In this document: positions 1-64,000 of the stretch, piece by piece
How the letters are laid out: each line of letters opens with the position of its first letter
Position numbering within the stretch: position 1 is the stretch's first letter
DNA from: a virus
Reading direction: 5' to 3' (one strand)
Virus record (IMG/VR): IMGVR_UViG_3300032287_003869
Location: 1 to 64,000 of that record
DNA length: 64,000 nt
Program-made: the position numbers and the translations under genes
The notes under the pieces: model-generated
The model's input: the letters and a program-made list of their open reading frames with translations, nothing else
What the model was told of the DNA's origin: nothing
The model's database searches: none

Positions 1-126
1 AGAACCATTCTGAAGGTTTTGAAATTGTCCATTCAAAGTAAGAACATAATGTCCTTGGTATCCTTTGTCTGGATAGGTGAATTGTTTTGCTAGTTTATCC
101 CAAGCGCGGAATTTAAGTGTTCTCAT
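1..126 (-). CDS. YopX-family protein, N-terminal part (runs off the window edge)
   Basis: Not in the ORF track. ATG at 126 overlaps the upstream stop (ATGA) and reads MRTLKFRAWDKLAKQF, the typical YopX N-terminal KFRAWD motif. Confidence 0.75.
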   Translation of the reverse strand, partial: MRTLKFRAWDKLAKQFTYPDKGYQGHYVLTLNGQFQNLQNGS

Positions 127-335
127 TTAAGTTTAAGTAAGTTTGGAATAGATTCGATTTCTTTTATTAATTCTTCTTCATTAAATACACCTTTAAACAT
201 TTCAGAATCAATATACAACTTTCCTTCAAATACTGTTTCATTACTATCAGTATCTATAGTAATAAGTTTAAACACTTTTTGTGTACCCATATCTACTACT
301 CTTTTTATTTCAGTTTTCATATTTCTTTCTCTCAA
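123..335 (-). CDS. hypothetical protein
   Basis: ORF in a tightly packed minus-strand array; true start may be 320. Confidence 0.55.
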   Translation of the reverse strand: MRERNMKTEIKRVVDMGTQKVFKLITIDTDSNETVFEGKLYIDSEMFKGVFNEEELIKEIESIPNLLKLK

Positions 336-576
336 GTCTAACTTCTTTTCTCTTCATGTCAAGATTTTCTATTTTTTCTAGAATTTTTTTGTTATAGTGT
401 TTTTTAAAGTCAAAATAGCGGGAAGCAAAAGGATTTATTTGATTTCGTAATTTTGAAATCTCTCTATCTAACTTTTGCAGTTTTTTAAAATTGGTCGAAG
501 AAGCACGACTCGAACGTGCGCCACTCATGCGTCCATGGTTGTTCTTTCCGCCTAAACTATTCTTCGAAATTTTCAC
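310..576 (-). CDS. hypothetical basic protein
   Basis: ORF tiling the minus-strand array. Confidence 0.45.
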   Translation of the reverse strand: MKISKNSLGGKNNHGRMSGARSSRASSTNFKKLQKLDREISKLRNQINPFASRYFDFKKHYNKKILEKIENLDMKRKEVRLERKKYEN

Positions 577-597
577 TTCTCTTTCTGAATTTTCTTT

Positions 598-912
598 TCA
601 AGTCAAAAGTTGTTTTCTTTTTTTTAAAATATTAAACAAAATTTCTTTACTTTCTTTTAGCATACTATCGAAGAAAGTTAAACCTGTTTCTTCTAATTTA
701 AAATTCGTAACGTTAATTGAGTGAATGGTTTTTCCGTCTTCGTCTTTCGCTGCTAGTTCTAAGATAAAAGTTTCGTTATTCATGGTAACTTTTTTTTCAT
801 TCTTTGGAAAATGATCAGGGCAAGGTTCGCATCCTTCGTAATAACATTTTCCGCATCTATGAGTATCATAACTCCATGTTCTTTCTGTCATATTATTCTT
901 TCCATTCTCCAA
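598..912 (-). CDS. hypothetical protein
   Basis: ORF tiling the array; start uncertain. Confidence 0.5.
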   Translation of the reverse strand: MENGKNNMTERTWSYDTHRCGKCYYEGCEPCPDHFPKNEKKVTMNNETFILELAAKDEDGKTIHSINVTNFKLEETGLTFFDSMLKESKEILFNILKKRKQLLT

Positions 913-1120
913 AAACTTTCAAATAATTCTCAGCACGTTGACGAGTAGTAGAAGAACATAAACCTTTTTCAAAACTACAATAATATTCATCCCAAGACAA
1001 TTCATCTATCTTCATAAGAAAATTCTCTGCTTCAATCATTGCTTCGTGATTATTACAAAAATCTTTATATGCTGAATCGATTTCTTTAGCAATTATAGTG
1101 TTAATTTGTTCGTCTGTCAT
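893..1120 (-). CDS. hypothetical protein
   Basis: ORF tiling the array. Confidence 0.6.
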   Translation of the reverse strand: MTDEQINTIIAKEIDSAYKDFCNNHEAMIEAENFLMKIDELSWDEYYCSFEKGLCSSTTRQRAENYLKVFGEWKE

Positions 1121-1310
1121 ACTTTTCTATAATGTTAATAAACTGACTTAAATCCCAAGAATATACACCATGATCTCCGTTGTCGAGAATCGGGCATGTT
1201 TTACCTCTCATAAAATTATCCCACTCATTATGAAGATCGTGTGGCAAAATATTCAAAACTTCCCCTTCACTAATACTAGGAGAATTTAATAAATTTTTTA
1301 AATCCGTCAT
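1101..1310 (-). CDS. hypothetical protein
   Basis: ORF with a sigma70-like promoter 7 nt upstream. Confidence 0.65.
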   Translation of the reverse strand: MTDLKNLLNSPSISEGEVLNILPHDLHNEWDNFMRGKTCPILDNGDHGVYSWDLSQFINIIEKYDRRTN

Positions 1311-1317
1311 GAAATCA

Positions 1318-1345
1318 ATACTACATTATTCGTAGGACAAGTCAA
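1318..1345 (-). promoter_or_regulatory. sigma70-type promoter
   Basis: TTGACT-16nt-TAGTAT, 7 nt before ATG 1310. Confidence 0.55.
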
Positions 1346-1661
1346 GCCAATTCGTATGCTCTGGCATTATTTCCACATTAACACCAACTTCTTCTGATTT
1401 GTTGATGATGTCATTAAGAACACCAGAACCATACATATGCATTCCGTAGTTACTATTAAAACCTTTATATATAGAACCAGAAAATCCTTCAAACAACCAT
1501 GAATCTTCTCCCTTTGATACCTTTCTAATACCACTATTCAGCTTCCAAGAATTAGAACCAAGATAACCACCATACCAGCATCCAAATACTTTGTAAGTTA
1601 AAGGAACATTCTTTCCTTCAATCTTAACAACTACCCATTTGTCCGGAACATAATCGCTCAT
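1326..1661 (-). CDS. conserved phage hypothetical protein
   Basis: PDKWVVVKI...YKVFGCWYGGYLGSNSWKLNSGI pattern, familiar from large phages. Confidence 0.7.
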   Translation of the reverse strand: MSDYVPDKWVVVKIEGKNVPLTYKVFGCWYGGYLGSNSWKLNSGIRKVSKGEDSWLFEGFSGSIYKGFNSNYGMHMYGSGVLNDIINKSEEVGVNVEIMPEHTNWLDLSYE

Positions 1662-1665
1662 AATC

Positions 1666-2121
1666 TTATTCTAATATATGTCCTCTGAATATATATCTAA
1701 TTTTTGGATTTTTTCCGATTCTATCTATTGGCAGAAAATTATCTTTAAATGTAATAAAAAGATCTTTTGTTTCAATTGCACCAATAGGCCCAGAAATAAC
1801 TTGACAAAGAATATAATAAACCAAGTATTTTTTCCCCTTTAAAAAGTTTTTCATATCATTCAAAGAATCATATTCAATTAAAGAGCAAACTTCCACTTTC
1901 CCGTTATAACTAAATACTGGGCCTAATCCAAATACTTCAGCATTCTTGATGATTTCATAATCAAAAATATATTCACCCACATGATCAACTTGGGGTTCTT
2001 TTATAAATTCTAACCATTCTTCTACATTTTTTGTATATCCTGCTTCTTCAATTTTTGTTTCTTCAAATTTAGGAAGACTTTGTTCTATTTCGTTTGTTAA
2101 TGTTTCTATTTCTGTATTCAT
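1666..2121 (-). CDS. hypothetical protein
   Basis: 151-aa ORF, ATGA-type coupling to the upstream gene. Confidence 0.65.
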   Translation of the reverse strand: MNTEIETLTNEIEQSLPKFEETKIEEAGYTKNVEEWLEFIKEPQVDHVGEYIFDYEIIKNAEVFGLGPVFSYNGKVEVCSLIEYDSLNDMKNFLKGKKYLVYYILCQVISGPIGAIETKDLFITFKDNFLPIDRIGKNPKIRYIFRGHILE

Positions 2122-2339
2122 AGTTTATCAAACCAGCAAAGTTCATATACTAGATCGCCAGTTTCTTTTAGTGTAACACCAGTTGAAGAAGAAGCAACCA
2201 TAATATTTGTTACTGTGTATTCTTTTCCTTCTTCAAGCTTCTTAGCATTCTCTATTCTATCTTTAAAGTAATGCCACGTTCCAGCTTTCTTAAAGATAAT
2301 TTTATCTCCTCTTTTTGTATTTTTATAATCTGCTCTCAT
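2118..2339 (-). CDS. hypothetical protein
   Basis: ORF downstream of a consensus sigma70 promoter. Confidence 0.65.
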   Translation of the reverse strand: MRADYKNTKRGDKIIFKKAGTWHYFKDRIENAKKLEEGKEYTVTNIMVASSSTGVTLKETGDLVYELCWFDKL

Positions 2340-2355
2340 TGTTAAAAATTTTTAA

Positions 2356-2361
2356 TAAATA
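2356..2361 (+). promoter_or_regulatory. T4-type late promoter core
   Basis: TAAATA 12 nt before ATG 2374. Confidence 0.55.
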
Positions 2362-2363
2362 TT

Positions 2364-2391
2364 ATTATAGCACATGAAGACTAAAGATCAA
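2364..2391 (-). promoter_or_regulatory. sigma70-type promoter with extended -10
   Basis: TTGATC-16nt-(TGC)TATAAT. Confidence 0.65.
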
Positions 2392-2907
2392 GTTTTATTA
2401 GAAGAAGCTTATCAAGTTGTGGTATCTAAAAAAATACCACAACTTGTAATAGATAGTATGATGGAAGGTAAGCCTGAAAATAAGTCAGAAGAAGAGTTTC
2501 TTAAAATTACCTCAGAGAGATTAAAAGGTATTGTTTGGTCTGACCGTCCCTTAACATTTCAGCTTGCATTTAACCAATTAGCTGTCCTTCATCCAATATA
2601 CCATCCTTGGTTTGATACGACCCAAGAGATACAAGGGTTTGTAAAAGAATATAAAAAAGCGGTTTTAAATAAAACAAAACTTCCTCAGGAATATTCTTTT
2701 GTTCAACAAGATATAGATAAAACATATGATGTTGACGTAGATGAAATGATGAGAAGACGACCATTAATACTACTACAAAAAGGAAATCAATATAGCATTA
2801 TAGATGGAAACCATCGTTTTTGGGGCAAGGTAGCTCAAGAATTAAGAAAAGATGGAAATATAGAATATGTCTCTGTAAACGCTCTCATAGGTAAAATGAA
2901 GGGTTAG
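2374..2907 (+). CDS. ParB/Srx-like domain protein with capsid-targeting-like leader
   Basis: C-terminal PLILLQKGNQYSIIDGNHR (ParB-N motif); N-terminus MKTKDQVLLEEAY; TAAATA upstream. Confidence 0.7.
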   Translation: MKTKDQVLLEEAYQVVVSKKIPQLVIDSMMEGKPENKSEEEFLKITSERLKGIVWSDRPLTFQLAFNQLAVLHPIYHPWFDTTQEIQGFVKEYKKAVLNKTKLPQEYSFVQQDIDKTYDVDVDEMMRRRPLILLQKGNQYSIIDGNHRFWGKVAQELRKDGNIEYVSVNALIGKMKG

Positions 2908-2941
2908 GTCTTTTGTAACTTCAAGTGTTTTGTTTCTGCTC

Positions 2942-3343
2942 TCATTTCACCAAATAGTCTATATACTTTTGCATGTTTGTCAAGTCTTCTTCTAAAATTC
3001 CTTCAACTGAAGAAACAGCAACTGCTCCGCTATATCCTTTTCTGTTATGGAGTTCAATATCTTTATAGTATCTCAAATCAAAAGTGAAATAATCCTCAAA
3101 TACTGGCACAACTGCTTCTAAATGCACTCTTCTATTAGTTGACCACTTGCTTCTAAAGCAAAACTGCCAATGACAATAAGCGTCTTGCTCTGGTTCATCC
3201 ATTGATACAGACAAATCCTTCCAGCATCCAGAATACCTTCCATCCGTATACCACATGTATTCAAAATGATGGAAGTTAAATTCTCGGAGTTGCTCTTGAA
3301 TCTTTTCTGCTTTTTTGAAAAATCTTATTGTTTCAGCTTTCAT
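2942..3343 (-). CDS. hypothetical protein
   Basis: 133-aa ORF coupled to the upstream gene. Confidence 0.6.
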   Translation of the reverse strand: MKAETIRFFKKAEKIQEQLREFNFHHFEYMWYTDGRYSGCWKDLSVSMDEPEQDAYCHWQFCFRSKWSTNRRVHLEAVVPVFEDYFTFDLRYYKDIELHNRKGYSGAVAVSSVEGILEEDLTNMQKYIDYLVK

Positions 3344-3534
3344 TATGAGAAGTGCAAATCGTATGAATAAAGTTGTTGGTTTTCGTCAACCAAAACCAAT
3401 TTCCATGATGGAGGGTCTGTTTCTTGCTTTTCTACGTAAACATCAACTATATTAAATTTTGGTACCTCTTCCACAATAGGTTTTAATGCAATTGGCTTTG
3501 CGGCTTTAACTTGAATCGGTTGCATGTTATTCAT
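3343..3534 (-). CDS. hypothetical protein
   Basis: Short ORF tiling the array. Confidence 0.5.
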   Translation of the reverse strand: MNNMQPIQVKAAKPIALKPIVEEVPKFNIVDVYVEKQETDPPSWKLVLVDENQQLYSYDLHFS

Positions 3535-3537
3535 AGA

Positions 3538-4098
3538 TTATTCTGTTGGTTGCATTCTATCTGGAACAAATATCCCATCCTCTAAAGAACAATTCTTCCA
3601 TTTGGAAACATAAGTCTTAATGTCCTTTCCTAGAATTTCAGAAGCAAATCCTAGAATACGAATGTTAGGCCAAGCTATGTTTCTAACTTTCAATATCTCT
3701 TTTAAAGCCTCTTCCACTGTTCTCCCAGACATTACTAAAGCTATAATTCCAACAGCAGTAGACCTAGAAATTCCAGCAAAGCAATTTACTCCAAGATTGT
3801 GTGGCTTATCGTCTTCTGCAAAGGGTTTTAAAAAAGTAATGATGTTCTGTATGTGTTGTTTTTTAGGAGCTTCTTCTTCTAAGTGTGTCCATTGAAGCCC
3901 GTCTTCATCCGACCAATCAGCAAAGAACTGATGAAAAAACTTTACATTCTTTTCAACAAAATTCTTACGCATTCTATTAATTTGTTTCCTGTCTTCTTGA
4001 CCTACAACAGAAATCCAAACATCATATTCTGTATTGTTTTTGTTAAAACTATAACTCTCTGCTTCTGCAAGATTTGTTATTTTAATTTTATTGATCAT
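3538..4098 (-). CDS. protein tyrosine/dual-specificity phosphatase-like protein
   Basis: Cx5R P-loop VNCFAGISRST, upstream FxD acid loop and PNxR motif; start set at 4098 (ATGA overlap). Confidence 0.8.
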   Translation of the reverse strand: MINKIKITNLAEAESYSFNKNNTEYDVWISVVGQEDRKQINRMRKNFVEKNVKFFHQFFADWSDEDGLQWTHLEEEAPKKQHIQNIITFLKPFAEDDKPHNLGVNCFAGISRSTAVGIIALVMSGRTVEEALKEILKVRNIAWPNIRILGFASEILGKDIKTYVSKWKNCSLEDGIFVPDRMQPTE

Positions 4099-4361
4099 AT
4101 ATTCCAAGTTGTAGTTGATACGCTATCTCCACATTGATCGCAAATATGTGGATCGTGTTCATAATCATCATATTGAAAAAGATGAATAACGTTTTCTAAA
4201 AGAATCGTCTGTTCTGAAATCCCCTCCTTAATCTTTTCAAAAAGATAATTCAACATCTCATTGTATTCTTGTTCAGATAGTTCAGAAAAAGACCTATCAT
4301 TGACAGTAAAATCAAATGCAGTACATCCAGTTGTTTCTATAAATTTGTATTTTGTTTTCAC
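4095..4361 (-). CDS. hypothetical protein
   Basis: ORF with C-terminal CDQCGD. Confidence 0.6.
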   Translation of the reverse strand: MKTKYKFIETTGCTAFDFTVNDRSFSELSEQEYNEMLNYLFEKIKEGISEQTILLENVIHLFQYDDYEHDPHICDQCGDSVSTTTWNI

Positions 4362-4678
4362 TTTAAATGTTTTTCGTATTCTTTAATTGCATAACCAGCC
4401 TCATGAAATAATTTCGGACCTATTACTGTTACTGGATTTTGTTTTGATATTTCGTACATGTGCAATACGACACCGTATAGATTTTTAGCAATATCTTTCA
4501 ATTTTTCGTTTTCCTCAAAACATTTAGAATGTTCGGATTGTTGCTTTAAAAGACATTTCCCGTATTTTTCAATTGCTTCTTTAGTGTAGGTATCTAATTT
4601 CTCTAAACATCCATGAGCGGACAAACCGCTTTCGTAAAAAGCGAACTCTTCCCATTGTTGAATCATGGAATCTTTCAT
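4358..4678 (-). CDS. hypothetical protein
   Basis: ORF coupled by 4-nt overlaps. Confidence 0.6.
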   Translation of the reverse strand: MKDSMIQQWEEFAFYESGLSAHGCLEKLDTYTKEAIEKYGKCLLKQQSEHSKCFEENEKLKDIAKNLYGVVLHMYEISKQNPVTVIGPKLFHEAGYAIKEYEKHLK

Positions 4679-5028
4679 TGTATCATTTCCAATCTGTCAA
4701 CATAGATATATCCTACGTTGTTATTTTGAATTGTTTTCACTCTAAACCAGTTTCCTTCTTTATTCAGAATCTCTACTTTATCACCGTTGTAGAGAGTTGT
4801 CAATATAGAAGATGATACGGATGGCATCGCTCTCAAATTTACCCAACCATCTGGATCATTCACGAATCCCAATTTTACAATATGTTTTTGAACTTCTGGT
4901 TTATTCTTTTTAACATCTTCTATTTTAATCGAACTAGCATCATGTGAATATGCTATAAGACCAACCAAAGCTGTTAATAGCGCGGCAAGTCCGGTGAGAA
5001 AGGCTCCTATGTTTTTCCAAGTTTCCAT
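4675..5028 (-). CDS. membrane-anchored bacterial SH3 (SH3b) domain protein
   Basis: N-terminal TM helix; VNLRAMPS...GDKVEIL...GNWFRV...GYIY SH3b signature. Confidence 0.8.
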   Translation of the reverse strand: METWKNIGAFLTGLAALLTALVGLIAYSHDASSIKIEDVKKNKPEVQKHIVKLGFVNDPDGWVNLRAMPSVSSSILTTLYNGDKVEILNKEGNWFRVKTIQNNNVGYIYVDRLEMIQ

Positions 5029-5031
5029 ATC

Positions 5032-5415
5032 TCACTTTTGAAATTCAGAATATGTTATTTCATTATCCCAGCGTCCTCTTATAGATTCTGCTTGTTTTGC
5101 GATCATCAAAGGATCTTCTTTCCAAGCTCTTGTTCTCCAAGAACCCTCATAATCATATGTCCATAATTGATTTTTACCGGAAGGATACATATATGCCACA
5201 ATACTGTGACCTACTTTCTTTTTTGTTTTGTAGTCAATGTACCAGTAAGACACCACTTCAGCCCAAACATCATATTTCCTCAAACCTTCTCTAAAAGCTA
5301 TTGCTGTGGGAAGACATGCATTTCTTTCTCTCTCCATCCATTTTTCAGAATTTACTGGTAATGTTTCACATGAGCATAAAACAAAACAAAATATTGAAAT
5401 TAAAATATTTCTCAT
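5032..5415 (-). CDS. lipoprotein, possible transglutaminase/papain-like fold
   Basis: Signal peptide with lipobox LCSC; candidate Cys (NAC), His (GHS), Asp (YD) triad; TAAATA at 5423-5428. Confidence 0.55.
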   Translation of the reverse strand: MRNILISIFCFVLCSCETLPVNSEKWMERERNACLPTAIAFREGLRKYDVWAEVVSYWYIDYKTKKKVGHSIVAYMYPSGKNQLWTYDYEGSWRTRAWKEDPLMIAKQAESIRGRWDNEITYSEFQK

Positions 5416-5425
5416 AAGACACTAT

Positions 5426-5905
5426 TTAATCTTCTTGTTTCAAATCTTTTTTCTTCCAGTATTCTTCAGTTCCGCTATCACATGCTTCATATCCAAGCTT
5501 TCTCGCTTCCTCGTAACAAAGAGTCTTATACCAACCTCCTTTTTTACATGGTTCACCGTGTTTTCCTGTGATTTCGCATGTATAAGCTGATTTTTTTTCT
5601 GCTTCTGAAATGATGTCATCTATAATATCATTTTCAATACTACTTGCACCATAAACACTTACATAAAAACGGAGGGTGCTATACTTTTCTTTGATTTGAT
5701 TAGCAACAACTTGTACTTCTCTTCCATCTTTTGAACAAATGTCACAAAAATATTGGAGTTTTTCCATGCATTTATCTAGGAGTTCATACCAACCTGAATC
5801 TACATCTGCGCCCCAAGCCATGCATGTTTGCATTGGATCTCCTTTATAGTCCCTTAAGATTTTAGGGTACTTTTTGACAAGTTCGAGTTCTAGTTCTTGA
5901 TTCAT
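5426..5905 (-). CDS. conserved phage hypothetical protein
   Basis: GW...QIKEKYSTLRFY...TCEITG pattern, familiar from phages. Confidence 0.7.
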   Translation of the reverse strand: MNQELELELVKKYPKILRDYKGDPMQTCMAWGADVDSGWYELLDKCMEKLQYFCDICSKDGREVQVVANQIKEKYSTLRFYVSVYGASSIENDIIDDIISEAEKKSAYTCEITGKHGEPCKKGGWYKTLCYEEARKLGYEACDSGTEEYWKKKDLKQED

Positions 5906-5915
5906 AATTTTTTCA

Positions 5916-5943
5916 ATTTTAACTTAATTCTAAAAAATGTCAA
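5916..5943 (-). promoter_or_regulatory. sigma70-type promoter
   Basis: TTGACA-16nt-TAAAAT. Confidence 0.65.
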
Positions 5944-6158
5944 GATCCTCTTGGCAAAAATAAAGCTATCTCAGATTCTTCCGATCTTGATTCATTAAAT
6001 TCACCATCCCACCAAGGTTTATCCTTTTGGGTGTTCGGAACGATTTTAGCGTATTCCACAATTTTAACCTCATCGTATCCTTGTTCATATCCTTGGATTA
6101 CAACGCGCATATTGGGGTCTTCCGATGTCAATCTTTCAATTAGTTCTCTAACTTTCAT
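5940..6158 (-). CDS. conserved small phage protein
   Basis: MKVRELIERL...VVIQGYEQG pattern. Confidence 0.65.
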   Translation of the reverse strand: MKVRELIERLTSEDPNMRVVIQGYEQGYDEVKIVEYAKIVPNTQKDKPWWDGEFNESRSEESEIALFLPRGS

Positions 6159-7227
6159 AATTTTTTTGTATAAGTTTAAACCACTGTATTTTAGGTATTT
6201 CCTTATTATCTAAAACCGAAAAAGCATAAGAAGAATTTTCACCATAGTTTCTTTTTATCATTTCAGCCTGTTCTTTTCTAGATGGGACTTTCCTAATATC
6301 GTGTACCATTTCTAAAATATTGTCAATGTATTTTTTTGACTTTTCACCAGCATTGCATATTCTTGTTATAAGATCTTTTAACTGTTCTGCTATTTCAAAA
6401 TCAAATTCAACAACTATCTTATCGTAAAAAGCATCATAAGCTGGCATTCCAGAATCGATATAATATTCGATTAAATTGTTTTCAGAATTTAATTGAGATT
6501 TTATTCTATGCAAATACAAATATCTCAAAGATTTTACTTTTTTTAGAACTTGCCCACTGTTACCATAAATTACAACTCCTTCCCCCTTTTCCCATTTTTG
6601 AACAGAATCTACCATTTCTTTAATGGTATTGAAATTATAACTTTTGGGTCTTTCTACATTCCATTCTTTTGCAAAAAAATCTACTTCTTTTTTTGATAAA
6701 TAGGAATAATCGAAATGATTGATAATTCCAGTTACCCATAGAGTCGGCTCCTGTGCTTCTTTTTCAACTATAACATTTTTCGGAGAATACCATTCTGTTA
6801 AAATAGAATATCCTTCGCTTTTCAACATTTCGTTATCAAACAAAATTGGATATTTTTTCTTCAATATTTCTATTTCATAGCCATTGTCCAAAATGGATGC
6901 ATCAACAGTCCCCCTAGTTCTAACTATCAATTCACCTTTAAATTTAGAAATCACAAGAGTTGATCCATCCATCTTATGAATGAATTCCATGTTTTGATTC
7001 AAATCCAAAGGTTCAAAATCAGGTTTTTCTTCTAAATTTGTAAATTTCTTAAAAGATGCGGAAACAAGATAACCATCTTCTGTCCATATGGAAGAGCGAA
7101 ATATTTTATTTTCATCATTCCAATCGATTTCCAGCTTGTTTGGAAAAACAAGTTTACATTTTGTGTTTGCTATTAAACAGTCTCTTACACAAAATTCTTC
7201 TGTTGATGGGAATTCTGAAATTTTCAC
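6148..7227 (-). CDS. RNA ligase (T4 Rnl1-like)
   Basis: KKFTNLEE, motif I HKMDGSTL, EW, EGVV and KVKS nucleotidyltransferase motifs; GTG start at 7227 overlaps the upstream stop. Confidence 0.8.
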   Translation of the reverse strand: MKISEFPSTEEFCVRDCLIANTKCKLVFPNKLEIDWNDENKIFRSSIWTEDGYLVSASFKKFTNLEEKPDFEPLDLNQNMEFIHKMDGSTLVISKFKGELIVRTRGTVDASILDNGYEIEILKKKYPILFDNEMLKSEGYSILTEWYSPKNVIVEKEAQEPTLWVTGIINHFDYSYLSKKEVDFFAKEWNVERPKSYNFNTIKEMVDSVQKWEKGEGVVIYGNSGQVLKKVKSLRYLYLHRIKSQLNSENNLIEYYIDSGMPAYDAFYDKIVVEFDFEIAEQLKDLITRICNAGEKSKKYIDNILEMVHDIRKVPSRKEQAEMIKRNYGENSSYAFSVLDNKEIPKIQWFKLIQKNYES

Positions 7228-7946
7228 TTGTGATGATCCAAACTCCAAATTTCATTTATATCAAGCAATTTGTGAACGCATCCATTGATTCTTTCTGTAA
7301 CAGATGTATGGAAATGACCATAAAGATGCAATGATGGTTTACACAATTTGAATATTTCATCCATTACGGCCCTTTCTTCTGTTAATTCTTTCAACAATGA
7401 AGCGTCTTCTTTTGCCCATCCATATACCATTTCGTTAAATTGTTGTGGAAAACACCAAGAAGGAGCCGTATGAGTAACTAGAATATCAACTTTTTGACAT
7501 TTGTCTCTATCAAAATTAAGTCCTTCATCTTTCCAATAAGAAACTCCTTCTCTTCTTCCTTTACGATCAATAGATATAGCACCACCTATAAATTGAATTG
7601 TTTTACCATTATATTCTATAATGGAATAATCTTCTATCAATTCAAAATTGCTTAATGAAATGATATTTTCTTTTTTAAAGTAATACGGGTCGGAATGATT
7701 CCCCCGGATGCTTTTATATTCGATATTTTTATTCTTAAATTCATTATTCAAATATTCAAATTGTCTTAATTGTGTGTCTTTTGACATGAAGCCTTCTCCA
7801 CCATCGCCCACACAAATTATATAACAATCACTTATATTATTATCTTCTACTATATCTAGAACAAACAACCATTCACCGTGATGATCTCCTAAAAACAAAA
7901 TAGGTTTTTCTTTGTCTAAAATTTTAATTTCACCACTCATCTTCAT
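7224..7946 (-). CDS. calcineurin-like metallophosphoesterase
   Basis: GDHHG, GD, RGNH, THTAP and GHFH motifs. Confidence 0.85.
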   Translation of the reverse strand: MKMSGEIKILDKEKPILFLGDHHGEWLFVLDIVEDNNISDCYIICVGDGGEGFMSKDTQLRQFEYLNNEFKNKNIEYKSIRGNHSDPYYFKKENIISLSNFELIEDYSIIEYNGKTIQFIGGAISIDRKGRREGVSYWKDEGLNFDRDKCQKVDILVTHTAPSWCFPQQFNEMVYGWAKEDASLLKELTEERAVMDEIFKLCKPSLHLYGHFHTSVTERINGCVHKLLDINEIWSLDHHK

Positions 7947-8220
7947 CGTTTCTTTCTTCTATAAATTTCTTTTCTTCCTCTATCTTTTCAATCAAAATCT
8001 CTTTTAATGTTTTCAATGCATCATCATAAGATGAACATTCTATATCTTCAAAATCATGTAAAATATAACCATTGTGTTGGACTGTATAAACTGGAGGCAA
8101 TCCATAGCTCCATTTTGTCTCAATATACCAATGGCAATCTTTATCTTTATGGGAATCTTTACCTATAAGGTGATACCACTCATCGGTTAATTTTGTAATT
8201 TCACTTATAAGCCAATCCAT
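7930..8220 (-). CDS. hypothetical protein
   Basis: ORF tiling the array. Confidence 0.6.
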   Translation of the reverse strand: MDWLISEITKLTDEWYHLIGKDSHKDKDCHWYIETKWSYGLPPVYTVQHNGYILHDFEDIECSSYDDALKTLKEILIEKIEEEKKFIEERNDEDEW

Positions 8221-8440
8221 GTGATTCTAAATATTCAGTAAACATTAAACCAAAGTCTGCATTTTCATTATAGATGTAATCGAATAACCAAGTTTCTAGA
8301 TCGTTATCGATATTAAGATCATCTAAAAGATCGTTATAGTATTGTTCCTGAACTTTTTGTAATTTATTAATAAATTCTTTTGTTTCTATAATTGCATCAT
8401 CAGGGTGTTTTTTTGATTTTGTGTAGTTTTTTTCGTTCAT
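8201..8440 (-). CDS. hypothetical protein
   Basis: ORF tiling the array. Confidence 0.6.
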   Translation of the reverse strand: MNEKNYTKSKKHPDDAIIETKEFINKLQKVQEQYYNDLLDDLNIDNDLETWLFDYIYNENADFGLMFTEYLESHGLAYK

Positions 8441-9072
8441 GTTAATTCATATGGCTCTTCCACAATTACATAGTATGTTCCGGAAACTTCTTCTATTCTT
8501 GTTTTGTTTCCTGTAGGTAAGGGCTTCTTTTTAAAACAAGAATACACCACATTCCATGCCTTTTCATAATCTTTATTATTCATTGCCTTCCTCATGGATT
8601 CTTGCTTACCTTGAGGTATTCTGAATTCTTTTTGAGGTTTCCAATATCCTTTAATTGAATCTAGAACTTTAGGGGCAGGTATACCGGATATTTCCAAAGG
8701 ACCATCACCAGAAACATCACATATACGTCTCATCCCATCATTTCTTTGATAATGCAAATACTGTTCAATTGCTTTTTTAATCTCCCATGCAACTGTACCA
8801 TCCTTCATATGGAGGCAACCAACGCCATAATATGAATTTCTATTGTTTATTATTTCATCATCTTTACGGAAGACAAGAGTTCTTACAATGCTTTCTATAA
8901 CTTCACCATCATTATAAGTCAATTCTTTGTCCCAAAATGCGGCGTCTATTGCGAATTTAATTTGACCTGAGCGAAGACGACTATAAACCTCTAAAGCCGT
9001 AACAAGTGTTGAGAGATGTCTGTCATCAAATTCGATTGAAACTTTCTCAGATTCTGTTTTTTTCTTTTTCAC
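8437..9072 (-). CDS. hypothetical protein
   Basis: 211-aa ORF; GTG start 6 nt after a consensus -10. Confidence 0.7.
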   Translation of the reverse strand: MKKKKTESEKVSIEFDDRHLSTLVTALEVYSRLRSGQIKFAIDAAFWDKELTYNDGEVIESIVRTLVFRKDDEIINNRNSYYGVGCLHMKDGTVAWEIKKAIEQYLHYQRNDGMRRICDVSGDGPLEISGIPAPKVLDSIKGYWKPQKEFRIPQGKQESMRKAMNNKDYEKAWNVVYSCFKKKPLPTGNKTRIEEVSGTYYVIVEEPYELT

Positions 9073-9078
9073 TTTTAA

Positions 9079-9107
9079 AGTATATCATCATCTGTGGATG
9101 GTGTCAA
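9079..9107 (-). promoter_or_regulatory. consensus sigma70 promoter (leaderless)
   Basis: TTGACA-17nt-(TGA)TATACT, 6 nt before GTG 9072. Confidence 0.75.
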
Positions 9108-9357
9108 GTCTTTCCAAGAAAATTGGAGTTTGGTCTCCGGCCCATGCTCCTTCCACATTATATTGAAAGTATTCTTCTGCATCCTCTTCTGACATGTTTT
9201 CCATCAGAATATCAATGCACTTCTTCCGATCATAGACAGCATGTGGTTGTCCAAATTTTCTACCAATTCCTAAAAATGCGTTTTCAAAACCATCAGCTTT
9301 TAAAACTGTTTCATCTTCACCGAGCATTTCTTCTATAATATTATCGATTTTTTCCAT
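9088..9357 (-). CDS. conserved phage hypothetical protein
   Basis: ADGF..A.LG...AVYD...AEEYF.YN..GAW.G..TPIF pattern. Confidence 0.7.
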   Translation of the reverse strand: MEKIDNIIEEMLGEDETVLKADGFENAFLGIGRKFGQPHAVYDRKKCIDILMENMSEEDAEEYFQYNVEGAWAGDQTPIFLERLDTIHR

Positions 9358-9571
9358 AAAAAAAATTACAAGCTTTATTGTTAATGTGCCAATTGTGTAT
9401 ATATTCAGAATGTTCTTCTAATGATTCCATAGCACATTTGGGTGATATATTTCCTTGTTTATAGTTTCTGCATATTCCTCTCACATCGAAATTGTCAATC
9501 TCCTGTAAAGGGAATATATTCAAAAACGCAGATTTCGCAATAAAAATATCTTCTTTGTTTTTAGCTTTCAT
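9341..9571 (-). CDS. hypothetical protein
   Basis: ORF tiling the array. Confidence 0.5.
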   Translation of the reverse strand: MKAKNKEDIFIAKSAFLNIFPLQEIDNFDVRGICRNYKQGNISPKCAMESLEEHSEYIHNWHINNKACNFFYGKNR

Positions 9572-9869
9572 CTTTCTTGTAGGAATTTACCAATTCAAAA
9601 AGACTTGGAATATCGTAACATATCGGTTTTCCATCTTTATCTGTTGCTGATGGAGTGTCCCTCTCATGTTTTGGGCGCTCATATAGAAACCAACTAATCC
9701 AGTCCCACCCCTGTTCTCCAAATGCTTCTATACACAATGGATGAATAACAAATCTGTAATAATCATCATTCATGTGAATTGCATCGATTCCAAGCAAATA
9801 CAATTTGTGAATCTTGTCATCGTAATCACTCATCGCATCTATGAGCTTTGTGAATGTATCTAATGTCAT
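9561..9869 (-). CDS. hypothetical protein
   Basis: ORF tiling the array. Confidence 0.6.
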   Translation of the reverse strand: MTLDTFTKLIDAMSDYDDKIHKLYLLGIDAIHMNDDYYRFVIHPLCIEAFGEQGWDWISWFLYERPKHERDTPSATDKDGKPICYDIPSLFELVNSYKKDES

Positions 9870-10450
9870 AGGTGTTTAGTTGCAAAAATATAAAGAGAAT
9901 AGTTTAATTGGTACCATTTGTAAAAAATACCAATAATTTTACGTCTTATGAATCTTATTGGCCTAGTGTTTAAAAGGTATTTGTTATACCATTTATTATT
10001 TTCAATCCTATCTTGTTCAAAGAATTCATCGAGTCTTTTTTTTCTTTCTGTTACATCGTTGATGAGTTCTTTTGTCAATCTCAACTCAACAAGTTTATTA
10101 TCCACAAACTTTGCCTCGTAATCCAATTCAAGACTATAGAATTTTCCATCTTTTTCACCCAAATCTTCATAACAATAAAATGTAACGACACCATGGAAGT
10201 TGGCTGGCTTGTTATGTGAACTAACAACGTCCATGTATCCTTTTAGAAAAGCATTGTCATCATCAACCCATTGGTATGTGACATCATCGTACCAGAGTTC
10301 ACCATTCTCTCGAATGGTGTATTCTATCAAACAATTCTCCAAATCTTTTGTTTGGTATTTTATGTCATTGAGTTTAATCTCCCAAGAATCCAAATCAAAA
10401 GAGGGTTTTGGTAGAGGATACTTACAATTCAGATAATCAAACATTCCCAT
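9866..10450 (-). CDS. conserved phage hypothetical protein
   Basis: MGMFDYL.C.YPLP...YQTKDL pattern; AAGGAG upstream. Confidence 0.7.
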   Translation of the reverse strand: MGMFDYLNCKYPLPKPSFDLDSWEIKLNDIKYQTKDLENCLIEYTIRENGELWYDDVTYQWVDDDNAFLKGYMDVVSSHNKPANFHGVVTFYCYEDLGEKDGKFYSLELDYEAKFVDNKLVELRLTKELINDVTERKKRLDEFFEQDRIENNKWYNKYLLNTRPIRFIRRKIIGIFYKWYQLNYSLYIFATKHL

Positions 10451-10467
10451 TTTTTTTTTACTCCTTG

Positions 10468-10707
10468 TTAAAACCCATCTTGAGTTGGAAGTTCATGTGG
10501 ATGGAAAAAACCATTATCGTCTTCTGGTGTTAATTCTAAATGCGAATTCTCAGGAAGAACGTATCCTGTTGCCTGTAAAAATCTTTCAAAGGCATACAGA
10601 AGATCGCTAATAGTGGCTTCGCTATCAATCTCCATACTGACTGAAGGGTAAATGTCTCTATTAAACCCCTCATGATCAACTATTTTAAATATGTGCTCCT
10701 GTTTCAC
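10468..10707 (-). CDS. small conserved phage protein
   Basis: L..FERFLQATGY pattern. Confidence 0.6.
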   Translation of the reverse strand: MKQEHIFKIVDHEGFNRDIYPSVSMEIDSEATISDLLYAFERFLQATGYVLPENSHLELTPEDDNGFFHPHELPTQDGF

Positions 10708-10991
10708 TTGTTTTCCATCCTTTCAATATATTGCTCTAAAAGTTCAGTTATAACTTCATTAACGGAAATATCTTTTTCAGCTGAAATGGAAATAAGCATC
10801 TCCAAAACCTCTCTTTTGAATTCTGAAATATCAATATCAATTTTTACAAAAGGAGTCATTAAAATTGAATTGTCATCGTGAACCTTAATACTGAATTTTT
10901 CATTTTCCTTGATTCCAAGATTCTCACACTCTTCATCTGAGAATTGGATGTAATAGTCTTTCTTTTCCTGTACTTTTTTAACAATGCTCAT
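10704..10991 (-). CDS. AbrB/MazE-like domain protein (putative regulator)
   Basis: From ATG 10991: YYIQFSDEECENLGIKENEKFSI resembles a swapped-hairpin domain, followed by a helical ISVNEVI..LL segment. Confidence 0.45.
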   Translation of the reverse strand: MSIVKKVQEKKDYYIQFSDEECENLGIKENEKFSIKVHDDNSILMTPFVKIDIDISEFKREVLEMLISISAEKDISVNEVITELLEQYIERMENK

Positions 10992-11026
10992 AATCAAAAT
11001 ATACTCTACCAGATATTGGGTTTTAG

Positions 11027-12106
11027 TCAAGTCGTTTTTCTCCAAACCCAAGTCGGTTCTACAAATATTCCACTTCTTTCCGATTTGCTATTCATTCTTT
11101 TAGCCATTCGGTAGTTAATATTATCGCCTTTAATGCTTCCTTTTAGGGAAGATATGAAATCATTCATTGGATCACATATCCTGTTTACTGTGTGGTTGCA
11201 ATAAACATCGCTAATGTTAATTGCCATATGTCCTCCATCTTTTAAAAGATTCCAGCTTTTCTCAATCACTGGAAATAAAAACACATCCAACCAATCATTT
11301 AACTTCTTATACCTCTTCCAAGATTGTGTGGAATCTTTGGAATACCTTTCAATTATGAAATAAGGAGGGCTTGTGAATACCAAGTCTGGTTTGTAATCCA
11401 ATTCATTTAATGCCTCCTCTGCTGGTTGCATTATCATTTTAATGTTTTTGCCTTTATTGTATTTTTCTATTTGTTTATTGTAACCATCAAATAATACTGA
11501 ATTTGGATCAATTCCAACATAGCTTTCCAATTTATCGGTAGCCATTGCAGCGGATAATCTATCACCCCAGCCTGAACTAAAATCCAAGACATTTTTTGCA
11601 TCGAAATATTCGTATATGGCTTTTGCCGCCGATGGTCTAAATTGACTTGCTATGTATTTTCTTAATGCAATACCACTTCTAAGTGTGTCATCTGTGATTT
11701 CTTTCACCTTAAGAGTCCATAAGCAATTCAATAGTGTAAAAAAGAATTTCTTATCATACCACGTTCTATATGGGGATGGGGCATTAATCGAATCGCATTT
11801 GAATCTACTGTCTTGATGAAAGAAGTTAGACGACTTTCCTCCTATATTGGAAAAATCCACATAATTCTCGCCTAAAGTCCATTTATAATCGTATCTGGAA
11901 AACAATTCTCCCTTTTTAATTAATTCAGAAGAATCCATCTTTTCCAAGTTAGAAAAATCATCAATCGCTTCCGATATATCTATATCTTTAAGAATATAAT
12001 AATTCCTAGTTTTTTCCCATATCAATTCCTTAACCTCATCGCATGGCTTTGGGTGAGATTTAATAATATCTCCCCATTCTTTTTCATTAAAGATTACAAA
12101 TGACAT
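11027..12106 (-). CDS. DNA amino-methyltransferase (N4-C/N6-A type)
   Basis: SAM-binding LDFSSGWGDR and catalytic FTSPPY motifs. Confidence 0.85.
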   Translation of the reverse strand: MSFVIFNEKEWGDIIKSHPKPCDEVKELIWEKTRNYYILKDIDISEAIDDFSNLEKMDSSELIKKGELFSRYDYKWTLGENYVDFSNIGGKSSNFFHQDSRFKCDSINAPSPYRTWYDKKFFFTLLNCLWTLKVKEITDDTLRSGIALRKYIASQFRPSAAKAIYEYFDAKNVLDFSSGWGDRLSAAMATDKLESYVGIDPNSVLFDGYNKQIEKYNKGKNIKMIMQPAEEALNELDYKPDLVFTSPPYFIIERYSKDSTQSWKRYKKLNDWLDVFLFPVIEKSWNLLKDGGHMAINISDVYCNHTVNRICDPMNDFISSLKGSIKGDNINYRMAKRMNSKSERSGIFVEPTWVWRKTT

Positions 12107-12369
12107 TAAAAATCTATTACTAAAGTTGTTTTTGGGTATTCAGGTACATCCTTGTCCATCTTTTGTCGAATGTCGTATGGATGATAGAAGCCATCATCAA
12201 ATCTAACACTATCAGATAATCTAGGAGGATAACCCATTTTTTGAATTGTTGAGCAAGATGTTAGGAGAAGACTAAAAAGTGTAACGCACCCTACCACCTT
12301 TAAGGTGTTTCTTTTCTTCTTTCTTTTCTTTTTTATTTTCGTCCCATTTGATTTTGTCGTAATTGTCAT
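12106..12369 (-). CDS. small lipoprotein
   Basis: Basic N-region, hydrophobic stretch and lipobox LTSC; start ATG 12369 or GTG 12297. Confidence 0.5.
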   Translation of the reverse strand: MTITTKSNGTKIKKKRKKKRNTLKVVGCVTLFSLLLTSCSTIQKMGYPPRLSDSVRFDDGFYHPYDIRQKMDKDVPEYPKTTLVIDF

Positions 12370-12421
12370 CGTATATTTTCTTATCAATTGGTCTCGGCTT
12401 ATCTCCTTTTCCAGCACTCAT
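12272..12421 (-). CDS. small conserved phage protein (49 aa)
   Basis: Not in the ORF track. MSAGKGDKPRPIDKKIYDDNYDKIKW...; ATGA overlap with the upstream stop. Confidence 0.65.
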   Translation of the reverse strand: MSAGKGDKPRPIDKKIYDDNYDKIKWDENKKEKKEEKKHLKGGRVRYTF

Positions 12422-12714
12422 TTCTTGTCTTCCTTTTTTTGTTTTTTCCAGACTTTAATTTTATCCATTGCCTCATCATATGTATGATAAGTGAATCCTT
12501 TATCTCCCCATTGATTTGGACTTGGATACATTTCAGATGGTGGGCAATAGTTTCCAGCTATTTCGTAACCATTGTGTGATTCTATAATAATAGCCTCATA
12601 CCATTTAGATTCAAACTCCTCTCTCGACTGTTCATATATTGCGAATTTACCATCTCTATATTTCTGCACAAAGTCGAAACCTTTATATGTGATATTTTTT
12701 TCAAGTATTTTCAT
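12418..12714 (-). CDS. hypothetical protein
   Basis: ORF with EMYPS...WG..GFT pattern. Confidence 0.65.
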   Translation of the reverse strand: MKILEKNITYKGFDFVQKYRDGKFAIYEQSREEFESKWYEAIIIESHNGYEIAGNYCPPSEMYPSPNQWGDKGFTYHTYDEAMDKIKVWKKQKKEDKK

Positions 12715-12719
12715 AAAAT

Positions 12720-12974
12720 TTATTTTTTTCTTTTCTTATCGGAAACAAGTCTCTTTAAATTACAACCGCAATGCTCGTAATAGGGACAATCATCACAATA
12801 TCTATCATTGTCCAAGAAAATATCCGGACGAATACATGCATCCCTTGTTACATTGGACACCCCCTCTTTATTCAAAAGAATGTTATTCTTGGCATCATTT
12901 CTTTGAACTTGGGGAGTTTGATAGTTTTCCACAAATTCATTGAGTTCTTTTAATTTTCTATATTTCTTTTTCAC
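12720..12974 (-). CDS. hypothetical Cys-rich protein
   Basis: C...CDDCPYYEHCGC possible Zn site. Confidence 0.6.
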   Translation of the reverse strand: MKKKYRKLKELNEFVENYQTPQVQRNDAKNNILLNKEGVSNVTRDACIRPDIFLDNDRYCDDCPYYEHCGCNLKRLVSDKKRKK

Positions 12975-12977
12975 TTT

Positions 12978-13394
12978 TTAAAAATTGCAAAATTCTCCGT
13001 TATTTAGACTGTAATATAATTTCTTGTAACCAACTTGCCTTAAAAGATGAGAACATCCGTTGCAAGGTTTAGCATACCTGACATTTCCCATTTTGTCAAG
13101 ACGTATATTGATAAACGATATATCGCTCATGTCGTTTTCTCCATATTTGTTTTGGAGTTTCAATATACAATTGAATTCGGAATGCATTCTTGCTATATTC
13201 CTCAAATCCTCACCCTCTTCTGATACATAATCAAACTTTGGTATGTTTGGATGTGTTTTTATACTATTGATTCCAATAGCTACTGTTTTTTTCTTATGCA
13301 ATGCAAATGTTACATGGAATGTCCTATTCAAATCATAATTATGATGAATTGGCTGCAATGCCTTTGATATTTCTATAAATTTTTTAAATTTCAA
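12978..13394 (-). CDS. cytidine/deoxycytidylate deaminase-fold protein
   Basis: HSE...KPCNGC zinc motif. Confidence 0.75.
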   Translation of the reverse strand: MKFKKFIEISKALQPIHHNYDLNRTFHVTFALHKKKTVAIGINSIKTHPNIPKFDYVSEEGEDLRNIARMHSEFNCILKLQNKYGENDMSDISFINIRLDKMGNVRYAKPCNGCSHLLRQVGYKKLYYSLNNGEFCNF

Positions 13395-13804
13395 AGTTTA
13401 ACACACTCGATTTTATAAAAATCAAATATCTCCTTGGTATGAATCGCATCTATATTATCATATTCCTCCAGATATACAACTCTTGGAATATTCCAAGCAC
13501 ATATTAATTTAGCACAACTAGCGCAAGGTAAAAGCGTTACAGCTATCAATCCGCATTCATTTCTATTGAACAAGGACATGAGATTGGCTTCCGCATGTAT
13601 CATGAATGGTCTTCTTTTGTCTCTATCTTTCCAAAAAAGAGAATCTACATTTTTACCTTCTTTTAATCCATTATATGCCACGCCCAATACTCTATTATCG
13701 TTGGATAATGCACACGCACCCACCTTTCTGAATGGGTCTTCAGATCTAAGGCTTGATGTTTTTGCCAATTCCAAGGCATATTGTTCCCAATTTAAACGAG
13801 GCAT
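13391..13804 (-). CDS. cd: dCMP deaminase
   Basis: RSEDP..KVGA, YNG, HAEAN and PCASC; start set at ATG 13804. Confidence 0.85.
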   Translation of the reverse strand: MPRLNWEQYALELAKTSSLRSEDPFRKVGACALSNDNRVLGVAYNGLKEGKNVDSLFWKDRDKRRPFMIHAEANLMSLFNRNECGLIAVTLLPCASCAKLICAWNIPRVVYLEEYDNIDAIHTKEIFDFYKIECVKL

Positions 13805-14517
13805 AGTATCGATTCCACTTCTTTTTTGAGATATGGTACAGTATATCTCATCCACTTTGCCTTAAATACGGTCTTTGTATCTATTTGTCTTTTGAGCCAA
13901 AAAATATTCAAAAAACCACACCTAAGTCCAGTTAATCTTTCAATCATATTTGCATAGAAAGAAAGTTGCAATGCATATACAAAATACTCGGAATTTGGAA
14001 GATGTTCAACAGGACTTAAAAGAGTCTTGTCATCATATTGATTTTCAAAATTGAATTTTTTGTTTGTCTTGAAATCCGATATGTCAAAAGTGTCATCATG
14101 AAAAACTACATAATCCGATGTTCCGCAGAGTTTCTTTTCTTTATCGAAGCATATCAATTCATTGCATCCATTTTCATGATACACTTCAGAATGTATATCT
14201 TCAATAACATCCTTGTATCTGGCATTTGTAATTGTCCCATTTAAAAAATATTCTTCAACATTTTCATGAACGTCTGTGCCATATGTTAATCCTGTATTTT
14301 TCTTTTCTTCCCACAATGCCAAAACATCATCTATCGGAATCTTTCTTTTTATGGAATAATCCAATGCTCTCTGCTCGACATCAAATTTCGGTTTGATCGT
14401 GGACAATACCGATGATACGGATTTGTATATATTTCCAGACTTATCAGAATAAACGTGGGTTTCCTTTTCCAAGGAAGGAATATCCTCCCCGTTCAAGGGG
14501 AATCTTTTTATCCACAT
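13792..14517 (-). CDS. PD-(D/E)XK exonuclease (Cas4/RecB-like)
   Basis: SVSSVL, GTDVH..VE, CGTSD, DFKT and YALQLSFYA motifs; start set at ATG 14517. Confidence 0.8.
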   Translation of the reverse strand: MWIKRFPLNGEDIPSLEKETHVYSDKSGNIYKSVSSVLSTIKPKFDVEQRALDYSIKRKIPIDDVLALWEEKKNTGLTYGTDVHENVEEYFLNGTITNARYKDVIEDIHSEVYHENGCNELICFDKEKKLCGTSDYVVFHDDTFDISDFKTNKKFNFENQYDDKTLLSPVEHLPNSEYFVYALQLSFYANMIERLTGLRCGFLNIFWLKRQIDTKTVFKAKWMRYTVPYLKKEVESILCLV

Positions 14518-14518
14518 T

Positions 14519-14692
14519 TTATTGTAGTTCGTTTCTTTTCGATGCAGGAGCAATGTCAATTCTGCTGATGGTTTTATCTCCTTGGTGCATCACCACAGGA
14601 ACCAAAATAACATTGTATTTTACAAGAATATCTTCTATTTCTTGTTTCGCCTTGGCCATGCTTTCGTTTTCTTTATTTGTTTCTTTTTCCAT
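14519..14692 (-). CDS. small hypothetical protein (57 aa)
   Basis: Not in the ORF track. MEKETNKENESMAKAKQEIEDILVKYNVILVPVV...; fills the gap, ATG 6 nt after a -10 box. Confidence 0.65.
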   Translation of the reverse strand: MEKETNKENESMAKAKQEIEDILVKYNVILVPVVMHQGDKTISRIDIAPASKRNELQ

Positions 14693-14698
14693 GCACAC

Positions 14699-14726
14699 AA
14701 TTTAGCACACATGAAAAAGAAATCAA
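14699..14726 (-). promoter_or_regulatory. sigma70-type promoter (leaderless)
   Basis: TTGATT-16nt-(TGC)TAAATT, 6 nt before ATG 14692. Confidence 0.55.
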
Positions 14727-14732
14727 GAAAAA

Positions 14733-15539
14733 TTACTGAATTACTTCGAAGTTGATATTTTCCATTTGAGGTGCAGCTGATATTGATACGATTTCCGTAT
14801 TGTAATATGTTGCACAATCTTTTTTCACAACCACTTGAGAACTCAATTCAAAATAAGTGGATTCTTGAAGATTTCCTTTAGCCGCAATAAGGGCAGCATC
14901 TATAAAGAAAATGTTATTTACAGGATCTTCTTCACTTGGGAATATCCATCCTTTGATTGTAAAATTGGTAGATCCTTCTATAAAATACTTTGTTCCTCCA
15001 TTAATATCGGTTGGATATGTCACATTCACAATGCCATCCCAAAGAACCTCGGATCTTATTTCTTCTATATATGGTAAGTTGTATTCTTCTGGTACTTTCC
15101 AAGAAAGAATAATGTATGGATTACAAAACGGAATAAAATTCGACATGATCTGATCCAAGTCTGTTTGATACTTGGTCAATATGTTCATTTGTATTCCTAT
15201 ATTAACAGGAACTGGTGTTCTATAAAAGTGAGTAATCTCTGTTTTGTGGTTTTCTATATTGTAATCTGGTCGATAAAATCCTAAATTTTTATTAAAAACC
15301 CTATTATTATCCCTGCTGAAACTTGTCATGTGAATACTAACAACGGGTAGAGTTATGTTTTGAGCGAAGTTTTCAATATCATATATGACCCTCTGCTTAG
15401 GAGCATATACATATCTAACTTGAACCGTTTGCCCAACTGCTCTATTGGCATTGAATCTTTTAATGACTACATTGTTGAATGCAGCCAAAAATTGAATCAA
15501 AAGATCCTTTATTTCGAAGAAGTATGGGCTTTTCAACAT
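14733..15539 (-). CDS. gp15: tail sheath stabilizer/terminator, T4 gp15-like
   Basis: YF..EI...L..F...FNNVVIKR, YAPKQR, PVPVNI, DLDQI..NFIPF and FTIKGWIF; TAAATA at 15553-15558. Confidence 0.8.
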   Translation of the reverse strand: MLKSPYFFEIKDLLIQFLAAFNNVVIKRFNANRAVGQTVQVRYVYAPKQRVIYDIENFAQNITLPVVSIHMTSFSRDNNRVFNKNLGFYRPDYNIENHKTEITHFYRTPVPVNIGIQMNILTKYQTDLDQIMSNFIPFCNPYIILSWKVPEEYNLPYIEEIRSEVLWDGIVNVTYPTDINGGTKYFIEGSTNFTIKGWIFPSEEDPVNNIFFIDAALIAAKGNLQESTYFELSSQVVVKKDCATYYNTEIVSISAAPQMENINFEVIQ

Positions 15540-15555
15540 ATCAATGTTGAATTAT

Positions 15556-15909
15556 TTAGGCAAATACCATCTCTACGACATTATCATAAAGATTGTTTTT
15601 GCTACCAACTGGTTTTATCATTTTACAATTAAATGTAAAATCATCCATGTTGTAACAAAGAGTGTCTATAGTATAGTCAAGCCTCAAGGAACTCACGGTT
15701 TCCATTACCGTAAATGCCATGGGGAGTTTGAATTGTTTTTTACTTCCAGATAAATCCAATGTAAATGTGTAATGAAAGTCATTGAAATTAAATAAAATCA
15801 ACTTTCCTTCTCTAATCGTTTTATTATTACAAACGAACTTGAAATTTCTATGAAGATTGTTTAGAAAAATTTCTGTTTGTTTTTCCATTTTTGTCACATG
15901 TTCATCCAT
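15556..15909 (-). CDS. hypothetical protein
   Basis: ORF coupled to the upstream gene; start uncertain. Confidence 0.6.
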   Translation of the reverse strand: MDEHVTKMEKQTEIFLNNLHRNFKFVCNNKTIREGKLILFNFNDFHYTFTLDLSGSKKQFKLPMAFTVMETVSSLRLDYTIDTLCYNMDDFTFNCKMIKPVGSKNNLYDNVVEMVFA

Positions 15910-16322
15910 GATGCTTTTTCCGCAGGGTTTTTATGATATATGTTGTCTCTAAAATATTCCCAAAATTTTTCATTTGCTGGAACTCTTGCGATCAAATTAC
16001 AATAACTCATGTTAATCGCTCTATAGTCTTGCATGATAATATCCCAAAGAATTACAAGGTTATATTTGTTGGGATCATAATAAGGGTTTCCGTATGCTGG
16101 AGGAGTGGTTACTCTATAATTCAAAGTCAACTTCCCATCCAATGTGTTCAGGATATTTTGTGCGCTTGTACAGAGCATTCTCCTATATGGAGACTTTCCA
16201 GCTACAAGATGCCTTCTCCTGAACTTAATCTCGCAAACGTGAGTTCTAGCGAGTGCCTTTAGATTCTCCCTCGATATGAACATCTTCTCTTGGTTTTGCA
16301 ATACCGAAAATGCGGTGTTCAT
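15894..16322 (-). CDS. WYL-like/SH3-fold (DUF2693-like) protein
   Basis: CEIKF.R...RRMLCT...LWDI..QDYRAI pattern. Confidence 0.55.
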   Translation of the reverse strand: MNTAFSVLQNQEKMFISRENLKALARTHVCEIKFRRRHLVAGKSPYRRMLCTSAQNILNTLDGKLTLNYRVTTPPAYGNPYYDPNKYNLVILWDIIMQDYRAINMSYCNLIARVPANEKFWEYFRDNIYHKNPAEKASWMNM

Positions 16323-16677
16323 TCAGGAATTGCCCATGCTTCAAGGTACCATGACCTTCAATTTCTACATTTGAAATCATAATTCCCTTGTTATTAGGGA
16401 AAATAACATAATCGTCTTTTTTGACCAAAGATGTACCTTGACCGCAAAGAATAACTTTGCCGACACGCCATGCTTGGGTATCGGCATTCACAGGAACAAC
16501 AATTCCGTTTCTGACAATCTCATTGGAGTTCCCACCAAGATCTACAAGCTCTACAAGAATGATATCATCAATAACTTTACAAAGATCGTATCCAATAAAT
16601 ACGCTATTGAGTGAGTTTTGAGAAAAGCCATCCAAGTCGATGAGTGATTTTTGAGGTGTTAAGGCGTCGATATTCAT
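16246..16677 (-). CDS. co-chaperonin GroES-like
   Basis: DDIILVE...NGIVVP...GKVILCGQG...VK..DYVIF; TAAATA upstream. Confidence 0.75.
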   Translation of the reverse strand: MNIDALTPQKSLIDLDGFSQNSLNSVFIGYDLCKVIDDIILVELVDLGGNSNEIVRNGIVVPVNADTQAWRVGKVILCGQGTSLVKKDDYVIFPNNKGIMISNVEIEGHGTLKHGQFLNEHRIFGIAKPREDVHIEGESKGTR

Positions 16678-16718
16678 AATTCGAGTGTATTTAAAAGGTA
16701 TTCTAAAAAAGCAACAAG

Positions 16719-16994
16719 CTATTCTGATTTTTCTGTTTTTTTCAAATATTCTATTCTTTTAAATTTCTTCTGAGGAAGAACATTCAATAGCATTTTATAG
16801 TGCATTTCTCTGTCATTTTGTAAATAATTTAACTTATTAGTAGTCTCATTTACCATGTTGGCTGATTCGGAATCGCACATTGAAACCCATCGGTTTACCA
16901 TGAAAACGTTGTATTGTTTTATTTCCTCCACGTTTTCTTCTTGGAATGATTTCTTAAAAAATAAAACATTTTTGATGTAATCGAAAATTTGCAT
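16719..16994 (-). CDS. gp62: clamp loader small subunit, T4 gp62-like
   Basis: IFDYIK...YN.FMVNRWVSM...N..N...HY..L...LP.KK pattern. Confidence 0.65.
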   Translation of the reverse strand: MQIFDYIKNVLFFKKSFQEENVEEIKQYNVFMVNRWVSMCDSESANMVNETTNKLNYLQNDREMHYKMLLNVLPQKKFKRIEYLKKTEKSE

Positions 16995-17060
16995 GTTATC
17001 ATGTTAGCACACTTGAAACAAATGAACAGATAATTTTTATTGTTTTTCGTTAAATCCACA

Positions 17061-17066
17061 TAAATA
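17061..17066 (+). promoter_or_regulatory. T4-type late promoter core
   Basis: TAAATA 5 nt before the portal ATG. Confidence 0.7.
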
Positions 17067-17071
17067 ATACT

Positions 17072-18877
17072 ATGCCAGAAAACGCATCTTCAGGAAGAGA
17101 ATCCACATTCGGTAGGGGATTGATGAATTATGTCAACTCCTATCTTCCATATCAGTCTTATACTGTTATAGATACAATATCAAAATTAAATCCAAAATTC
17201 AAGACATTCCAAGACACTGGTTCAAAAAGAACAGAAGCACTTTCCAGACAAAGTATCAGTTCTTCTTCTGATTATAATGATATTTCTCCTTCCGCATTCT
17301 TTAACATTGATTCGAATTTTTCGCAATACATGTATGCGAATGTTCAGGCTGATAAAATTTCTAGAATCAGAGACTATCGTGTTATGGCAGCATTTTCTGA
17401 AGTTGCGGATGCCTTGGATGAAATATGTGACGAGGGTATAAACAAAGACGATAATGGTGATATTGTAAAGTTGGAATTTCCCACAGAAAAACTTAAAACT
17501 GAAGTCAAAGGAGATATTAATGAGGAGTTTGAAAAGATAGTCAATTATTTCGAATTCGAAAAAAGAGGTTGGGAATATTTTAGAAACGTTCTGGTTGACG
17601 GTGAAGTTTATTGGGAAAATATCATCCACAAGGAAAGAGAAGAAGAGGGGGTTCTAGGTATTGTAAGTGTTCCGACAGAGCTTATTGATCCTATTTTTGG
17701 AAATGTTCAAAACATGCTAGTCAAGGGCTTTTTGCTTAGAAAGCCTGTTTTTGACAAAACAAATCCATCTAAAATTGTAGATTATGTTATGATTCCTTTG
17801 GATAAAAACCAAGTAACATATGTTAACTCTGGTGTTTGGAACGAAAATAAAACAATAAGAATTCCTTTCATTGAAAATGCAAGAAGAGCATATAGACAGC
17901 TTTCTCTCATTGAAGATAGCGTTGTCATTCATAGACTTGCACGTGCTCCATCAAGACTTGTTTTCAACGTTGATGTTGGTACAATGCCAGCACCAAAGGC
18001 TGAATCCTATCTCCGAAAGATGATTCAAGACTATTGGTCGAAAAGAACCTTTGACGTAGATCAAAATGGACAAGTCAATAAGTTCAATCCTCAAAGTTAT
18101 TTAGATAATTATTGGTTTGCCAAGAGACAGGGTTCTGAGGGGACTACTGTAACGGATGTTCAAGGAAGTGCTCAACTCAATAGTCTTCCAGACTTGGACT
18201 ACTTTGTAATGAAACTTTACAAAGCATTAAAGGTTCCTGTAAACAGAATTTCAGCGGAATCCGGTTATAATGATGGAATGCAGATGTTAAGAGAGGAGCT
18301 TAAATTTGCTAAATTCATAATGAGAATGCAAATGCATTTCGCGGAATCATTGAAAAATACATTCATTGTTCACTTGAGATTAAAAGGTCTTTGGGACAAA
18401 TATGATTTAAAAGAAACCGATTTTGAAATCAAATTCACTCCTCCTACTAATTTCTTTGAAATGAGAGAGGCTCAAAAAGCTCAAATAAAATACACAACAT
18501 TTAACGACATGGTTCAAAACGAATCCATATCCAAGACCTATGCTCAAAAGAAATATTTGAGATGGAACGATCAAGAAATACTCGCAAATAGAGCATTCCT
18601 CAAGAAAGACAAGGAGCTAGAGTTTGAACTTGCTCAGATTCAAGCCAATGGACCTATGTGGAAGACTGGAGGAGAGTCCGTTGAGGGTCAATCATTGGCG
18701 GCTGGAGGTGGTGGAGGTGCGCTTCCAACCGGAGAAGGCGCTCCAATAACAAACGCTCCTCCTGCTGGTGAGGGTGAAGCCCCTCCAGCTTTTGGACCTG
18801 CTCCAGCGGCGGGTGGTGGAGGTGGTGAAGCTCCTGCTCCTGCTCCTGCTCCTGCAACTCCTCCAGCTGGTGAATAA
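17072..18877 (+). CDS. gp20: portal protein, T4 gp20-like
   Basis: YRVMA..SEV.DA.DEI, QL.LIEDS.VIHRLARAP.R.VF.VDVG.MP..KAE.YL, KLYKALKVP..R and REELKF.KFI motifs. Confidence 0.95.
   Translation: MPENASSGRESTFGRGLMNYVNSYLPYQSYTVIDTISKLNPKFKTFQDTGSKRTEALSRQSISSSSDYNDISPSAFFNIDSNFSQYMYANVQADKISRIRDYRVMAAFSEVADALDEICDEGINKDDNGDIVKLEFPTEKLKTEVKGDINEEFEKIVNYFEFEKRGWEYFRNVLVDGEVYWENIIHKEREEEGVLGIVSVPTELIDPIFGNVQNMLVKGFLLRKPVFDKTNPSKIVDYVMIPLDKNQVTYVNSGVWNENKTIRIPFIENARRAYRQLSLIEDSVVIHRLARAPSRLVFNVDVGTMPAPKAESYLRKMIQDYWSKRTFDVDQNGQVNKFNPQSYLDNYWFAKRQGSEGTTVTDVQGSAQLNSLPDLDYFVMKLYKALKVPVNRISAESGYNDGMQMLREELKFAKFIMRMQMHFAESLKNTFIVHLRLKGLWDKYDLKETDFEIKFTPPTNFFEMREAQKAQIKYTTFNDMVQNESISKTYAQKKYLRWNDQEILANRAFLKKDKELEFELAQIQANGPMWKTGGESVEGQSLAAGGGGGALPTGEGAPITNAPPAGEGEAPPAFGPAPAAGGGGGEAPAPAPAPATPPAGE
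18690..18874 (+). repeat. low-complexity Gly/Ala/Pro/Glu tail of the portal
   Basis: GGT/GGA runs and tandem GCTCCT encoding GGGGG and APAPAPAP. Confidence 0.7.
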
Positions 18878-18894
18878 TTTCACTAAATAGTTCC

Positions 18895-19272
18895 ATGGGA
18901 CTATTTGAAAAAACGTTCTCTATTTTATTAGAACAGACTTGGAACGCTGGATATATGAACATGTTCATGCCTATGCAAAAGAAAAAGAAAGGCATGAGGC
19001 ACATGAGACCTATAATTTTAGATCCTTTTAAGAGAAAACATGCTCAAACTGTTCCAGACATGCACAGACCTGATATGACTCTGATTCAACAAGTGGAAAG
19101 GCTTAAAAACAACCCAACCGTAAATGTTCCTCTTAATATCGTGCAACTTAGAAAAATTTGTAAGAAATACGGAATAAGTAGTGTGTCCAAAATGGAACCA
19201 AAAAAATTGGGAAATACCGGAATAATGATTGTTTGGAATGAACCCACAAAAACCTTCATATTGAAAAAATGA
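18895..19272 (+). CDS. late protein with capsid-targeting-like leader
   Basis: MGLFEKTFSILLEQ; TAAATA at 18884-18889. Confidence 0.65.
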   Translation: MGLFEKTFSILLEQTWNAGYMNMFMPMQKKKKGMRHMRPIILDPFKRKHAQTVPDMHRPDMTLIQQVERLKNNPTVNVPLNIVQLRKICKKYGISSVSKMEPKKLGNTGIMIVWNEPTKTFILKK

Positions 19273-20021
19273 TCACTTTTGACAAATATAATGGTGTAAA
19301 TTGCATCAGAACATATCCAGATAATTACAATGAATATGTTCAATCTACCGTGAGGTTCACGGATAAAGAGAAAAATATCGCAGAAAGATCCTTATATAGT
19401 AATTATTGGAGAGAACAAATAGATCTTTACGGTCAGAAAATATTATATTACAGAAACTTGTATAATGTTCAAGATGGCGATAACACTTATGGTGAAATGC
19501 CTTTGAGCCAATTTGAAGCTCCAAGAGAAATGATAATGTTGTTCACTTTGACTGAAAATGCATTGGTTCTTTCAAAGTTCGGATATCGTTCAGACGATCA
19601 AGTAACGGCTTACTTGCATATTAGTTCGTTTTATGTGCATTACCCCCCAAATATCGAACCAAAATCGGGAGACTTGTTCAAGTTGGTTGAATATGGCTCC
19701 GATAGACCCGGTGAGCGTGATGGTAAGATGTACGAAATCACAGAACGTTGTGATGAGGATAATTCAGCCATCAATCCCTTGGCGGGTCATTACGTTTGGC
19801 TTTTGAAGGCCAAACGCTTTGAGAACTCGTTTGAAAATGCTCCACAAGAAAGAGGAAACATGCAAGTACATGATGATACCTTTTATGGTGATCTTAGCGG
19901 ATCTCTAACAGTTCCTCCAGAAAGAGACCCATCTTATCCTCAAGATTCAGATACCGAATCCAAAGAAAAAGTATTTGATATGTCTATCAATGATACTCTG
20001 GAGTATGGTGGATACTATTAG
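19269..20021 (+). CDS. gp14: neck/head-closure protein, T4 gp14-like
   Basis: REQIDLYGQKILY, YGE...SQF, LSKFG.RSDD, EPKSGDL and YEIT motifs. Confidence 0.8.
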   Translation: MITFDKYNGVNCIRTYPDNYNEYVQSTVRFTDKEKNIAERSLYSNYWREQIDLYGQKILYYRNLYNVQDGDNTYGEMPLSQFEAPREMIMLFTLTENALVLSKFGYRSDDQVTAYLHISSFYVHYPPNIEPKSGDLFKLVEYGSDRPGERDGKMYEITERCDEDNSAINPLAGHYVWLLKAKRFENSFENAPQERGNMQVHDDTFYGDLSGSLTVPPERDPSYPQDSDTESKEKVFDMSINDTLEYGGYY

Positions 20022-20280
20022 TTTTAATTCTTTGGAAAATGTTTCTTGACTGAGACTCAGCTTCTACATCTACTTCCATACCCTTAAACCTCTCTCCTAT
20101 GTATTTTTTGAAAGCTAGGGGTTTAACCCAATCCACTTTTTCAAGATCAAGTTTTAGCTCTACCGCTTTTTCTTCCGCTAATTGAACAATCTCCAAAAGA
20201 CAAAGCCACCTGATAAAAGTGTCTTTCGACATGTTGTGCTCTACCCCGTTGTTTGTTGTGATTTTGATTTCTTCTTCCAT
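19987..20280 (-). CDS. hypothetical protein
   Basis: Start set at ATG 20280, downstream of TTGACC-17nt-CATAAT (20293-20321). Confidence 0.6.
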   Translation of the reverse strand: MEEEIKITTNNGVEHNMSKDTFIRWLCLLEIVQLAEEKAVELKLDLEKVDWVKPLAFKKYIGERFKGMEVDVEAESQSRNIFQRIKTNSIHHTPEYH

Positions 20281-20317
20281 AATTGAAGCCCCATTATGCT
20301 CCAATATATAGTAGAGG

Positions 20318-20686
20318 TCAAGACAAAAATTTGGAAGTAATGAAAGATACGAAAAATGCCATGACTTTTTCGTTGTCTATACTTTTTTTACTCTCTTCCA
20401 ATATTTTAAAAGAGTTTTTTATGTTCTGAAAAGCTAGGTCTATGATTTGATCACCATCTTCCTTCATGTTCTCGCTTTTTAGAAAACTTTCAAATTTGCT
20501 TAAAAAATCCATCAATACTTCCTTGTTTGGGTTATTGAATTGGTTTTTCTTATAGATCATGTATTGATCTACATTTTTTTTAAATTTTGATTCAAAAAAT
20601 AATTTAACCGCTTTTGAGTCTGGAAGATTGGCTTCTGTATTTTCTGGAGAGATTCCAGAATTTTTTATTTCATTAAATTCGATCAT
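20318..20686 (-). CDS. hypothetical protein
   Basis: ORF coupled to the upstream gene. Confidence 0.6.
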   Translation of the reverse strand: MIEFNEIKNSGISPENTEANLPDSKAVKLFFESKFKKNVDQYMIYKKNQFNNPNKEVLMDFLSKFESFLKSENMKEDGDQIIDLAFQNIKNSFKILEESKKSIDNEKVMAFFVSFITSKFLS

Positions 20687-21140
20687 TGTGTCTCGGATCT
20701 TTCAATGCTTCTTCCACATCTTTAATTATTTGTGGATTTCTGAGAGGATCTTCTTGAATTGGTTCCGTTTTAAGAACCGTCTTCACATCAAGTATGACTC
20801 CTACTTTTTTGGTACATTGAGAACAAATGTATGAATTGTCAGTATTCATGTCTAATGGAATAGTGGTTTGTGCCTTTTTGTCACAAGGACATACTACATC
20901 CACTGATATTTTTCTAAGTTCAGTTATAGCATCAAGTTCCAACTTGGCTTGAATAAATGCATTTTTTCTTTTTACATGCTCTCCGTAAAAATAGAAGCCA
21001 ACAATTTGTAGTAAAAATAAAAAAGAAGATGTGATCCAAAAATTGAATCCGAAATTCATACAGAATAGTCCACCTAAAACTGAAACTAATGCTGTTATTC
21101 CAAAGCTATATAAAAGTTTTTTTAGAATGTCATTTAACAT
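20673..21140 (-). CDS. membrane protein with Zn-ribbon-like Cys
   Basis: Two N-terminal TM segments; CPC...CSQC. Confidence 0.6.
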   Translation of the reverse strand: MLNDILKKLLYSFGITALVSVLGGLFCMNFGFNFWITSSFLFLLQIVGFYFYGEHVKRKNAFIQAKLELDAITELRKISVDVVCPCDKKAQTTIPLDMNTDNSYICSQCTKKVGVILDVKTVLKTEPIQEDPLRNPQIIKDVEEALKDPRHNDRI

Positions 21141-21142
21141 TC

Positions 21143-21541
21143 TTATAACTTATCATCATCTTCTGGATTTTCAACAATTTTGTTCATCTCTACTGTGCAT
21201 GAGAATAATATTTTTTGAATCTTATCCATTTTATCGTTAAAAACATTTACAGCATCAACTCTATGTTTATGTTGAAATACTACAGGATTTCTTTCTGCAC
21301 TTTTCAATGTTGCTCTAACCTGAGATGTTTTTGAGAAAATATCACCTATTTGTTGTAAAAGACTTTCCATTCCGAAGGGAAGTTGTTTTATTGCCTCATG
21401 AGTGTTTGTATTTCTAAATTGATTTACAACGTCATCTACGGTAATAACGTGGGAGGGCGCATCTTGTTTTGCGATACCCTTTACCCATTTATTATATATT
21501 TTTTGATCGTCTTCCAAAAGAATGTTAAAAGTTTCTCTCAT
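21143..21541 (-). CDS. late protein with capsid-targeting-like leader
   Basis: MRETFNILLED; TAAATA on the minus strand at 21551-21556. Confidence 0.65.
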   Translation of the reverse strand: MRETFNILLEDDQKIYNKWVKGIAKQDAPSHVITVDDVVNQFRNTNTHEAIKQLPFGMESLLQQIGDIFSKTSQVRATLKSAERNPVVFQHKHRVDAVNVFNDKMDKIQKILFSCTVEMNKIVENPEDDDKL

Positions 21542-21550
21542 GAGTATAAA

Positions 21551-21572
21551 TATTTAGACTAAAACATAAATA
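21551..21572. promoter_or_regulatory. back-to-back late promoters
   Basis: TATTTA 21551-21556 (minus) and TAAATA 21567-21572 (plus) in a 36-nt divergent gap. Confidence 0.65.
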
Positions 21573-21577
21573 ATCTT

Positions 21578-21994
21578 ATGGGAATCTACCAGAAATATTT
21601 TAACACTCTTTTAGAGCAAGACGAAATCGAAGCGGCTCCAGTTGCTGTAACCCCAGACGATGAGGCTGGTGCAATGACCGCTGAATTGGATTCGGGTACT
21701 CCTCCGGACGCATTTGATAGTGATGCTGGGACCGTAGAAGTTATTAGAAAAGAATCTCTTGCAAAGCAAAAAAAGATTCTATCCCAATGGGTTAGCGAAA
21801 TTGAACGTTTCGTTGAATATGTCAACGGTGTGAATACTACTTCAGTTCAAGCACAACTTCACAATGCTGGGTGTGATACCTTGTTTGAAAAGATCGCTTC
21901 TTCTGAACATCGTAGAATCTCCCGTATTGCTGTAGAACTTAGCGGTCTTGCAGAAGCTCTCAAGGGATACTTGATTGCTGGAGAGCAAGATTAA
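21578..21994 (+). CDS. acidic late protein with capsid-targeting-like leader (possible prohead core/internal protein)
   Basis: MGIYQKYFNTLLEQ; TAAATA 5 nt upstream. Confidence 0.65.
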   Translation: MGIYQKYFNTLLEQDEIEAAPVAVTPDDEAGAMTAELDSGTPPDAFDSDAGTVEVIRKESLAKQKKILSQWVSEIERFVEYVNGVNTTSVQAQLHNAGCDTLFEKIASSEHRRISRIAVELSGLAEALKGYLIAGEQD

Positions 21995-23010
21995 TTGATC
22001 TCCGCTAGTTTTATTAGTCCAGTCATTCCGCTATAGGAATTTTTCAATATAAACTTATAAGGAAATTCGTTTAGATTGTATTGAATACAAACATCGTTCA
22101 AATCTTTGAATTTTTTATATTCACTAGGCCAAAGAAATACCGTCTTTCCAGAGTTTAAAAGATATTTTGTTTTCTTTTTTGAGGCTGAATCGTTCCATTG
22201 GTTGTCCAATACAAAAATATGATCATGTAAAGGAAACAGTTGTAATTGTTTTTTCTGCTTTTCGGTAAACACTTCTGAACTGGATTCAGAAATCCCAGCA
22301 AGAGCTATTCCGTTTTTAACGAATGTGGCATCTAATGGCCCCTCTGTTATGAATACTTGGGGTATTTTGTCCTGAATTTTATCTATATTGAATATGGATC
22401 TTTCTGCATTTTTCTTGGAAAGATATCTCGGTTTTTGATCGACTTCTGAAAGTTTTCTAGATTGATAGAAAATAATCTTTCCAGTTTCATCATAAAAAGG
22501 AATTATAATTCTATTTTGATGAACATAATCATTGAGAGTTATATAATATTTTTTTGGTCTGTTTATAGCTGTTAAAAGTTTTCTCTTATTCAATACCTCA
22601 AGTGCCTTTTTAACATAAAACTCATTTGAGAAAAACATTAATTGCTCCTCATCTTCCATATCAATACAGTCGCAAGGTAGTTCATAATCTGTCTTTTTAT
22701 TGTTTGTCTTAACTTGAAACTTTTCTATGGGAACAGTGTCGTAGTCTTTAGATTCATTTAATACCTCATGAAAAGAATCTCCGCTCAACTCCATAATCCA
22801 ATTAACAGGATTCCCTGTCCAGCCACAATTATGACAATGAATCATGTTTTTCTTAGGTATGAAATAACACCTTTGCTTTTTTAACCAAGACTTTCCTTCC
22901 CTACAAATCGGACAACTTGCCTGATAGGTATTTGCGCCCTTATTGTGTTTTGGAGAGCCTCCATATTGGTAAAACTTGGATACAATGAATTCCTCTGGTA
23001 AAACTATCAC
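21991..23010 (-). CDS. gp61: DNA primase, T4 gp61-like
   Basis: CPIC...CHNCG zinc finger, RIIIPF, TEGPLDA TOPRIM, LDN and KDLND; GTG start at 23010. Confidence 0.92.
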   Translation of the reverse strand: MIVLPEEFIVSKFYQYGGSPKHNKGANTYQASCPICREGKSWLKKQRCYFIPKKNMIHCHNCGWTGNPVNWIMELSGDSFHEVLNESKDYDTVPIEKFQVKTNNKKTDYELPCDCIDMEDEEQLMFFSNEFYVKKALEVLNKRKLLTAINRPKKYYITLNDYVHQNRIIIPFYDETGKIIFYQSRKLSEVDQKPRYLSKKNAERSIFNIDKIQDKIPQVFITEGPLDATFVKNGIALAGISESSSEVFTEKQKKQLQLFPLHDHIFVLDNQWNDSASKKKTKYLLNSGKTVFLWPSEYKKFKDLNDVCIQYNLNEFPYKFILKNSYSGMTGLIKLAEIN

Positions 23011-23016
23011 CAAGGA

Positions 23017-23045
23017 ATCTTACTACAAGTTGAAGAAAAGGTCAA
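23017..23045 (-). promoter_or_regulatory. sigma70-type promoter (leaderless)
   Basis: TTGACC-17nt-TAAGAT, 6 nt before GTG 23010. Confidence 0.65.
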
Positions 23046-23047
23046 GC

Positions 23048-23227
23048 CTATTTTTTCTCGATAGGAGTAATATCGACAACGCCTTTTCTTATAAAGGCAC
23101 CAGAAGAGGGGTCATACCAATATGCCTCTTTTACCATCGTATTCCCAACCTTCGTCTCAATTACTCTGGGAACGGATGGTTGACCGGAAATAGGAGATGT
23201 TATGATTTTAGGTTCTACTCTATTCAT
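23048..23227 (-). CDS. small late protein
   Basis: MNRVEPKIITSPISGQP...; TAAATA at 23233-23238, 5 nt upstream. Confidence 0.6.
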   Translation of the reverse strand: MNRVEPKIITSPISGQPSVPRVIETKVGNTMVKEAYWYDPSSGAFIRKGVVDITPIEKK

Positions 23228-23231
23228 GGAA

Positions 23232-23516
23232 CTATTTAGTAGACATTGTTTTTTTTCCATGGCTTTCAACAACTTTATACACATCATATGGTAAAATGTT
23301 GATAAAATCCAGTATTTTTTCCTTTATTCCTATATCAAACTTGACAATATCCACTTTCCTTATTTCCATTTTAGGTAATGTTACGAAATACAAAGTATGG
23401 TCGTTTTGATCAAAAAATACAAAAATTTCTCCTTTATAATCGCCCTTTAGAACGCCATAAGCAGATCCTTTCTCTATGTGATTCTTTTTCTTTGAGAAAA
23501 GATTCCGAAAAAACAT
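23232..23516 (-). CDS. hypothetical protein
   Basis: ORF tiling the array. Confidence 0.6.
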   Translation of the reverse strand: MFFRNLFSKKKNHIEKGSAYGVLKGDYKGEIFVFFDQNDHTLYFVTLPKMEIRKVDIVKFDIGIKEKILDFINILPYDVYKVVESHGKKTMSTK

Positions 23517-23522
23517 AAAATT

Positions 23523-23855
23523 TTACATTTCGCCTCTTTGAAAGAGAACACGATTTATAAGAGAGTTTAATGCATCAGCATCCATTTGATTTTCAGCATA
23601 GTGAAAACAAATGGGACGACCCTTCATGTCATATCCGAAGACCATGAATGCTTGAAGAAATTCAGACAAATAGTTATTAACTAAACTCATCACCTCTTCG
23701 TTGTTTTTCGCTTCTTTTTTTACACGGCAAATGTAATTCTGAATGGAATCCGAAAGAAGTTCGTTGATCTGAGCACGATCAATAGCATTAAGCTTATCCT
23801 TCTTTTGGATAGGTGTGCTTGGGATTTTCTTCTTTTCGTTGTCCTTCTTTTCCAT
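23523..23855 (-). CDS. hypothetical late protein
   Basis: TAAATA at 23861-23866, 5 nt upstream. Confidence 0.6.
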   Translation of the reverse strand: MEKKDNEKKKIPSTPIQKKDKLNAIDRAQINELLSDSIQNYICRVKKEAKNNEEVMSLVNNYLSEFLQAFMVFGYDMKGRPICFHYAENQMDADALNSLINRVLFQRGEM

Positions 23856-24204
23856 CTGAATATTTATCCTTATTGTATGGGCTTTCCTTTGCGCTATTAT
23901 TTACACCAGCATTCAATAAGTGTGTAATAATAACCTCAAGGCTTTCTGTTTTGATGGAAAAGTTTTTTAAAAATTTATTTCCCCCATCATTAATTTCAAA
24001 CATGATATCTCCAAAGAAATCTTTGTTTTCATAGCAAGTTATAAAAACCGAAGAACCACTTGGATCGACAAGTAAAGTCCAACATCTAGGATCATGTTCA
24101 CCATAGTCTCCAAATATTTTCCAAACTATAAATCCCGAATCTCTTAATCGTTTTACAAAATAGCTTGGGGTTTTAATTGAGTTTCTGCTTTTTTTATTTT
24201 TCAT
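23794..24204 (-). CDS. hypothetical protein
   Basis: ORF coupled to gp45. Confidence 0.65.
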   Translation of the reverse strand: MKNKKSRNSIKTPSYFVKRLRDSGFIVWKIFGDYGEHDPRCWTLLVDPSGSSVFITCYENKDFFGDIMFEINDGGNKFLKNFSIKTESLEVIITHLLNAGVNNSAKESPYNKDKYSDGKEGQRKEENPKHTYPKEG

Positions 24205-24935
24205 TTGACTAAAGATGATACAATATAAACTGTTTTGTTGTAGTTATTGAGAACTTCGAAAATCACAATACCCAACTTGGAATTTATTTTAACATTTAAT
24301 TCCGTGTTTCCAGATTCCATCAATCGAAATATGTCGAAGTTGATTGGTAGAGATGATATATTCTCCCCTTCAAATGTATCGGTCAATCTCAGGGTTATTG
24401 TATCTATATTTTTTCTAGTTTTATCTGTTAATTCAGCATAAACACCATCTTCGTTAGATGATATATAGACCTTATTTGAATCTGAGCTAAAAACTGAACC
24501 TTTGATCAAATCCTTAATCTGGTCGCTTTTTAATGTGAAGAAAGTTTCAAATTGAGTTTCAGATAATTTTTGAAGATTGAGCTTTGGTTTTTTTACAATT
24601 CCATCTTCGAGCAAATGATAGGTAAATCTCAAAGATTTGTCTTTATATGTTAAATTGTTGTTTTCCAAAGTAAAAACAACATCTTCATCGGAAATCGCAT
24701 CGATGGCTCTTATCATTTTTTTAATATCTGGAAAATTCAAAATATTGATTCCATCTGAATCAATCTCCACCGGATATTTGGAATGATATATTACAGAGTT
24801 ATCAGCGGTACAAACCAAACAGCTAAATTCATTTTCTACAATTTCAACAACAGCTGAATCGGATATTTTAGAAATCGGAGATAAAAATCTCTTTATAAAG
24901 AGATCCTTGTTTTTAATTTTTAGAGTTTTTGACAT
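24201..24935 (-). CDS. gp45: sliding clamp, T4 gp45-like
   Basis: Size (244 aa), alternating beta/alpha clamp pattern and position in the replication module. Confidence 0.65.
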   Translation of the reverse strand: MSKTLKIKNKDLFIKRFLSPISKISDSAVVEIVENEFSCLVCTADNSVIYHSKYPVEIDSDGINILNFPDIKKMIRAIDAISDEDVVFTLENNNLTYKDKSLRFTYHLLEDGIVKKPKLNLQKLSETQFETFFTLKSDQIKDLIKGSVFSSDSNKVYISSNEDGVYAELTDKTRKNIDTITLRLTDTFEGENISSLPINFDIFRLMESGNTELNVKINSKLGIVIFEVLNNYNKTVYIVSSLVK

Positions 24936-25374
24936 GCTTCAAGATTATATCCAATTTTCTCTCAATGTCAAAAAGCTTTTTATGCAAATCTGATACTTCT
25001 GTTTGTTTGAATAATGGAAGTTCCATTTGATTTGGATCACTTTGAGTCGCATTTTGGGACTTAATAACTTGAACAGGAGACGGTTGGGCAGGAATGACGG
25101 GCTGAACATACTGAACAGGTGCCATATTGTTCAGTATGTTGTTCGCCATCATTGCGGTGTGATCAAACCCAACTTGTGGTGTAAATGACTGTTGTTGATT
25201 TGGAAGAATTCTTTCATAGTCAATATGACCCTTCTTCAAGCCATCAACAATATTTGCATCAACTTTAGTTCTTAGTTCTGAAATGGGACCAGCAATGATC
25301 CCTTTCAGTGCCTCAAGAACCAGAGGGTGATTCGGGGGTAAATCACCCTCTGGGGATATTTGATTAAAATCCAT
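24913..25374 (-). CDS. hypothetical protein
   Basis: Q/P-rich linker and C-terminal DPNQMELPLF plus coiled coil. Confidence 0.6.
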   Translation of the reverse strand: MDFNQISPEGDLPPNHPLVLEALKGIIAGPISELRTKVDANIVDGLKKGHIDYERILPNQQQSFTPQVGFDHTAMMANNILNNMAPVQYVQPVIPAQPSPVQVIKSQNATQSDPNQMELPLFKQTEVSDLHKKLFDIERKLDIILKHVKNSKN

Positions 25375-25376
25375 GA

Positions 25377-26231
25377 TTAGGCGTCAAGATCGGCCAAAAG
25401 TTTCTTGATATTTTCATCATCAGATATATCTTCGGATGAAGAAGATTGAACGCTTGATGTTGATTGTGAGTTTAAGTTTTCAACCTCATTCATAACCTCT
25501 TCTGCCTTTTTCTCAACAAGGAGAGTTCTCTTGCAGAAGAAATGTTCATCTAGAGATTGAACGATTTCGTCTTGAGACTTGGTGGGAATTACAGATGTAA
25601 GATCAAGAACAGAGTTGTAAACGTCTTCCATCTTGTCTTCTGCCAAGCCTTCAATCTTTCTTGGCATGGTAAACTTGGAAGAAACATATGTGATATAGTC
25701 TCCTTGTTGTTCAGATTTAATCTTTAGATTAACACCATTTTCAGAAAGATCAAAGATTCTTGGACCAAAATCCTCCGAGCCTTCACCGTCAATCGCATCA
25801 GAAATAATCTTGTGGAGTTGCTTGCCATAACGAATAATCTTCATTGTCCCGTTATTTTCTGGATTTGTTGGATCATCCACTACATATGCATTTACAAGCC
25901 AACGCTCGTTACGGCGAAGAAGATTTGCTTTGGCTTTCTCTTCTTCGTTGCCATTTCTAAGTAGGCGGTATTTGGTATCAGTCATTGGACACTTTTGACC
26001 AAACGTTGTGGGAGACACAATGCTGGTATATTGTCCAGTACTGAAAGAAGACCAGTCATATGTATAATAATGAAAGAATGTCTTCTCTGGTTGGCTAATG
26101 TTTGGAACGAGACGGACAGTATATGTCTTGTCCTTTTCAAACTTCATAATGTTTTTCAGGTTGGACTGCGTGGTATTCTTTTGAAGAGCATTTTTGATGC
26201 TATCAAACATTTTTGTATTGAATGTACTCAT
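25377..26231 (-). CDS. gp32: single-stranded DNA-binding protein, T4 gp32-like
   Basis: VRLVP, KCP, N.YVVDDPTNPENNG, YGK, G.NLKIK, Y.SSKF and acidic C-tail. Confidence 0.9.
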   Translation of the reverse strand: MSTFNTKMFDSIKNALQKNTTQSNLKNIMKFEKDKTYTVRLVPNISQPEKTFFHYYTYDWSSFSTGQYTSIVSPTTFGQKCPMTDTKYRLLRNGNEEEKAKANLLRRNERWLVNAYVVDDPTNPENNGTMKIIRYGKQLHKIISDAIDGEGSEDFGPRIFDLSENGVNLKIKSEQQGDYITYVSSKFTMPRKIEGLAEDKMEDVYNSVLDLTSVIPTKSQDEIVQSLDEHFFCKRTLLVEKKAEEVMNEVENLNSQSTSSVQSSSSEDISDDENIKKLLADLDA

Positions 26232-26243
26232 AATTCAGAACCC

Positions 26244-26271
26244 ATATTAACTCATGTTTTCGGGTTTGCAA
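26244..26271 (-). promoter_or_regulatory. sigma70-type promoter
   Basis: TTGCAA-16nt-TAATAT upstream of gp32. Confidence 0.5.
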
Positions 26272-26902
26272 GCTTTTCTTTTAAAATTTTTAATCCTTGT
26301 TTTGAAATATTCATGCATTTTTTTGAAGAATAATACTTTGTACGAAAAATAGAAATTTTCGAAATAATTTCCCCAAGCATGAATTCTAGAAGTTCGTAGT
26401 TGTGTCGATTTATTGTCTTTTGGAAATCATCAAATGCTAAACAGTTATATATGGATACGTGTTTTTCTTTCAAATGCAGAAAAACAGTAGCCATTCCATT
26501 TGTCATGTGGTTGATGTAATCGTCTACAAGTATTTTGTTTTGTTTACAAAACCCATATATAAATTCCAATCCATCTAAAACTGCTTTTTTTTGAATATCG
26601 GAGTCAGGATCTGAGAATGTTTTTTTCTTTTGATAAAGATTGTATATCTTTACGGCTTTTTGGCTCAAATAAAAATCCAATCCAAAATCTTTCTCATCTT
26701 CATATACGTTATATGGCGCTTCAAAAAAATCATTCAAATTAACATATGCGTTTCTTTTAAAGAAATTCTCAAGCTTCAAAAGAGTGGAATACCTTTCTTC
26801 GTTTTGAATATTGGAAAAATCCTTTCTCAATTTAAAAGGAAGATTCTTTTTAGACCTACTAACTCTCAAATAGGTATTATATATGGCTTCGATATCCCTC
26901 AC
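26252..26902 (-). CDS. probable helicase loader, gp59-like
   Basis: Size (216 aa) and position immediately upstream of gp32 as in T4; sequence resemblance is weak. Confidence 0.45.
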   Translation of the reverse strand: MRDIEAIYNTYLRVSRSKKNLPFKLRKDFSNIQNEERYSTLLKLENFFKRNAYVNLNDFFEAPYNVYEDEKDFGLDFYLSQKAVKIYNLYQKKKTFSDPDSDIQKKAVLDGLEFIYGFCKQNKILVDDYINHMTNGMATVFLHLKEKHVSIYNCLAFDDFQKTINRHNYELLEFMLGEIISKISIFRTKYYSSKKCMNISKQGLKILKEKLANPKT

Positions 26903-27183
26903 CTCAAAGAATCGATTATTTTTTTGTTCTTTTTATTGTTCACGAATTTCATGACATATTTTGACTTGTATAAAGTGGGATCGTGTTCCAAGAATACCCT
27001 GATCGCTGACATGTCATTATCTATATTGTGAAGCATTTTGAAAAAATCTCTCAATTTTTTATCTTGCATATACGCTAAAAGAATAGATGCATAATTCATT
27101 TTTTTGTTGTTCAATATGCTTACAAAGCTACAAAAACAATTAAAAATATGTTCTTTTTCTTCGTGTTCTTTTTCAGACATCAT
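26899..27183 (-). CDS. hypothetical protein
   Basis: ORF coupled by 4-nt overlaps. Confidence 0.6.
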   Translation of the reverse strand: MMSEKEHEEKEHIFNCFCSFVSILNNKKMNYASILLAYMQDKKLRDFFKMLHNIDNDMSAIRVFLEHDPTLYKSKYVMKFVNNKKNKKIIDSLR

Positions 27184-28091
27184 AATTTAATTTCTTTTTT
27201 CTCCAAGAGTTTCGTGAAAGACATGAATTTTTCAGTTATCATTCCTCCAGCAGTGTTCTTATACCCTCCACCATCCGTCAGACTTTGAGCCACCTTCGAC
27301 AAGTCAACATTTGAATGGTGATTTTTTCTAAAACTCACCTTTTGGGTGTCATTATTTACAATAATAGCGATTTCATATCCCATTTCGGTCAATTCGGCCG
27401 CAACTTCATTTATACAAATGTCAGCAAATGTTGCTATAATTTTTCTAAAAACCCCTTGGATTTTCACATCACCAACGTAAAAGTCAGCAGAATCTACAAT
27501 TTTTCTTATTTTGTTTTTATAAAAATCTATAATTTTGATTTCCTGTTCGGAAAAATCAGAAAATCCATTATTGAATCTTTCTTTCAACTTCAGAGTCTTG
27601 TCCCCTTGGAAGTTCCAATAAAGCATGTTCATACCAATTGATTGAACCTTTTCAAGAAGTCTATATGATACATAATCATCAACAATAGCTACGAACTTTC
27701 TTTGTTCTGTTGAAATCTTCCTATCTGAATATTTTTCTTTCAAATGTCTATAAAGACCTAAAACCGTAGATCCTTGCTCAAGGACATGGACTTTTGCATT
27801 TTTATACAAGTCTCGGCATCTTTTGGCTTCTTGATGGTGATCAAATATTTGAACATTTTTTTCATCTATCAAGTGCATTATAGGACAAGTATCTAATGCT
27901 ACAAAATAAATTTCATCGTAATCTTCCAATTTATTTTTTAAAAGCCATCTTGAAATATCGCTTTTCATATTCAGATGGTTTGTCATCGTGTATGAAGGTG
28001 TATTCCAAAGATACCAGTGCAATAGCAAATAACACGCCGATCCATCCAAGTCGGAATGAATAAAGACATGTATTTTTTTATTGTTTTGCAT
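27180..28091 (-). CDS. DHH-family phosphoesterase
   Basis: HSDLDG, FDHH, VSFR and GGG(Y) motifs. Confidence 0.8.
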   Translation of the reverse strand: MQNNKKIHVFIHSDLDGSACYLLLHWYLWNTPSYTMTNHLNMKSDISRWLLKNKLEDYDEIYFVALDTCPIMHLIDEKNVQIFDHHQEAKRCRDLYKNAKVHVLEQGSTVLGLYRHLKEKYSDRKISTEQRKFVAIVDDYVSYRLLEKVQSIGMNMLYWNFQGDKTLKLKERFNNGFSDFSEQEIKIIDFYKNKIRKIVDSADFYVGDVKIQGVFRKIIATFADICINEVAAELTEMGYEIAIIVNNDTQKVSFRKNHHSNVDLSKVAQSLTDGGGYKNTAGGMITEKFMSFTKLLEKKEIKL

Positions 28092-28116
28092 TGTCCATTA
28101 ATTTATTGCAATTACA

Positions 28117-29454
28117 CTAATCTTCAAGTGCTTTTATTGATTTATTGAAATCTGCCAATTCTTCAGTGTCATTTTGAATGTCTTCCTCTTCCAAGGTCAA
28201 TGTTGTATAATCTATCTTCAGAACGGTAGATCCGAAATTTGGGCCAAATCGATTTTTCGCAATACCCATATTGATATATCCGTTTTCTTTATCTTCATCG
28301 CTTTGCCAAATATTAAAAATACAGTCAGCTGTATTTGCCAAGCTGATTCCCTCCGATATTTTATCCAAGCTGGGGTCTTCTTCGGAGAAACCGGATCTTG
28401 TTATCTGGGAGGCACTTATGATTGGAACATTGTATGTATAGGAAATCGCTCTTAGTTGTTCAGATATGTGTTTAATTCGTTCATACATTGTTGTTCCACT
28501 TGAACTACTCATCAAATTTAAGTAATCCAATACAAGGCAATCTACCTTTATTCCTCTCTGTTGGAGTTTTTTCAAATATGCTCCAACTTGGAATGGCGAA
28601 ATTGTCGATGGCGGAAATTCTTTAATTAAAATTTTAGCTTCTTTGTTTCTTTTCTTAATGTCGGTCAATTGATCTTTCAGGTTGTTGAAATCTGTTTTGA
28701 GTTCAAACATTGGAATCTTGGTGAGTTTTGATGCAAATCTCATACCATACATGATTTCAGACATTTCCAAAGAAATTACAAGGGCGGTTTTGCCTTGCAT
28801 GGCGACATTTGCCGCAATATTTCCCAAGAAAATGGATTTACCAACATTTGTCTGCCCAATGAAAATATACAATGCCTTTCCGTTTTCCAAAAAACCGCCG
28901 CCAATCTTGTTGTCCAGCCATTTCCAACCACTTGAAATTTTGCTTTCATTCTTTGAAAGCTCTGAAATAAAATTATCAACGTCTTCCAAAAGATTAAGAC
29001 CCATCGATGATGATAAATTGATTCCGACAGCTTGCTCCATCTTCATCAACAATTCAGCCGCATCCAATTTTCCATTATCGTGACTATTAGCCGCTTCCAA
29101 CAATGTGTTGAATACGGATTTCTGTTTCAGAAAAGTCTCGGTATTTTCGAACAATTCTTCACGATTGAACTTTGTTCCATCTAAATCCTGCATTTTAATC
29201 AAAACGTTCTTATACGAATCCTTCAACTTCGGATCACTCAAATACGTTTTAATTTCACTTAAAGTAGGAACTTCATTTCTTTTAAGATAAAAGTCACGAA
29301 TAATACCTATGGTGGATTTGATGTCCTTATCGGAAAACAAATCCTCCTTTAGATAATCTATAACGGAACCCAAATATCCCTCATCGAATATGCAGTTATA
29401 TACGATGACTTTTTCATAAAAATCCAGATCTAGTTTTGCAGTTTTTTCGTCCAT
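28117..29454 (-). CDS. gp41: replicative DNA helicase, T4 gp41-like
   Basis: GQTNVGKS Walker A, SLEM, KEFPP, LDYLNLM, SASQ, SEG and KNRFG. Confidence 0.93.
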   Translation of the reverse strand: MDEKTAKLDLDFYEKVIVYNCIFDEGYLGSVIDYLKEDLFSDKDIKSTIGIIRDFYLKRNEVPTLSEIKTYLSDPKLKDSYKNVLIKMQDLDGTKFNREELFENTETFLKQKSVFNTLLEAANSHDNGKLDAAELLMKMEQAVGINLSSSMGLNLLEDVDNFISELSKNESKISSGWKWLDNKIGGGFLENGKALYIFIGQTNVGKSIFLGNIAANVAMQGKTALVISLEMSEIMYGMRFASKLTKIPMFELKTDFNNLKDQLTDIKKRNKEAKILIKEFPPSTISPFQVGAYLKKLQQRGIKVDCLVLDYLNLMSSSSGTTMYERIKHISEQLRAISYTYNVPIISASQITRSGFSEEDPSLDKISEGISLANTADCIFNIWQSDEDKENGYINMGIAKNRFGPNFGSTVLKIDYTTLTLEEEDIQNDTEELADFNKSIKALED

Positions 29455-30119
29455 TTGTTTTTAAAGTATTCGTTTGATTCGTTCCAGTCTTTTGTGAATT
29501 CTCGAAGACCTGGTGAGCTATGATCCAGCAATATTGGCCAAGTTCCTATCTTCAATTTGTTCATATTGCAAGACATGGAAAAGTCCATATCGTAATGGTG
29601 GAACATAAATTTTTCATCAAATCTCGTATTGGTTTCTAAAACTCTTTTAGAGTTTATTGCAATAAAAACACCATCAATTATAGCAACCCTGCTAGGGGAT
29701 GGTCCAAAAACAGTCAATAAAAGTTCATTTCCAGTACCTTCCCAAGTGTGTCCAGCAAAACCTCTTAAATCCTTCCTGTCAGCCATCAAATGCCAAAGGT
29801 TTTGATTCTTTATTTGAGGGTTAATACATCCAGCCACCCCCAAAACATCGAACTTCTCCATTCCTTTCTCTATTTGATATGCTATATCCATGTTTATGAA
29901 TTCCACGTCATCGTGAACGAAGATCATATAATCGCATACGTTCGCATAGGTGTCAATACATTCGTTGTAATATTGCGACAGCCCAACTTTCGTATTGTTG
30001 TGTTTTAATTTCAATTCAATTTTAATTTCAGAGTGCTTATTAAGCTCTTTAAAACTTTTGAAAATTTTAGTTTGACAAGGATCTGTTTTCTTTGATAGAC
30101 TGCAAGCAACAATATTCAC
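29430..30119 (-). CDS. glycosyltransferase (GT-A fold)
   Basis: FVHDDV, GVAG, IDGVFIA and FDE.FMFHHYDMD. Confidence 0.8.
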   Translation of the reverse strand: MNIVACSLSKKTDPCQTKIFKSFKELNKHSEIKIELKLKHNNTKVGLSQYYNECIDTYANVCDYMIFVHDDVEFINMDIAYQIEKGMEKFDVLGVAGCINPQIKNQNLWHLMADRKDLRGFAGHTWEGTGNELLLTVFGPSPSRVAIIDGVFIAINSKRVLETNTRFDEKFMFHHYDMDFSMSCNMNKLKIGTWPILLDHSSPGLREFTKDWNESNEYFKNKWTKKLQN

Positions 30120-30125
30120 ACGATT

Positions 30126-30153
30126 ATTGTAACAGAAAAACTAAATAATTCAA
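30126..30153. promoter_or_regulatory. overlapping divergent promoters (sigma70-type on minus, late on plus)
   Basis: Minus TTGAAT-16nt-TACAAT, 6 nt before GTG 30119; plus TAAATA 30142-30147 lies inside its spacer. Confidence 0.6.
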
Positions 30154-30158
30154 CAACT

Positions 30159-30830
30159 ATGAAAGATAAAGATCAAGTAGCTATATTCGAATCCTATAGA
30201 GAAGACATCCTCAACAAGTTTAAAAAGAGCTTGGAAGGAAACAACGAGCCAGAAATGGAACAAGAACCAATTGAAAACGATCCTTCGGACGAGGTTCCTG
30301 ATTCGGTATCAGATGAAGATTCCGACATGGATGATATTGGTGAAATCGAACTTCCTAAAAAGAAAAACGTAATTGTTCGTTCACAAGAAATTGGAATTCA
30401 AATGCATCCTCAGCTTAGAGAAATTTTAAGACATCTTCCGGATACTATTGAAGACGTTGATGTTCTTTCATCTATTAAAGATGCTATCAAGGAAGTGAAT
30501 GCTGACTTGGCAGATGAAGACCATATAAAAGATTCCCCTCTTTCAATTTATGATGATTTAATTAATTCTGGAATTTATTCCGAAGAAGAAGTTGATTCAG
30601 ATGATTTGGAAGACAAAGAAATTGACGTTCTTCAAAGCATGGAAGACGATGACTACTCAGACGATTCCGATATTGAGAACGAATTCGATCTTAGTAAGAA
30701 AACTCGTAGGGAAAGAGAAGATTTTCGTTCTGGAATGAGGGGCGATGTTGAGAGATCAAAGGCTGAGGATTACCTTCGCCAAATGGGTGTCGATTGGGAG
30801 GATCGTGGTCTTCCTGAAAACGATTACTAA
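30159..30830 (+). CDS. highly acidic late protein with capsid-targeting-like leader
   Basis: MKDKDQVAIFESY; D/E-rich; TAAATA upstream. Confidence 0.7.
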   Translation: MKDKDQVAIFESYREDILNKFKKSLEGNNEPEMEQEPIENDPSDEVPDSVSDEDSDMDDIGEIELPKKKNVIVRSQEIGIQMHPQLREILRHLPDTIEDVDVLSSIKDAIKEVNADLADEDHIKDSPLSIYDDLINSGIYSEEEVDSDDLEDKEIDVLQSMEDDDYSDDSDIENEFDLSKKTRREREDFRSGMRGDVERSKAEDYLRQMGVDWEDRGLPENDY

Positions 30831-31468
30831 TTAATCGAGCAATCGCAAGAGGCTACATTTGTAATTCCCTCTTTCGTTAACAAATACAATTCACCATCTT
30901 CGAGGGGTTCCGACCCCTCGAATTTTGTTGTAGAGAAAGTATTTTCGTAAATATCCGCATACAGATCGGTATTGCATTTAAACAAAAATGTATTTCTGCT
31001 GTCCAAATCATGTATCCACATTGCATAGCTTCCTTCCATTAAGGAAACTGCTTGTTCTATAACATGAACATCGCTACCATCTCCTTCTGTTTGTTCATAT
31101 ACAAAATTCAACAAAGCAAACAATACTCTGCTGTTTAACGTTGGATCAGATATAGAACCTTTAAAGTCTTCTATTACTTCCTTTTTATTGGTTATATTTC
31201 CTATGCAGGAAACTATCCACTTGTTACTTATAAGAGGATTCATTGAATCTGAATCAAACTCTTTTGTTCTTTTCTCGCTGATTCCTAAAAATGTATTATA
31301 TTTCCTTCTAGGAAATTTGAAATCCTCAGCTAAAACATGAACTTTATATATGTCGAATAAATCATCCCTCAAAAGAAGCATAGAATTGTTTTTTTTAACT
31401 TTCCCACTATTCAGCTTCTGAAGTTCTAGGAACTTTGATTTATTATTCGACCCGTATATAGTGTTCAT
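30827..31468 (-). CDS. degenerate Ntn-glutamine amidotransferase-like protein
   Basis: P(L)...W.VS.IGNITN and MEGSYAMWI resemble class II GATase motifs; no N-terminal Cys. Confidence 0.5.
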   Translation of the reverse strand: MNTIYGSNNKSKFLELQKLNSGKVKKNNSMLLLRDDLFDIYKVHVLAEDFKFPRRKYNTFLGISEKRTKEFDSDSMNPLISNKWIVSCIGNITNKKEVIEDFKGSISDPTLNSRVLFALLNFVYEQTEGDGSDVHVIEQAVSLMEGSYAMWIHDLDSRNTFLFKCNTDLYADIYENTFSTTKFEGSEPLEDGELYLLTKEGITNVASCDCSIN

Positions 31469-32724
31469 TTTCCAAATCCTACAATTCTATCGCTTTTTTC
31501 TTCTTCCTTATAAAATTTATTATCATCATTGATGTTGTAAATCTCACTCAATGACATTGGTTCTTTAATGGATTCTATTTGGGAATCCTTGAATTTCAAA
31601 GAATTGGCTAATTTTTTAGAGTCTTCTATCGAGAGTTTATCAAACTTATAGTCTGCCATTGTTCTACCCTTTCTTCTTAAAGCCTTATCGATTTTAGTCT
31701 CATCGCAGTTATATGTGATAATAATGGAAGCTTGAATCATGTCTGAAAGTATACCGTCAGATAGATTCAAAATTGTTGAAATGTACTCGTTATCCTGTCT
31801 TTCTCTGGAAATCAATATTTTTTCAGCATCTTCCAAGATAATTACACATTTCTTTCTTTTTACTAAAATTGAAAAAATGTCAGGATCGGATATGAATTTT
31901 TCGATAAAACTTGTTGGAATAAAAATAAATTCCTTATTGATAACACTTGTTAGATATTTCACGAAACTACTCTTCCCTGTACCTGGATCTCCGTGAAACA
32001 TATAAAGTCCTTTATTATTCGCTTTCAGTTTGTGTATAATTTTATCATACACTGGTTTGAATTTTTGCCCATAGTTTAACTCCAAATCAATCTTCGGAAC
32101 CTTAATATCTAGCGGTTCGAAGTCATACTCCCCATATTGATTTTTCATCAACACAGAAACGAAGTTTCTTTCCGAACATTCTATTTTAAATTTCTCCAAA
32201 AATTTGAACTCATCCATGAATTCCTTTGAAATGAATTTATAACTAGGATAATGAATCGTTATATTGATCTTCGAATTGTTTTCATCTATCTTTTTTAGAT
32301 TTTCATCCTTTTCATCTGACGTTTCTGGACTGTATCTATGAGTTTCTGGCATCAAAAACTCATAATCATCATCCCCTTGGAATGTTGATTCCTTTTCGCT
32401 CCTTTCGTTCAACCCCAATATTATGATATATTCGTTGTGATAAAAATAAAAATTGGGTTTTTTTCTCTTACATACATGATTCAAAATATTTTTGAAGTCC
32501 AATTTTTTCTTTAAAGAATCAACTGACATTGAAAAACCAGAATGATACATAAATGTAAAATTCTTAAAACAATACTCTAAAAGAGAAAGATCGAATGATT
32601 CTGAAAAATTTACACTAGAACATTCGGTATTATAAAGTTTTTCATAAAATCTTTTTACATTAAAATTATGCTGATGTGGATCAGATGCATGTAAATCTAA
32701 TTCTTTTATTTCTAATGTTTTCAT
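31465..32724 (-). CDS. AAA+ ATPase
   Basis: GDPGTGKS, IILEDAE, LNLSDG, IDKALRRKGR and C-terminal VGF. Confidence 0.85.
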   Translation of the reverse strand: MKTLEIKELDLHASDPHQHNFNVKRFYEKLYNTECSSVNFSESFDLSLLEYCFKNFTFMYHSGFSMSVDSLKKKLDFKNILNHVCKRKKPNFYFYHNEYIIILGLNERSEKESTFQGDDDYEFLMPETHRYSPETSDEKDENLKKIDENNSKINITIHYPSYKFISKEFMDEFKFLEKFKIECSERNFVSVLMKNQYGEYDFEPLDIKVPKIDLELNYGQKFKPVYDKIIHKLKANNKGLYMFHGDPGTGKSSFVKYLTSVINKEFIFIPTSFIEKFISDPDIFSILVKRKKCVIILEDAEKILISRERQDNEYISTILNLSDGILSDMIQASIIITYNCDETKIDKALRRKGRTMADYKFDKLSIEDSKKLANSLKFKDSQIESIKEPMSLSEIYNINDDNKFYKEEEKSDRIVGFGK

Positions 32725-32728
32725 TTTT

Positions 32729-33367
32729 TCAATTCCAATTTAGTGCTTTTGATATATTTGGGAAGTTCAATTTAAATATTTTTTGAATTTCTACCGCTAT
32801 ATTTCTATGTTCTTTTTGAGTGTCTTGTTTTGTTCTGAGTTGCAAGTAGTGTATAAAACTACGGATGTTGCCTGACATGTAAAGAGTTGTTTGAGCGCAT
32901 AAAGGCAAAACCATTCTTGCACATTCTTTAGCCACGCCTTCCCTAAGAAGCTTTTCGTATGTTTTAATAGAAAAATCAATAGCATATTTTGCAGCATTGT
33001 TTAAAACAACATCAGCCATTACTTCTTCACTGCTTTGTCTGTTTTTTATCTCTTGTTTTCTTAGCTCAAGATTCTCCATTTCTGTCGTTTCCGAATACCT
33101 CTGAGAGAACTCTTGAAAATTAAAACTTTTATGCCTAAGTACTTGAGCGGCAATAGCTCTCGATGTTTTAATTTCAACGGTCATACTAGCCTGTTCAAAT
33201 ATAGACCAATGACCATGATCTATGCAATATTTCAATAATTTAGGAGCAGTTTCCGTGTTGAGTTGATTGCTGGGATTGGATACTCTGGCGCAGTATCCAA
33301 TTAAATCCTCAGCTGTTTTCAACCCTTCAATTTCAGGTTTTGTTATAGAAATTAGTTTAACAGTCAT
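32729..33367 (-). CDS. thyX: FAD-dependent thymidylate synthase
   Basis: ARVS, GHWSIFE, RHKSFNFQEFSQRY, ECARMVLP and TQKEHR; start ATG 33367. Confidence 0.93.
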   Translation of the reverse strand: MTVKLISITKPEIEGLKTAEDLIGYCARVSNPSNQLNTETAPKLLKYCIDHGHWSIFEQASMTVEIKTSRAIAAQVLRHKSFNFQEFSQRYSETTEMENLELRKQEIKNRQSSEEVMADVVLNNAAKYAIDFSIKTYEKLLREGVAKECARMVLPLCAQTTLYMSGNIRSFIHYLQLRTKQDTQKEHRNIAVEIQKIFKLNFPNISKALNWN

Positions 33368-33689
33368 ATGGCTTGGCGAATCCCTCTTTAACCAAAAGAT
33401 CATTCACATTTTTACCATCAACGGAAACTATACCCAACCAACGACCATATTTTTCCTTTTTGTCTTTGATTGTTTCTAGAATGATTTCCTTATTGATGGT
33501 TAATTCGCTCAAACGATCTCTACTAGTGAATCCAAGTGATCTAAATTCACCTTTTAATTCTGGTGCATTGATACCATAGAGTCTGATAATTTGATCTTTT
33601 AACCAAACGCCAAAACCCAAATCAATATCTACAGTGAAGGTGTCGCCATCGTGAACCGATTTCACGATGGCTCTATAATTATATTTCAA
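33357..33689 (-). CDS. thermonuclease (SNase-like)
   Basis: VHDGDT, IRLYGINAPE, KYGRWL and LVKEGFA. Confidence 0.88.
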   Translation of the reverse strand: MKYNYRAIVKSVHDGDTFTVDIDLGFGVWLKDQIIRLYGINAPELKGEFRSLGFTSRDRLSELTINKEIILETIKDKKEKYGRWLGIVSVDGKNVNDLLVKEGFAKPYDC

Positions 33690-33922
33690 TCAGCCTCCTC
33701 TTGTGTTTGAGGAGATTTCTTTCTTTGGTTTCTTTCTTGCTTCTGAGCTTTAACGGCCCTCTTCTGATCTTCAGAAAGAATCCCAAGAATATCTTCCCTC
33801 CAAGTTCTATTGGCTTCCTTTCGAGAAAGGGTAGTACTTCCTTTGGGTGCTACTCTTTTTAGTTGTTCTCTGATCTCCTGCATGATAGGAGACTTAATTG
33901 ATTTCCACGTTGCTAGGTTCAT
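33686..33922 (-). CDS. hypothetical protein
   Basis: ORF coupled to its neighbours. Confidence 0.55.
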   Translation of the reverse strand: MNLATWKSIKSPIMQEIREQLKRVAPKGSTTLSRKEANRTWREDILGILSEDQKRAVKAQKQERNQRKKSPQTQEEAD

Positions 33923-33925
33923 ATG

Positions 33926-34618
33926 TTATTCATTTTCCTTTTCTGTTGAGTTTTCATTTTTAAATGCTAGTTCTTTTTGTAATTTTTCATCCAGCACAGG
34001 AAGAATCTTTTCCCATACTTCGTTGTTATCTCTAAATTCTTTATAAAATCCAAGACTTTCACCGTTAAAAGCATAACGATGTCCTTGTTTTTCCAAAACA
34101 CCATATGCTTCGGCCATTTCCAATAAACCAGAATACTTTGCTAGACCAGTTTTGAAATTCAAATATAATTCTGTCTCTAGGAATGGTGTCACGAATCGAT
34201 TCTTTGTGGTTAGAAATCGTAATGTAAGTCCATTGACATCTTTGGACATTGAAGTGGATTCTTCCACTGCATTCTTGTTGTCCAACTTCGATGCTTTCTC
34301 TTGCTTCATTGACATTTGAACAAGAACGCTAGACATGTACAGAGGACCAGAACCTCCAGCTTGGCTTTTTACAAGTGTGGGATATAGGGCGCCTGGATTA
34401 TCATATGTATGGTTAGAAAACAATACAGGACAATTTGCCTTGGATGCTGAGTGTGTAATGGCCCTCAACATGCTTTTACAATTGTGGCTTATTATTTTAT
34501 CGTCTGTTATGCAAAAAGTTTCATCTTCATCTACTGTAATATCTATTAGATTTTTATCCTCAATGATATTTTCTATTTCTAGAATTTCAATTTCTTCGTA
34601 GTTATTTTCAATGTACAT
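33926..34618 (-). CDS. uvsX: UvsX/RecA C-terminal half preceded by a 46-aa C-intein
   Basis: IDITV...F...ISHN|CKSMLR, then SNHTY, GGSGPLY, KNRF and YSGLLE RecA/UvsX motifs. Confidence 0.9.
   Translation of the reverse strand: MYIENNYEEIEILEIENIIEDKNLIDITVDEDETFCITDDKIISHNCKSMLRAITHSASKANCPVLFSNHTYDNPGALYPTLVKSQAGGSGPLYMSSVLVQMSMKQEKASKLDNKNAVEESTSMSKDVNGLTLRFLTTKNRFVTPFLETELYLNFKTGLAKYSGLLEMAEAYGVLEKQGHRYAFNGESLGFYKEFRDNNEVWEKILPVLDEKLQKELAFKNENSTEKENE
34481..34618 (-). mobile_element. split intein, C-fragment (IntC)
   Basis: Blocks F/G: LIDITVDEDETF...ISHN followed by Cys+1. Confidence 0.9.
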
Positions 34619-35708
34619 ATGTTTTTATTTCTTTGTTATTTTTGATTATATTGATGTTTTGAACTATGTCAAGTATTAGTTTTTCTTCGTTTTCTTTAAA
34701 TGATTTTTCCCAAACAATTATTACTGGTAGTTTTAATTCGCTCTTCAATTCTTCTATTCTGTAATTATCTTTTTCCCATTTTTCTTTCACTAAAATTTTA
34801 CTGTAACTTATGCCTATAATGTCATCTGCTTTATATATTTCCGGATTACCGTGCCAAAAATCACCATAAAATTCAATAATGACCAAATCTTTTATTAAAA
34901 GATCCATGTGATATTTCCAATGCGGATTTTCTCTAATATATTCGTTTTCTTGTAAATTTAATACAGTTATAAGTTTAGATATAAACTTTTTTGCTATTTT
35001 ACTATTACCGTCAAAATCAGTTCTCCCAAATAAACCGGACGATCCTTTTTTATTGTATGCCTTCATTCTATTATCAGTCCACTCTTTCCATTTTTCAGAA
35101 GATAATTGATTCAAAGTGTCCAATCTATTTTTAACCATTTTTTCTAAAATTTCTGGAACTTTTGTATTATGAGGAACTCCCAATTTTCTCATATATGTAT
35201 TTTTGGTTTTTTCGTAAAATACTTCTTTATAATTTTCTCCATATCTTTCTGTCAATATTTGGTTTTTATTTTTAATAACATTTGGATCCATTATAACAAA
35301 CTCAAAACCATACTTTTCTAAACATGTTTTTTTTCTTTTTTCTAGACCATTTTTAGAATTTTCTGAACTTGTGCAAGTTAAACACATTTTGCTAAAATGC
35401 GAAGATGGTTTTAATTTTTCCGTATTTTCCGATAGTTTAAATGAAATTTGTTTCGATAATAAAGTTTTGCCCAAACTACGTCCGCATATATTGCATAATT
35501 TTTCAATTTCTATTTTTTCATGCCATTTAAAATTTAAAGAAACATCTTTACCCATATAATCGCAATACCATTTATATATTATTTGATTTTTAGGTTTTGA
35601 TATAAAAGGTTTAACTTTTAAATTTTTAATCAAATTTAAATTATGTAAAGATTTTTCTGTCAATTTTACATTGTGTTTTTTAAAAAAATCTATGAATATA
35701 TTTACCAT
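34608..35708 (-). CDS. free-standing homing endonuclease, Vsr/DUF559-like
   Basis: C-terminal DLLI...IIEFYGDFWHGNP...IVWE; N-terminal CxxC pairs and KTCLEKYG-like repeats; very AT-rich; sits between the intein halves. Confidence 0.85.
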   Translation of the reverse strand: MVNIFIDFFKKHNVKLTEKSLHNLNLIKNLKVKPFISKPKNQIIYKWYCDYMGKDVSLNFKWHEKIEIEKLCNICGRSLGKTLLSKQISFKLSENTEKLKPSSHFSKMCLTCTSSENSKNGLEKRKKTCLEKYGFEFVIMDPNVIKNKNQILTERYGENYKEVFYEKTKNTYMRKLGVPHNTKVPEILEKMVKNRLDTLNQLSSEKWKEWTDNRMKAYNKKGSSGLFGRTDFDGNSKIAKKFISKLITVLNLQENEYIRENPHWKYHMDLLIKDLVIIEFYGDFWHGNPEIYKADDIIGISYSKILVKEKWEKDNYRIEELKSELKLPVIIVWEKSFKENEEKLILDIVQNINIIKNNKEIKTYVH

Positions 35709-35715
35709 ATATTCA

Positions 35716-35723
35716 TATTTATA
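35716..35723 (-). promoter_or_regulatory. T4 late promoter
   Basis: Perfect TATAAATA, 7 nt before the endonuclease ATG. Confidence 0.75.
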
Positions 35724-35740
35724 TCTTTTGCTCTAATTTT

Positions 35741-36595
35741 TTAGAGATTTGGCTCTATAATTTTCAATAATTTATCGGATGATTTTATATATTGAGCCTC
35801 GATATAAGATAATTTTGAATTTCTTTTTACCAAAAGTTTATGATTTTTAGATAAAATAATTTCCGAATCTTTAGTTTTTATTTTAATATATTCCGAATGT
35901 TTTGTATCCCACTTATTCAAAACTTTTCTATATCGGCCCAAATGGGTCAATACCAAATCTCCAACATTTATATCTGATAATTTTTTAAAACCGTTTATAG
36001 TATAAATCAAAGTATTTGGACACAGGCAAGATAAAGCGCGGCTTCCCATATCTGCGCTATCTTTTTGATCTTCAATGACTTTCGCCTCTCTTGCTGAAAT
36101 AAGATTACCCAAAGAATCAATGATAATCATGAACTTTCCTTGTAGTTTATTATCCACAATCGCCTTTAAAAATTTCACAATTTGATTTCTACAATCTTCA
36201 ATGATTTCAATTGGGCAATGTTTAATCTTACTCACATCACATCCCAACCTTTCAGCGGTATCCATGTCCAAGGCATTTTCAGTATCGAAATAAACAACAT
36301 TGATTCCCTTCTTTTGAGCATTAGATGCGATCTTATTCAATATTAATGTTTTTCCGCAACCACTTGGCCCTGAAAAACCAGTAATTCTACCCATTGGAAC
36401 CCCCTTGAAAGGAGATCCTGAGATAATCGAGTTAAGTGCATATGAACCAGTGCTGATCCATTCCTTTACAGTAGAAAGTGAATTCTCACTTAAAAATGTC
36501 GCCTCTGGGTTTAATTCCTCTAGGACTTTAAATGCATCCTTGATTGAACCAGTGTCGATGTTTTCTTCTTCGGTTTCTTTTTTTGTTCTAGCCAT
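35741..36595 (-). CDS. uvsX: UvsX/RecA N-terminal half followed by a 95-aa N-intein
   Basis: ISTG, GPSGCGKT Walker A, FDTENA, IIDSLGNL, then DMGSRALS|CLCPNT. Confidence 0.92.
   Translation of the reverse strand: MARTKKETEEENIDTGSIKDAFKVLEELNPEATFLSENSLSTVKEWISTGSYALNSIISGSPFKGVPMGRITGFSGPSGCGKTLILNKIASNAQKKGINVVYFDTENALDMDTAERLGCDVSKIKHCPIEIIEDCRNQIVKFLKAIVDNKLQGKFMIIIDSLGNLISAREAKVIEDQKDSADMGSRALSCLCPNTLIYTINGFKKLSDINVGDLVLTHLGRYRKVLNKWDTKHSEYIKIKTKDSEIILSKNHKLLVKRNSKLSYIEAQYIKSSDKLLKIIEPNL
35744..36028 (-). mobile_element. split intein, N-fragment (IntN)
   Basis: Block A CLCPNTLI, then I.VGDLVLT and block B LSKNHKLLV; ends at TAA. Confidence 0.9.
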
Positions 36596-36604
36596 ACAAC
36601 ATAT

Positions 36605-36632
36605 ATATTAACAAAAGATCCGCCAAAGTCAA
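36605..36632 (-). promoter_or_regulatory. sigma70-type promoter for uvsX
   Basis: TTGACT-16nt-(TGT)TAATAT. Confidence 0.6.
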
Positions 36633-36649
36633 ACCTTGGCGGATCTTTT
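36613..36649. terminator. intrinsic terminator (bidirectional-type hairpin)
   Basis: Perfect 14-bp inverted repeat AAAAGATCCGCCAA/TTGGCGGATCTTTT with a 9-nt loop and A/T tails. Confidence 0.8.
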
Positions 36650-36683
36650 TTTGTATGTCAAACGAAATTATTTTTTTGAAATT

Positions 36684-37028
36684 TTACTCGTCGAACAGCT
36701 TGATCGTGGGGGCTTCTTTCTTTTCTTCTTTCTTTGCGACTTGGAACATGTTTACATATTGCTCAACAAGGCGACCTTCAAGAGCTATTTCAGATTTAAC
36801 AATCCTATCAGCAGGATAATCAAAAATAGATCCGCCTTCTCGCTTATCTAATTGAATGAATTCCTTGAAGAATTGAGGAACAAGCTGAACGCTAAGTTGA
36901 CCATTACTGTTAGGTTGGGCCATAAGAATTGCTGGGTTCTTTACTTTAAGAATAGAACCTTTTGATTCTAGAACTTCTCCAACAATAGTGTGTCCTACAT
37001 GATCGATGAATACTTTAATATCTTGCAT
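36684..37028 (-). CDS. hypothetical protein (possible Sm-like fold)
   Basis: GHTIVGEV...LKVKNPAIL beta-rich pattern, located between gp43 and uvsX. Confidence 0.6.
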   Translation of the reverse strand: MQDIKVFIDHVGHTIVGEVLESKGSILKVKNPAILMAQPNSNGQLSVQLVPQFFKEFIQLDKREGGSIFDYPADRIVKSEIALEGRLVEQYVNMFQVAKKEEKKEAPTIKLFDE

Positions 37029-37066
37029 AGGTAACGATTTAATAACTTAAATCGAAAAAGCAAGCA

Positions 37067-39637
37067 TCATTCTTTAAAAAAATCCATCAAATCGCATGTT
37101 GTCATTTCACTCGGCTTTTGAGCTACCCAATTAACGCTTTCAAAAAAACTTTCAACTGGCGCAAATATCACCTTTTCAAACATTTTTTCATAATCGGGTT
37201 CAAAGAAGTTTCTAAATTCTTCTGGATAGTAATATTTGAAAGCAATAGAATCTATCGCATATTTGTTTGGTTTTTTGAGATAGAATATTTTTAATTTATC
37301 TCCGCTTTGGATTTTTTCATATTTCCCTATCAAATCCAATTTGTCCAATAAAAGATTATAGAAATATGCCGCCTTAACATGATTTGGCATACTTTTAACC
37401 GTCTGAAAATCATTACATTGAGATGCATATTTTTCGTAGTTTTTAATTCCCTTGTTAATTGCAATCTCTTCAAGAGGCAATCCTATGAATGCATCATGTG
37501 CTTTTGTTACTGCATCATTGGTTTTAACGTTATCCAATGTTAAAATAAGAGTCTCAGCAATATTTTTAACATAAGGTTTGACCTTTTTCGGCATTGTGCT
37601 TTTCACAACATCAACTCCTGTATATTTGAACTTGTTACACTTAATCCCTTCGTTGTCTAAAATGTGTAAAATGTAGTGTTTTTTCTTCAAAAGCATTCCA
37701 ATATCGCATATTTTTTCTCTCTTGAATAGAAATCTACAATCTTTCGAATTTAACTCTTTTTCTCCCCACTTGATAATCTCCTCATTTAAATATTTTGCAG
37801 TATCATCAATAATATTATACATCTCTTTTGTGACTTTATTGTTTTCAGAGAATTTTATATTTTTGTGTTCAATAACATCATCGAAAGAAATAAACAAACT
37901 GTCTGTATCAATATATCTGATAACATCTCTAGATACTTTTTTACCTATATTCTTCTCCACATACTCAGTAAGGATATCAGAACCTTTGTTAATAATCGCT
38001 TGACCTGTTAATGTGATTGATCTCGCAAGATCATCATCTCCAAGTGCAAAATATTTGTTACCGAATGCGCCATAAACGGAATTCAAGAAAATCTTTTTCG
38101 TTTTTTGATCTATATCCAAAAGTCTAGCTTTAGCCTCCAGTTTGCTTTTTGCGACTGGATCTTCTTCGGCTTCTATCTCCTTCTTCGTTTTTTTAAGATT
38201 TTTTACAGCATCAACACGTTGTTCATAGTATTTGTCGATGATTTCTGGAAACAGTCCTTTTCTTTTTTGAGAGAACAGGACATTCGCTTTCGATATCGCT
38301 ATCTTTTCCTTTTCAACTAATTTGTCGAAGGCATTATGAGATATTTTATGTTGAGTGTGATTGGCGTCTCTTATGATAACGTGTTCCGATGTCTTTTCTA
38401 TAATTGTACCTAGTTTTGTCTCTGGTGAAATGTTCAGAGTTATCATGGTATTTGGATAAAGAGAGTTTGCATCAAAAGACACCAAGTGCTTATGTATTCC
38501 ACTTTCTGGTTCTTTTACAAAAGCTCCCTCGTTTTTAGATATTTTATTTGGATCTCTTATAAAGGTTGGTATTTTAATGTCTCTTTTTCTGGCTTGAATT
38601 GCGGTTGCTCCTGTAATAACACCTAGACTCCTCAATGCGCTTTCCATTGTGGTTAATCCTGTGACGGCAAGAGAACGTAACAGTGGCATATATTTCAATG
38701 CATCGTCTAATTTCACAAGAATGTTGACGTCTTGAATGTTATAATCAACAAATGTTTCCCAATTCGTATCCGCTAGATCTGAAAGATTTCCTCCACCGTA
38801 GTCTATCTTATTTTCTCCAAGTTCAACCGATGCTATCGTGTTTAGTTTGTAATTTTCTCTTGGGTCTAGACAAAATTTCTTGTATGCATCCATGTAATCG
38901 ATGCTAGATACGCCATCCAATACCCAAACTTTCTCTTCTTTTCCGAATTTATTAAACTCTGTTCTGCTATATATGTTTTTTGTCGGAGAAAGTCTCGTAG
39001 CTTCATTTTCATCACAAATCTTACCGATTCTATTGACGAGATACGGAATATCGAAAAACTTACTATTCCATCCAGACAGCACATCCATGTGATCCTTTTC
39101 CACATATTCCAAAAATTTGGTCAGTAATTGTTTTTCAGAGGAACAATGACTATATTTTACATTCGGAAGTTTAGGAACATATGCCTTTGTACCCCAAACA
39201 TGAAACATCTGGCTCAATGTATCGTATATGGTGATAACATTAACTGGGGCATTTGCTTGATCTGGATGGGGGAAGCCTTCATCTTTGGAATAAACCTCAA
39301 TATCCAAATAAAAAATCTTCAAAGGATGCTGAATGAATTCAGGCTTCTCGTATTCTTGATAAAACATATCAACCAGAAATTGTTGATATACACTGAGGTT
39401 CTCAAATATTCTAACGTTATCTGTTTCTTTAATGTATTTCGATCTATCGTATTGAGTATTGAATGATTTTTTCTTCAGTTTCGTATTGAATAAACTGATA
39501 GAATCATGTGTTCCGTTTGTTTCTGTATAGACATAAGGTCTATAGGAACATTCCGCTTTAATTCTCTTTCCACTTGTGTCCCAAGTAAAGAGATTCATGC
39601 AGCGTTCTTTTGGATTATACGATAGATTTCTATACAT
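37067..39637 (-). CDS. gp43: family B DNA polymerase, T4 gp43-like
   Basis: DIEV, GWNS.FFDIPY, YNIQDV, SFDANSLYP, K.FLNS.YGA.GN, YIDTDS and KKHY. Confidence 0.97.
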   Translation of the reverse strand: MYRNLSYNPKERCMNLFTWDTSGKRIKAECSYRPYVYTETNGTHDSISLFNTKLKKKSFNTQYDRSKYIKETDNVRIFENLSVYQQFLVDMFYQEYEKPEFIQHPLKIFYLDIEVYSKDEGFPHPDQANAPVNVITIYDTLSQMFHVWGTKAYVPKLPNVKYSHCSSEKQLLTKFLEYVEKDHMDVLSGWNSKFFDIPYLVNRIGKICDENEATRLSPTKNIYSRTEFNKFGKEEKVWVLDGVSSIDYMDAYKKFCLDPRENYKLNTIASVELGENKIDYGGGNLSDLADTNWETFVDYNIQDVNILVKLDDALKYMPLLRSLAVTGLTTMESALRSLGVITGATAIQARKRDIKIPTFIRDPNKISKNEGAFVKEPESGIHKHLVSFDANSLYPNTMITLNISPETKLGTIIEKTSEHVIIRDANHTQHKISHNAFDKLVEKEKIAISKANVLFSQKRKGLFPEIIDKYYEQRVDAVKNLKKTKKEIEAEEDPVAKSKLEAKARLLDIDQKTKKIFLNSVYGAFGNKYFALGDDDLARSITLTGQAIINKGSDILTEYVEKNIGKKVSRDVIRYIDTDSLFISFDDVIEHKNIKFSENNKVTKEMYNIIDDTAKYLNEEIIKWGEKELNSKDCRFLFKREKICDIGMLLKKKHYILHILDNEGIKCNKFKYTGVDVVKSTMPKKVKPYVKNIAETLILTLDNVKTNDAVTKAHDAFIGLPLEEIAINKGIKNYEKYASQCNDFQTVKSMPNHVKAAYFYNLLLDKLDLIGKYEKIQSGDKLKIFYLKKPNKYAIDSIAFKYYYPEEFRNFFEPDYEKMFEKVIFAPVESFFESVNWVAQKPSEMTTCDLMDFFKE

Positions 39638-39659
39638 CGATTGTTAAATAATATCAATT

Positions 39660-39854
39660 ATGGAAGAGATTGCAAGGCAATTTTTCAATACACTGGACCC
39701 ATGTCCACAAGAAATCCCAGATTGTGAAAATCTTAGAAAAGAATACACAAGAACATTGGATTCTTTAAAAGTCAAAAGCGGATGCAGTCCTTGTGCTGAG
39801 AGAAATCTTAAAAACACATTCATATCTAGAATTAAAAATTTGATCGGAAAATGA
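39660..39854 (+). CDS. small late Cys-containing protein
   Basis: PCP...C...GCSPC; TAAATA at 39645-39650. Confidence 0.6.
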   Translation: MEEIARQFFNTLDPCPQEIPDCENLRKEYTRTLDSLKVKSGCSPCAERNLKNTFISRIKNLIGK

Positions 39855-40174
39855 TTTGGTTTTATACATCTGGTCTTTTGGCCGTTAATAGTATTCTTAT
39901 ACTATGGTTTTATTCTCCTATTGCTAATTCTATAGGCAAATTGTTCTTGAAAAGAAATGATATTTATGCCTTGGACGATCTTCTCGATATAATTGCAATC
40001 AAAAGTGAAGTTCTATCTACGCTTTTATCATGCTGGGTATGCATGAGCTTTTGGTTGTCTTTAATCGTCGGGCTTGTCTTTATGTTTATTTTCGGATTGT
40101 ATTGGTGGTATCCAATTTTAACATATCTGACTTATCCATCGATTCTTTTCGCTATCAAGCAATTATACCGTTGA
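39851..40174 (+). CDS. small membrane protein with CxxC (DUF1360-like)
   Basis: TM segments and LLSCWVCMSFW. Confidence 0.6.
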   Translation: MIWFYTSGLLAVNSILILWFYSPIANSIGKLFLKRNDIYALDDLLDIIAIKSEVLSTLLSCWVCMSFWLSLIVGLVFMFIFGLYWWYPILTYLTYPSILFAIKQLYR

Positions 40175-41381
40175 TAGCGTTCAAGACTTTTCTATCTGGG
40201 TGTCCATGAGGATATTTGAACAATTCAGCATAGCATTCAATATTATCTCCGTTTTCCAACCAACGCTTGTTTGCATCATTTCTCGCTTTTGCACTGATAT
40301 TCATGTAACGTCCTTTTTTGCTTAGGACGTCATCAATCACGGAAACCATTTCTTCTCCTGTATCGAATTTAAATGGTGCATTCTCATATGTGCAAAGATT
40401 TTGACAAGCGATTGGAATTCCGAATGCATTTGCCTCAACAAGTTTCAAATCAGATTTAGATTTGTTGAAATTGTTATTTTGCAAAGGAGCAACCATCATG
40501 TTAATTCTTAGATTTTTGATCTTCTCTCCATAGTGGTAGAGATTTTGCCAAGGGTGGAATTCTATTTTTCCAGACTTCACTAAATTTGTCAAAGGAAGAG
40601 GATATGCTCCAAGAAATACCCATTGGTACTTATCCACGGTTTTTGCAATAATATCTACAACGTGCGCAAAGTCATCTTTTTGACCAACTCTGTTATCAAC
40701 GTCAAAATGTGCTCCAGATCCAGCATAAAGGATTCTTGGTTTCTTTTTGTAAGTGTCGTAATTTGACGATATCTGCTTCTCGTCATAGAAATGCCCAAGC
40801 CAAAACTTTGGAGGGAAATTGGGAATAATTGTCACGCTTTTATGCCCAGTTTTTTCCGTGTAGTAATCCTTCATGAATTGATTTGTAACCGTAACCTCAT
40901 CGCAAAGAAGCATTATATCTTGGCAATTTTTTCTAATCTGAGGGTCTGTAAATGCTGGTTTATATTTGTTATAATCCGGAATATCTTCTGAGAAAACAAG
41001 ATCGTCAATTTCATAGATAATTCGGAAACCGACTTCTTTGGAGAGTTCTTTTAAGAACTGAACAAACTTTAATTGGTGGCTTGTGGCTTGTCTTTGAATC
41101 CTAACGACCTTTGTATTGATATATGATCGTGGGTCCAAGTTCATAACAGTAGTACCATGAACTGTAAACATATTGAATGCATTAAGCAAATGTTCTGGCC
41201 AAATCATTCTCCAAAAACCGCATCCGCTATAGTCAGCATAATACTGAATAACTCTTGGTAGATGATTTTCAGGTGGAGTCATGTCCTCTTTTTTTGTTGC
41301 TGCCTTGTTTCCAATGTGCGTAAACTGCATCGAGTTCCTCAAAAGAGGGGATGTAAATTGGCTGTTGGGAATTTGAATCAT
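40155..41381 (-). CDS. glycosyltransferase (GT-B fold)
   Basis: GCGFWR, IQRQ, YEIDD, IPN, APL..N.FN.SKSDLK..E. Confidence 0.8.
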   Translation of the reverse strand: MIQIPNSQFTSPLLRNSMQFTHIGNKAATKKEDMTPPENHLPRVIQYYADYSGCGFWRMIWPEHLLNAFNMFTVHGTTVMNLDPRSYINTKVVRIQRQATSHQLKFVQFLKELSKEVGFRIIYEIDDLVFSEDIPDYNKYKPAFTDPQIRKNCQDIMLLCDEVTVTNQFMKDYYTEKTGHKSVTIIPNFPPKFWLGHFYDEKQISSNYDTYKKKPRILYAGSGAHFDVDNRVGQKDDFAHVVDIIAKTVDKYQWVFLGAYPLPLTNLVKSGKIEFHPWQNLYHYGEKIKNLRINMMVAPLQNNNFNKSKSDLKLVEANAFGIPIACQNLCTYENAPFKFDTGEEMVSVIDDVLSKKGRYMNISAKARNDANKRWLENGDNIECYAELFKYPHGHPDRKVLNAINGIIA

Positions 41382-41410
41382 AGTGTTATTAATTTTCTGT
41401 TACGTTAAAA

Positions 41411-43207
41411 TCAAGCGGTTTCTAGAGGAATTCTTTTAGTTATTCCATTTGTTTTCTCCAAATAAACGACCTCGCCATTTGCTAATTTTGAACATTCTTT
41501 TCTGTGGGAAATCACATAAATGCCATAAGAATACTTCTCTACAAAGTCATTTAACAATCTTACGACATTCTCGACTCCAGCGGAGTCCAAGCTTGTATCC
41601 AAAAGCTCATCATAAAATTGAACATTGTAATAAACATTTGTTTGCATCTTCAACATATCAATAAATGCAAACATTACAGCGAGGTCTATGGCCTTTCTTT
41701 CTGCTCCACTATAGTTGAAATACATAGTCGGCTTACCTCTCTCGTTTTTTATCTCCTCCTCAAAATATTGGTCAAAAGTTATGATAGAGTTGGCATTTAA
41801 TTCTTTTAGATAAAAAGCTATCTTTGAATTAAACAATGCCAATATTTTCTTCACAACATAACTTTTAACGCCTTCTTCTGATAAAACGAACTTAACATTG
41901 TCTAAAACTTTGAATCTTATCTTCAACCCGTCCAGTGTTTCCCCAAGTTTCAAAAGATCATTTTTAATCCCATCAATACTCTTGGATTCTTCTTCTTTGA
42001 AGTTTTGCAATTCGGTTAATGATGTTTTTTCCTTTTCCAGTTGTTTTTCAAAATACTCTTTTTTCTCTTCGTCGTTTTGTTTCTTTTGAATCGCAAGTGC
42101 ATTCTTTGTTATACCGTCCTTTAATAGTGAGATTGCTCTTTCAATTAAAGATATTTCGGATTTCAATTCCGATTGCTTTTTATACAATTCCTGTTCAAGA
42201 ATAGTGTTTTTTTGTTCAATTGTTGAGCGGATTTCGTTTTTTCTTTGCTGAATATGATCCAAATCGTCCGCTGTGACTTTTCTCATGCAAACTGGACACT
42301 CATCTTCTTCTGTTCCAATTTTTGATAAATCTGATTTTAAAATTTTAATCTCTATTAAAACCTCAGTGCATTTTTTAACAATCTGCTGATTCTCTTCATT
42401 TTTGTCTTTATTTTTTTCTTCAAGTTTCTTCAGCTTTTCCTTGTTTTGTTGAACATCTTCTATCTTATATGTTAATATTCTATCTGTGGTTTCAGTTAAT
42501 TGTTTTTCAATTCTGGATATGGTTTCATCTATCGCATTCTTTCTACGATCTCTTTCTTCTGAATTTCTTTTATTTTGATCCAATACTAGTTTTATTGTTT
42601 TTTCCAAATCGGAATATTTTTCAGATTTTGATTCTATTTCCTTCTTTACCTCAACATATTCTTCTTTCAAATTGGAATTCATTCTTGAGAATACGTCCAA
42701 ATTGAATATCCCTTCAATGAATTTTTTCTTCTCCAACTTCTTCTGGGCCATGAAGGGTATCGTGGAGTTAATCGAGAGGCATATGCAATTCGTGAATATC
42801 TCTGGCGTGAGGTTTAAAATTGAAAGAATGTATTCGGTGGTGTTTGATATGCTGTCCCTGCTTACATCTTGACCGTTCTCGAACAAATTCAACTTGGAGG
42901 GTTTTATAGTCCTGATGATCTCGTATTCATTCTTGTCTATGGAAAATGTTAAAGACACCTCCGCAGTTTCATTTGTTAGGTTGTTTACAACAAACTCCTT
43001 TTTAAGTTCTCTTGTTGTCTCCCCAAACAATGCAAAATAAAAGGAATCGACAAGAGAACTCTTTCCAGTTCCATTTTGACGATCCATCAAGTCCTTGTTT
43101 ATTCCCGTTATGATGTTCAGTCCCTTTTGAAAATCCACAACAACAGGAGTCTTTCCTATGCTTAGGAAATTTTTAACTTTTAATGTTTTAAATACTACTT
43201 TTTTCAC
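41411..43207 (-). CDS. gp46: recombination endonuclease ATPase subunit, gp46/Rad50-like
   Basis: KNFLSIG, NGTGKS, CPVC zinc hook, SGAE signature, DE and ISH. Confidence 0.93.
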   Translation of the reverse strand: MKKVVFKTLKVKNFLSIGKTPVVVDFQKGLNIITGINKDLMDRQNGTGKSSLVDSFYFALFGETTRELKKEFVVNNLTNETAEVSLTFSIDKNEYEIIRTIKPSKLNLFENGQDVSRDSISNTTEYILSILNLTPEIFTNCICLSINSTIPFMAQKKLEKKKFIEGIFNLDVFSRMNSNLKEEYVEVKKEIESKSEKYSDLEKTIKLVLDQNKRNSEERDRRKNAIDETISRIEKQLTETTDRILTYKIEDVQQNKEKLKKLEEKNKDKNEENQQIVKKCTEVLIEIKILKSDLSKIGTEEDECPVCMRKVTADDLDHIQQRKNEIRSTIEQKNTILEQELYKKQSELKSEISLIERAISLLKDGITKNALAIQKKQNDEEKKEYFEKQLEKEKTSLTELQNFKEEESKSIDGIKNDLLKLGETLDGLKIRFKVLDNVKFVLSEEGVKSYVVKKILALFNSKIAFYLKELNANSIITFDQYFEEEIKNERGKPTMYFNYSGAERKAIDLAVMFAFIDMLKMQTNVYYNVQFYDELLDTSLDSAGVENVVRLLNDFVEKYSYGIYVISHRKECSKLANGEVVYLEKTNGITKRIPLETA

Positions 43208-44244
43208 GATTGTTTATATAATTCCACTGTGTATTTTGCAACATCTTCTTTATTGTCGATGTCTAAAAGTTTAACAAAATCAAAAATCGCTTTTTCCATA
43301 TCAATTCCAGACAAGTCAAACTCTTCATCCAATTCTTCAGAAACAGGATTGAATGCAATTGTATTGTCAAAAGAAAGAGATATTGGGTTTAAATTTTTTA
43401 TATTGGCTGAATATTTTTCCAATTCCTCGCTTTCTATGTTTTTATCGACAATGATTCTTACAATGTTGTTTTCTACATTTTGTTCCGAACTGTCATATTC
43501 CGACAGTTTAATTTTTTTATGTTTGGGTGAATTTTTGTTTTCATAGAATGTATAAGACGTGTCATCGAAATTAACAATATAATATCCCTTTGTCGATTCA
43601 GTATCTCCAAAGTCCATCTCAAAGGGGTTTCCGACATATATAATCTTGGATTCCTTATATTCTCTCTCATCTCTCAAATGAAAATGCCCACTAAAAACAA
43701 GTGGTGCCTTCTTGGATACGCTTGAGGGTGAAAATCCATGTTCACATAATTTATATGTGTTCATTTTGAAGCTTTCTATTTCAAAATGCCCCATCAACAC
43801 ATCGCATTGAGGAATATCCTTCATTTCAGTTCCCCAAGGACACATGAATACTTTCTTTCCACCAAATTCAAACATCTTTGGCTTATCTATGATTTCAATG
43901 TTAGGATACCCCCTAAAAACAGAAAGAGAGTGAATATCAGCCTTGTCTTTTAAGAAGCTGCAATGATTTCCAACAATCATTTTAAGCTCGAAGTCTTTAA
44001 ACTTATCAGTTATATCGGATGCAACGTGTAGAGTATTAACCGATATATCAGACCTAGAATGGAAATAATCTCCAAGAAAAAGTATGTTTTTTATATTCTT
44101 CTTTTTTAATTCTGAAACAAACCAATCACTCCAATCGTCAGCTATCTTATGCCAAGTAGAACTGTTTTGATGAACTCCTAAATGGAGGTCTGAAAAAATC
44201 GCATAATTGTTATCCACTTGATTGTGATTATAATTCAATTTCAA
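43204..44244 (-). CDS. gp47: recombination endonuclease nuclease subunit, gp47/Mre11-like
   Basis: SDLHLG, LGDYF, GNH, GHFE, SGHFH and YVGNP. Confidence 0.92.
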   Translation of the reverse strand: MKLNYNHNQVDNNYAIFSDLHLGVHQNSSTWHKIADDWSDWFVSELKKKNIKNILFLGDYFHSRSDISVNTLHVASDITDKFKDFELKMIVGNHCSFLKDKADIHSLSVFRGYPNIEIIDKPKMFEFGGKKVFMCPWGTEMKDIPQCDVLMGHFEIESFKMNTYKLCEHGFSPSSVSKKAPLVFSGHFHLRDEREYKESKIIYVGNPFEMDFGDTESTKGYYIVNFDDTSYTFYENKNSPKHKKIKLSEYDSSEQNVENNIVRIIVDKNIESEELEKYSANIKNLNPISLSFDNTIAFNPVSEELDEEFDLSGIDMEKAIFDFVKLLDIDNKEDVAKYTVELYKQS

Positions 44245-44714
44245 TAATTGTCAATTTTGTCGATTGGTGCTGGTCTTGTGTAAACCTTATGTGAACCGTA
44301 TTCCTCACTATCATTCATCATGATATCGAAATTTCTTTCCTTGTATTCCTCAACAACTTCGTGGTGCTTCTTTTCTTTTTTAATTCTACAAATAAATGCA
44401 TGATAAGCAATTGTTGTAAAATAACCGAAAGGTGAAAAACCTTGATTCAATTTAAACTTCTTATGAAGAATTGCTTGATACATTTTTAGAACAGCATCTC
44501 CCACCATGTCTTCTTTGTAGCTGTAGTTAATAAAATTACCAGCATAGGAAAGCCCTTGGGCTATTTTCTGAATGCTATCTCCAAGATAATTGGTTATGAT
44601 TCCATCATCGTAATACTTGATCAGGGCATCTTCGAAATCTTTAGCATTCACATAATGGGGTTTATCTTCTGCTTTTTTTCTTTTTCTTTTTACTGGTTTG
44701 TCGTTATCTTTCAT
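44241..44714 (-). CDS. gp55: late-transcription sigma factor, T4 gp55-like
   Basis: HYVN, KIA.GLS...NF.NYSYKEDMV.DA and PFGYFT.I...AF..RIKKEKK; start set at 44714. Confidence 0.9.
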   Translation of the reverse strand: MKDNDKPVKRKRKKAEDKPHYVNAKDFEDALIKYYDDGIITNYLGDSIQKIAQGLSYAGNFINYSYKEDMVGDAVLKMYQAILHKKFKLNQGFSPFGYFTTIAYHAFICRIKKEKKHHEVVEEYKERNFDIMMNDSEEYGSHKVYTRPAPIDKIDNY

Positions 44715-46161
44715 TGATTTTAATTCTTTGGTGTGGGATATTTTCCTGTTCATAGAATTCTTGGCGTTTCATTTGATGTTGCATTCCATAATACAATTGA
44801 TCGGCCACATCTATGATATAAAGTGTATTTTTCTTTTCGTGTAAACGAAGACCTCTACCAATGCTTTGTAAAACTTTTATTTTGGATTTTCCTCCACCTC
44901 CAAAAATAATATAGTGAAGGTTTTTAATATTGATTCCTGTTGAAAATATTTTGGAAATGGCTATACATATGACATTTTCCTTAGTTTCCATTATCTTTCT
45001 TATTTTTTCTCTATCATCCACTCCCATTTCTCCAGAAATATAAAAGACTTCTTTGTTTTCCAAGCCTTTACTTAAAACTTTGTAAAGAGTTTCACCATGT
45101 TCAAGATAATCTACAAGAATCAATGCGTTGTTTTGACAGTTAAGTGAAAGTTTTCGTATGGTTTCATTTCTGAATTGACTTTTTATAAGGAAATCAATTT
45201 CATTTCTATAGTTGTCCGTTGCAGCATTGCCTCCAAAATTTCTTATCGGTTTGGTTTTATATTCCAATTCGACAACTTGAGCTATTGCGGGAACAACGTG
45301 TTTATCCTCCCTTAATTCAAAGCTTCTTCTTTGGTAAATTATAGGACCAATCTTCCCTATAATTGTCCATTGGTCTATTTTGTCTTCTGGCATCGTACCA
45401 GTAAACCCAAACTTGTGGCTTGTTTGGCATGTTTCTATAATTTTTGTTATTTCGTTGGATTTTCTGATTTGGTGACACTCATCTACAACGAGAACATCTA
45501 TATATTTCAACCAATCTATGTCGCTGTTCTTAGATTGCAGTATGGCACTTGTGCATACAACGACATTTCTACTCAAATCGAGCTTATCATCACCTGTCCA
45601 CTTGGAATATCCAAACGGAACACCGTATTCTTGAAAGTCACCACAAGTTTGAACAACTAGGCTCCTATTGGGAACAACCAAGCAACACTTGAAGTTGCTG
45701 TCCATATTGTGTATTTTTGACAACAAGGAAGCCATTGTAAGCGTTTTTCCGCCAGCAGTGGCTAGAAGTATCGTTCCTCTTCCAAAATTCAGACATTTAT
45801 CGACTATTTCCTTTTGGTAATCCCTCAATTTCAAATTAAGGGGATATTCTTCCAAAGAAAACGATTCTGTTTTCCTCCAATCGTATGCTGCTGGATTATT
45901 TTCCCTCAATAAATCCTGATGAATCTTCACACGATCCATCGAATATTCCGTATTGTTCTTTATGAACTTTAAAATCTCAGGAAGAAGACAAGAATCGAAT
46001 CTTCCGGTTCCTGTTATAACATACTTTCTGGATGGAATGAACCTGTTTCTCGCAAACTTGGCACCATCGTTCTTTACGGAAAAGAATTCTTTTACTTCAT
46101 CGAAGTAATCGCCTGAGTAAATTCCCTTTTTCTTCTTGTCATCGTATCCAAGATCTATCAT
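44704..46161 (-). CDS. uvsW: SF2 helicase UvsW
   Basis: LRDYQ, TAGGKT, DECH, GFTGT, FSTGINI and QSIGRGLR. Confidence 0.92.
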   Translation of the reverse strand: MIDLGYDDKKKKGIYSGDYFDEVKEFFSVKNDGAKFARNRFIPSRKYVITGTGRFDSCLLPEILKFIKNNTEYSMDRVKIHQDLLRENNPAAYDWRKTESFSLEEYPLNLKLRDYQKEIVDKCLNFGRGTILLATAGGKTLTMASLLSKIHNMDSNFKCCLVVPNRSLVVQTCGDFQEYGVPFGYSKWTGDDKLDLSRNVVVCTSAILQSKNSDIDWLKYIDVLVVDECHQIRKSNEITKIIETCQTSHKFGFTGTMPEDKIDQWTIIGKIGPIIYQRRSFELREDKHVVPAIAQVVELEYKTKPIRNFGGNAATDNYRNEIDFLIKSQFRNETIRKLSLNCQNNALILVDYLEHGETLYKVLSKGLENKEVFYISGEMGVDDREKIRKIMETKENVICIAISKIFSTGINIKNLHYIIFGGGGKSKIKVLQSIGRGLRLHEKKNTLYIIDVADQLYYGMQHQMKRQEFYEQENIPHQRIKINER

Positions 46162-46550
46162 GTGGTTTCCAACTGAACTATCTTGATAATGTTTCCAATG
46201 TCGAAACTCATGGATGACATTACCTTTTCAATCTTTTCCAGAAAATCGATAAGATTTTTACTTTCTTCTATCTTTTCATCGATTTCCAGAACGGATTCAT
46301 GTTTTTCTGCAACATTCCTTAGAACGGGAGCAGAAATGGAGGCCACAGCCTCTTGTTTTATTTTCTCAATGACAATGTTTAATTGCTTTTTCTTGTCTTT
46401 CTCAAGTCTGTTTAAATTGTTTTTCTCTAAAATTAAACGAGAAACCCACTTTGCCTTCTTTGCTGGAAGAAGAAGAGAAGATTCCTTCAAGTTCATCTCA
46501 TCAACAATGCAATCTTGTTTTAGTTCCTCTATGTAATTTGATAAAGACAT
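46158..46550 (-). CDS. uvsY: recombination mediator UvsY
   Basis: D..VDE.NL..SSL..P....KW and FDI.NII; helical; adjacent to uvsW. Confidence 0.75.
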   Translation of the reverse strand: MSLSNYIEELKQDCIVDEMNLKESSLLLPAKKAKWVSRLILEKNNLNRLEKDKKKQLNIVIEKIKQEAVASISAPVLRNVAEKHESVLEIDEKIEESKNLIDFLEKIEKVMSSMSFDIGNIIKIVQLETT

Positions 46551-46564
46551 TTAAAATCTAAATA

Positions 46565-46592
46565 AATATAACTTATTTTTCAAAAAAGTCAA
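46565..46592 (-). promoter_or_regulatory. sigma70-type promoter for the uvsY operon
   Basis: TTGACT-16nt-TATATT, overlapping plus-strand TAAATA boxes at 46559-46568. Confidence 0.55.
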
Positions 46593-46595
46593 ATA

Positions 46596-46832
46596 ATGAA
46601 TTTCGATAAATTAGTAAAATGTATTTTAGAGGACAATGCCGCTGGTGATGGAGGCTCATTTGGGTCTGGTGAATCATTCGGACATGGTGGTGCTGTCGGT
46701 AATTCTGACTTTTGGAATACCGGAAGTGCAATTATCCCCTATGTAATGGGGACATTTAGAAGATCGGGGAAAGTAAAAGGGAAAAGAAAAAGAAAAAATG
46801 CAAAAAGAAGAAAGAAAAATAGATCTAAGTGA
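46596..46832 (+). CDS. small late protein with capsid-targeting-like leader, Gly-rich with basic tail
   Basis: MNFDKLVKCILED; C-terminal KGKRKRKNAKRRKK. Confidence 0.65.
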   Translation: MNFDKLVKCILEDNAAGDGGSFGSGESFGHGGAVGNSDFWNTGSAIIPYVMGTFRRSGKVKGKRKRKNAKRRKKNRSK

Positions 46833-47250
46833 TACTGGTCACTGGATTCTTCCTCCAAGTGTGGAAGAATTTGGAGATAATTCCAAAGATTACTTCGGTT
46901 TTGTATATAAAATAACTCTGCCCAATGGTTTCTGGTATATTGGGTCCAAGCAATTCGAATCTAAGAGAAAATTAAAGCCTTTGAAGGGTAAAACAAGAGC
47001 AAGAAGGACGGTTGTGGAGAGTGATTGGAGAGAATACACGTCATCCTCAAACATGATAAACGACATTATATCCAAAGAGGGGAAAGGAAATATGAGGTTT
47101 GAAATCATAACTCTTGCAAGGGGTGGGAAGTTTGAATTAAAATATTGTGAAATGAAACATCAAGTTTTGGAAAATTGTCTTTTTGAAGAGAATTGCATGA
47201 ACCAAATAGTGAACGTAAGGCTTGGGAAGAAAAAAACTTTCAATTTTTAA
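46798..47250 (+). CDS. GIY-YIG nuclease-like protein
   Basis: GFVYKIT...YIGSK...ESDW.EY.SSS. Confidence 0.75.
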   Translation: MQKEERKIDLSDTGHWILPPSVEEFGDNSKDYFGFVYKITLPNGFWYIGSKQFESKRKLKPLKGKTRARRTVVESDWREYTSSSNMINDIISKEGKGNMRFEIITLARGGKFELKYCEMKHQVLENCLFEENCMNQIVNVRLGKKKTFNF

Positions 47251-47271
47251 AAATATTTTCACTTTACCCTA

Positions 47272-47300
47272 TTGACTTTTTGGGGTAGTTGGGTTAAAAT
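47272..47300 (+). promoter_or_regulatory. sigma70-type promoter
   Basis: TTGACT-17nt-TAAAAT. Confidence 0.7.
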
Positions 47301-47470
47301 CATTCTGTGGATGTTTCAAAACCCTTTACACACAACAAAACATCTGAATATAAGAAAACTAGAAATGCATTTTTTGTAGAAAAAACAAATTTTTCAATTG
47401 TATTTTTAAATTTCTGTTTTAAAATGAATCTGTGAATGATTTGAAAAGGAATTAGATTTTTAAACATAAA

Positions 47471-47941
47471 ATGCTCTACGAATTGATTAATTATAACACT
47501 TTATACAAGAATATCAAACTAGATATAGAAGAATTCTGTAAGAAATATGAAATTTCATTTGAAAATTCCAAAGTAAAAACAAAAAGAGAACTTTTAATTT
47601 ATTTTTCTCTTATTGAGATTTTAAAAAAATTGGAAAAAAGAAAATTAGAAAAACCAATTGTAATCTTCGATTCAAACTTCAATAATACTTTGTTTCAATT
47701 CTGTTTTAAACAAATATCAAAAATTCTAGTTATTCCTGTATTTTTTGTTGAAAATGAAATTTCAAATGGAACAAAGAAAGAATTGATATTAAAAGCTGAT
47801 TCTTTTTATGATTTAAATATTTTTACAATTAAAAAACTAAAAAAACAATTATGTTTTAAAAAACATAGTTCTCTTGTTTCAAATATTTGTAATTTTAAAT
47901 CTTTGGGATGCTCTCAAATGATGGAGCATAGCGTTGAATGA
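47471..47941 (+). CDS. hypothetical protein
   Basis: 156-aa, very AT-rich ORF. Confidence 0.55.
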   Translation: MLYELINYNTLYKNIKLDIEEFCKKYEISFENSKVKTKRELLIYFSLIEILKKLEKRKLEKPIVIFDSNFNNTLFQFCFKQISKILVIPVFFVENEISNGTKKELILKADSFYDLNIFTIKKLKKQLCFKKHSSLVSNICNFKSLGCSQMMEHSVE

Positions 47942-48260
47942 TTGGGAGAAATTGTCTTAATGCCTCTTTTGCATTGTTTTCATTGATATCTCCGAATTCA
48001 ACAATTTTATTCTCTTCATCAGCATCTAGTCTTTCGATCATAAGAGCCTTTGCAATCATTCTTACAAGAAGAACCATTCCTTCAGGGGAAAGTGCTTCGG
48101 TATTAGAAGGTTGTTCCGGAATTTCAGGAACTGGTGTTGGTGCTGCCTGATCTGGTGCAGCCTGTGCAGGAGCTTCTGGTGTTGGAGGAACAGGGGGTTG
48201 ATCTTGTTCAGTAATAAGTTCCTTGTATCCTTTGTTGAGTATTTTGTGAAATCTGCTCAT
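47895..48260 (-). CDS. late protein with capsid-targeting-like leader and Pro-rich linker
   Basis: MSRFHKILNKGYKELITEQ; 1 nt downstream of the late gene 48262-48912. Confidence 0.65.
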   Translation of the reverse strand: MSRFHKILNKGYKELITEQDQPPVPPTPEAPAQAAPDQAAPTPVPEIPEQPSNTEALSPEGMVLLVRMIAKALMIERLDADEENKIVEFGDINENNAKEALRQFLPIIQRYAPSFESIPKI

Positions 48261-48261
48261 A

Positions 48262-48912
48262 TTATTTGCTTTCCTTTAAAATTTCCAAATTGAAAATAAT
48301 TCTCTTCAATACTTCTTCATTTACTTCTTTTCCTTCACCATTCAACATGCTTGTAATTTTGGAAATCAAAACCATATCATTTGAGAAGTCATCCATTGGC
48401 TTTGATACATTTTTTTCATAGGATTCAAACTCTATGACATTCTTAACAGCACAAAGATAATCAGCTGCTTTCACAATCTTGGAAAGCATCCATGCTTCGA
48501 TTTTATTTCCACATCCAACAAGAGACATGAGAGCATCTGCATATTTTTTGATTTTGAATACTTCAGATTTTGCCATATCAAGATTTCCAGAATCATGCAC
48601 ATCGTAATCGCATTCCTCACACCCCTCTTCTTCCTCTTGAGAATGTTGACCACACTCTCCACTTTCGCATTCTGGGCAACTCTGTCTATTCATGTCAATA
48701 GTATTGGCCGTTTGTTCCATTTCCTCTGGACTCCTTCTGAATGTTTCAATTTCTTCTGGTTTTGTTGCAATAAATTCTATTTCATTTTGGTCGGGATTTG
48801 TTGCATTTTTAATCAATACGTTTTGGGGCATTTGTTCGCCTCCAACATTCATTTCTTCCAAAACTTGTTCATATGCTTTGGAAAGTTCTAAAAGACTGGA
48901 TTTTCTTGTCAT
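48262..48912 (-). CDS. late protein with capsid-targeting-like leader (possible prohead core-like)
   Basis: MTRKSSLLELSKAYEQVLEE; MAKSE...IEAWM.SKI.KAADYL pattern; TAAATA 5 nt upstream. Confidence 0.7.
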   Translation of the reverse strand: MTRKSSLLELSKAYEQVLEEMNVGGEQMPQNVLIKNATNPDQNEIEFIATKPEEIETFRRSPEEMEQTANTIDMNRQSCPECESGECGQHSQEEEEGCEECDYDVHDSGNLDMAKSEVFKIKKYADALMSLVGCGNKIEAWMLSKIVKAADYLCAVKNVIEFESYEKNVSKPMDDFSNDMVLISKITSMLNGEGKEVNEEVLKRIIFNLEILKESK

Positions 48913-48917
48913 AAGAT

Positions 48918-48941
48918 TATTTAGTTGTCGAATGATAAATA
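48918..48941. promoter_or_regulatory. back-to-back late promoters
   Basis: TATTTA 48918-48923 (minus) and TAAATA 48936-48941 (plus). Confidence 0.65.
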
Positions 48942-48949
48942 AATTTGTT

Positions 48950-49228
48950 ATGAGTAATTTTGATCAACTTGTTAATGTCATTTTGGAAGCTGCTAGATGC
49001 ACAGGTCCAACAAAGAAGGCATCTTCAACAGCTAAAGGTAAAAAATGGATGCAATGTGTAAAAAATCCAAAAGGAAAAGGTTACAAAAGAGTTCATTTTG
49101 GACAAAAGGGTGTGAAAGTTACAGGAAAATCAGGCAACACTAAGAGAAAAAAAAGCTTCCGCGCACGGCATGGATGCTCCAAAGCAAAACCAGGAACCGC
49201 AAAATTTCTAAGTTGTAAGAATTGGTAA
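48950..49228 (+). CDS. small basic protein with capsid-targeting-like leader (DUF5754/DUF6321-like)
   Basis: Start reset to ATG 48950: MSNFDQLVNVILEA; VHFGQKG...RKKSFRARHGC...SCKNW. Confidence 0.7.
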   Translation: MSNFDQLVNVILEAARCTGPTKKASSTAKGKKWMQCVKNPKGKGYKRVHFGQKGVKVTGKSGNTKRKKSFRARHGCSKAKPGTAKFLSCKNW

Positions 49229-49255
49229 ACGTTTTATTTGTAATAATTTACATAA

Positions 49256-49666
49256 ATGAAATTCAACGACCTCTACAACTATCTATTGGAAACAGCACTT
49301 GGTCTTGTTGAAGACATCACAATAGAGGGAATTGGAACTCTAAAGGCAAAAACAGACACAGGAAATTCAGCACACAATGTTCTCCATGGTTTGATCAAAG
49401 GAAAACAAGAAGGAAGCGTTACATTTGAAACAATAGATGGTAAAGTTGTAACATTCCCATACAATGAAGAAATAAAAATTCACATTGGTTCAGGTAACAA
49501 AGAAGACAGACCAGTTGTTAATTTCAATGTGGAAATTAATGGAGAAAGATATGAGAATGTCCCATTCTCAATAGCAGATAGAAGCGAGAACGAATACAAG
49601 GCACTTCTTGGGGAAGAATTCATAAAAGCCAATGGTGGAATTGTTGATGCAACAAAAGAGGATTAA
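49256..49666 (+). CDS. retropepsin-like aspartic protease (RimK-associated type) with capsid-targeting-like leader
   Basis: AKTDTGN catalytic motif, EDRPVV and FSIADRS...LLG; MKFNDLYNYLLET. Confidence 0.75.
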   Translation: MKFNDLYNYLLETALGLVEDITIEGIGTLKAKTDTGNSAHNVLHGLIKGKQEGSVTFETIDGKVVTFPYNEEIKIHIGSGNKEDRPVVNFNVEINGERYENVPFSIADRSENEYKALLGEEFIKANGGIVDATKED

Positions 49667-49674
49667 ATATTTTA

Positions 49675-50442
49675 ATGCGTGACAATGATAGTTTGATTTT
49701 GGAAAAATTATATTCTACTATTTTGGAAAATAGTGGTTTAGATGCAAAATATGCCGAATTGGAACAAAGATCAAAAGATGGAGATGAAGAAGCTGAAGCG
49801 GAAGCGCAGAAAATGGTGGATGAGGCTGCGAAAAAATCTGAATATAATATTGCTGATGTTTTCCACGGAAGTCCGACTCACGGGTTTACTGTGTTTACTC
49901 CACAAACAGACATAACGGGTTCTATTAGAAATCAAGGGGTGCATGTGTTTTCAAAAGGAACCAAAATACCTCGTAGATATTCGGGCAGCAAAGGAGAAAT
50001 TCGCAAGTTTTTTTTGAATGTTAATAATCCTTTTGATCATAGGAATCACGATCAAGTTAGGTATGTTTTGCGTCACATTTTTTTTAATCGCAACAATTAT
50101 CTTGATATGGAAACTCCAAATGGAGTGGTTCCAGACCTTTATAAACTTTTGGAAGATAAATCTAAAGACTACGAAACAGTAAACAAAAATGACACATCGG
50201 CTGAAAAACTTTTTAAGCTTGCATCAGCACCAGATTATGAGTTCGTAGAAACATCTGGAGTTCCACAAGTTCTTAAAGAATTGGGATATGATGGTTATAT
50301 AACAATGGAGGGTGGGGAATTGGTTTATGGGGTTTTTGATTCTTTTCAAATCAAATCCGCCACCCCCTTCACCTATGATAATGGAGAATTGATTCCCCTT
50401 TCCCAAAGATTCGATTCTTCAAACAATGATATAAGATATTGA
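49675..50442 (+). CDS. ADP-ribosyltransferase-like (ART-PolyVal type) protein with capsid-targeting-like leader
   Basis: FHGS...F.VF, G.HVFS, FLN..NP, LKELGYDG, VFDS.QIKSA and F...NDIRY; leader MRDNDSLILEKLYSTILE; TAAATA 5 nt upstream. Confidence 0.7.
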   Translation: MRDNDSLILEKLYSTILENSGLDAKYAELEQRSKDGDEEAEAEAQKMVDEAAKKSEYNIADVFHGSPTHGFTVFTPQTDITGSIRNQGVHVFSKGTKIPRRYSGSKGEIRKFFLNVNNPFDHRNHDQVRYVLRHIFFNRNNYLDMETPNGVVPDLYKLLEDKSKDYETVNKNDTSAEKLFKLASAPDYEFVETSGVPQVLKELGYDGYITMEGGELVYGVFDSFQIKSATPFTYDNGELIPLSQRFDSSNNDIRY

Positions 50443-50474
50443 TTATTTTATATTCCAAATGAATAAATAATTAG

Positions 50475-50948
50475 GTGAAATTTCTAAACCTATTGGAAAA
50501 TGCAGTCAAATCCATAAAACTTCAAAAGGTCCGCATCAAGGTTGATCCTATGTGGAGTGAGAAGCTGGGTATTATTAATTCACCATATTATGAAGGATAC
50601 ATACTACAGGAGTGTCCGGGCAGCAAAATGGACTTCAAAGTTTTCATTGTCAACACTCCATCAGGAATTAACCCTATACAAACTGTGCATAAAGCTCATT
50701 TGGAGCCTGTTGAGGTCGAGACTCCACAAGAAACTGAAAAAGTTTCAAAATTCAATGGCTCAAGACTATCGGTCTTTAAGAAACACCTTGTTGAGAAACT
50801 CAAGGAATTAGGTAAAGAATTAGAATCTCCAGAAGTTTCCCAAGTTATTGCATCCACAGATATCGGTTTTATTGAAACCTATTTGAAACAAATGGGACTA
50901 AATGAAGAAGATCTTTTAAATTTGTATAGAAAATGCTTACAAAAATAA
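50475..50948 (+). CDS. late protein with capsid-targeting-like leader
   Basis: MKFLNLLEN; TAAATA 5 nt before the GTG. Confidence 0.65.
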   Translation: MKFLNLLENAVKSIKLQKVRIKVDPMWSEKLGIINSPYYEGYILQECPGSKMDFKVFIVNTPSGINPIQTVHKAHLEPVEVETPQETEKVSKFNGSRLSVFKKHLVEKLKELGKELESPEVSQVIASTDIGFIETYLKQMGLNEEDLLNLYRKCLQK

Positions 50949-50964
50949 CTAAATATATAAAATT

Positions 50965-51507
50965 ATGCCACTAAAAAAAGGAAAATCAAAAGAAACCATC
51001 TCTAAAAACATTAAAGGAGAGATGAAGAAATACAAGAAAACCGGAAAAATTGGAACTTCCAAGCCCAAGTCCAAGAAGAAAGCTCAGAAACAATCTGTTG
51101 CAATCGCATTGAGCAAGGCACGTGAATCCGGTGCAAAGATTCCAAAAAAGTCAAAAAAATCAGTTGTAAAGGAATCTTTTGACAAATATATCAATCTTTT
51201 GGTTAAAGAATCTTTTGGTTTAAGTGAAATGGACGGCCCCTTGGTTAATAGCTCATTTGATGATAAATCAAACGATCATAATGACCCAGACGAGAGCGAA
51301 TTTCCTTCAAAGTTGAAAGAACTCCCAAAAGGTGAATATTTCAAAAGAAAACCTGATTCTAAAAAAATATGGATCAAGGGCGATCATGTAAGATTCCGCA
51401 AAAATGGAAAAATCATTATTCGTTATTCTTGTTCAGCAGCGGACGACATGAATCAAGAGATTTTTCTAAATCCTCTTACTCCAGTTTATACAGAGTTTGA
51501 ATATTAA
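50965..51507 (+). CDS. late protein with Lys-rich N-terminal domain (DUF6496-like)
   Basis: MPLKKGKS...KQSVAIALSKAR; internal ESFDKYINLLVKESFGLSE; TAAATA upstream. Confidence 0.65.
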   Translation: MPLKKGKSKETISKNIKGEMKKYKKTGKIGTSKPKSKKKAQKQSVAIALSKARESGAKIPKKSKKSVVKESFDKYINLLVKESFGLSEMDGPLVNSSFDDKSNDHNDPDESEFPSKLKELPKGEYFKRKPDSKKIWIKGDHVRFRKNGKIIIRYSCSAADDMNQEIFLNPLTPVYTEFEY

Positions 51508-51510
51508 TAT

Positions 51511-51538
51511 TTGACTTTTTCTTTTTAGATTCTAAATT
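51511..51538 (+). promoter_or_regulatory. sigma70-type promoter (leaderless)
   Basis: TTGACT-16nt-TAAATT, 6 nt before ATG 51545. Confidence 0.55.
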
Positions 51539-51544
51539 CTTTAC

Positions 51545-51820
51545 ATGCCAGTAAAAAAGGATTTTAGAAAAGAATTAGAAAAACTCATATCCAAATACGA
51601 TGATTCCGTATTGGCTAAACATATTGATCATTGCTTGAAAGAATACGATCATACTGAATATATGAAGGGCGCAGAGAATCCATTTGGGGTAGATTTAAAC
51701 AAGGTTCCTGAAGTTAAACCAAACACACCTCAACCGCCTCAAGCCATTCCAGCGAATATTGGAAATATCACAACGCAAGGTTGGTCTAATCCGTTTGCAG
51801 GAACAAGCTGGGGAGTTTAA
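51545..51820 (+). CDS. hypothetical protein
   Basis: 91-aa ORF with its own promoter. Confidence 0.6.
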   Translation: MPVKKDFRKELEKLISKYDDSVLAKHIDHCLKEYDHTEYMKGAENPFGVDLNKVPEVKPNTPQPPQAIPANIGNITTQGWSNPFAGTSWGV

Positions 51821-52506
51821 CCTTCCCCTCTAGCTCCCCTAGCGAATCCTCTCTCCCATTCGGATACATTATGCGCCCAATTGGGATCTTTTGTTCTGTT
51901 GGAGTCACTTTTTCCAGAGCTAGAAACTCTACTCTTATCACCGCTGAAGAAACCTGCAATTTTATTTGGTATAGTTTCAGTTGCTGGTTTTTGAGCAGTA
52001 ACGTCTTTACGATATATTGATGGGTCTCTTGGACGTGGAGCAGATACCGGAGCTTGTACTGGCTTTTCAAATTTCATCGGACCCAATTTATTAAAGTCCA
52101 ATGGACCACTATCTCCGAAAAAATCCGCCTCAGATGACGGTTGCTCCTCATCTTCAGGCAATCTTTCGGGGTTTTCTTTTTGTTGCTTCTCCCTCTCTCT
52201 TGCTAGTTCCTTTCCGAACTTAGGATCAGGCTCATTTGCGGTTTCTTGATCATCCTGTGCAGGAGTAGCCTCTGGATAAGAAGCATAACCAGCTGTATCG
52301 GCATCTCCTACTCTGTGTAAAATGTTATATGCCCTCTCAACCATTGGATTTCCAAAAAGTTCTAAAATTTCGGATTTTAATCTTTGATCAAAATTAGCTG
52401 CTCTGACTTTATCGATAAAAGATTGAAAACTTTTAGTTTCAGCTTGCTCCAAAAGGATTGATTTGTATTGATTGAAAATATCGTGGTTGTCTTTTTTACC
52501 TAACAT
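51817..52506 (-). CDS. late, largely disordered protein with capsid-targeting-like leader
   Basis: Start reset to ATG 52506: MLGKKDNHDIFNQYKSILLEQ; TAAATA at 52515-52520 (minus). Confidence 0.7.
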   Translation of the reverse strand: MLGKKDNHDIFNQYKSILLEQAETKSFQSFIDKVRAANFDQRLKSEILELFGNPMVERAYNILHRVGDADTAGYASYPEATPAQDDQETANEPDPKFGKELAREREKQQKENPERLPEDEEQPSSEADFFGDSGPLDFNKLGPMKFEKPVQAPVSAPRPRDPSIYRKDVTAQKPATETIPNKIAGFFSGDKSRVSSSGKSDSNRTKDPNWAHNVSEWERGFARGARGEG

Positions 52507-52514
52507 ATTAATTA

Positions 52515-52540
52515 TATTTAGCATTTTATCCAACTAAATA
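52515..52540. promoter_or_regulatory. back-to-back late promoters
   Basis: TATTTA 52515-52520 (minus) and TAAATA 52535-52540 (plus). Confidence 0.65.
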
Positions 52541-52548
52541 ATCATACA

Positions 52549-53271
52549 ATGACCAGATTTGATAAATTTTGTAATTTAATTCTAGAGGTATATGGTAAAA
52601 GAATAACATCAGCTACAGGAACCGACAACAGTGGAAAAACGGAAGTTACTTATAGCGATGGATCTTCTGCTGTATTGACCGGACCCAGACCAGTGAGAAA
52701 CAACAATCCCGGTAACATTGAGTATGGGCCATTTGCCAAAGCAAATGGAGCAGTAGGAGGTGATGGGAGATATGCGGTTTTTCCAGATGTTGAGACTGGG
52801 ACAAAGGCTCAAATAAATTTATTAAAAACATCCACTTATCAAAATTTAACATTAAAAGATGCAATTACAAGATATGCTCCACCAAATGAAGGCAACAATG
52901 CATCATATCCTAATAAACTCAGCAATATGACTGGAATTTCATTGGACACCAAACTTAGCAATCTATCGCCAAGTCAATTTTCTAACATGGTAGATAAAAT
53001 GCAAGCAATTGAAGGGTTTAAATCGGGAAACGTCGATTCCACCCCATCCCAACAATATGCTGGAACTGGAGCAACACAACAACCACCAGAAGGAGGGGAA
53101 AAGGACAAAGAGCAATCACCATATGCCGCAATGTTTGCTCAATATTTGCCTTCCGTAGCAGGAGGATTTACTAAAGAAAAGGGAGCAGAATCCCTTAAAG
53201 GAATAATGAACACAGCAGTCGGAGCAATAGAGGGAATGACAGGGAAAAAACTACCAATACCAAAGGTTTAA
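52549..53271 (+). CDS. virion lysozyme-fold (RNNNPGNI-type) muralytic protein with capsid-targeting-like leader
   Basis: RNNNPGNI...GRYAVF.....G...I.RYAPP.E.N...Y; leader MTRFDKFCNLILEV. Confidence 0.7.
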   Translation: MTRFDKFCNLILEVYGKRITSATGTDNSGKTEVTYSDGSSAVLTGPRPVRNNNPGNIEYGPFAKANGAVGGDGRYAVFPDVETGTKAQINLLKTSTYQNLTLKDAITRYAPPNEGNNASYPNKLSNMTGISLDTKLSNLSPSQFSNMVDKMQAIEGFKSGNVDSTPSQQYAGTGATQQPPEGGEKDKEQSPYAAMFAQYLPSVAGGFTKEKGAESLKGIMNTAVGAIEGMTGKKLPIPKV

Positions 53272-53273
53272 TT

Positions 53274-54032
53274 ATGAACGAAGACGTAAATGCTATTTTT
53301 GAAAAATATGTTCTTGTGTTGGAACAAGAACAACAATCACAGGCTCAAAGTGAAGGCAAGCCATTAGGTCAATTAGTAGGAGCTAAAGGTGGAGGAGAAG
53401 GAGGAGATTGGGGAGGATCTATGCCAAAACTCATATCTCTTTTGCCTTTTGGCGTTTGGAAACCATCATCATTAAAAAGGGCAAGACTAAGCACAAGGTC
53501 CGGTAACATGTCTGATCACTATGAGGGAAATAGTATAGCATATGCTGCGGACTTTGGACTGAATACCACATTCGGAACAAGAGTCGAAGATGCTACAAGA
53601 TTTGCAATCGCCGTTGCTAGAAATGCAGGAGCAAATGTTTCTTCTTGGGAACCATTTAAGGGAAATTATTTTAATCACGAAACCCCAGATGGATATAGAG
53701 TTCAAATTATTTGGCTATCAAATGTGGGGGGAAACCATTATGATCACGTCCACGTTGGAGTTAAAAAAGGAAGAAGCTCGGCTAAATTTAAAGGATCGGC
53801 GGCTCCTGTCTTAAATGCAAAGACAAAGACAGACGCAGAAACCAACCAACAAACAGATCAACAATTTTTTACAAAAGACCCCGAAGGTAAAGAACCATCT
53901 CCTTATTTAAATCAATTAAATCAAATGCTTCAAGGGGGCTTCACAAAAGAAAAAGGAATAGAAGCACTTCAAGGAATAGTTGGAAATGCAATATCCGATA
54001 TAGGAAAGGCTGTTGGAAAAAAACTTTTCTAA
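53274..54032 (+). CDS. LAS/M15-like zinc peptidase with capsid-targeting-like leader
   Basis: SDH...YAADF...HYDHVHV zinc-ligand pattern; leader MNEDVNAIFEKYVLVLEQ. Confidence 0.7.
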   Translation: MNEDVNAIFEKYVLVLEQEQQSQAQSEGKPLGQLVGAKGGGEGGDWGGSMPKLISLLPFGVWKPSSLKRARLSTRSGNMSDHYEGNSIAYAADFGLNTTFGTRVEDATRFAIAVARNAGANVSSWEPFKGNYFNHETPDGYRVQIIWLSNVGGNHYDHVHVGVKKGRSSAKFKGSAAPVLNAKTKTDAETNQQTDQQFFTKDPEGKEPSPYLNQLNQMLQGGFTKEKGIEALQGIVGNAISDIGKAVGKKLF

Positions 54033-54048
54033 AACAATAAATAATACC

Positions 54049-54918
54049 ATGAGAGATAAAGATGCACAGTTGATTTTCGAAAGTTATTTAAATTCCAAAA
54101 ATAACATAATTTTAGAAGACGATGGTAAAAAATGGGAGGATGAAAGCTCTGTATGGTTTTGGTTGAAAACATTTGATCCAACGGGATTTAGTTCTTGGCC
54201 TGATGTTAGGGAGGCTTACTATGGAGTTAGAGAAAATCCAGCAGACGTTGGCCCTTGGGCATTTTTTATATTGCAGATGTTTTTAGCTTTACCTAATTTT
54301 GGATTATTGGCAGCAGGAATTGGGGGAATAGGATGGGCTGGATTGAGGACTGTGGCCAAAGCTGCGATTAAAGCTGGTCCATCTAGTCCAGCGGTTTATA
54401 AAATTGCTGAAACAATATTAAAATATGCTACTGAGACTAAATGGTTTCAGGCAATATTGGTTAAATTTGGAAAAATTCTTAAAGAAAAAGGAGTCATGAA
54501 TCAAAATATGCTCGATATTTACGAAAATATGATTACGTCTGGAAATTTTGCTAAATTAGGTTCAAAAGGAGGAGCTTTGGCTATAGCTGCAAAAGAAACA
54601 ATTGGTGACGGGATTAGGTATGTTCCAAAAATACCATTGGTAGGAATTCCAATATTTGGAAAAGGCGGTCAAATTGCTCAATATGGTGGAAGGGCGGGAA
54701 TGTCCCAAGCGGATGAGGTTAAAGCTGAATTTGAAAAATTTAAACAAAATATAAATAAAGGTTCTAATAAAGGACAAGGACCAACTAAAGAAGCCGCCAA
54801 AGAAGGAAAATATCCAGTTGGAAAAAGAGTTAAACCTGATCAACAGACTCCTGATAAAAAAACAGAACCTGCTCCAGCTAAAAGCAAATCTAAATATGCA
54901 CTTGAAAACTTAGACTAA
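54049..54918 (+). CDS. membrane-inserting protein with capsid-targeting-like leader
   Basis: Start reset to ATG 54049: MRDKDAQLIFESY...IILED; DPTG motif and hydrophobic Gly-zipper helices (LLAAGIGGIGWAG); TAAATA 5 nt upstream. Confidence 0.65.
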   Translation: MRDKDAQLIFESYLNSKNNIILEDDGKKWEDESSVWFWLKTFDPTGFSSWPDVREAYYGVRENPADVGPWAFFILQMFLALPNFGLLAAGIGGIGWAGLRTVAKAAIKAGPSSPAVYKIAETILKYATETKWFQAILVKFGKILKEKGVMNQNMLDIYENMITSGNFAKLGSKGGALAIAAKETIGDGIRYVPKIPLVGIPIFGKGGQIAQYGGRAGMSQADEVKAEFEKFKQNINKGSNKGQGPTKEAAKEGKYPVGKRVKPDQQTPDKKTEPAPAKSKSKYALENLD

Positions 54919-54921
54919 TAT

Positions 54922-55917
54922 ATGAACAAATATAATACCTTGAAATATATCATGGAGCAAACGTCTTCCGATTTAGAAAAAAATGTTAATAGATTAAAAA
55001 AATTAATAGCTATTTACAATTCAGATTCTGAAGAAAACAAGGATTTGTTGTCAACGGATCCTAATTCTGAAGATAGTTTGAAATTTTGGAATTCGGTAGA
55101 AACGCTTTTAAAAAATATTGAAAATGCTGATGCATATTCTCCCGAATCTTCAAAATATTTACAAGAACAGGGAGAAGATGTGGCAAAAGCAATGTCTGAT
55201 ATAAAAGAAATCGTTAAACAACATCCTGAAATATATAATGCCAATTTTAAAGAAATATTAGACCCAATATCAAGCGAGCCTTTATCGACAAAACCAACAG
55301 AGCAACAAACCGCGCCTTCAAATGCTCCATCTAGTGAACAAAAACCAGAATCCACCGCAACCGGAACTTCTGAAAAGAAACCGGAAGATACATACACTAA
55401 AGATTACACAGGAGTATCTATTGTGGATTTCTTAGATCAAAGTGGAAAACCAAGTGATTTTGAATCGCGTAAAAAATTAGCTCAAAGTCTTGGAATTCAA
55501 AATTACACAGGAACCGCATCTCAAAATACTCAAATGCTCAATACATTAAGAGGCGGTAAACAATATTCCGATGGAGTTGAAGTTCAAAAAGCAGAACTCG
55601 CCAAACCATATACTACACCCAAAGATGGAAAAGGTCCAACAATTAGATATGGTCAAATGGAATATCCCGCATATATTGACATGGGTGGAGGAAAATATCG
55701 CCTTGCAAAACAAGAAGAATTGGATAACCCGAATATGCAACTTTATATTCCAAATCCCAAAAAGGGACAACAGGAATATGGAAAGCCAAATTTTGTTAAA
55801 GTTAGAAGAGAAGGTAGCGATATTAGACGCCAATCTCAATTCGGTGGAGCAATTGGATCTGCTTCCAATTTATTCGGAGACATTGGAAACACTCTTGCAA
55901 AACCATTCAGAAAATAA
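54922..55917 (+). CDS. protein with DUF3597-like (putative cell-wall-binding) domain and capsid-targeting-like leader
   Basis: SIVDFL...SDFESRKKLA..LGI.NYTGTASQN..ML; leader MNKYNTLKYIMEQ. Confidence 0.65.
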   Translation: MNKYNTLKYIMEQTSSDLEKNVNRLKKLIAIYNSDSEENKDLLSTDPNSEDSLKFWNSVETLLKNIENADAYSPESSKYLQEQGEDVAKAMSDIKEIVKQHPEIYNANFKEILDPISSEPLSTKPTEQQTAPSNAPSSEQKPESTATGTSEKKPEDTYTKDYTGVSIVDFLDQSGKPSDFESRKKLAQSLGIQNYTGTASQNTQMLNTLRGGKQYSDGVEVQKAELAKPYTTPKDGKGPTIRYGQMEYPAYIDMGGGKYRLAKQEELDNPNMQLYIPNPKKGQQEYGKPNFVKVRREGSDIRRQSQFGGAIGSASNLFGDIGNTLAKPFRK

Positions 55918-55945
55918 TTGATTTTTTGGAAAATTGAAGTAAGAT
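55918..55945 (+). promoter_or_regulatory. sigma70-type promoter (leaderless)
   Basis: TTGATT-16nt-TAAGAT, 6 nt before ATG 55952. Confidence 0.55.
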
Positions 55946-55951
55946 AATTGC

Positions 55952-56662
55952 ATGAGAATAGCAATTTCTGGATGTGCCGCTTCTGGTAAAACCACAACAA
56001 TTCAACATTTTCTTCAAAAATGGCCAAGTTATTCATTGATCAATAGTGAATATAGAAAGTTAATTAAAGATAATAACCACTCCAAAAACACTACTTCAAA
56101 GCTCCAAGGTGAAATATTAGATATACTAGTCAAAGAGTGTGAACCATATACTCTCCACCAGAATGTGATATTTGATAGATGTCCAATAGATAACCTCGTT
56201 TATAGTATGTGGTGCTATGGAAATAACGTGGAAGGATTCACTGACAAATTTATAGAGCAATCAATTTTAAAAGTCAGAAAAGCAATGCAATATTTTGATG
56301 TTATCTTTGTTTGCACTAGAGATTTAATGCCTCCAATTGAAGATAACGGAGTTAGGGAAATTGATCCTAAGTATGTGGAAGAGACTGATAATCTTTTTAA
56401 AGCCATCATTAACAAATATAAAAAAGGAGCAGAAGAATTGCCATTTTTTGAAAAAAATAATGCACCAGCCATTATCGACATATATGGTCAACCACATGAG
56501 AGGCTTGCACAGATTGCAATGTATGTCACCGAGGATGGTAATATGTATGGTGAAGATCAATCACTTATAAACTTGGATGAATTAGGAGAAATGAACAAAC
56601 TCGTTAGAGAACAACAAGACGCATTAAAAAATGAAAAAACTCCAATCTTTGGCATTAAATAA
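55952..56662 (+). CDS. P-loop nucleotide kinase-like protein (AAA_28/dNMP kinase-like)
   Basis: ISGCAASGKTT, FDRCPIDNLVY and DNGVR. Confidence 0.75.
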   Translation: MRIAISGCAASGKTTTIQHFLQKWPSYSLINSEYRKLIKDNNHSKNTTSKLQGEILDILVKECEPYTLHQNVIFDRCPIDNLVYSMWCYGNNVEGFTDKFIEQSILKVRKAMQYFDVIFVCTRDLMPPIEDNGVREIDPKYVEETDNLFKAIINKYKKGAEELPFFEKNNAPAIIDIYGQPHERLAQIAMYVTEDGNMYGEDQSLINLDELGEMNKLVREQQDALKNEKTPIFGIK

Positions 56663-56666
56663 TTGA

Positions 56667-56879
56667 GTGAAGTTTCATAAACAGGCTAACGCTCTCTTAG
56701 AGGGATATAACTCTATTTTAACTAAATCTAGGATGTTTTATCCTAGAAATTTCAATCTTTCCAAAGAATTTCTTAATTCATTCAAGAAAGAGGTTGCTAG
56801 GTTGAAAGCCGAGAATGTTGGAGAAAAAGACATTGTGAGAAAAATCACAAAAGCACTTCATTTCCACGTTAAAGATTAA
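56667..56879 (+). CDS. small late protein with capsid-targeting-like leader
   Basis: MKFHKQANALLEG; TAAATA 5 nt before the GTG. Confidence 0.6.
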   Translation: MKFHKQANALLEGYNSILTKSRMFYPRNFNLSKEFLNSFKKEVARLKAENVGEKDIVRKITKALHFHVKD

Positions 56880-57442
56880 AAGTATTTTAAAACCTTTGTC
56901 TCAAAGGTAGCATCACCCACGACTGCTGTCGTGGAAGAAATTGTGATGGTATAGGTGTAGGGGAGAGGGTCCGGAGGGGAGCCTGGATTCTGTATCGAGG
57001 ACAACAACAATGCCCATGTCATTTTTGAGGCACTTCCATTTGTAGGAATCACATTTATATCACTAACTCTTATACTTCCAATTTCACTATTAAAATTAGT
57101 CTGTCCCTTATATGCTCCATTTAATACTGTGATAGCGGTTGGATACACTTCAAAATATCTAGGATAATTTGCTGTTAATGCACTTATCTTTGTATTAACG
57201 GCACTTAATACGTTTGTGGAAAGGGTTTGAAACTTGCTATCAACAGTAGCGGACATTGAAACTTGTTTCGAACAAACACTTTCTATAGTAGTGTAAAACG
57301 ATGCATTTTCTGGCCCAATTACAAAGTTTTGGAAATCCAAAATATAAGTCCCTTGGTCATTTTCCACTATAAGATAATTACCGTCTACAATTTCTTCTAA
57401 TTCGGGTAATTCCTTTATGTTTGTTTCGTTGTATAACGCCAT
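56876..57442 (-). CDS. late structural protein (fibre/decoration-like)
   Basis: I.ELP...I.DG.YLIV N-terminus, Thr/Ser-rich beta C-terminus; perfect TATAAATA upstream. Confidence 0.55.
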   Translation of the reverse strand: MALYNETNIKELPELEEIVDGNYLIVENDQGTYILDFQNFVIGPENASFYTTIESVCSKQVSMSATVDSKFQTLSTNVLSAVNTKISALTANYPRYFEVYPTAITVLNGAYKGQTNFNSEIGSIRVSDINVIPTNGSASKMTWALLLSSIQNPGSPPDPLPYTYTITISSTTAVVGDATFETKVLKYF

Positions 57443-57448
57443 TTGAAT

Positions 57449-57456
57449 TATTTATA
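57449..57456 (-). promoter_or_regulatory. T4 late promoter
   Basis: Perfect TATAAATA, 6 nt before ATG 57442. Confidence 0.75.
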
Positions 57457-57476
57457 CTTTAAGCTAAATCATCTAT

Positions 57477-58298
57477 ATGGTATTCGTAGGTATTGTTACT
57501 TGTAATAGAGAAGATTTTTTCAAAAAATGCTACGACTCTGTAAAGAGTTCAATAGGAGTGGATTTTATAGCCGTAGTTAACGATGGAAAAACAGAAGTAA
57601 ATGTCGATAAAGACGACATTTATATAAAAAATAAAGTAAATTTAGGGGTCGGAAAGAGCAAAAATACATTGTTCAGAGAGGCATTTAAATTAAAAAAACA
57701 AGGTAAGGACATTCAACACGTATTCATTATTGAAGATGACATTGTGATGAAAGATCCGAATGTGTTCAACGAATACATAAAGGCCAGAAACATTACAGGG
57801 ATACAGCACTTTTGTTTTGCATATCATGGTCCAGCCAATAAAAACGGAATATCTGGAGGAAAACCATGCCCAAGATATATCATTGATTATGGAAACTCAA
57901 AAATAGCAATCAACACTCATAGCGTTGGTGCATTTTGTTATTATACAACAGAAGTTTTGGAAAAAGTTGGACTGATAGATGAGAACTTTCACAATGCATT
58001 TGAACACGTTGAGCATTCTTATAGAATAGCAAAAGAGGGATATACGACACCATATTGGAATTGGGCTGATCTTGCAAACAGCATGGATTTACTGGATGAA
58101 ATTCAATGCTCGGAGCAAAGCAGCACAATAAGACCAAGAAAAGACTGGAAAGACAATATTATAAAGGGCGCATCTTTGTTTCAAAGAAAACATGGATATT
58201 CTCCAGCATGGCAAAATGCTGTCCCAGATACATCTGAAAAAGATGTAAAGGAAACTATGAAGAATATCTTCAAGAAGTTTGCTCGGAACTCCCCATAG
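57477..58298 (+). CDS. glycosyltransferase family 2
   Basis: GIVTCNR, VVNDG, NLGV..SKN, EDD and GLIDE.F. Confidence 0.85.
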   Translation: MVFVGIVTCNREDFFKKCYDSVKSSIGVDFIAVVNDGKTEVNVDKDDIYIKNKVNLGVGKSKNTLFREAFKLKKQGKDIQHVFIIEDDIVMKDPNVFNEYIKARNITGIQHFCFAYHGPANKNGISGGKPCPRYIIDYGNSKIAINTHSVGAFCYYTTEVLEKVGLIDENFHNAFEHVEHSYRIAKEGYTTPYWNWADLANSMDLLDEIQCSEQSSTIRPRKDWKDNIIKGASLFQRKHGYSPAWQNAVPDTSEKDVKETMKNIFKKFARNSP

Positions 58299-59211
58299 TC
58301 TCTCTTTTATTCGTCTTTGGGTCTAGCAAATGGAGAGTGTTTTTCTTGTTAGAAAAACAATTCATGGACCCAGCTATTTTTGTCATTTGAGCACTATGAA
58401 GACCGACAACTGCTTTACATTGTTTCAATATCTCGACATTCTTCATGAACATTAAAGTTTCCTGCTCTCTTAATGCTGGATTTCTAGTAACCATATCAGC
58501 ATTTGACATTTTTTGATCACCATATCTTTTCTCTTCACTATCATATACGAAATTATATTGAGGATATTTTTTTTCCATTTCGTGTATATAATCCAACTCA
58601 TCACTTGTTACAAAAAAAGAATCTCCAAGATTATTTTCTTCAACGTATTTGAAAAGATATTCGTCTGAAAGATAAGATGTTTCCATTATCTTATCGCCCC
58701 TACGAAGGTGCAATGCTGTTAAGTTTTTAAATCCTTTTATCTCGTATTTCTCTTTGATAAAGTCGATACATTCTTCCACCTTGTCCTTGTATGTTTTATT
58801 CAATTTCAGCAAACCATACATATATCCAGAATACATTGTGTAATCGGCATCATTTGGACACCAGCATTGATACTTGTGCATGTTTTCACTATTCCAATAT
58901 TTCCCAAAATCGAAAAACACAACCTCTTTGTCATTTTCTGTGAAGTCGAATATTTCGACTTCTTTTATTCCCTTCTTTTTTAAAGTATCAAGATTCACGT
59001 CAAATTGCTTGAAAGGATCTTCATACACATAACTCGTATACCTGAAAATAGGAGTTCTTCCAAATGCATGTCCAATTTGCATAATCAGTTTTCTTCTGGC
59101 ATACATTGCCCCAAAACCACCCCATTCAATGTCGCCTATAATATATTTTTTAGAATCAAATAATTCGTAATTCACTTTCTTATTGAGAAGAATTTTGAAA
59201 GAAATCAACAT
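58270..59211 (-). CDS. fucosyltransferase-like (GT23/NodZ-type) glycosyltransferase
   Basis: GFGA N-terminal motif, LHLRRGDK and FVTSD. Confidence 0.7.
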   Translation of the reverse strand: MLISFKILLNKKVNYELFDSKKYIIGDIEWGGFGAMYARRKLIMQIGHAFGRTPIFRYTSYVYEDPFKQFDVNLDTLKKKGIKEVEIFDFTENDKEVVFFDFGKYWNSENMHKYQCWCPNDADYTMYSGYMYGLLKLNKTYKDKVEECIDFIKEKYEIKGFKNLTALHLRRGDKIMETSYLSDEYLFKYVEENNLGDSFFVTSDELDYIHEMEKKYPQYNFVYDSEEKRYGDQKMSNADMVTRNPALREQETLMFMKNVEILKQCKAVVGLHSAQMTKIAGSMNCFSNKKNTLHLLDPKTNKRETMGSSEQTS

Positions 59212-59243
59212 TTGTTTTTCAAAAACACATTCTAAATATCATC

Positions 59244-59921
59244 ATGGAAAAAGATTCAAAATTTATAGAAGAATGTACAGGAGCCTGCGATTGGGATTCT
59301 TTAATTTTAAAAAGATTTTTGGAGTTTGTTCCAGAAAATTCTATTGTTGCGGACATAGGCGCTAATCATGGAATATTCACTTTGAATATTACTAAAAACA
59401 TAAAAACAAAACAAATATATGCGATTGAGCCTGATCATCAAAACTTTGAAATATTGAAACTCGGAACAAAAGGAGAATCAAATGTTAACCTCATAAATGC
59501 AGCTGTTTCTGATCATAATGGTGAAGTCGATATTTGGGATGGAAACGGGGATCATGCCACAAGAAACATTCTTGGGGAAAAGTCATTTTGGGGAGAAGGT
59601 AGAATTAAGAGAAAGACATGCACTGTGGATTGCGCCACATTGGATTATATTTTTGGTGAAAAATTGAAAGTCGCCCCAGACGCCTGTAAAATTGATGTTG
59701 AGGGCGCTGAATTATTGGCATTTGAGGGTGGGAAGAAGACAATTCCAAAAATGAAATGTTTATTTGTGGAATGCCACACCAATGAAACATATCAGGGTAT
59801 TGTGAAAATGTCTTTGGAAAACAATTGGGAAATATTTTGTCTCAAAAATCTCCACAAAATAACTTCAGTGGAAGAACTCGATTTCTGTTACCAAGTTATT
59901 ATTTTTCCACAAGGGAAATAA
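59244..59921 (+). CDS. FkbM-family methyltransferase
   Basis: DIGANHG, AIEP, NAAVS and KIDVEGAE; TAAATA 5 nt upstream. Confidence 0.88.
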   Translation: MEKDSKFIEECTGACDWDSLILKRFLEFVPENSIVADIGANHGIFTLNITKNIKTKQIYAIEPDHQNFEILKLGTKGESNVNLINAAVSDHNGEVDIWDGNGDHATRNILGEKSFWGEGRIKRKTCTVDCATLDYIFGEKLKVAPDACKIDVEGAELLAFEGGKKTIPKMKCLFVECHTNETYQGIVKMSLENNWEIFCLKNLHKITSVEELDFCYQVIIFPQGK

Positions 59922-60780
59922 TTCGTTCACAAACCTTATCCAAGGTAAAGAAGTTTTTATACGCTTCTTTACCGTTTTGTGACATAACATCTATTTCGGA
60001 TTGAGTCTTGGATTTTAAAATATCTTTAAGATTTTCAATATTTTTTACATCCAAAACAACACTAAATGAGTTGTAATTCAATACGTCAGAGAAAGGAAGA
60101 TATGGAACATCGTCATATATGTAAACAGGAATCGATCCAAGTTGCAATGTTTCGTAAAACCTAAAACTCTGTTTACCATAACCCCTTGCACATATTGTAA
60201 AAACCGATTTTTTAGTTGTTTCCCTGAATATATCCAAATCACTCTTGTTGATATTATATTGCCAAGTTTTACTGGATATATGAAAATCGCTGTCTTTTTT
60301 ACAATATTCTATCGTTTTTCTCCTGACATCGTGAGTCTCTGATCCAACAAAACTACAAAATATACTTTTATCGTATTTTACACCATCGTCAGGAATAGGA
60401 GAACATACTAAAGGAATAGGTATCCCCTTTGGATAATTACCACCAGCGGAATAAACATCCACATCCAAGTGTTCTGTTTTTTCACTTGGAGCATCATCGT
60501 GCTGTGAAACTATAAAATATTTTTTATCTTTTGGTATTGTATTAAGATAACATTGGATGACAGGATTCTTGTAATTGTGTATCCAATTTCTTAGATATAT
60601 ATTTGTCCAAAATATTGGAAGATAATATCTGGAATACTCTTTATCCAAACAATTTTTAATGAAATAATCGCAAAAATATTCCTCCAAATAAAGACCTTGA
60701 TGGTAACAAGGATAGGGGGGAAGAGGGTATTTTATCCTCAAATAAGTAGTATCATGGAACAGTTTCTCTTGAAAGTTCAC
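59899..60780 (-). CDS. exostosin-family (GT47-like) glycosyltransferase
   Basis: SFVGS, S.F.IC.RGYG..SFRFYE..QLGSIPV...LPF. Confidence 0.8.
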   Translation of the reverse strand: MNFQEKLFHDTTYLRIKYPLPPYPCYHQGLYLEEYFCDYFIKNCLDKEYSRYYLPIFWTNIYLRNWIHNYKNPVIQCYLNTIPKDKKYFIVSQHDDAPSEKTEHLDVDVYSAGGNYPKGIPIPLVCSPIPDDGVKYDKSIFCSFVGSETHDVRRKTIEYCKKDSDFHISSKTWQYNINKSDLDIFRETTKKSVFTICARGYGKQSFRFYETLQLGSIPVYIYDDVPYLPFSDVLNYNSFSVVLDVKNIENLKDILKSKTQSEIDVMSQNGKEAYKNFFTLDKVCERIISLVEK

Positions 60781-61435
60781 TCTTAATATATTCTAATAGT
60801 TTGATTTTATTGTTCACACCGACAGTCCAATTGGCATGGTGCATTAAAATTGATTTTGGAATATTATCATATTCCTCACCATTCCATACAGCATTTCCAG
60901 TATTATATGCTATCGTGTAATACTTGTCTTCAGGAAATGTTCTCCAATTCAGAGAATTTCTACCAAAGTAGTTGAAAGCATACTGGTCATGTTCGAACTT
61001 GTCAATGTGTAAAATAGAATTTTCGAAAACTTTTTTTAATTTTTCTGTGCAAGTCATAACCATGAAACCTGTGCATAAAATTACATTTTCTGGACATTTA
61101 GGTGTGTCGCACTGACAAAAAAGATCAACATCGGGTTCCAAGTCTTTATATTTCAATATGTCTTCTGTAAATCCATCGAAGAACTGAATGTCGGGATCAG
61201 AATAAATGATCCTCTCTCCCATATTGTCTTCAATCGCTTTGATTATGACTTGAACCTTATCGGAAGTTGATTTACGAAATCCGTAAGTGCTATAGGAACC
61301 ATCATTGCTAACTTGATCCATTTCTGACACATATAAAGAAAAATCTTTATTTTTATTTTGTTTTTTATATGTGGGGAGGAAATAATTGTCAAAAAACGGT
61401 TTATGAGAAGCGGTAAAAGATGTATATATCTTCAT
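60752..61435 (-). CDS. nucleotide-diphospho-sugar transferase (GT77-like)
   Basis: YSDPDI, CTGFM, DQYAFN and HHANW...K. Confidence 0.75.
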   Translation of the reverse strand: MKIYTSFTASHKPFFDNYFLPTYKKQNKNKDFSLYVSEMDQVSNDGSYSTYGFRKSTSDKVQVIIKAIEDNMGERIIYSDPDIQFFDGFTEDILKYKDLEPDVDLFCQCDTPKCPENVILCTGFMVMTCTEKLKKVFENSILHIDKFEHDQYAFNYFGRNSLNWRTFPEDKYYTIAYNTGNAVWNGEEYDNIPKSILMHHANWTVGVNNKIKLLEYIKSELSRETVP

Positions 61436-62343
61436 AGAAGAGATGGTATGTTATTTATAAATCCGGTTGGAGAAAGATAGTTTTCCCAAATCTCTCTGCA
61501 TCTTTTTTGTCTTTCAGCTAAATCGTTTTTTTCACAATACTCTTGTATTTTATCTGGAAGAGAATTCAATTCTTTTTCTTCAACAAAAACTATTTCTTTT
61601 TTATAATCAATTAAATTTTCAAAAGGAAGAACACAATCCGTATCGATAAAGACTGGAATTCTACCAAAACACATGGTTTCATAGAAACGATAGGAAAAGT
61701 TACCACACCCTCTAGGACAAAGAATAAAGATATTGTTTTGCAAATTATTGAAAAACTTCTCTCTTCCTTTCATCTTATCCACAGATGGGTTTTGAAAGAA
61801 AGAGAAAACCTCATCATGCTGAATCATGAATCCACTTGTTTTTAATATTTCCAATGCTTCTTTTCTTATCGGCCTATTACTATCTCCGCAAAATCCAATA
61901 GAAGCTCTATCTGAAAACCCCTTAGAATTCTTCAAAATATCTGGAATGAAAACTGGAAAGGCGAATTCGTTTTTCTTTTTTTCAGATGCAAAGAAAGATG
62001 TTCTAAAAAGTATAACATCTTCAGGAATGTTATAATCCCCTCCGAAATCATCATTGTTCAGGCATATCAATTTCTTTCCATTTTTTCTGGAAAGTTCCAA
62101 TATATCTAGGAATCTCTTTTCCAGAGACGATATAAATTTGAATGGGAGAACGAAGTAATCACACTCTTTTTCATCAGCATATTCTATTCCTGTAAGATTT
62201 TGAAAAATACCTGATTCCCAAAATCTATTTCCATCGATATGATCTTTTGCTTGTTTGGAAAGAAGAGGATAGGTGAAAAGAAGCTCAGTGACCAATTCAA
62301 GGTCGGATTGTTTCAAATATTGTTTAGGAACGTGGTATTTCAT
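61432..62343 (-). CDS. exostosin-family (GT47-like) glycosyltransferase
   Basis: GFCG, F.LCPRG.GNFSYRFYE....GRIPV...LPF. Confidence 0.8.
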   Translation of the reverse strand: MKYHVPKQYLKQSDLELVTELLFTYPLLSKQAKDHIDGNRFWESGIFQNLTGIEYADEKECDYFVLPFKFISSLEKRFLDILELSRKNGKKLICLNNDDFGGDYNIPEDVILFRTSFFASEKKKNEFAFPVFIPDILKNSKGFSDRASIGFCGDSNRPIRKEALEILKTSGFMIQHDEVFSFFQNPSVDKMKGREKFFNNLQNNIFILCPRGCGNFSYRFYETMCFGRIPVFIDTDCVLPFENLIDYKKEIVFVEEKELNSLPDKIQEYCEKNDLAERQKRCREIWENYLSPTGFINNIPSLL

Positions 62344-63140
62344 GGGTTAAAGTATTTGTTTTCCAGTTCAACTTCATTATCAAAAGGTGTCCAATAATTT
62401 TGACCCTTTCTTCTTAAAAGAACATTGAAAAGAAAATCATGCCACATCTTGCAATCGTCTTTATGTATATTCCAAAGAATATTCTTATTGTATTCCAATT
62501 CGGGCGATTGGTTGGAAGAAACTTCTTCATGCATTATGTGGAAAAGCATTGGAGGCCATTTGTTACAAAAATCGCAATTTCCTATTTTTTTCATTATAGT
62601 TGCATAATGAACATCCCATCCACTTATTGCATAAATGTATTTTGGAAATTCATTTTTATGTTTTTTCCACCATTCTGTTTTTACAGCATATGCATCGAAT
62701 CCCGCCACTTGATAATGAGAAATTTCTTTAGGCTGCTCATCTATAGATGATATGTCACCAATTGCCAATCTTGCTGCACAGTAGGTATCGAAATTTGTAT
62801 TTAAAATATGTTTTATAAATCTATCAGAAATAATAATATCCGAATTTACAAAAATAAACATATCGATATCATTTTGGTCGGAATATTCGCAAAGAACATT
62901 AAACATGTCATGTATCATTGGTAAATCCCTATCAAAACCATTAGTATAGGATTTGCTATGTTCTGTTAATTTTGGAAGAAAAACAATATCATCATTTTTT
63001 TGTGGATTTTCAGAACCCTCAAAATCCATGTTTAAAAGAGTCAATCCAAATTGTTTTTTTAATTTTAAAAGACTTTTTTGAGAAATTTCAACCCTTTTAT
63101 TCAACGGGTAGTGTAAATTAAATCCAATGGCAATTCTCAC
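62340..63140 (-). CDS. putative glycosyltransferase (GT-A)
   Basis: FVNSDI, GFD, WD and H..HE motifs; located in the glycan cluster. Confidence 0.6.
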   Translation of the reverse strand: MRIAIGFNLHYPLNKRVEISQKSLLKLKKQFGLTLLNMDFEGSENPQKNDDIVFLPKLTEHSKSYTNGFDRDLPMIHDMFNVLCEYSDQNDIDMFIFVNSDIIISDRFIKHILNTNFDTYCAARLAIGDISSIDEQPKEISHYQVAGFDAYAVKTEWWKKHKNEFPKYIYAISGWDVHYATIMKKIGNCDFCNKWPPMLFHIMHEEVSSNQSPELEYNKNILWNIHKDDCKMWHDFLFNVLLRRKGQNYWTPFDNEVELENKYFNP

Positions 63141-63162
63141 GAATAAGATTTATTCAAACTCG

Positions 63163-63760
63163 TTATGTTTTCAATCCAAAAAAATAATCATTATGAGTGC
63201 CATCCCAATTAGGATTGTTTAGAGGATTATAGTTGGTAACATTTTCTAAACACTCATATCCGAAAAAAGAAAGATAATCAAATATTTCTTTTTTATCTTT
63301 TTCATATATCTCTATTAACATGAAAGATATTTGTTTTTTTGTGAGATCTATTCCCTTGAGAACTTCCAACTCGTAACCCTCAACGTCCAATGAAAGAAAA
63401 TCTATTTTATTAAATCCGCTTTCATCTATTATAGATTGCAATGTTCTTGCTTTAACTGAAACTAAATTTGAATCATTAAGCCTATGCCCACCAACAGAAG
63501 ACATCGCGTGTCCATTAAAATTTCCCAAAACTTCATTTTTTTTTATAATCAAAAGAAACACAAGCACTATTAAAAATTTTATTATTCGGTCTAGTTTTTA
63601 AGCAAGCATCATATCCTACAAAAGACGGCTCAATCAATATTCCACTCCATCCAAAATCATCTTCCAGCCATTTTGTATTGGATTGAAACGCTCCATCATT
63701 CGCTCCAAGTTCAATGTAAGCCCCGTTTCTGAAATCCAAAGACTGCTTGTAAATTGACAT
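63163..63760 (-). pseudogene. FkbM methyltransferase split by a 1-nt frameshift in an A9 tract
   Basis: The 5' part has ELGANDG/LIEP and the 3' part has IDFLSLDVEGYE; deleting one A at 63536-63544 gives a 198-aa protein. Confidence 0.8.
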
Positions 63761-63777
63761 TAAGAATAGTTAAGCAA

Positions 63778-63999
63778 TCAAGCACAACTTTCAACCATCT
63801 TCGCTTCTTGCTCTCTTCTTTTAAGAAGACCATCCAAGCCCTTGCCTTCCCAAAGTCTTTTCATGCTTCTGATTTCTCTAGCAATTCCTTTGTAATCTTT
63901 ATTGGCAACCAAATCTCTGATATTAACCATTTCCACTCTCGATGGCCCTTTAGTTGATGTTCCTCTATTGAAAGCGATACTGACCAATCCTATTTGTGC
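63778..63999 (-). CDS. lysozyme-like endolysin, C-terminal part (5' end outside the window)
   Basis: Frame open to the window edge: LVSIAFNRG...W...GLLKRREQEA, a GH24/pesticin-like C-terminus. Confidence 0.65.
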   Translation of the reverse strand, partial: AQIGLVSIAFNRGTSTKGPSRVEMVNIRDLVANKDYKGIAREIRSMKRLWEGKGLDGLLKRREQEAKMVESCA

Positions 64000-64000
64000 C

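Follow-up and report, generated by a model that had tools for sequence, protein, structure and literature searches.

The window analyzed here comprises positions 1 to 64,000 of IMGVR_UViG_3300032287_003869, a 92-kb contig (44% complete; G+C content, 32-37%), and carries 18 genes whose products begin with one of two short leaders (Table 1; genes are referred to by one of their end coordinates). Every start codon and N-terminal peptide quoted for these 18 in an earlier note on this DNA was found at its coordinates. The source is an uncultured phage, recognized as T4-like by the match of its portal gene product to the T4 portal profile. Our comparisons used G001, a complete relative of 230 kb, and G003, the closest long relative (55% complete). 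A major head protein of the T4 type is present in the relatives, and the T4-type head is represented by gp20 in the window and by gp22 and gp23 in G003. Twelve of the 18 leader genes are clustered at 46.6-56.9 kb, within one 10-kb locus, and "genome-wide," the term first applied to the leader, was therefore too strong. One further leader gene lies beyond the window on the same contig at 65981-66223(-), and 73025-73699(+) is probably another.

Table 1. Genes for leader-bearing proteins and the portal protein in the 64,000-nucleotide window
Coordinates	Strand	Leader	Length (aa)	Cargo and remarks
2374..2907	+	type A	177	DGNHR (ParB/Srx-like) motif in cargo
17072..18877	+	absent		T4-type portal protein (gp20); Pfam Portal_T4, E 1.8e-94
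18895..19272	+	type B	125	basic (+15); directly behind portal gene
21143..21541	-	type B	132	
21578..21994	+	type B	138	acidic (-12); kept in all three genomes
30159..30830	+	type A	223	very acidic (net -43)
46596..46832	+	type B	78	basic (+12); resembles T4 internal protein
47895..48260	-	type B-like; Glu at residue 18	121	
48262..48912	-	type A-like, without Asp	216	acidic (-20)
48950..49228	+	type B	92	very basic (+22); DUF5754-like domain
49256..49666	+	type B	136	Zn_protease (PF05618) domain; Pfam match residues 16-133
49675..50442	+	type A	255	ART-PolyVal ADP-ribosyltransferase; PF18760 residues 62-230
50475..50948	+	short type B; Glu at residue 8	157	GTG start
51817..52506	-	type A; Asn for first Glu, second site Glu at residue 20	229	
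52549..53271	+	type B	240	peptidoglycan hydrolase
53274..54032	+	type A	252	C-terminal module in common with 52549
54049..54918	+	type A; second site Glu at residue 23	289	
54922..55917	+	type B-like	331	L-Ala-D-Glu-peptidase-like domain; phrog_2307, E 7e-16, residues 160-259
56667..56879	+	type B	70	basic (+8); GTG start

In type B, an aromatic residue lies at position 3-4, a hydrophobic one at 6-8, and (I/L)-x-Glu at 10-13; this type is homologous to the T4 leader and slightly longer. Type A leaders have Asp at position 4-5 and (I/L)-(F/L)-Glu at 8-12, followed by x-Tyr. We read type A differently from the earlier note, which pointed to a downstream [I/L/V]LE: an (I/L)-x-Glu is already present at residue 10-12 of type A, and the downstream site is therefore not needed. 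The two types appear functionally equivalent, and within the cargo family of 2374, two members have a type A leader and five have type B. The final Glu of the motif is the best-conserved leader position. Where the first Glu is lost, as in 52506 (Asn) and in P0102 (Asp), a second L-x-Glu lies downstream, which suggests selection for a cleavable site. Leave-one-out matrix scores are weak (1-4) for 54922, 56667, 48912, and 48260, with 54922 the weakest.

Can so short a motif be told apart from chance? We scored [IL][LIMFT]E with the Glu at residue 8-14 and found it in 21 of the 144 open reading frames (ORFs) on the entire contig. When residues 2-25 were shuffled within each protein, 4.0 +/- 1.9 matches were obtained (maximum, 14), and 0 of 2,000 shuffles reached 21; composition therefore does not account for the motif. 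Measured against its rate across whole proteins, the excess has a Poisson p of 5e-9. Early-strand genes contribute four of the 21 matches (5940, 9088, 19987, and 33926), which equals the chance expectation. In an unbiased scan, LLE tops the N-terminally enriched tripeptides, and ILE is within the top twelve. The excess recurs in G001 (23 observed versus 6.8 expected) and G003 (14 versus 4.4); a genome-wide search for it in T4 itself found none. A matrix trained on this contig alone found leader proteins in G003 that the contig lacks. Among 196 nonredundant N-termini from the clade, with starts fixed by TAAATA plus 4-8 nt, 34 have the motif; their Glu positions peak at residues 10, 12, and 13, the residue two before Glu is I (20) or L (14), and leader length is 8-13 residues.

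Each leader gene had been said to possess a TAAATA late promoter or to follow directly a gene that does, and this proved correct. Fifteen have the hexamer themselves, no more than 18 nt from the start in 13 and at -31 or -37 in two, and the remaining three (53274, 48260, and 49256) each lie directly behind a leader gene with TAAATA. For 52506, 54049, and 48950, the start first chosen is an internal ATG within a longer ORF; TAAATA 5-8 nt upstream supports the shorter start. Across the contig, the motif occurs in 12 of 35 genes with a late promoter versus 9 of 109 others (odds ratio, about 5.8; Fisher p = 5e-4), and the association is repeated in both G001 and G003. Judging by the TAAATA motif, the leader proteins are probably expressed late, in step with head assembly. 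The spacer from TAAATA to start peaks at exactly 5 nt, and Shine-Dalgarno-like 4-mers lie upstream of only about 10% of genes on the contig (15/144), 6% in G003, and 18% in G001, a combination that points to late mRNAs that are probably leaderless or nearly so.

No DNA identity among the leaders was found beyond the promoter hexamer, and the codons of the motif vary by gene (Leu, TTA, TTG, CTT, or CTA; Glu, GAA or GAG). Selection therefore acts on the peptide, and a mobile DNA cassette is not involved. The portable promoter-plus-leader cassette envisaged earlier survives insofar as whole genes are swapped at a syntenic locus, but no DNA is held in common past the promoter.

The claim that the proteins have no other similarity was confirmed by an all-against-all BLASTP comparison from which the first 25 residues were removed; the sole exception is the pair 52549 and 53274, which have a 56-residue C-terminal module in common. 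These proteins, unrelated in other respects, have only the leader in common, and it can be separated from their cargo: it lies outside every recognized cargo domain, including the PF05618 match of 49256. The AF2 model of 52549 shows it as a helix of low confidence at residues 3-15, outside the domain (17-160); by fold, that domain is matched best by the Enc34 endolysin 7q47 (probability, 1.0). More than 60 distant homologues of this hydrolase domain lack the leader and either start at the domain or bear signal peptides. The cargo is a mix of small basic proteins, acidic proteins, and enzymes, the last comprising an ADP-ribosyltransferase, two cell wall hydrolases, a retropepsin/Zn-protease-like domain, and a ParB-like domain.

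Leaders are retained in orthologs at 40-60% identity. The G001 ortholog of 18895 has the same leader type, the G003 ortholog of 30159 has the same leader, the orthologs of 56667 in both G003 and G001 retain theirs, and those of 21143 in the same two genomes have hydrophobic-x-Glu at the same place. The product of 48950 is 90% identical to its G003 ortholog; members of the 49675 family have the leader and a C-terminal tail in common and variable middles; no ortholog of 54049 was found in G003. The locus at 46.6-56.9 kb is syntenic with 55-67 kb of G003, where an unrelated leader protein stands in place of 52549, the ADP-ribosyltransferase is absent, and an additional 537-aa type A protein is present. 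A search for DNA-level repeats flanking the locus genes found none.

According to two articles reviewing Mullaney & Black 1996 (PMC9026906, PMC3012670), the T4 internal proteins IPI, IPII, and IPIII have a capsid targeting sequence (CTS) that is removed by the gp21 prohead protease. In the T4 record, the leader of IPII and IPIII reads MKTYQEFIAE, with Ala next. The residues important in targeting are 4 and 7, those important in processing are 8 and 10, and Asp at leader position 10 stops processing but not targeting (PMC9026906); the two functions are therefore separable. Like the T4 CTS, the leader described here spans about 10 residues, is aromatic at 3-4 and hydrophobic at about residue 7, ends in (I/L)-x-Glu, and is the sole element common to unrelated late proteins, many of which are small and basic. 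In some leaders of the clade, 6-7 of 10 residues agree with the T4 leader; near-copies are MRSYKEFFYE, MKSFKEFILE, and MRTFKQFVLE, and the G001 ortholog of 49256 begins with a 10-residue near-copy. Several features are unlike T4. Most type B leaders fit the T4 layout with 2-3 extra residues, and type A, a second class not known in T4, agrees with it in (I/L)-x-Glu alone. In the middle of the site, only L, F, M, or T occurs, a narrower choice than in T4, and cleavage specificity may therefore differ. Carriers number at least 18 in 64 kb here versus three internal proteins in T4, and much of the predicted cargo is enzymatic.

T-even internal-protein loci hold at least 10 different Ips with the leader alone in common, according to articles that cite Repoila et al. 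1994 (PMC12373910, PMC3012670). As at those loci, whole leader genes have been gained, lost, or replaced at a syntenic position between relatives; whereas known Ips are small anti-restriction proteins, the locus here also has enzymes of 130-330 aa. The system is a larger, two-class version of one known in T-even phages. T4 also offers a precedent for packaging, of basic internal proteins and of the ADP-ribosyltransferase Alt (PMC3012670). Like Alt, which is head packaged and gp21 processed, 49675-50442 encodes a late ADP-ribosyltransferase with a cleavable-looking N-terminal leader, and just as Alt is trimmed at both ends (PMC9026906), the 49675 family also has a conserved C-terminal tail. Unlike Alt, its product belongs to ART-PolyVal (PF18760), is 255 aa rather than 682 aa long, and has no detectable sequence relation to Alt.

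Is there a protease that could cut these leaders? The gp21 (PF03420) profile found no match in this contig or in G003, each about half complete, and the HK97-type protease (Peptidase_S78, PF04586) found none in either; in G003, leader-bearing proteins occupy the slot upstream of gp22 in place of gp21. Both complete relatives, which are more distant from this contig than G003 is, have gp21 (PF03420; 110-121 bits, above the cutoff), as do about 100 clade contigs (Peptidase_S77), and gp21 is part of the T4 core genome (PMC2993671). Clade head proteins retain hydrophobic-x-Glu where T4 is cut or where the cleavage logo fits: L-[VI]-E at residues 6-8 in all gp21 N-termini listed (LIE at 7-9 in T4), L-S-[ED] at about residue 18 of gp22, and, at about residue 59 of gp23, [IV]-x-E with a variable middle residue and a small residue next.

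The T4-like head, the leader layout, the sites in head proteins, the modularity, and the kinds of cargo support the earlier proposal of a T4-type capsid-targeting leader processed by gp21, whereas the lack of a protease match in this incomplete contig and in G003 counts against it. We consider it probable that these leaders, borne by many unrelated late proteins, are propeptides for capsid targeting like those of T4; targeting, cleavage, packaging, and ejection are steps that we infer by analogy with T4. In this model, an amphipathic N-terminal helix of 8-13 residues (occasionally up to about 22), ending in (I/L)-(L/F/M/T)-Glu, would attach its protein to the scaffolding core during prohead assembly; a gp21-type prohead protease would then cut behind the Glu, the mature protein would stay in the head, and it would exit with the DNA upon infection. 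About 18 late proteins with a T4-resembling tag suggest that the protein cargo of this phage is probably unusually large and varied.

It is also conceivable, although we think it unlikely, that the leader is an uncleaved scaffold- or portal-binding helix, or a mark for incorporation followed by full degradation, such that most of the proteins are never delivered. The separability of targeting and processing in T4 (Asp at leader position 10; PMC9026906) would allow this, no protease gene was found in the contig, and 18895, 21143, and 21578 are portal adjacent in all relatives, as expected of core components. Against it, the motif Glu is the best-kept position and is backed by a second L-x-Glu upon its loss, and wall hydrolases and an ADP-ribosyltransferase make sense only if delivered intact. 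Some tagged proteins may nonetheless belong to the scaffold and be degraded instead of being delivered as cargo. The three conserved portal-adjacent proteins are more probably components of the prohead core than cargo for injection, and 18895 is likely a prohead-core or internal protein.

Could the shared N-termini instead reflect a translational need of leaderless late mRNAs for AT-rich, unstructured first codons, with the peptide likeness accidental? The 5-nt spacer peak, the rarity of Shine-Dalgarno-like 4-mers, and the low G+C content are what this reading would predict, yet we regard it as very unlikely. The same 5-nt spacing without a leader is seen both within the window (portal gene and 59244) and in the rest of the contig (66225, 67391, and 89826); shuffled N-termini fall far short of the observed count; and the differing Leu and Glu codons and the retention of the leader in diverged orthologs indicate constraint on the peptide. 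Extremely improbable, in our judgment, is a fast-diverging paralogous family recognizable by its N-terminus alone and with no common sorting function: the clustering of 12 genes and the module common to 52549 and 53274 speak for it, but the cargo families and folds (ART-PolyVal, PF05618, DUF5754, Enc34-type hydrolase, and M15-like peptidase) are unrelated, the leader is missing from distant homologues of one of these domains, and either leader class can occur on one cargo family. We give next to no credence to a chance or compositional artifact of an AT-rich genome and start codon choice, since, although a loose tripeptide produces about four chance matches and four early genes match, no shuffle attained the observed count, the excess was repeated in two other genomes, promoter-fixed starts give the same picture, and the contig-trained matrix found new leader proteins in G003.

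The T4-type propeptide that we favor can also be set against other N-terminal elements. A Sec/Tat signal peptide was rejected because the leaders, which are broken by charged or polar residues and end in Glu, lack the unbroken hydrophobic core of 10 or more residues that follows a basic N-terminus in such peptides. In phiKZ-like jumbo phages (phiKZ, 201phi2-1, and SPN3US), many head and ejection proteins are trimmed by the prohead protease at sites with a small residue (S/A/G) two before Glu, and their propeptides are long and unlike one another. Those phages process a dozen or more head proteins, ejected enzymes included, and the cut falls after Glu; the leaders described here would be alike in both respects. 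In contrast, I or L always stands two before Glu here and the leaders are short and stereotyped, which does not fit propeptides of the phiKZ type. Finally, the polyvalent proteins of phages and conjugative elements, the source of ART-PolyVal, resemble the present case in that ART-PolyVal would be delivered with the incoming DNA; unlike in those giant multidomain proteins, ART-PolyVal here stands alone behind a short leader.

All 18 of the N-termini that the earlier note had sorted into two leader classes, type A and type B, lie in the sequence where it placed them, and the observation itself is solid. Four tests were run independently of that list. When all tripeptides were ranked by enrichment in residues 2 to 22 over the remainder of the proteome, LLE came first, with ILE, ESY, and AIF within the top twelve. 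The motif [IL][LIMFT]E, with its Glu at residue 8 to 14, is found in 21 of 144 ORFs, against the 4.2 expected from its frequency in the whole proteome (p = 5e-9); when residues 2 to 25 of each protein are shuffled, 4.0 +/- 1.9 matches arise, and 0 of 2,000 shuffles reach 21. The proposed link to the late promoter also holds, as 12 of 35 genes preceded by TAAATA carry the motif versus 9 of 109 others (odds ratio, 5.8). Five of those nine lie in late operons, and the other four are early-strand genes, the number predicted by chance. Two related contigs were mapped in full: G003, of 116 kb and with 81% portal identity, and the complete 230-kb G001, with 61%. Both display the same motif excess and the same promoter odds ratio. 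A seven-column matrix trained on this contig finds no excess in the more distant G001, but the simpler position-specific motif does, a difference that reflects the mostly type A leaders of that genome. In the T4 control there is no genome-wide excess of the narrow motif (6 observed versus 7.5 expected; for [IL]xE, 30 versus 23.6), and thus the leader signal here is much stronger than in T4.

What do the two classes look like? Type B leaders have an aromatic residue at 3 to 4 and a hydrophobic one at 6 to 8, followed by (I/L)-(L/M/T)-Glu at 8 to 13. Type A leaders have Asp at 4 to 5, then (I/L)-(F/L)-Glu at 8 to 12 and x-Tyr, a pattern by which this class has a site of its own around residue 10. 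In several members a second site is present at 17 to 23, and 52506 lacks the first Glu and has the second site downstream. Across the clade, in 196 nonredundant N-termini whose starts were fixed by TAAATA plus 4 to 8 nt, (I/L)-x-Glu occurs in 34, with the Glu position peaking at residues 10, 12, and 13. Two positions ahead of the Glu, these 34 have I or L without exception, and Tyr two residues after it is common.

These leaders resemble those of T4 closely. In the T4 record, IPII and IPIII start MKTYQEFIAE followed by Ala, IPI starts MKTFKEF with its cut site further along, and in gp21, gp22, gp24, gp67, and gp68 a short segment at the N terminus closes with hydrophobic-x-Glu. Packaging requires no more of IPIII than its first 10 residues, residues 4 and 7 of the T4 leader are important for targeting, as are residues 8 and 10 for processing, and the N terminus of gp21 likewise matches the cleavage logo (PMC9026906). 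Near-copies of the T4 leader are present in the clade: MRSYKEFFYE begins the ortholog of 49256 in G001, MRTFKQFVLE begins the G003 gene occupying the place of 52549, and MKSFKEFILE is a third. The head proteins of the clade carry comparable sites, namely, L-[VI]-E at residues 6 to 8 and then Thr or Ala in every distinct gp21 N terminus listed, L-S-[ED] near residue 18 of the gp22 scaffold, and, near residue 59 of the gp23 capsid protein, [IV]-x-E with a variable middle residue and then a small one. Conservation of the T4 protease specificity would be expected to leave such a pattern.

The leader is separable from what follows it. All recognized cargo domains begin downstream of the leader (see the table), and, as the earlier note held, the proteins are otherwise unrelated, with no mutual similarity once 25 residues are removed, bar a C-terminal module common to 52549 and 53274. 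In the AlphaFold model of 52549, the leader is a low-confidence helix (residues 3 to 15) outside a confident domain (residues 17 to 160) whose best solved structural match is the Enc34 endolysin. In a database search with 52549, the leader is present, in two alternative versions, in the ten closest relatives, and more than 60 distant homologs of its domain start at the domain or bear signal peptides, so that leaderless homologs of the kind the earlier note suggested seeking do exist. The most telling case for modularity is the 2374 family, in which the cargo is near-invariant past one point and is preceded by a type A leader in two members and a type B leader in five; the same cargo with either leader indicates that the two types are interchangeable. 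In the ADP-ribosyltransferase family (49675-50442; P0001 to P0018), a type A leader is retained together with a C-terminal tail of ~30 residues that hardly changes, and the middle region varies or is replaced (P0004 and P0016). This tail suggests a second conserved end signal, comparable to the situation in T4 Alt, where both ends are trimmed (PMC9026906). The module common to 52549 (53107-53271) and 53274 (53865-54032) spans 56 residues at 50% identity and in the 52549 model is a long helix (residues 209 to 231) beyond a disordered linker.

Locations of cargo domains, the portal gene, and examples of late promoter spacing
Feature	Location	Match
ART-PolyVal (49675-50442)	residues 62-230	
PF05618 domain (49256)	residues 16-133	
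DUF5754 domain (48950)	residues 26-74	
Hydrolase domain of 52549	residues 33-167	
Peptidase-like domain of 54922	residues 160-259	
T4-type portal	17072-18877	Pfam Portal_T4, E 1.8e-94
TAAATA spacing examples	17061-17074, 18884-18897, 21567-21580, 49664-49677	

The cargo is varied. Four leader proteins are small and basic, like the T4 internal proteins (46596, +12; 48950, +22; 18895, +15; 56667, +8), and two are strongly acidic (30159, -43; 48262, -20). The 30159 product (30159-30830), with a type A leader, carries its charge over 223 residues and is conserved in G003; it could be an anti-restriction protein of the DNA-mimic type. Enzyme cargo comprises the ADP-ribosyltransferase, two cell wall hydrolases, a PF05618 protease-like domain, and a DGNHR protein whose ParB-like assignment is weak, being drawn from that motif and one marginal match. 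Searches of Pfam, PHROGs, and NCBIfam gave no match for 30159, 48262, 50475, 51817, 53274, 54049, 21143, 21578, 18895, 46596, 47895, or 56667.

The 46.6- to 56.9-kb locus is syntenic with 55 to 67 kb of G003, with whole leader genes replaced, missing, or added, a turnover that resembles that of the variable internal-protein loci of T-even phages (PMC12373910, PMC3012670). Does a mobile stretch of DNA, carrying promoter and leader together, account for this spread, as the earlier note envisaged? We rejected this idea. The promoter-to-leader regions have only TAAATA in common besides codons dictated by the peptide, and synonymous codons of the motif differ from gene to gene; selection has thus acted on the peptide. 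What survives of the earlier reading is a T4-like leader on unrelated late proteins that would be loaded into the head for injection; we regard it as the best one available and as likely to be right, and by analogy we infer that the leaders would be cleaved and the cargo packaged and ejected. The system is a larger, two-class version of one known in T-even phages and involves no new principle or mechanism.

Several other accounts deserve consideration. For some members, notably three conserved genes near the portal, the leader may be a targeting helix without cleavage, or the protein may have a degraded scaffold role. Could translation itself impose similar N-termini on leaderless mRNAs? The gap from the end of TAAATA to the start codon is usually exactly 5 nt (12 cases here and 13 in G003; 4 to 6 nt in 63 cases in G001), and Shine-Dalgarno-like 4-mers lie upstream of just ~10% of genes in this contig. 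Late transcripts are probably leaderless or almost leaderless, which hints at a host that works without Shine-Dalgarno sites, e.g., one of the Bacteroidota. However, a translation constraint fails as an explanation because the motif is absent from late genes of equal spacing, is not recreated by shuffling the N-termini, and is encoded by varying codons. Divergence from a common paralog is excluded by the unrelated cargo folds, and chance is excluded by the statistics.

If head loading is indeed the role of these leaders, how far does it extend? We suggest, tentatively and with somewhat more doubt than conviction, that in deep-branching, uncultured T4-like phages the capsid is a general protein delivery vehicle on a jumbo-phage scale, with two interchangeable tags loading at least 20 proteins for coinjection. 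The coinjected set would include cell wall hydrolases, the ADP-ribosyltransferase, a protease-like protein, and a nuclease-like protein. Given that late mRNAs appear to be leaderless, promoter, start codon, and tag could form a module of ~50 bp that would make any newly acquired gene head cargo.

Neither the gp21 prohead protease (PF03420) nor an HK97-type protease (Peptidase_S78, PF04586) was matched in G003 or in the 91.8-kb source contig, which is estimated to be 44% complete and whose first 64 kb form the window. The gene at 19269-20021 is at a spot that gp21 might occupy but is gp14-like (phrog "head closure Hc2"), with no profile similarity to the gp21 of the clade. Both complete relatives encode gp21, and two scans of the collection found it in ~100 clade contigs, with the gene order 21-22-23 in all those checked; none of these contigs could be linked to this subclade. 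Together with the status of gp21 as a T4 core gene (PMC2993671), these occurrences make its presence likely in the half of this genome that the contig does not cover. In G003 the gene upstream of gp22 encodes a type A leader protein. Most clade contigs have a T4-like order of portal, a few small genes, and then gp21-gp22-gp23; this contig (17072-21994) has portal, leader protein, gp14-like gene, and then reverse-strand genes, and G003 has gp22 and gp23 near the terminase gene without gp21. By gene order, the head module of the subclade is rearranged.

The principle is textbook T4 biology, and the gain is one of scale and breadth. Should the leaders function as they do in T4, the tag is much older than the T-even phages and much more widely distributed, being kept in a clade whose portal shares only ~30% identity with that of any phage in culture. 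It would then be a cheap, sequence-only readout of the injected arsenal of a phage, pointing to candidate anti-defense and host takeover proteins in uncultured phages, and would add new tags to those available for packing proteins into capsids of the T4 type. With one cargo able to bear either type A or type B, the requirements of the targeting signal become testable.

The window has a G+C content of 30 to 37%. When the portal region and the 46.5- to 57-kb locus were searched against the phage collection, no cultured-phage relatives emerged at the DNA level, and the best protein match of the portal to cultured phages is ~31% identical; related contigs are numerous in IMG/VR. In the ORF list, a RecA/UvsX-like region at 33926-36595 lies in pieces around a 366-aa ORF at 34608-35708.

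Follow-up and report, generated by a model that had tools for sequence, protein, structure and literature searches.

Four leader-bearing genes of a divergent T4-like phage as a putative head-packaged kit for penetrating the cell envelope

In contractile-tailed phages the baseplate spike bears a lysozyme; short-tailed phages keep wall-cutting ejection proteins in the head. In T7-family phages, gp16 (about 1300 residues, with no cleaved leader) is stored in the head, released at infection and cuts the wall, and it forms a trans-envelope channel together with gp14 and gp15. [quoted passage not shown] The internal proteins of T4 are believed to pass into the cytoplasm together with the DNA. The T4 CTS reads MKTYQEFIAE and is cut once, after the Glu (PMC8442874), residues 4 and 7 being needed for targeting and residues 8 and 10 for processing (PMC9026906). 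Domains thought to be delivered with DNA have also been described in the polyvalent proteins of phages and conjugative elements (Iyer et al. 2017, PMC5512222).

For two of the enzymes considered below, well-characterised counterparts exist. ORF39 of the Hafnia phage Enc34 has a lysozyme-like α-helical catalytic domain in which the key residues are the catalytic Glu131 (E132 if Met1 is counted) and the aromatic Trp79 and Tyr95 (PMC8943055); it is encoded in a lysis cassette and has a two-helix membrane domain at its end. The MT3 domain was defined in the tape-measure protein of mycobacteriophage TM4 (as motif 3 of that virion protein), and the MT3 domain of VldE (Spr1875 of S. pneumoniae, PDB 9flh; ligand residues H370, D372, H373 and H375) is a proven L-Ala–D-iGln endopeptidase (PMC11667670).

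The operon and its leaders

The DNA analyzed (“the window”) is a stretch of 64,000 nucleotides, corresponding to positions 1 to 64,000 of virus record IMGVR_UViG_3300032287_003869. Within an island of leader-bearing genes of ∼10 kb, this divergent T4-like phage has four abutting ORFs, P1 to P4, all on the + strand in the ORF list of the contig and separated by gaps of 2, 16 and 3 nucleotides (Table 1). A late-promoter-like motif lies close to the start codon only at P1, so the four look like one operon with a single such motif in front, not four separately promoted late genes. On the contig, NTAAATA(A/T) is found 12 to 19 nucleotides upstream of the portal gene, the tail-fibre-like gene and most leader-bearing genes, and among the contig ORFs NTAAATA just upstream is associated with the leader motif (Fisher p 2e-4). 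By analogy with T4 TATAAATA, it may function as a promoter. No tail genes adjoin the operon, as judged from the ORF list and a Pfam search of the contig. The order P1-P2-P3-P4-AAA_28 is retained in two relatives.

Table 1. Coordinates of the operon, the lysis cassette and the protein features (gene positions in nucleotides, protein positions in residues)
Feature	Position	Strand	Remarks
Late-promoter-like CTAAATAA	52534..52541	+	8 nt 5' of P1 start
P1	52549-53271	+	240 aa
P2	53274-54032	+	252 aa
P3	54049-54918	+	289 aa from ATG; 301 aa from upstream TTG at 54013
P4	54922-55917	+	331 aa
PF00959 endolysin	63778-64470	-	27.4 bits, above cut-off
Holin-like gene	64661-64954	-	
P1 leader	1-13		MTRFDKFCNLILE
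P1 Enc34-ORF39/PHA02564 lysozyme-like domain	about 44-160		followed by linker
P1 C-terminal amphipathic tail	about 196-240		
P2 leader	1-17		ends ...YVLVLE
P2 MT3-type LAS zinc-peptidase core (modelled)	about 36-165		S80 D81 H82, D93, N154-HYDHVHV-161
P2 C-terminal tail, after disordered linker	about 206-252		homologous to P1 tail
P3 leader	1-23		MRDKDAQLIFESY...IILE
P3 DPTG motif	43-46		
P3 Gly-rich hydrophobic stretch	67-103		37 residues, interrupted by PN
P3 PNFG motif	82-85		
P3 C-terminal half			Lys-rich
P4 leader	1-12		MNKYNTLKYIME
P4 helical domain	17-113		followed by low-complexity linker
P4 three-helix DUF3597-like module	159-210		Pfam below cut-off; AF2 model
P4 conserved β-domain	238-303		DMGGG, VRREG
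P4 Gly-rich amphipathic tail	304-331		

Each leader is short (12 to 23 residues) and ends in [ILVM]-x-E. Those of P2, P3 and P4 are conserved in alignments of orthologues, and in the P1 leader F4 and F7 occupy the T4 targeting positions. Among P3 relatives with identities as low as about 25% the final Glu hardly varies, and almost every full-length P4 orthologue likewise has one at that place. Because the P4 leader is conserved in this way, the orthologue alignment places the start of P4 at M1 and not at the M11 chosen by the gene caller. Two types of leader, one of 10 residues and a longer “type A” (D-x3-[IL]-F-x-x-Y ... [ILV]-x-E), interchange on the same MT3 cargo: the P2 orthologue P0064 begins MITFKQFLVE, followed directly by the conserved mature N-terminus. 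In relative L012 the P1 slot holds a different cargo, which begins MRTFKQFVLE. Across the contig, the motif [LIVMFYCT][LIVMF][LIVMF]E ending at residue 8 to 30 occurs in 16 of 145 ORFs, a modest enrichment over the roughly 7.5 expected (p 0.004). Judged from sequence, the leaders of P1 to P4 closely resemble T4-type CTSs, and those of some orthologues nearly match the T4 sequence. By hydropathy no signal peptide was seen in any of the four; P1, P2 and P4 are assigned none because none of their 19-residue windows reaches 1.2, and the only hydrophobic stretch is that of P3 (KD19 maximum 1.83). Layout, conserved leaders and hydropathy therefore agree with the first description of the locus as four co-oriented genes, all with a leader and none with a signal peptide.

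The same type of leader was found on other genes. One is an ART-PolyVal ADP-ribosyltransferase encoded 2 kb upstream of the operon (Pfam 1.1e-13), which is an analogue of the head-packaged Alt protein of T4, and another is the ORF directly after the portal gene. In G004, a sister contig of 116 kb that has the same operon and is the closest large relative, leaders occur on ORFs beside the gp22-like scaffold gene and the gp23 gene. The G004 gp23 itself has an N-terminal propeptide-like sequence, ...AEALLEKWKPVL..., which we take to be T4-like, and a maturation protease is therefore implied. No S77 (PF03420) prohead protease was found on the contig or on G004, which are 44% and 55% complete, respectively; PF03420 is present in more distant phages with MT3 proteins (G005, G006 and G007).

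The resemblance to the T4 internal proteins thus extends over the aromatics at leader positions 4 and 7, the I/L-x-E end, the use of one leader on many unrelated cargoes, the clustering of the genes in a variable island, the late-type promoter motif and an ADP-ribosyltransferase among the cargoes. The cargo itself differs, being peptidoglycan hydrolases and a predicted membrane protein in place of small basic anti-restriction proteins. Unlike T4, this phage also has the second, longer leader type, and packaging of its cargoes is a prediction; a counterpart of gp21 was not seen here, the contig being a fragment. The leader-bearing proteins have a repertoire of invasion-time domains (ART-PolyVal, lysozyme-like domains and wall peptidases) in common with polyvalent proteins, but are separate small proteins with their own leaders and not one giant polypeptide. 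Relative L004 encodes an HExxH protein of a domain type that is also present in polyvalent proteins.

Domains of the four proteins

P1 is, by sequence comparison, an Enc34-ORF39/PHA02564 lysozyme-like glycosidase in which the catalytic Glu and both aromatics are kept. The motif RNNNPGNI, shared with Enc34 ORF39, corresponds to residues 50-57, and matches were obtained to PDB 7q47 (Enc34 endolysin, E 6.6e-7), to 9vvp Gp29 (E 8.3e-8) and to phrog_873 (E 2.8e-19), 2276 and 7182. In a MAFFT alignment, E155 falls in an invariant column with the Enc34 catalytic Glu, and Y109 and Y120 are aligned to Trp79 and Tyr95, respectively. The nearest named relatives are endolysins, namely Enc34 ORF39 and that of Acinetobacter phage Ab1 (44% identity). 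P1 differs from Enc34 ORF39 in its N-terminal leader, its amphipathic tail and its place in an island of leader-bearing genes. The catalytic domain is also homologous to the N-terminal domain of T7-family gp16 (CR8 and about 300 T7-like records), the gp16 N-terminus of about 300 T7-like phages being matched in tblastn searches with P1.

P2 was modelled with AF2 (core pLDDT above 90), and on this model it is a LAS (clan MD) zinc peptidase of the MT3 type with VldE as its nearest solved relative. VIA-align gave Z 7.0 against 9flh VldE-MT3 (rmsd 2.8, 88 residues, 25% identity), Z 6.3 against 1lbu, Z 4.8 to 5.0 against Hedgehog-N and Z 4.2 against Ply500; LAS entries make up 6 of the 13 top rows, at middling Z values, and Foldseek returned no match. 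S80-D81-H82, D93 and H155/H158/H160 are invariant across 48 homologues. The stretch 154-NHYDHVHV-161 is identical to that of VldE, which shares the LAS fold and an upstream His...Asp pair, although the first zinc motif is spaced H-x10-D in P2 (H82/D93) and H-x6-D in VldE. P2 probably cleaves the L-Ala–D-Glu bond of the stem peptide. Like the TM4 tape measure, P2 would be a virion protein, but unlike both TM4 and VldE it is free-standing, with its own leader and tail. The tail is 53% identical to P1 180-235 (E 2e-7). Fusions to transglycosylase-like or tail-lysozyme domains occur among the distant homologues of P2.

P3 is a predicted membrane protein with a single hydrophobic stretch. Its family is small, 1.84 billion proteins having yielded only 34 cluster representatives, and no match was found in Pfam, PHROG or PDB. 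Across 32 relatives DPTG and PNFG are invariant or nearly so; in the family Y13, D43, P44, G46, P82, N83 and G85 are invariant and E23 nearly so. A PT-TG pre-toxin domain (PF14449) was considered for P3 on a single lead (Atlas rank 16, score 0.83) and rejected, there being no match at E up to 1 in any of the 32 relatives or in a six-frame search of the genome at E up to 10.

P4 appears to be a relative of DUF3597 (PF12200) at the margin, its match (E 1.1e-4, 23.2 bits) lying below the gathering cut-off of 29.8 bits; five P4 relatives have a precomputed PF12200 match. The same stretch matches phrog_2307, 5115 and 5182, which PHROG annotates as peptidase or endolysin, and a putative wall-binding role is suggested by these annotations together with the below-threshold match. 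Natural fusions of P3 and P4 were found in P0134 and P0137.

The domains named in the first-pass annotation accordingly stand for P1 (RNNNPGNI-type lysozyme fold), P2 (LAS/M15-type zinc peptidase with SDH..D..HxH) and P3 (DPTG and a Gly-rich hydrophobic segment). The DUF3597-like domain of P4 is retained with the qualification of its score, and the proposed structural check of P2 gave agreement in VIA-align and none in Foldseek.

A route into the cell and its alternatives

On balance we favor the reading that P1 to P4 are internal proteins that are packaged in the head, trimmed by a protease and used to breach the envelope during entry. Each would be synthesised with a short N-terminal T4-type leader, which would bring it into the scaffolding core of the prohead and would be cut off by the prohead protease after the conserved [ILVM]-x-E, and the mature proteins would remain in the head alongside the DNA. 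At infection they would leave by the tail tube, no later than the DNA does. P1, as a gp16/Enc34-type lysozyme-like glycosidase, would cut glycan strands and P2 probably the stem peptide, the two jointly opening the wall around the tip of the tube, while P3, through a hydrophobic hairpin, and P4 would act jointly at the envelope. The outcome would be a podovirus-style wall-breaching kit in a contractile-tailed phage, whose baseplate spike may be without a lysozyme: the gp5-like hub of G004 (808 residues) matches the OB domain only, and no lysozyme family was found in it at E up to 0.05. Note that delivery to the cytoplasm, as in T4, would make wall hydrolases useless; the favored reading assumes release of P1 and P2 into the periplasm.

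As proposed here, P1 shares with gp16 storage in the head, release at infection and wall cutting, but it is a free 24-kDa muralytic protein from a phage with a contractile tail. No relatives of gp14 or gp15 were seen among the Pfam, PHROG and PDB matches of P3 and P4, neither of which matched a core-protein family in these databases. Membership of a T7-type ejectosome (gp14/gp15/gp16) was thus rejected, the gp16 N-terminal domain being the sole counterpart, and “ejectosome-like”, as the locus was originally described, denotes a possible way of working and not membership.

Several features would also suit late accessory lysis proteins that never enter the particle (P1 and P2 as cytoplasmic endolysins, P3 as a holin-like membrane protein and P4 as their helper): the endolysins among the best named P1 relatives, the lack of signal peptides as in canonical holin-dependent endolysins, the hydrophobic segment and charged C-terminus of P3, and the late-type promoter motif before the operon. 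However, the genome has its own holin-like/T4-lysozyme cassette apart from P1 to P4, at 63.8-65.3 kb, which makes a lysis role unnecessary. The same leaders occur on the ADP-ribosyltransferase and on ORFs by the portal and scaffold genes, and the P1 domain family is also found in the gp16 internal virion proteins. A holin is not known to have any use for a conserved [ILVM]-x-E boundary. We therefore regard P1 to P4 as unlikely lysis genes. The original view of a virion-borne entry kit distinct from lysis gains from this cassette and from the CTS-like leaders; against it stands the S77 protease, found on neither the contig nor G004.

Were the proteins instead carried in the tail or baseplate, for example with the tape measure in the tube, the leader would be an assembly or chaperone signal. 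Its T4 head-targeting length, aromatic positions 4 and 7 and I/L-x-E end argue otherwise, as do its presence on the Alt-like enzyme and on ORFs adjoining portal and scaffold and the lack of adjoining tail genes. A tail location thus seems unlikely to us, even though tape-measure and tail proteins often contain MT3 or the P1 domain (phrog_2276, phrog_9228; PMC11667670), a faint match to a tape-measure PHROG (E 0.006) was obtained for a P3-like paralogue in G004 and all known myovirus entry lysins are tail-borne (PMC5380687). Packaging and injection could also serve an end other than entry, for example the exclusion of later phages by weakening the wall of the newly infected cell, or the priming of later lysis, with P3 and P4 as unrelated internal proteins. 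T4 internal proteins act in host takeover and counter-defence and not in entry (PMC3012670; PMC9026906), the island holds many unrelated cargoes, and the P1-slot cargo is swapped in L012. Yet three genomes keep two different wall hydrolases side by side with a predicted membrane protein, such enzymes cannot get from the cytoplasm to the wall if they lack export signals, and the sister spike without a lysozyme domain leaves the entry function unfilled; a purpose other than entry is in our estimation improbable.

If the favored reading of P1 to P4 as entry proteins is true, a T4-like phage has taken the solution of short-tailed phages by way of the T4 head-targeting system, and the cargo of that system is widened from anti-restriction and host takeover to envelope-breaching enzymes. 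It would also suggest that the periplasm, and not the cytoplasm, is where some internal proteins leave the tube, and a leader with [ILVM]-x-E would be a simple sequence rule by which the injected proteins of uncultured T4-like phages could be predicted. P1, from a recently described lysozyme class, and the MT3 peptidase P2 are small candidates for enzyme studies. More tentatively, and at somewhat less than even chances, a widespread, uncultured T4-like lineage may have a spike without lysozyme and use the CTS-tagged, head-packaged P1 to P4 set as a podovirus-style ejectosome, with a glycosidase, an L-Ala–D-Glu peptidase and a P3/P4 pair that inserts in the membrane all passing through the contracted tail ahead of the DNA. 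Were this so, effectors that act on the envelope and those that act in the cytoplasm would share the CTS as a general delivery route with exchangeable cargo.

The operon and its neighborhood

The source contig, of which the window is the first 64 kb, spans 91.8 kb (IMG/VR; CheckV completeness 44%) and comes from a distant T4-like phage. Its DNA polymerase is ∼32% identical to counterparts in pelagimyophage Mosig and in Sinorhizobium and cyanobacterial T4-like phages, and it carries a T4-type portal gene (see table). Four ORFs, P1 to P4, lie head to tail with intergenic gaps of 2, 16 and 3 nt; a DNA-level search of 50,697 phage records with these genes returned no hit. The ORF map, the N-termini and a hydropathy scan confirmed the first-pass description of four co-oriented genes, each with a leader and none with a signal peptide. 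The scan revealed no N-terminal hydrophobic segment in any of the four proteins, and the sole hydrophobic stretch among them is P3 residues 67–103.

The T4 late promoter is TATAAATA. A motif resembling it, NTAAATA(A/T), is found 12–19 nt upstream of the starts of the portal gene, the tail-fibre-like genes and most leader-bearing genes. All four genes had been called late; one such motif lies near the start of P1, but none is close to the starts of P2–P4, so the genes are read as one operon. Sigma-70-type promoters matched 17 times in this region, no more than the 17 expected by chance. The conserved leader of P3 is consistent with a start at ATG 54049 and not with one at TTG 54013. The public gene call for P4 (P0152, 321 aa; 54922–54954 region) begins at Met11 and drops the leader; Met1 is the likelier start because the upstream MxKYxxLxYxxE is conserved among orthologues. 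A leaderless AAA_28/thymidylate-kinase-like P-loop gene (55952–56662) directly follows the operon, and occupies the same place in both relatives.

Features of the operon and its surroundings (positions in the window unless otherwise stated)
Feature	Position	Strand	Remarks
T4-type portal gene	17072-18877		Pfam Portal_T4, E 1.8e-94
125-aa ORF	18895-19272		directly after portal; N-terminus MGLFEKTFSILLEQ, a leader
CTS-like leader island	46596-56879		∼13 leader-bearing ORFs, ∼10 kb
ART-PolyVal ADP-ribosyltransferase	49675-50442		with leader; 2 kb upstream of operon
DUF6496 protein	50965-51507		island member
Island gene divergent from P1	51817-52506	-
Late-type motif	52534-52541		CTAAATAA; near P1 start
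P1	52549-53271	+
P1 tail	53134-53268		homologous to P2 tail, 53% identity
P2	53274-54032	+
P2 tail	53889-54029		...GGFTKEKG.E.L.GI...A...I.....GKK, common to P1
P3	54049-54918	+
P4	54922-55917	+
P4 tail	55831-55914		Gly-rich amphipathic; different from P1/P2 tail
Lysis cassette	63778-65292 of source contig (window 63778-64000 and beyond; 278-1792 of contig piece L095)	-	late-type motif ATATAAATAA

Leaders and probable capsid targeting

Each leader is a short polar/aromatic segment ending in [ILVM]-x-E (LILE13, VLE17, ILE23 and IME12 in P1 to P4). Similar N-termini occur on at least 12 further ORFs, concentrated at 46.6–56.9 kb. Three hydrophobic residues plus Glu, ending at residue 8–30, were counted in 16 of 145 ORFs versus 7.5 expected, and the leader motif is associated with the late-type promoter motif (Fisher p 2e-4). 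Comparative conservation is stronger evidence than this count: the terminal Glu is almost invariant among P3 relatives and is retained by nearly every full-length P4 orthologue. Orthologues of P2 have two interchangeable leader forms, one of 17 residues (D-x3-IF-x-x-Y...L-x-E) and one of 10. The shorter form is MITFKQFLVE in the P2 orthologue P0064, and MRTFKQFVLE on a protein occupying the P1 slot at the related locus L012.

The capsid-targeting sequence (CTS) of T4 is MKTYQEFIAE, with a single cut after Glu (PMC8442874). Residues 4 and 7 are needed for targeting and residues 8 and 10 for processing (PMC9026906), and the CTS has been suggested to let T4-like phages load varied proteins (PMC9026906; also PMC3012670). 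Because their length, positions 4 and 7 and the I/V-x-E end match, the leaders are close enough to be regarded as putative T4-type CTSs. Head targeting, as had been proposed, has good support from sequence.

The genomic context agrees with the CTS reading. The leader-bearing ADP-ribosyltransferase parallels T4 Alt, and the island is like the variable internal-protein loci of T-even phages but far larger. The 125-aa ORF after the portal sits where T4 has its small prohead-core genes 67/68; it is not followed by a protease gene, and the next ORF (19269–20021) matches a head-closure PHROG. On G004, a 116-kb sister contig that shares the operon, leader-bearing ORFs lie next to gp23 and to a gp22-like scaffold gene, and one of these ORFs resembles P3 in combining an EPTG motif with a hydrophobic stretch. 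Searches for an S77 protease or gp23 on the 44%-complete source contig found neither, nor was an S77 protease found on G004, which is a fragment; this protease is encoded by three more distantly related phages that carry proteins with MT3, the domain type assigned to P2 below.

Domains of the four proteins

The first-pass assignment of P1 to an RNNNPGNI-type lysozyme fold was borne out by matches to the endolysin structure of Enc34 ORF39 (7q47, E 6.6e-7) and to the N-terminus of the 1295-residue phage protein Gp29 (9vvp, E 8.3e-8). The PHROG families that it matches carry the annotations head-associated endolysin, tape measure and “tail injection transglycosylase”. The PHA02564 family, to which Enc34 ORF39 belongs, is entirely helical and related to the α-lobe of lysozyme, with Glu131 catalytic and Trp79 and Tyr95 important (PMC8943055). 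In our alignment with Enc34 ORF39 the catalytic Glu column is invariant (E155 of P1) and Y109 and Y120 occupy the aromatic positions, so P1 looks catalytically competent. At a looser threshold, the P1 domain matches more than 300 T7-like phage records over the first ∼130 residues of the gene 16 product (“internal virion protein with endolysin domain”). In Citrobacter phage CR8 the match begins 19 codons into gene 16, whose product was found in virions by mass spectrometry according to the genome's annotators.

P2 has no Pfam or PDB match at the sequence level, and its 117 homologues are all unnamed. Residues S80, D81, H82, D93, R142, Q144, H155, H158 and H160 are invariant in 48 of these. An AlphaFold model built from the 48-homologue alignment has pLDDT >90 over residues 31–165. 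Foldseek against the PDB returned nothing for this model at E up to 0.001. Exhaustive VIA-align, the sole source of the LAS fold match, placed the VldE C-terminal domain at the top (Z 7.0, 25% identity), followed by a Streptomyces Zn DD-peptidase (Z 6.3), three Hedgehog N-domains (Z ∼5) and Ply500 (Z 4.2); these Z values are middling, and the family is consistent. Residues 154-NHYDHVHV-161 are identical to the VldE zinc site, which was also the only match (11 residues, E 3.8) when the 48-homologue profile was compared with PDB sequences. The domain in VldE corresponds to motif 3 (“MT3”) of the tape-measure protein of mycobacteriophage TM4; it has been proven to be an L-Ala–D-iGln endopeptidase, in which H301, D308 and H375 hold Zn-1 (PMC11667670). 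The earlier call of a LAS-type zinc-peptidase domain stands. Orthologues of P2 are encoded on long contigs of 198 kb (P0057), 150 kb (P0041), 124 kb (P0082) and 111 kb (P0034); in distant homologues the MT3 domain is C-terminal to a transglycosylase-like domain.

P3 is rare: a search of 1.84 billion proteins yielded only 34 cluster representatives. The leader, the DPTG motif and the hydrophobic, Gly-rich ALPNFGLLAAGxGGxGWA stretch, the latter two noted in the first pass, are kept in all family members. No family, structure or Atlas match accounts for its function; an Atlas lead to a PT-TG domain gained no support from follow-up HMM searches. P4 comprises a helical domain, a three-helix DUF3597-like module, a conserved β-domain (DMGGG...VRREG) and the Gly-rich tail. 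The DUF3597-like call holds in that the module matches this family, as well as PHROG families annotated peptidase or endolysin, but the score is below the Pfam threshold. Fold searches with P4 (VIA wide, Foldseek) gave only generic helical bundles covering residues 1–125, and an Atlas search with residues 155–331 gave no usable match. P3 is fused to the P4 DUF3597-like module and β-domain in P0134 (518 aa), and to the β-domain via a different middle module in P0137 (612 aa). These fusions with the C-terminal half of P4 are taken as evidence that the two proteins may act together, P3 as a putative membrane-inserting and P4 as a putative wall-binding protein.

Proposed entry role and distribution

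A role of P1–P4 in lysis is opposed by a separate, canonical-looking lysis cassette in the same genome. Its lysozyme is 230 aa long and belongs to PF00959 (27.4 bits, above cut-off; also phrog_7 endolysin). The cassette further contains a holin-like protein (97 aa; phrog_2609, E 1.3e-5; slightly under the Pfam cut-off for Phage_holin_6_1), a 61-aa ORF and a membrane protein of 113 aa that faintly matches a PG-binding family; the third small protein is preceded by the late-type motif. We consider it moderately probable, from sequence, that P1–P4 are instead head-packaged, leader-trimmed proteins that breach the cell envelope. They would be located in the head, cleaved there and released into the periplasm, with the enzyme activities of P1 and P2 and the roles of P3 and P4 as predicted. 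A spike lacking lysozyme is a possible reason for such a module. In the gp5-like hub of G004 (808 aa), matches are confined to the OB domain and the first ∼100 positions of “baseplate hub and tail lysozyme”, a PHROG family; lysozyme families gave no match at E up to 0.05. Note that for the source phage this point is made by synteny only, since the contig ends just before the expected gp5 gene. The ejectosome-like interpretation offered initially is supported in part, by the domains and by the sequence evidence for head targeting. A membrane conduit and insertion in the inner membrane would be predicted features, and the module does not belong to the T7 ejectosome family.

Virion-associated lysins have been reviewed as head-stored in podoviruses only and baseplate-borne in myoviruses (PMC5380687). 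In a limited literature search we met no description of wall hydrolases that carry a CTS. Delivery of lysozyme and DD-peptidase domains with phage DNA was already proposed in a study of polyvalent proteins (PMC5512222); here, by contrast, the genes specify separate, individually tagged proteins.

The order P1-P2-P3-P4-AAA_28 recurs at the related loci L004 and L012, with a variable P1 slot. L004 has a 30%-identical P1 that keeps the catalytic Glu, and L012 has unrelated cargo that shares both the leader type and the C-terminal tail. The P1/P2 tail, being also present on this cargo, behaves as a second portable tag. A 3D/double-psi-barrel transglycosylase domain in the L012 protein was not supported by Pfam, PHROGs or PDB sequences. 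L004 also encodes, between P4 and AAA_28, an extra leader-bearing HExxH protein (12750–13505; MTKFDKFCNRILQE..., HEVTH zinc-protease-like motif) with no Pfam or PHROG match. Cargo swapping of this sort has been described for T4 internal-protein loci (PMC3012670).

In other phage lineages, G005 encodes a four-part lysin (L009 3479–5275; DltD-like, PG_binding_1, Phage_lysozyme2 and MT3) with the N-terminus MIRLKYILLE, and locus L005 (9743–11314) encodes MT3 plus a C-terminal domain of no assigned family, with the N-terminus MSLLDFNSWISINE. Many ORFs near these lysins begin with M..LK.LL.E-type leaders, and G005 encodes an S77 protease. Because MT3 lysins with leader-like N-termini occur in these phages, and the protease in G005, head-targeted lysins may be more widespread across phage lineages.
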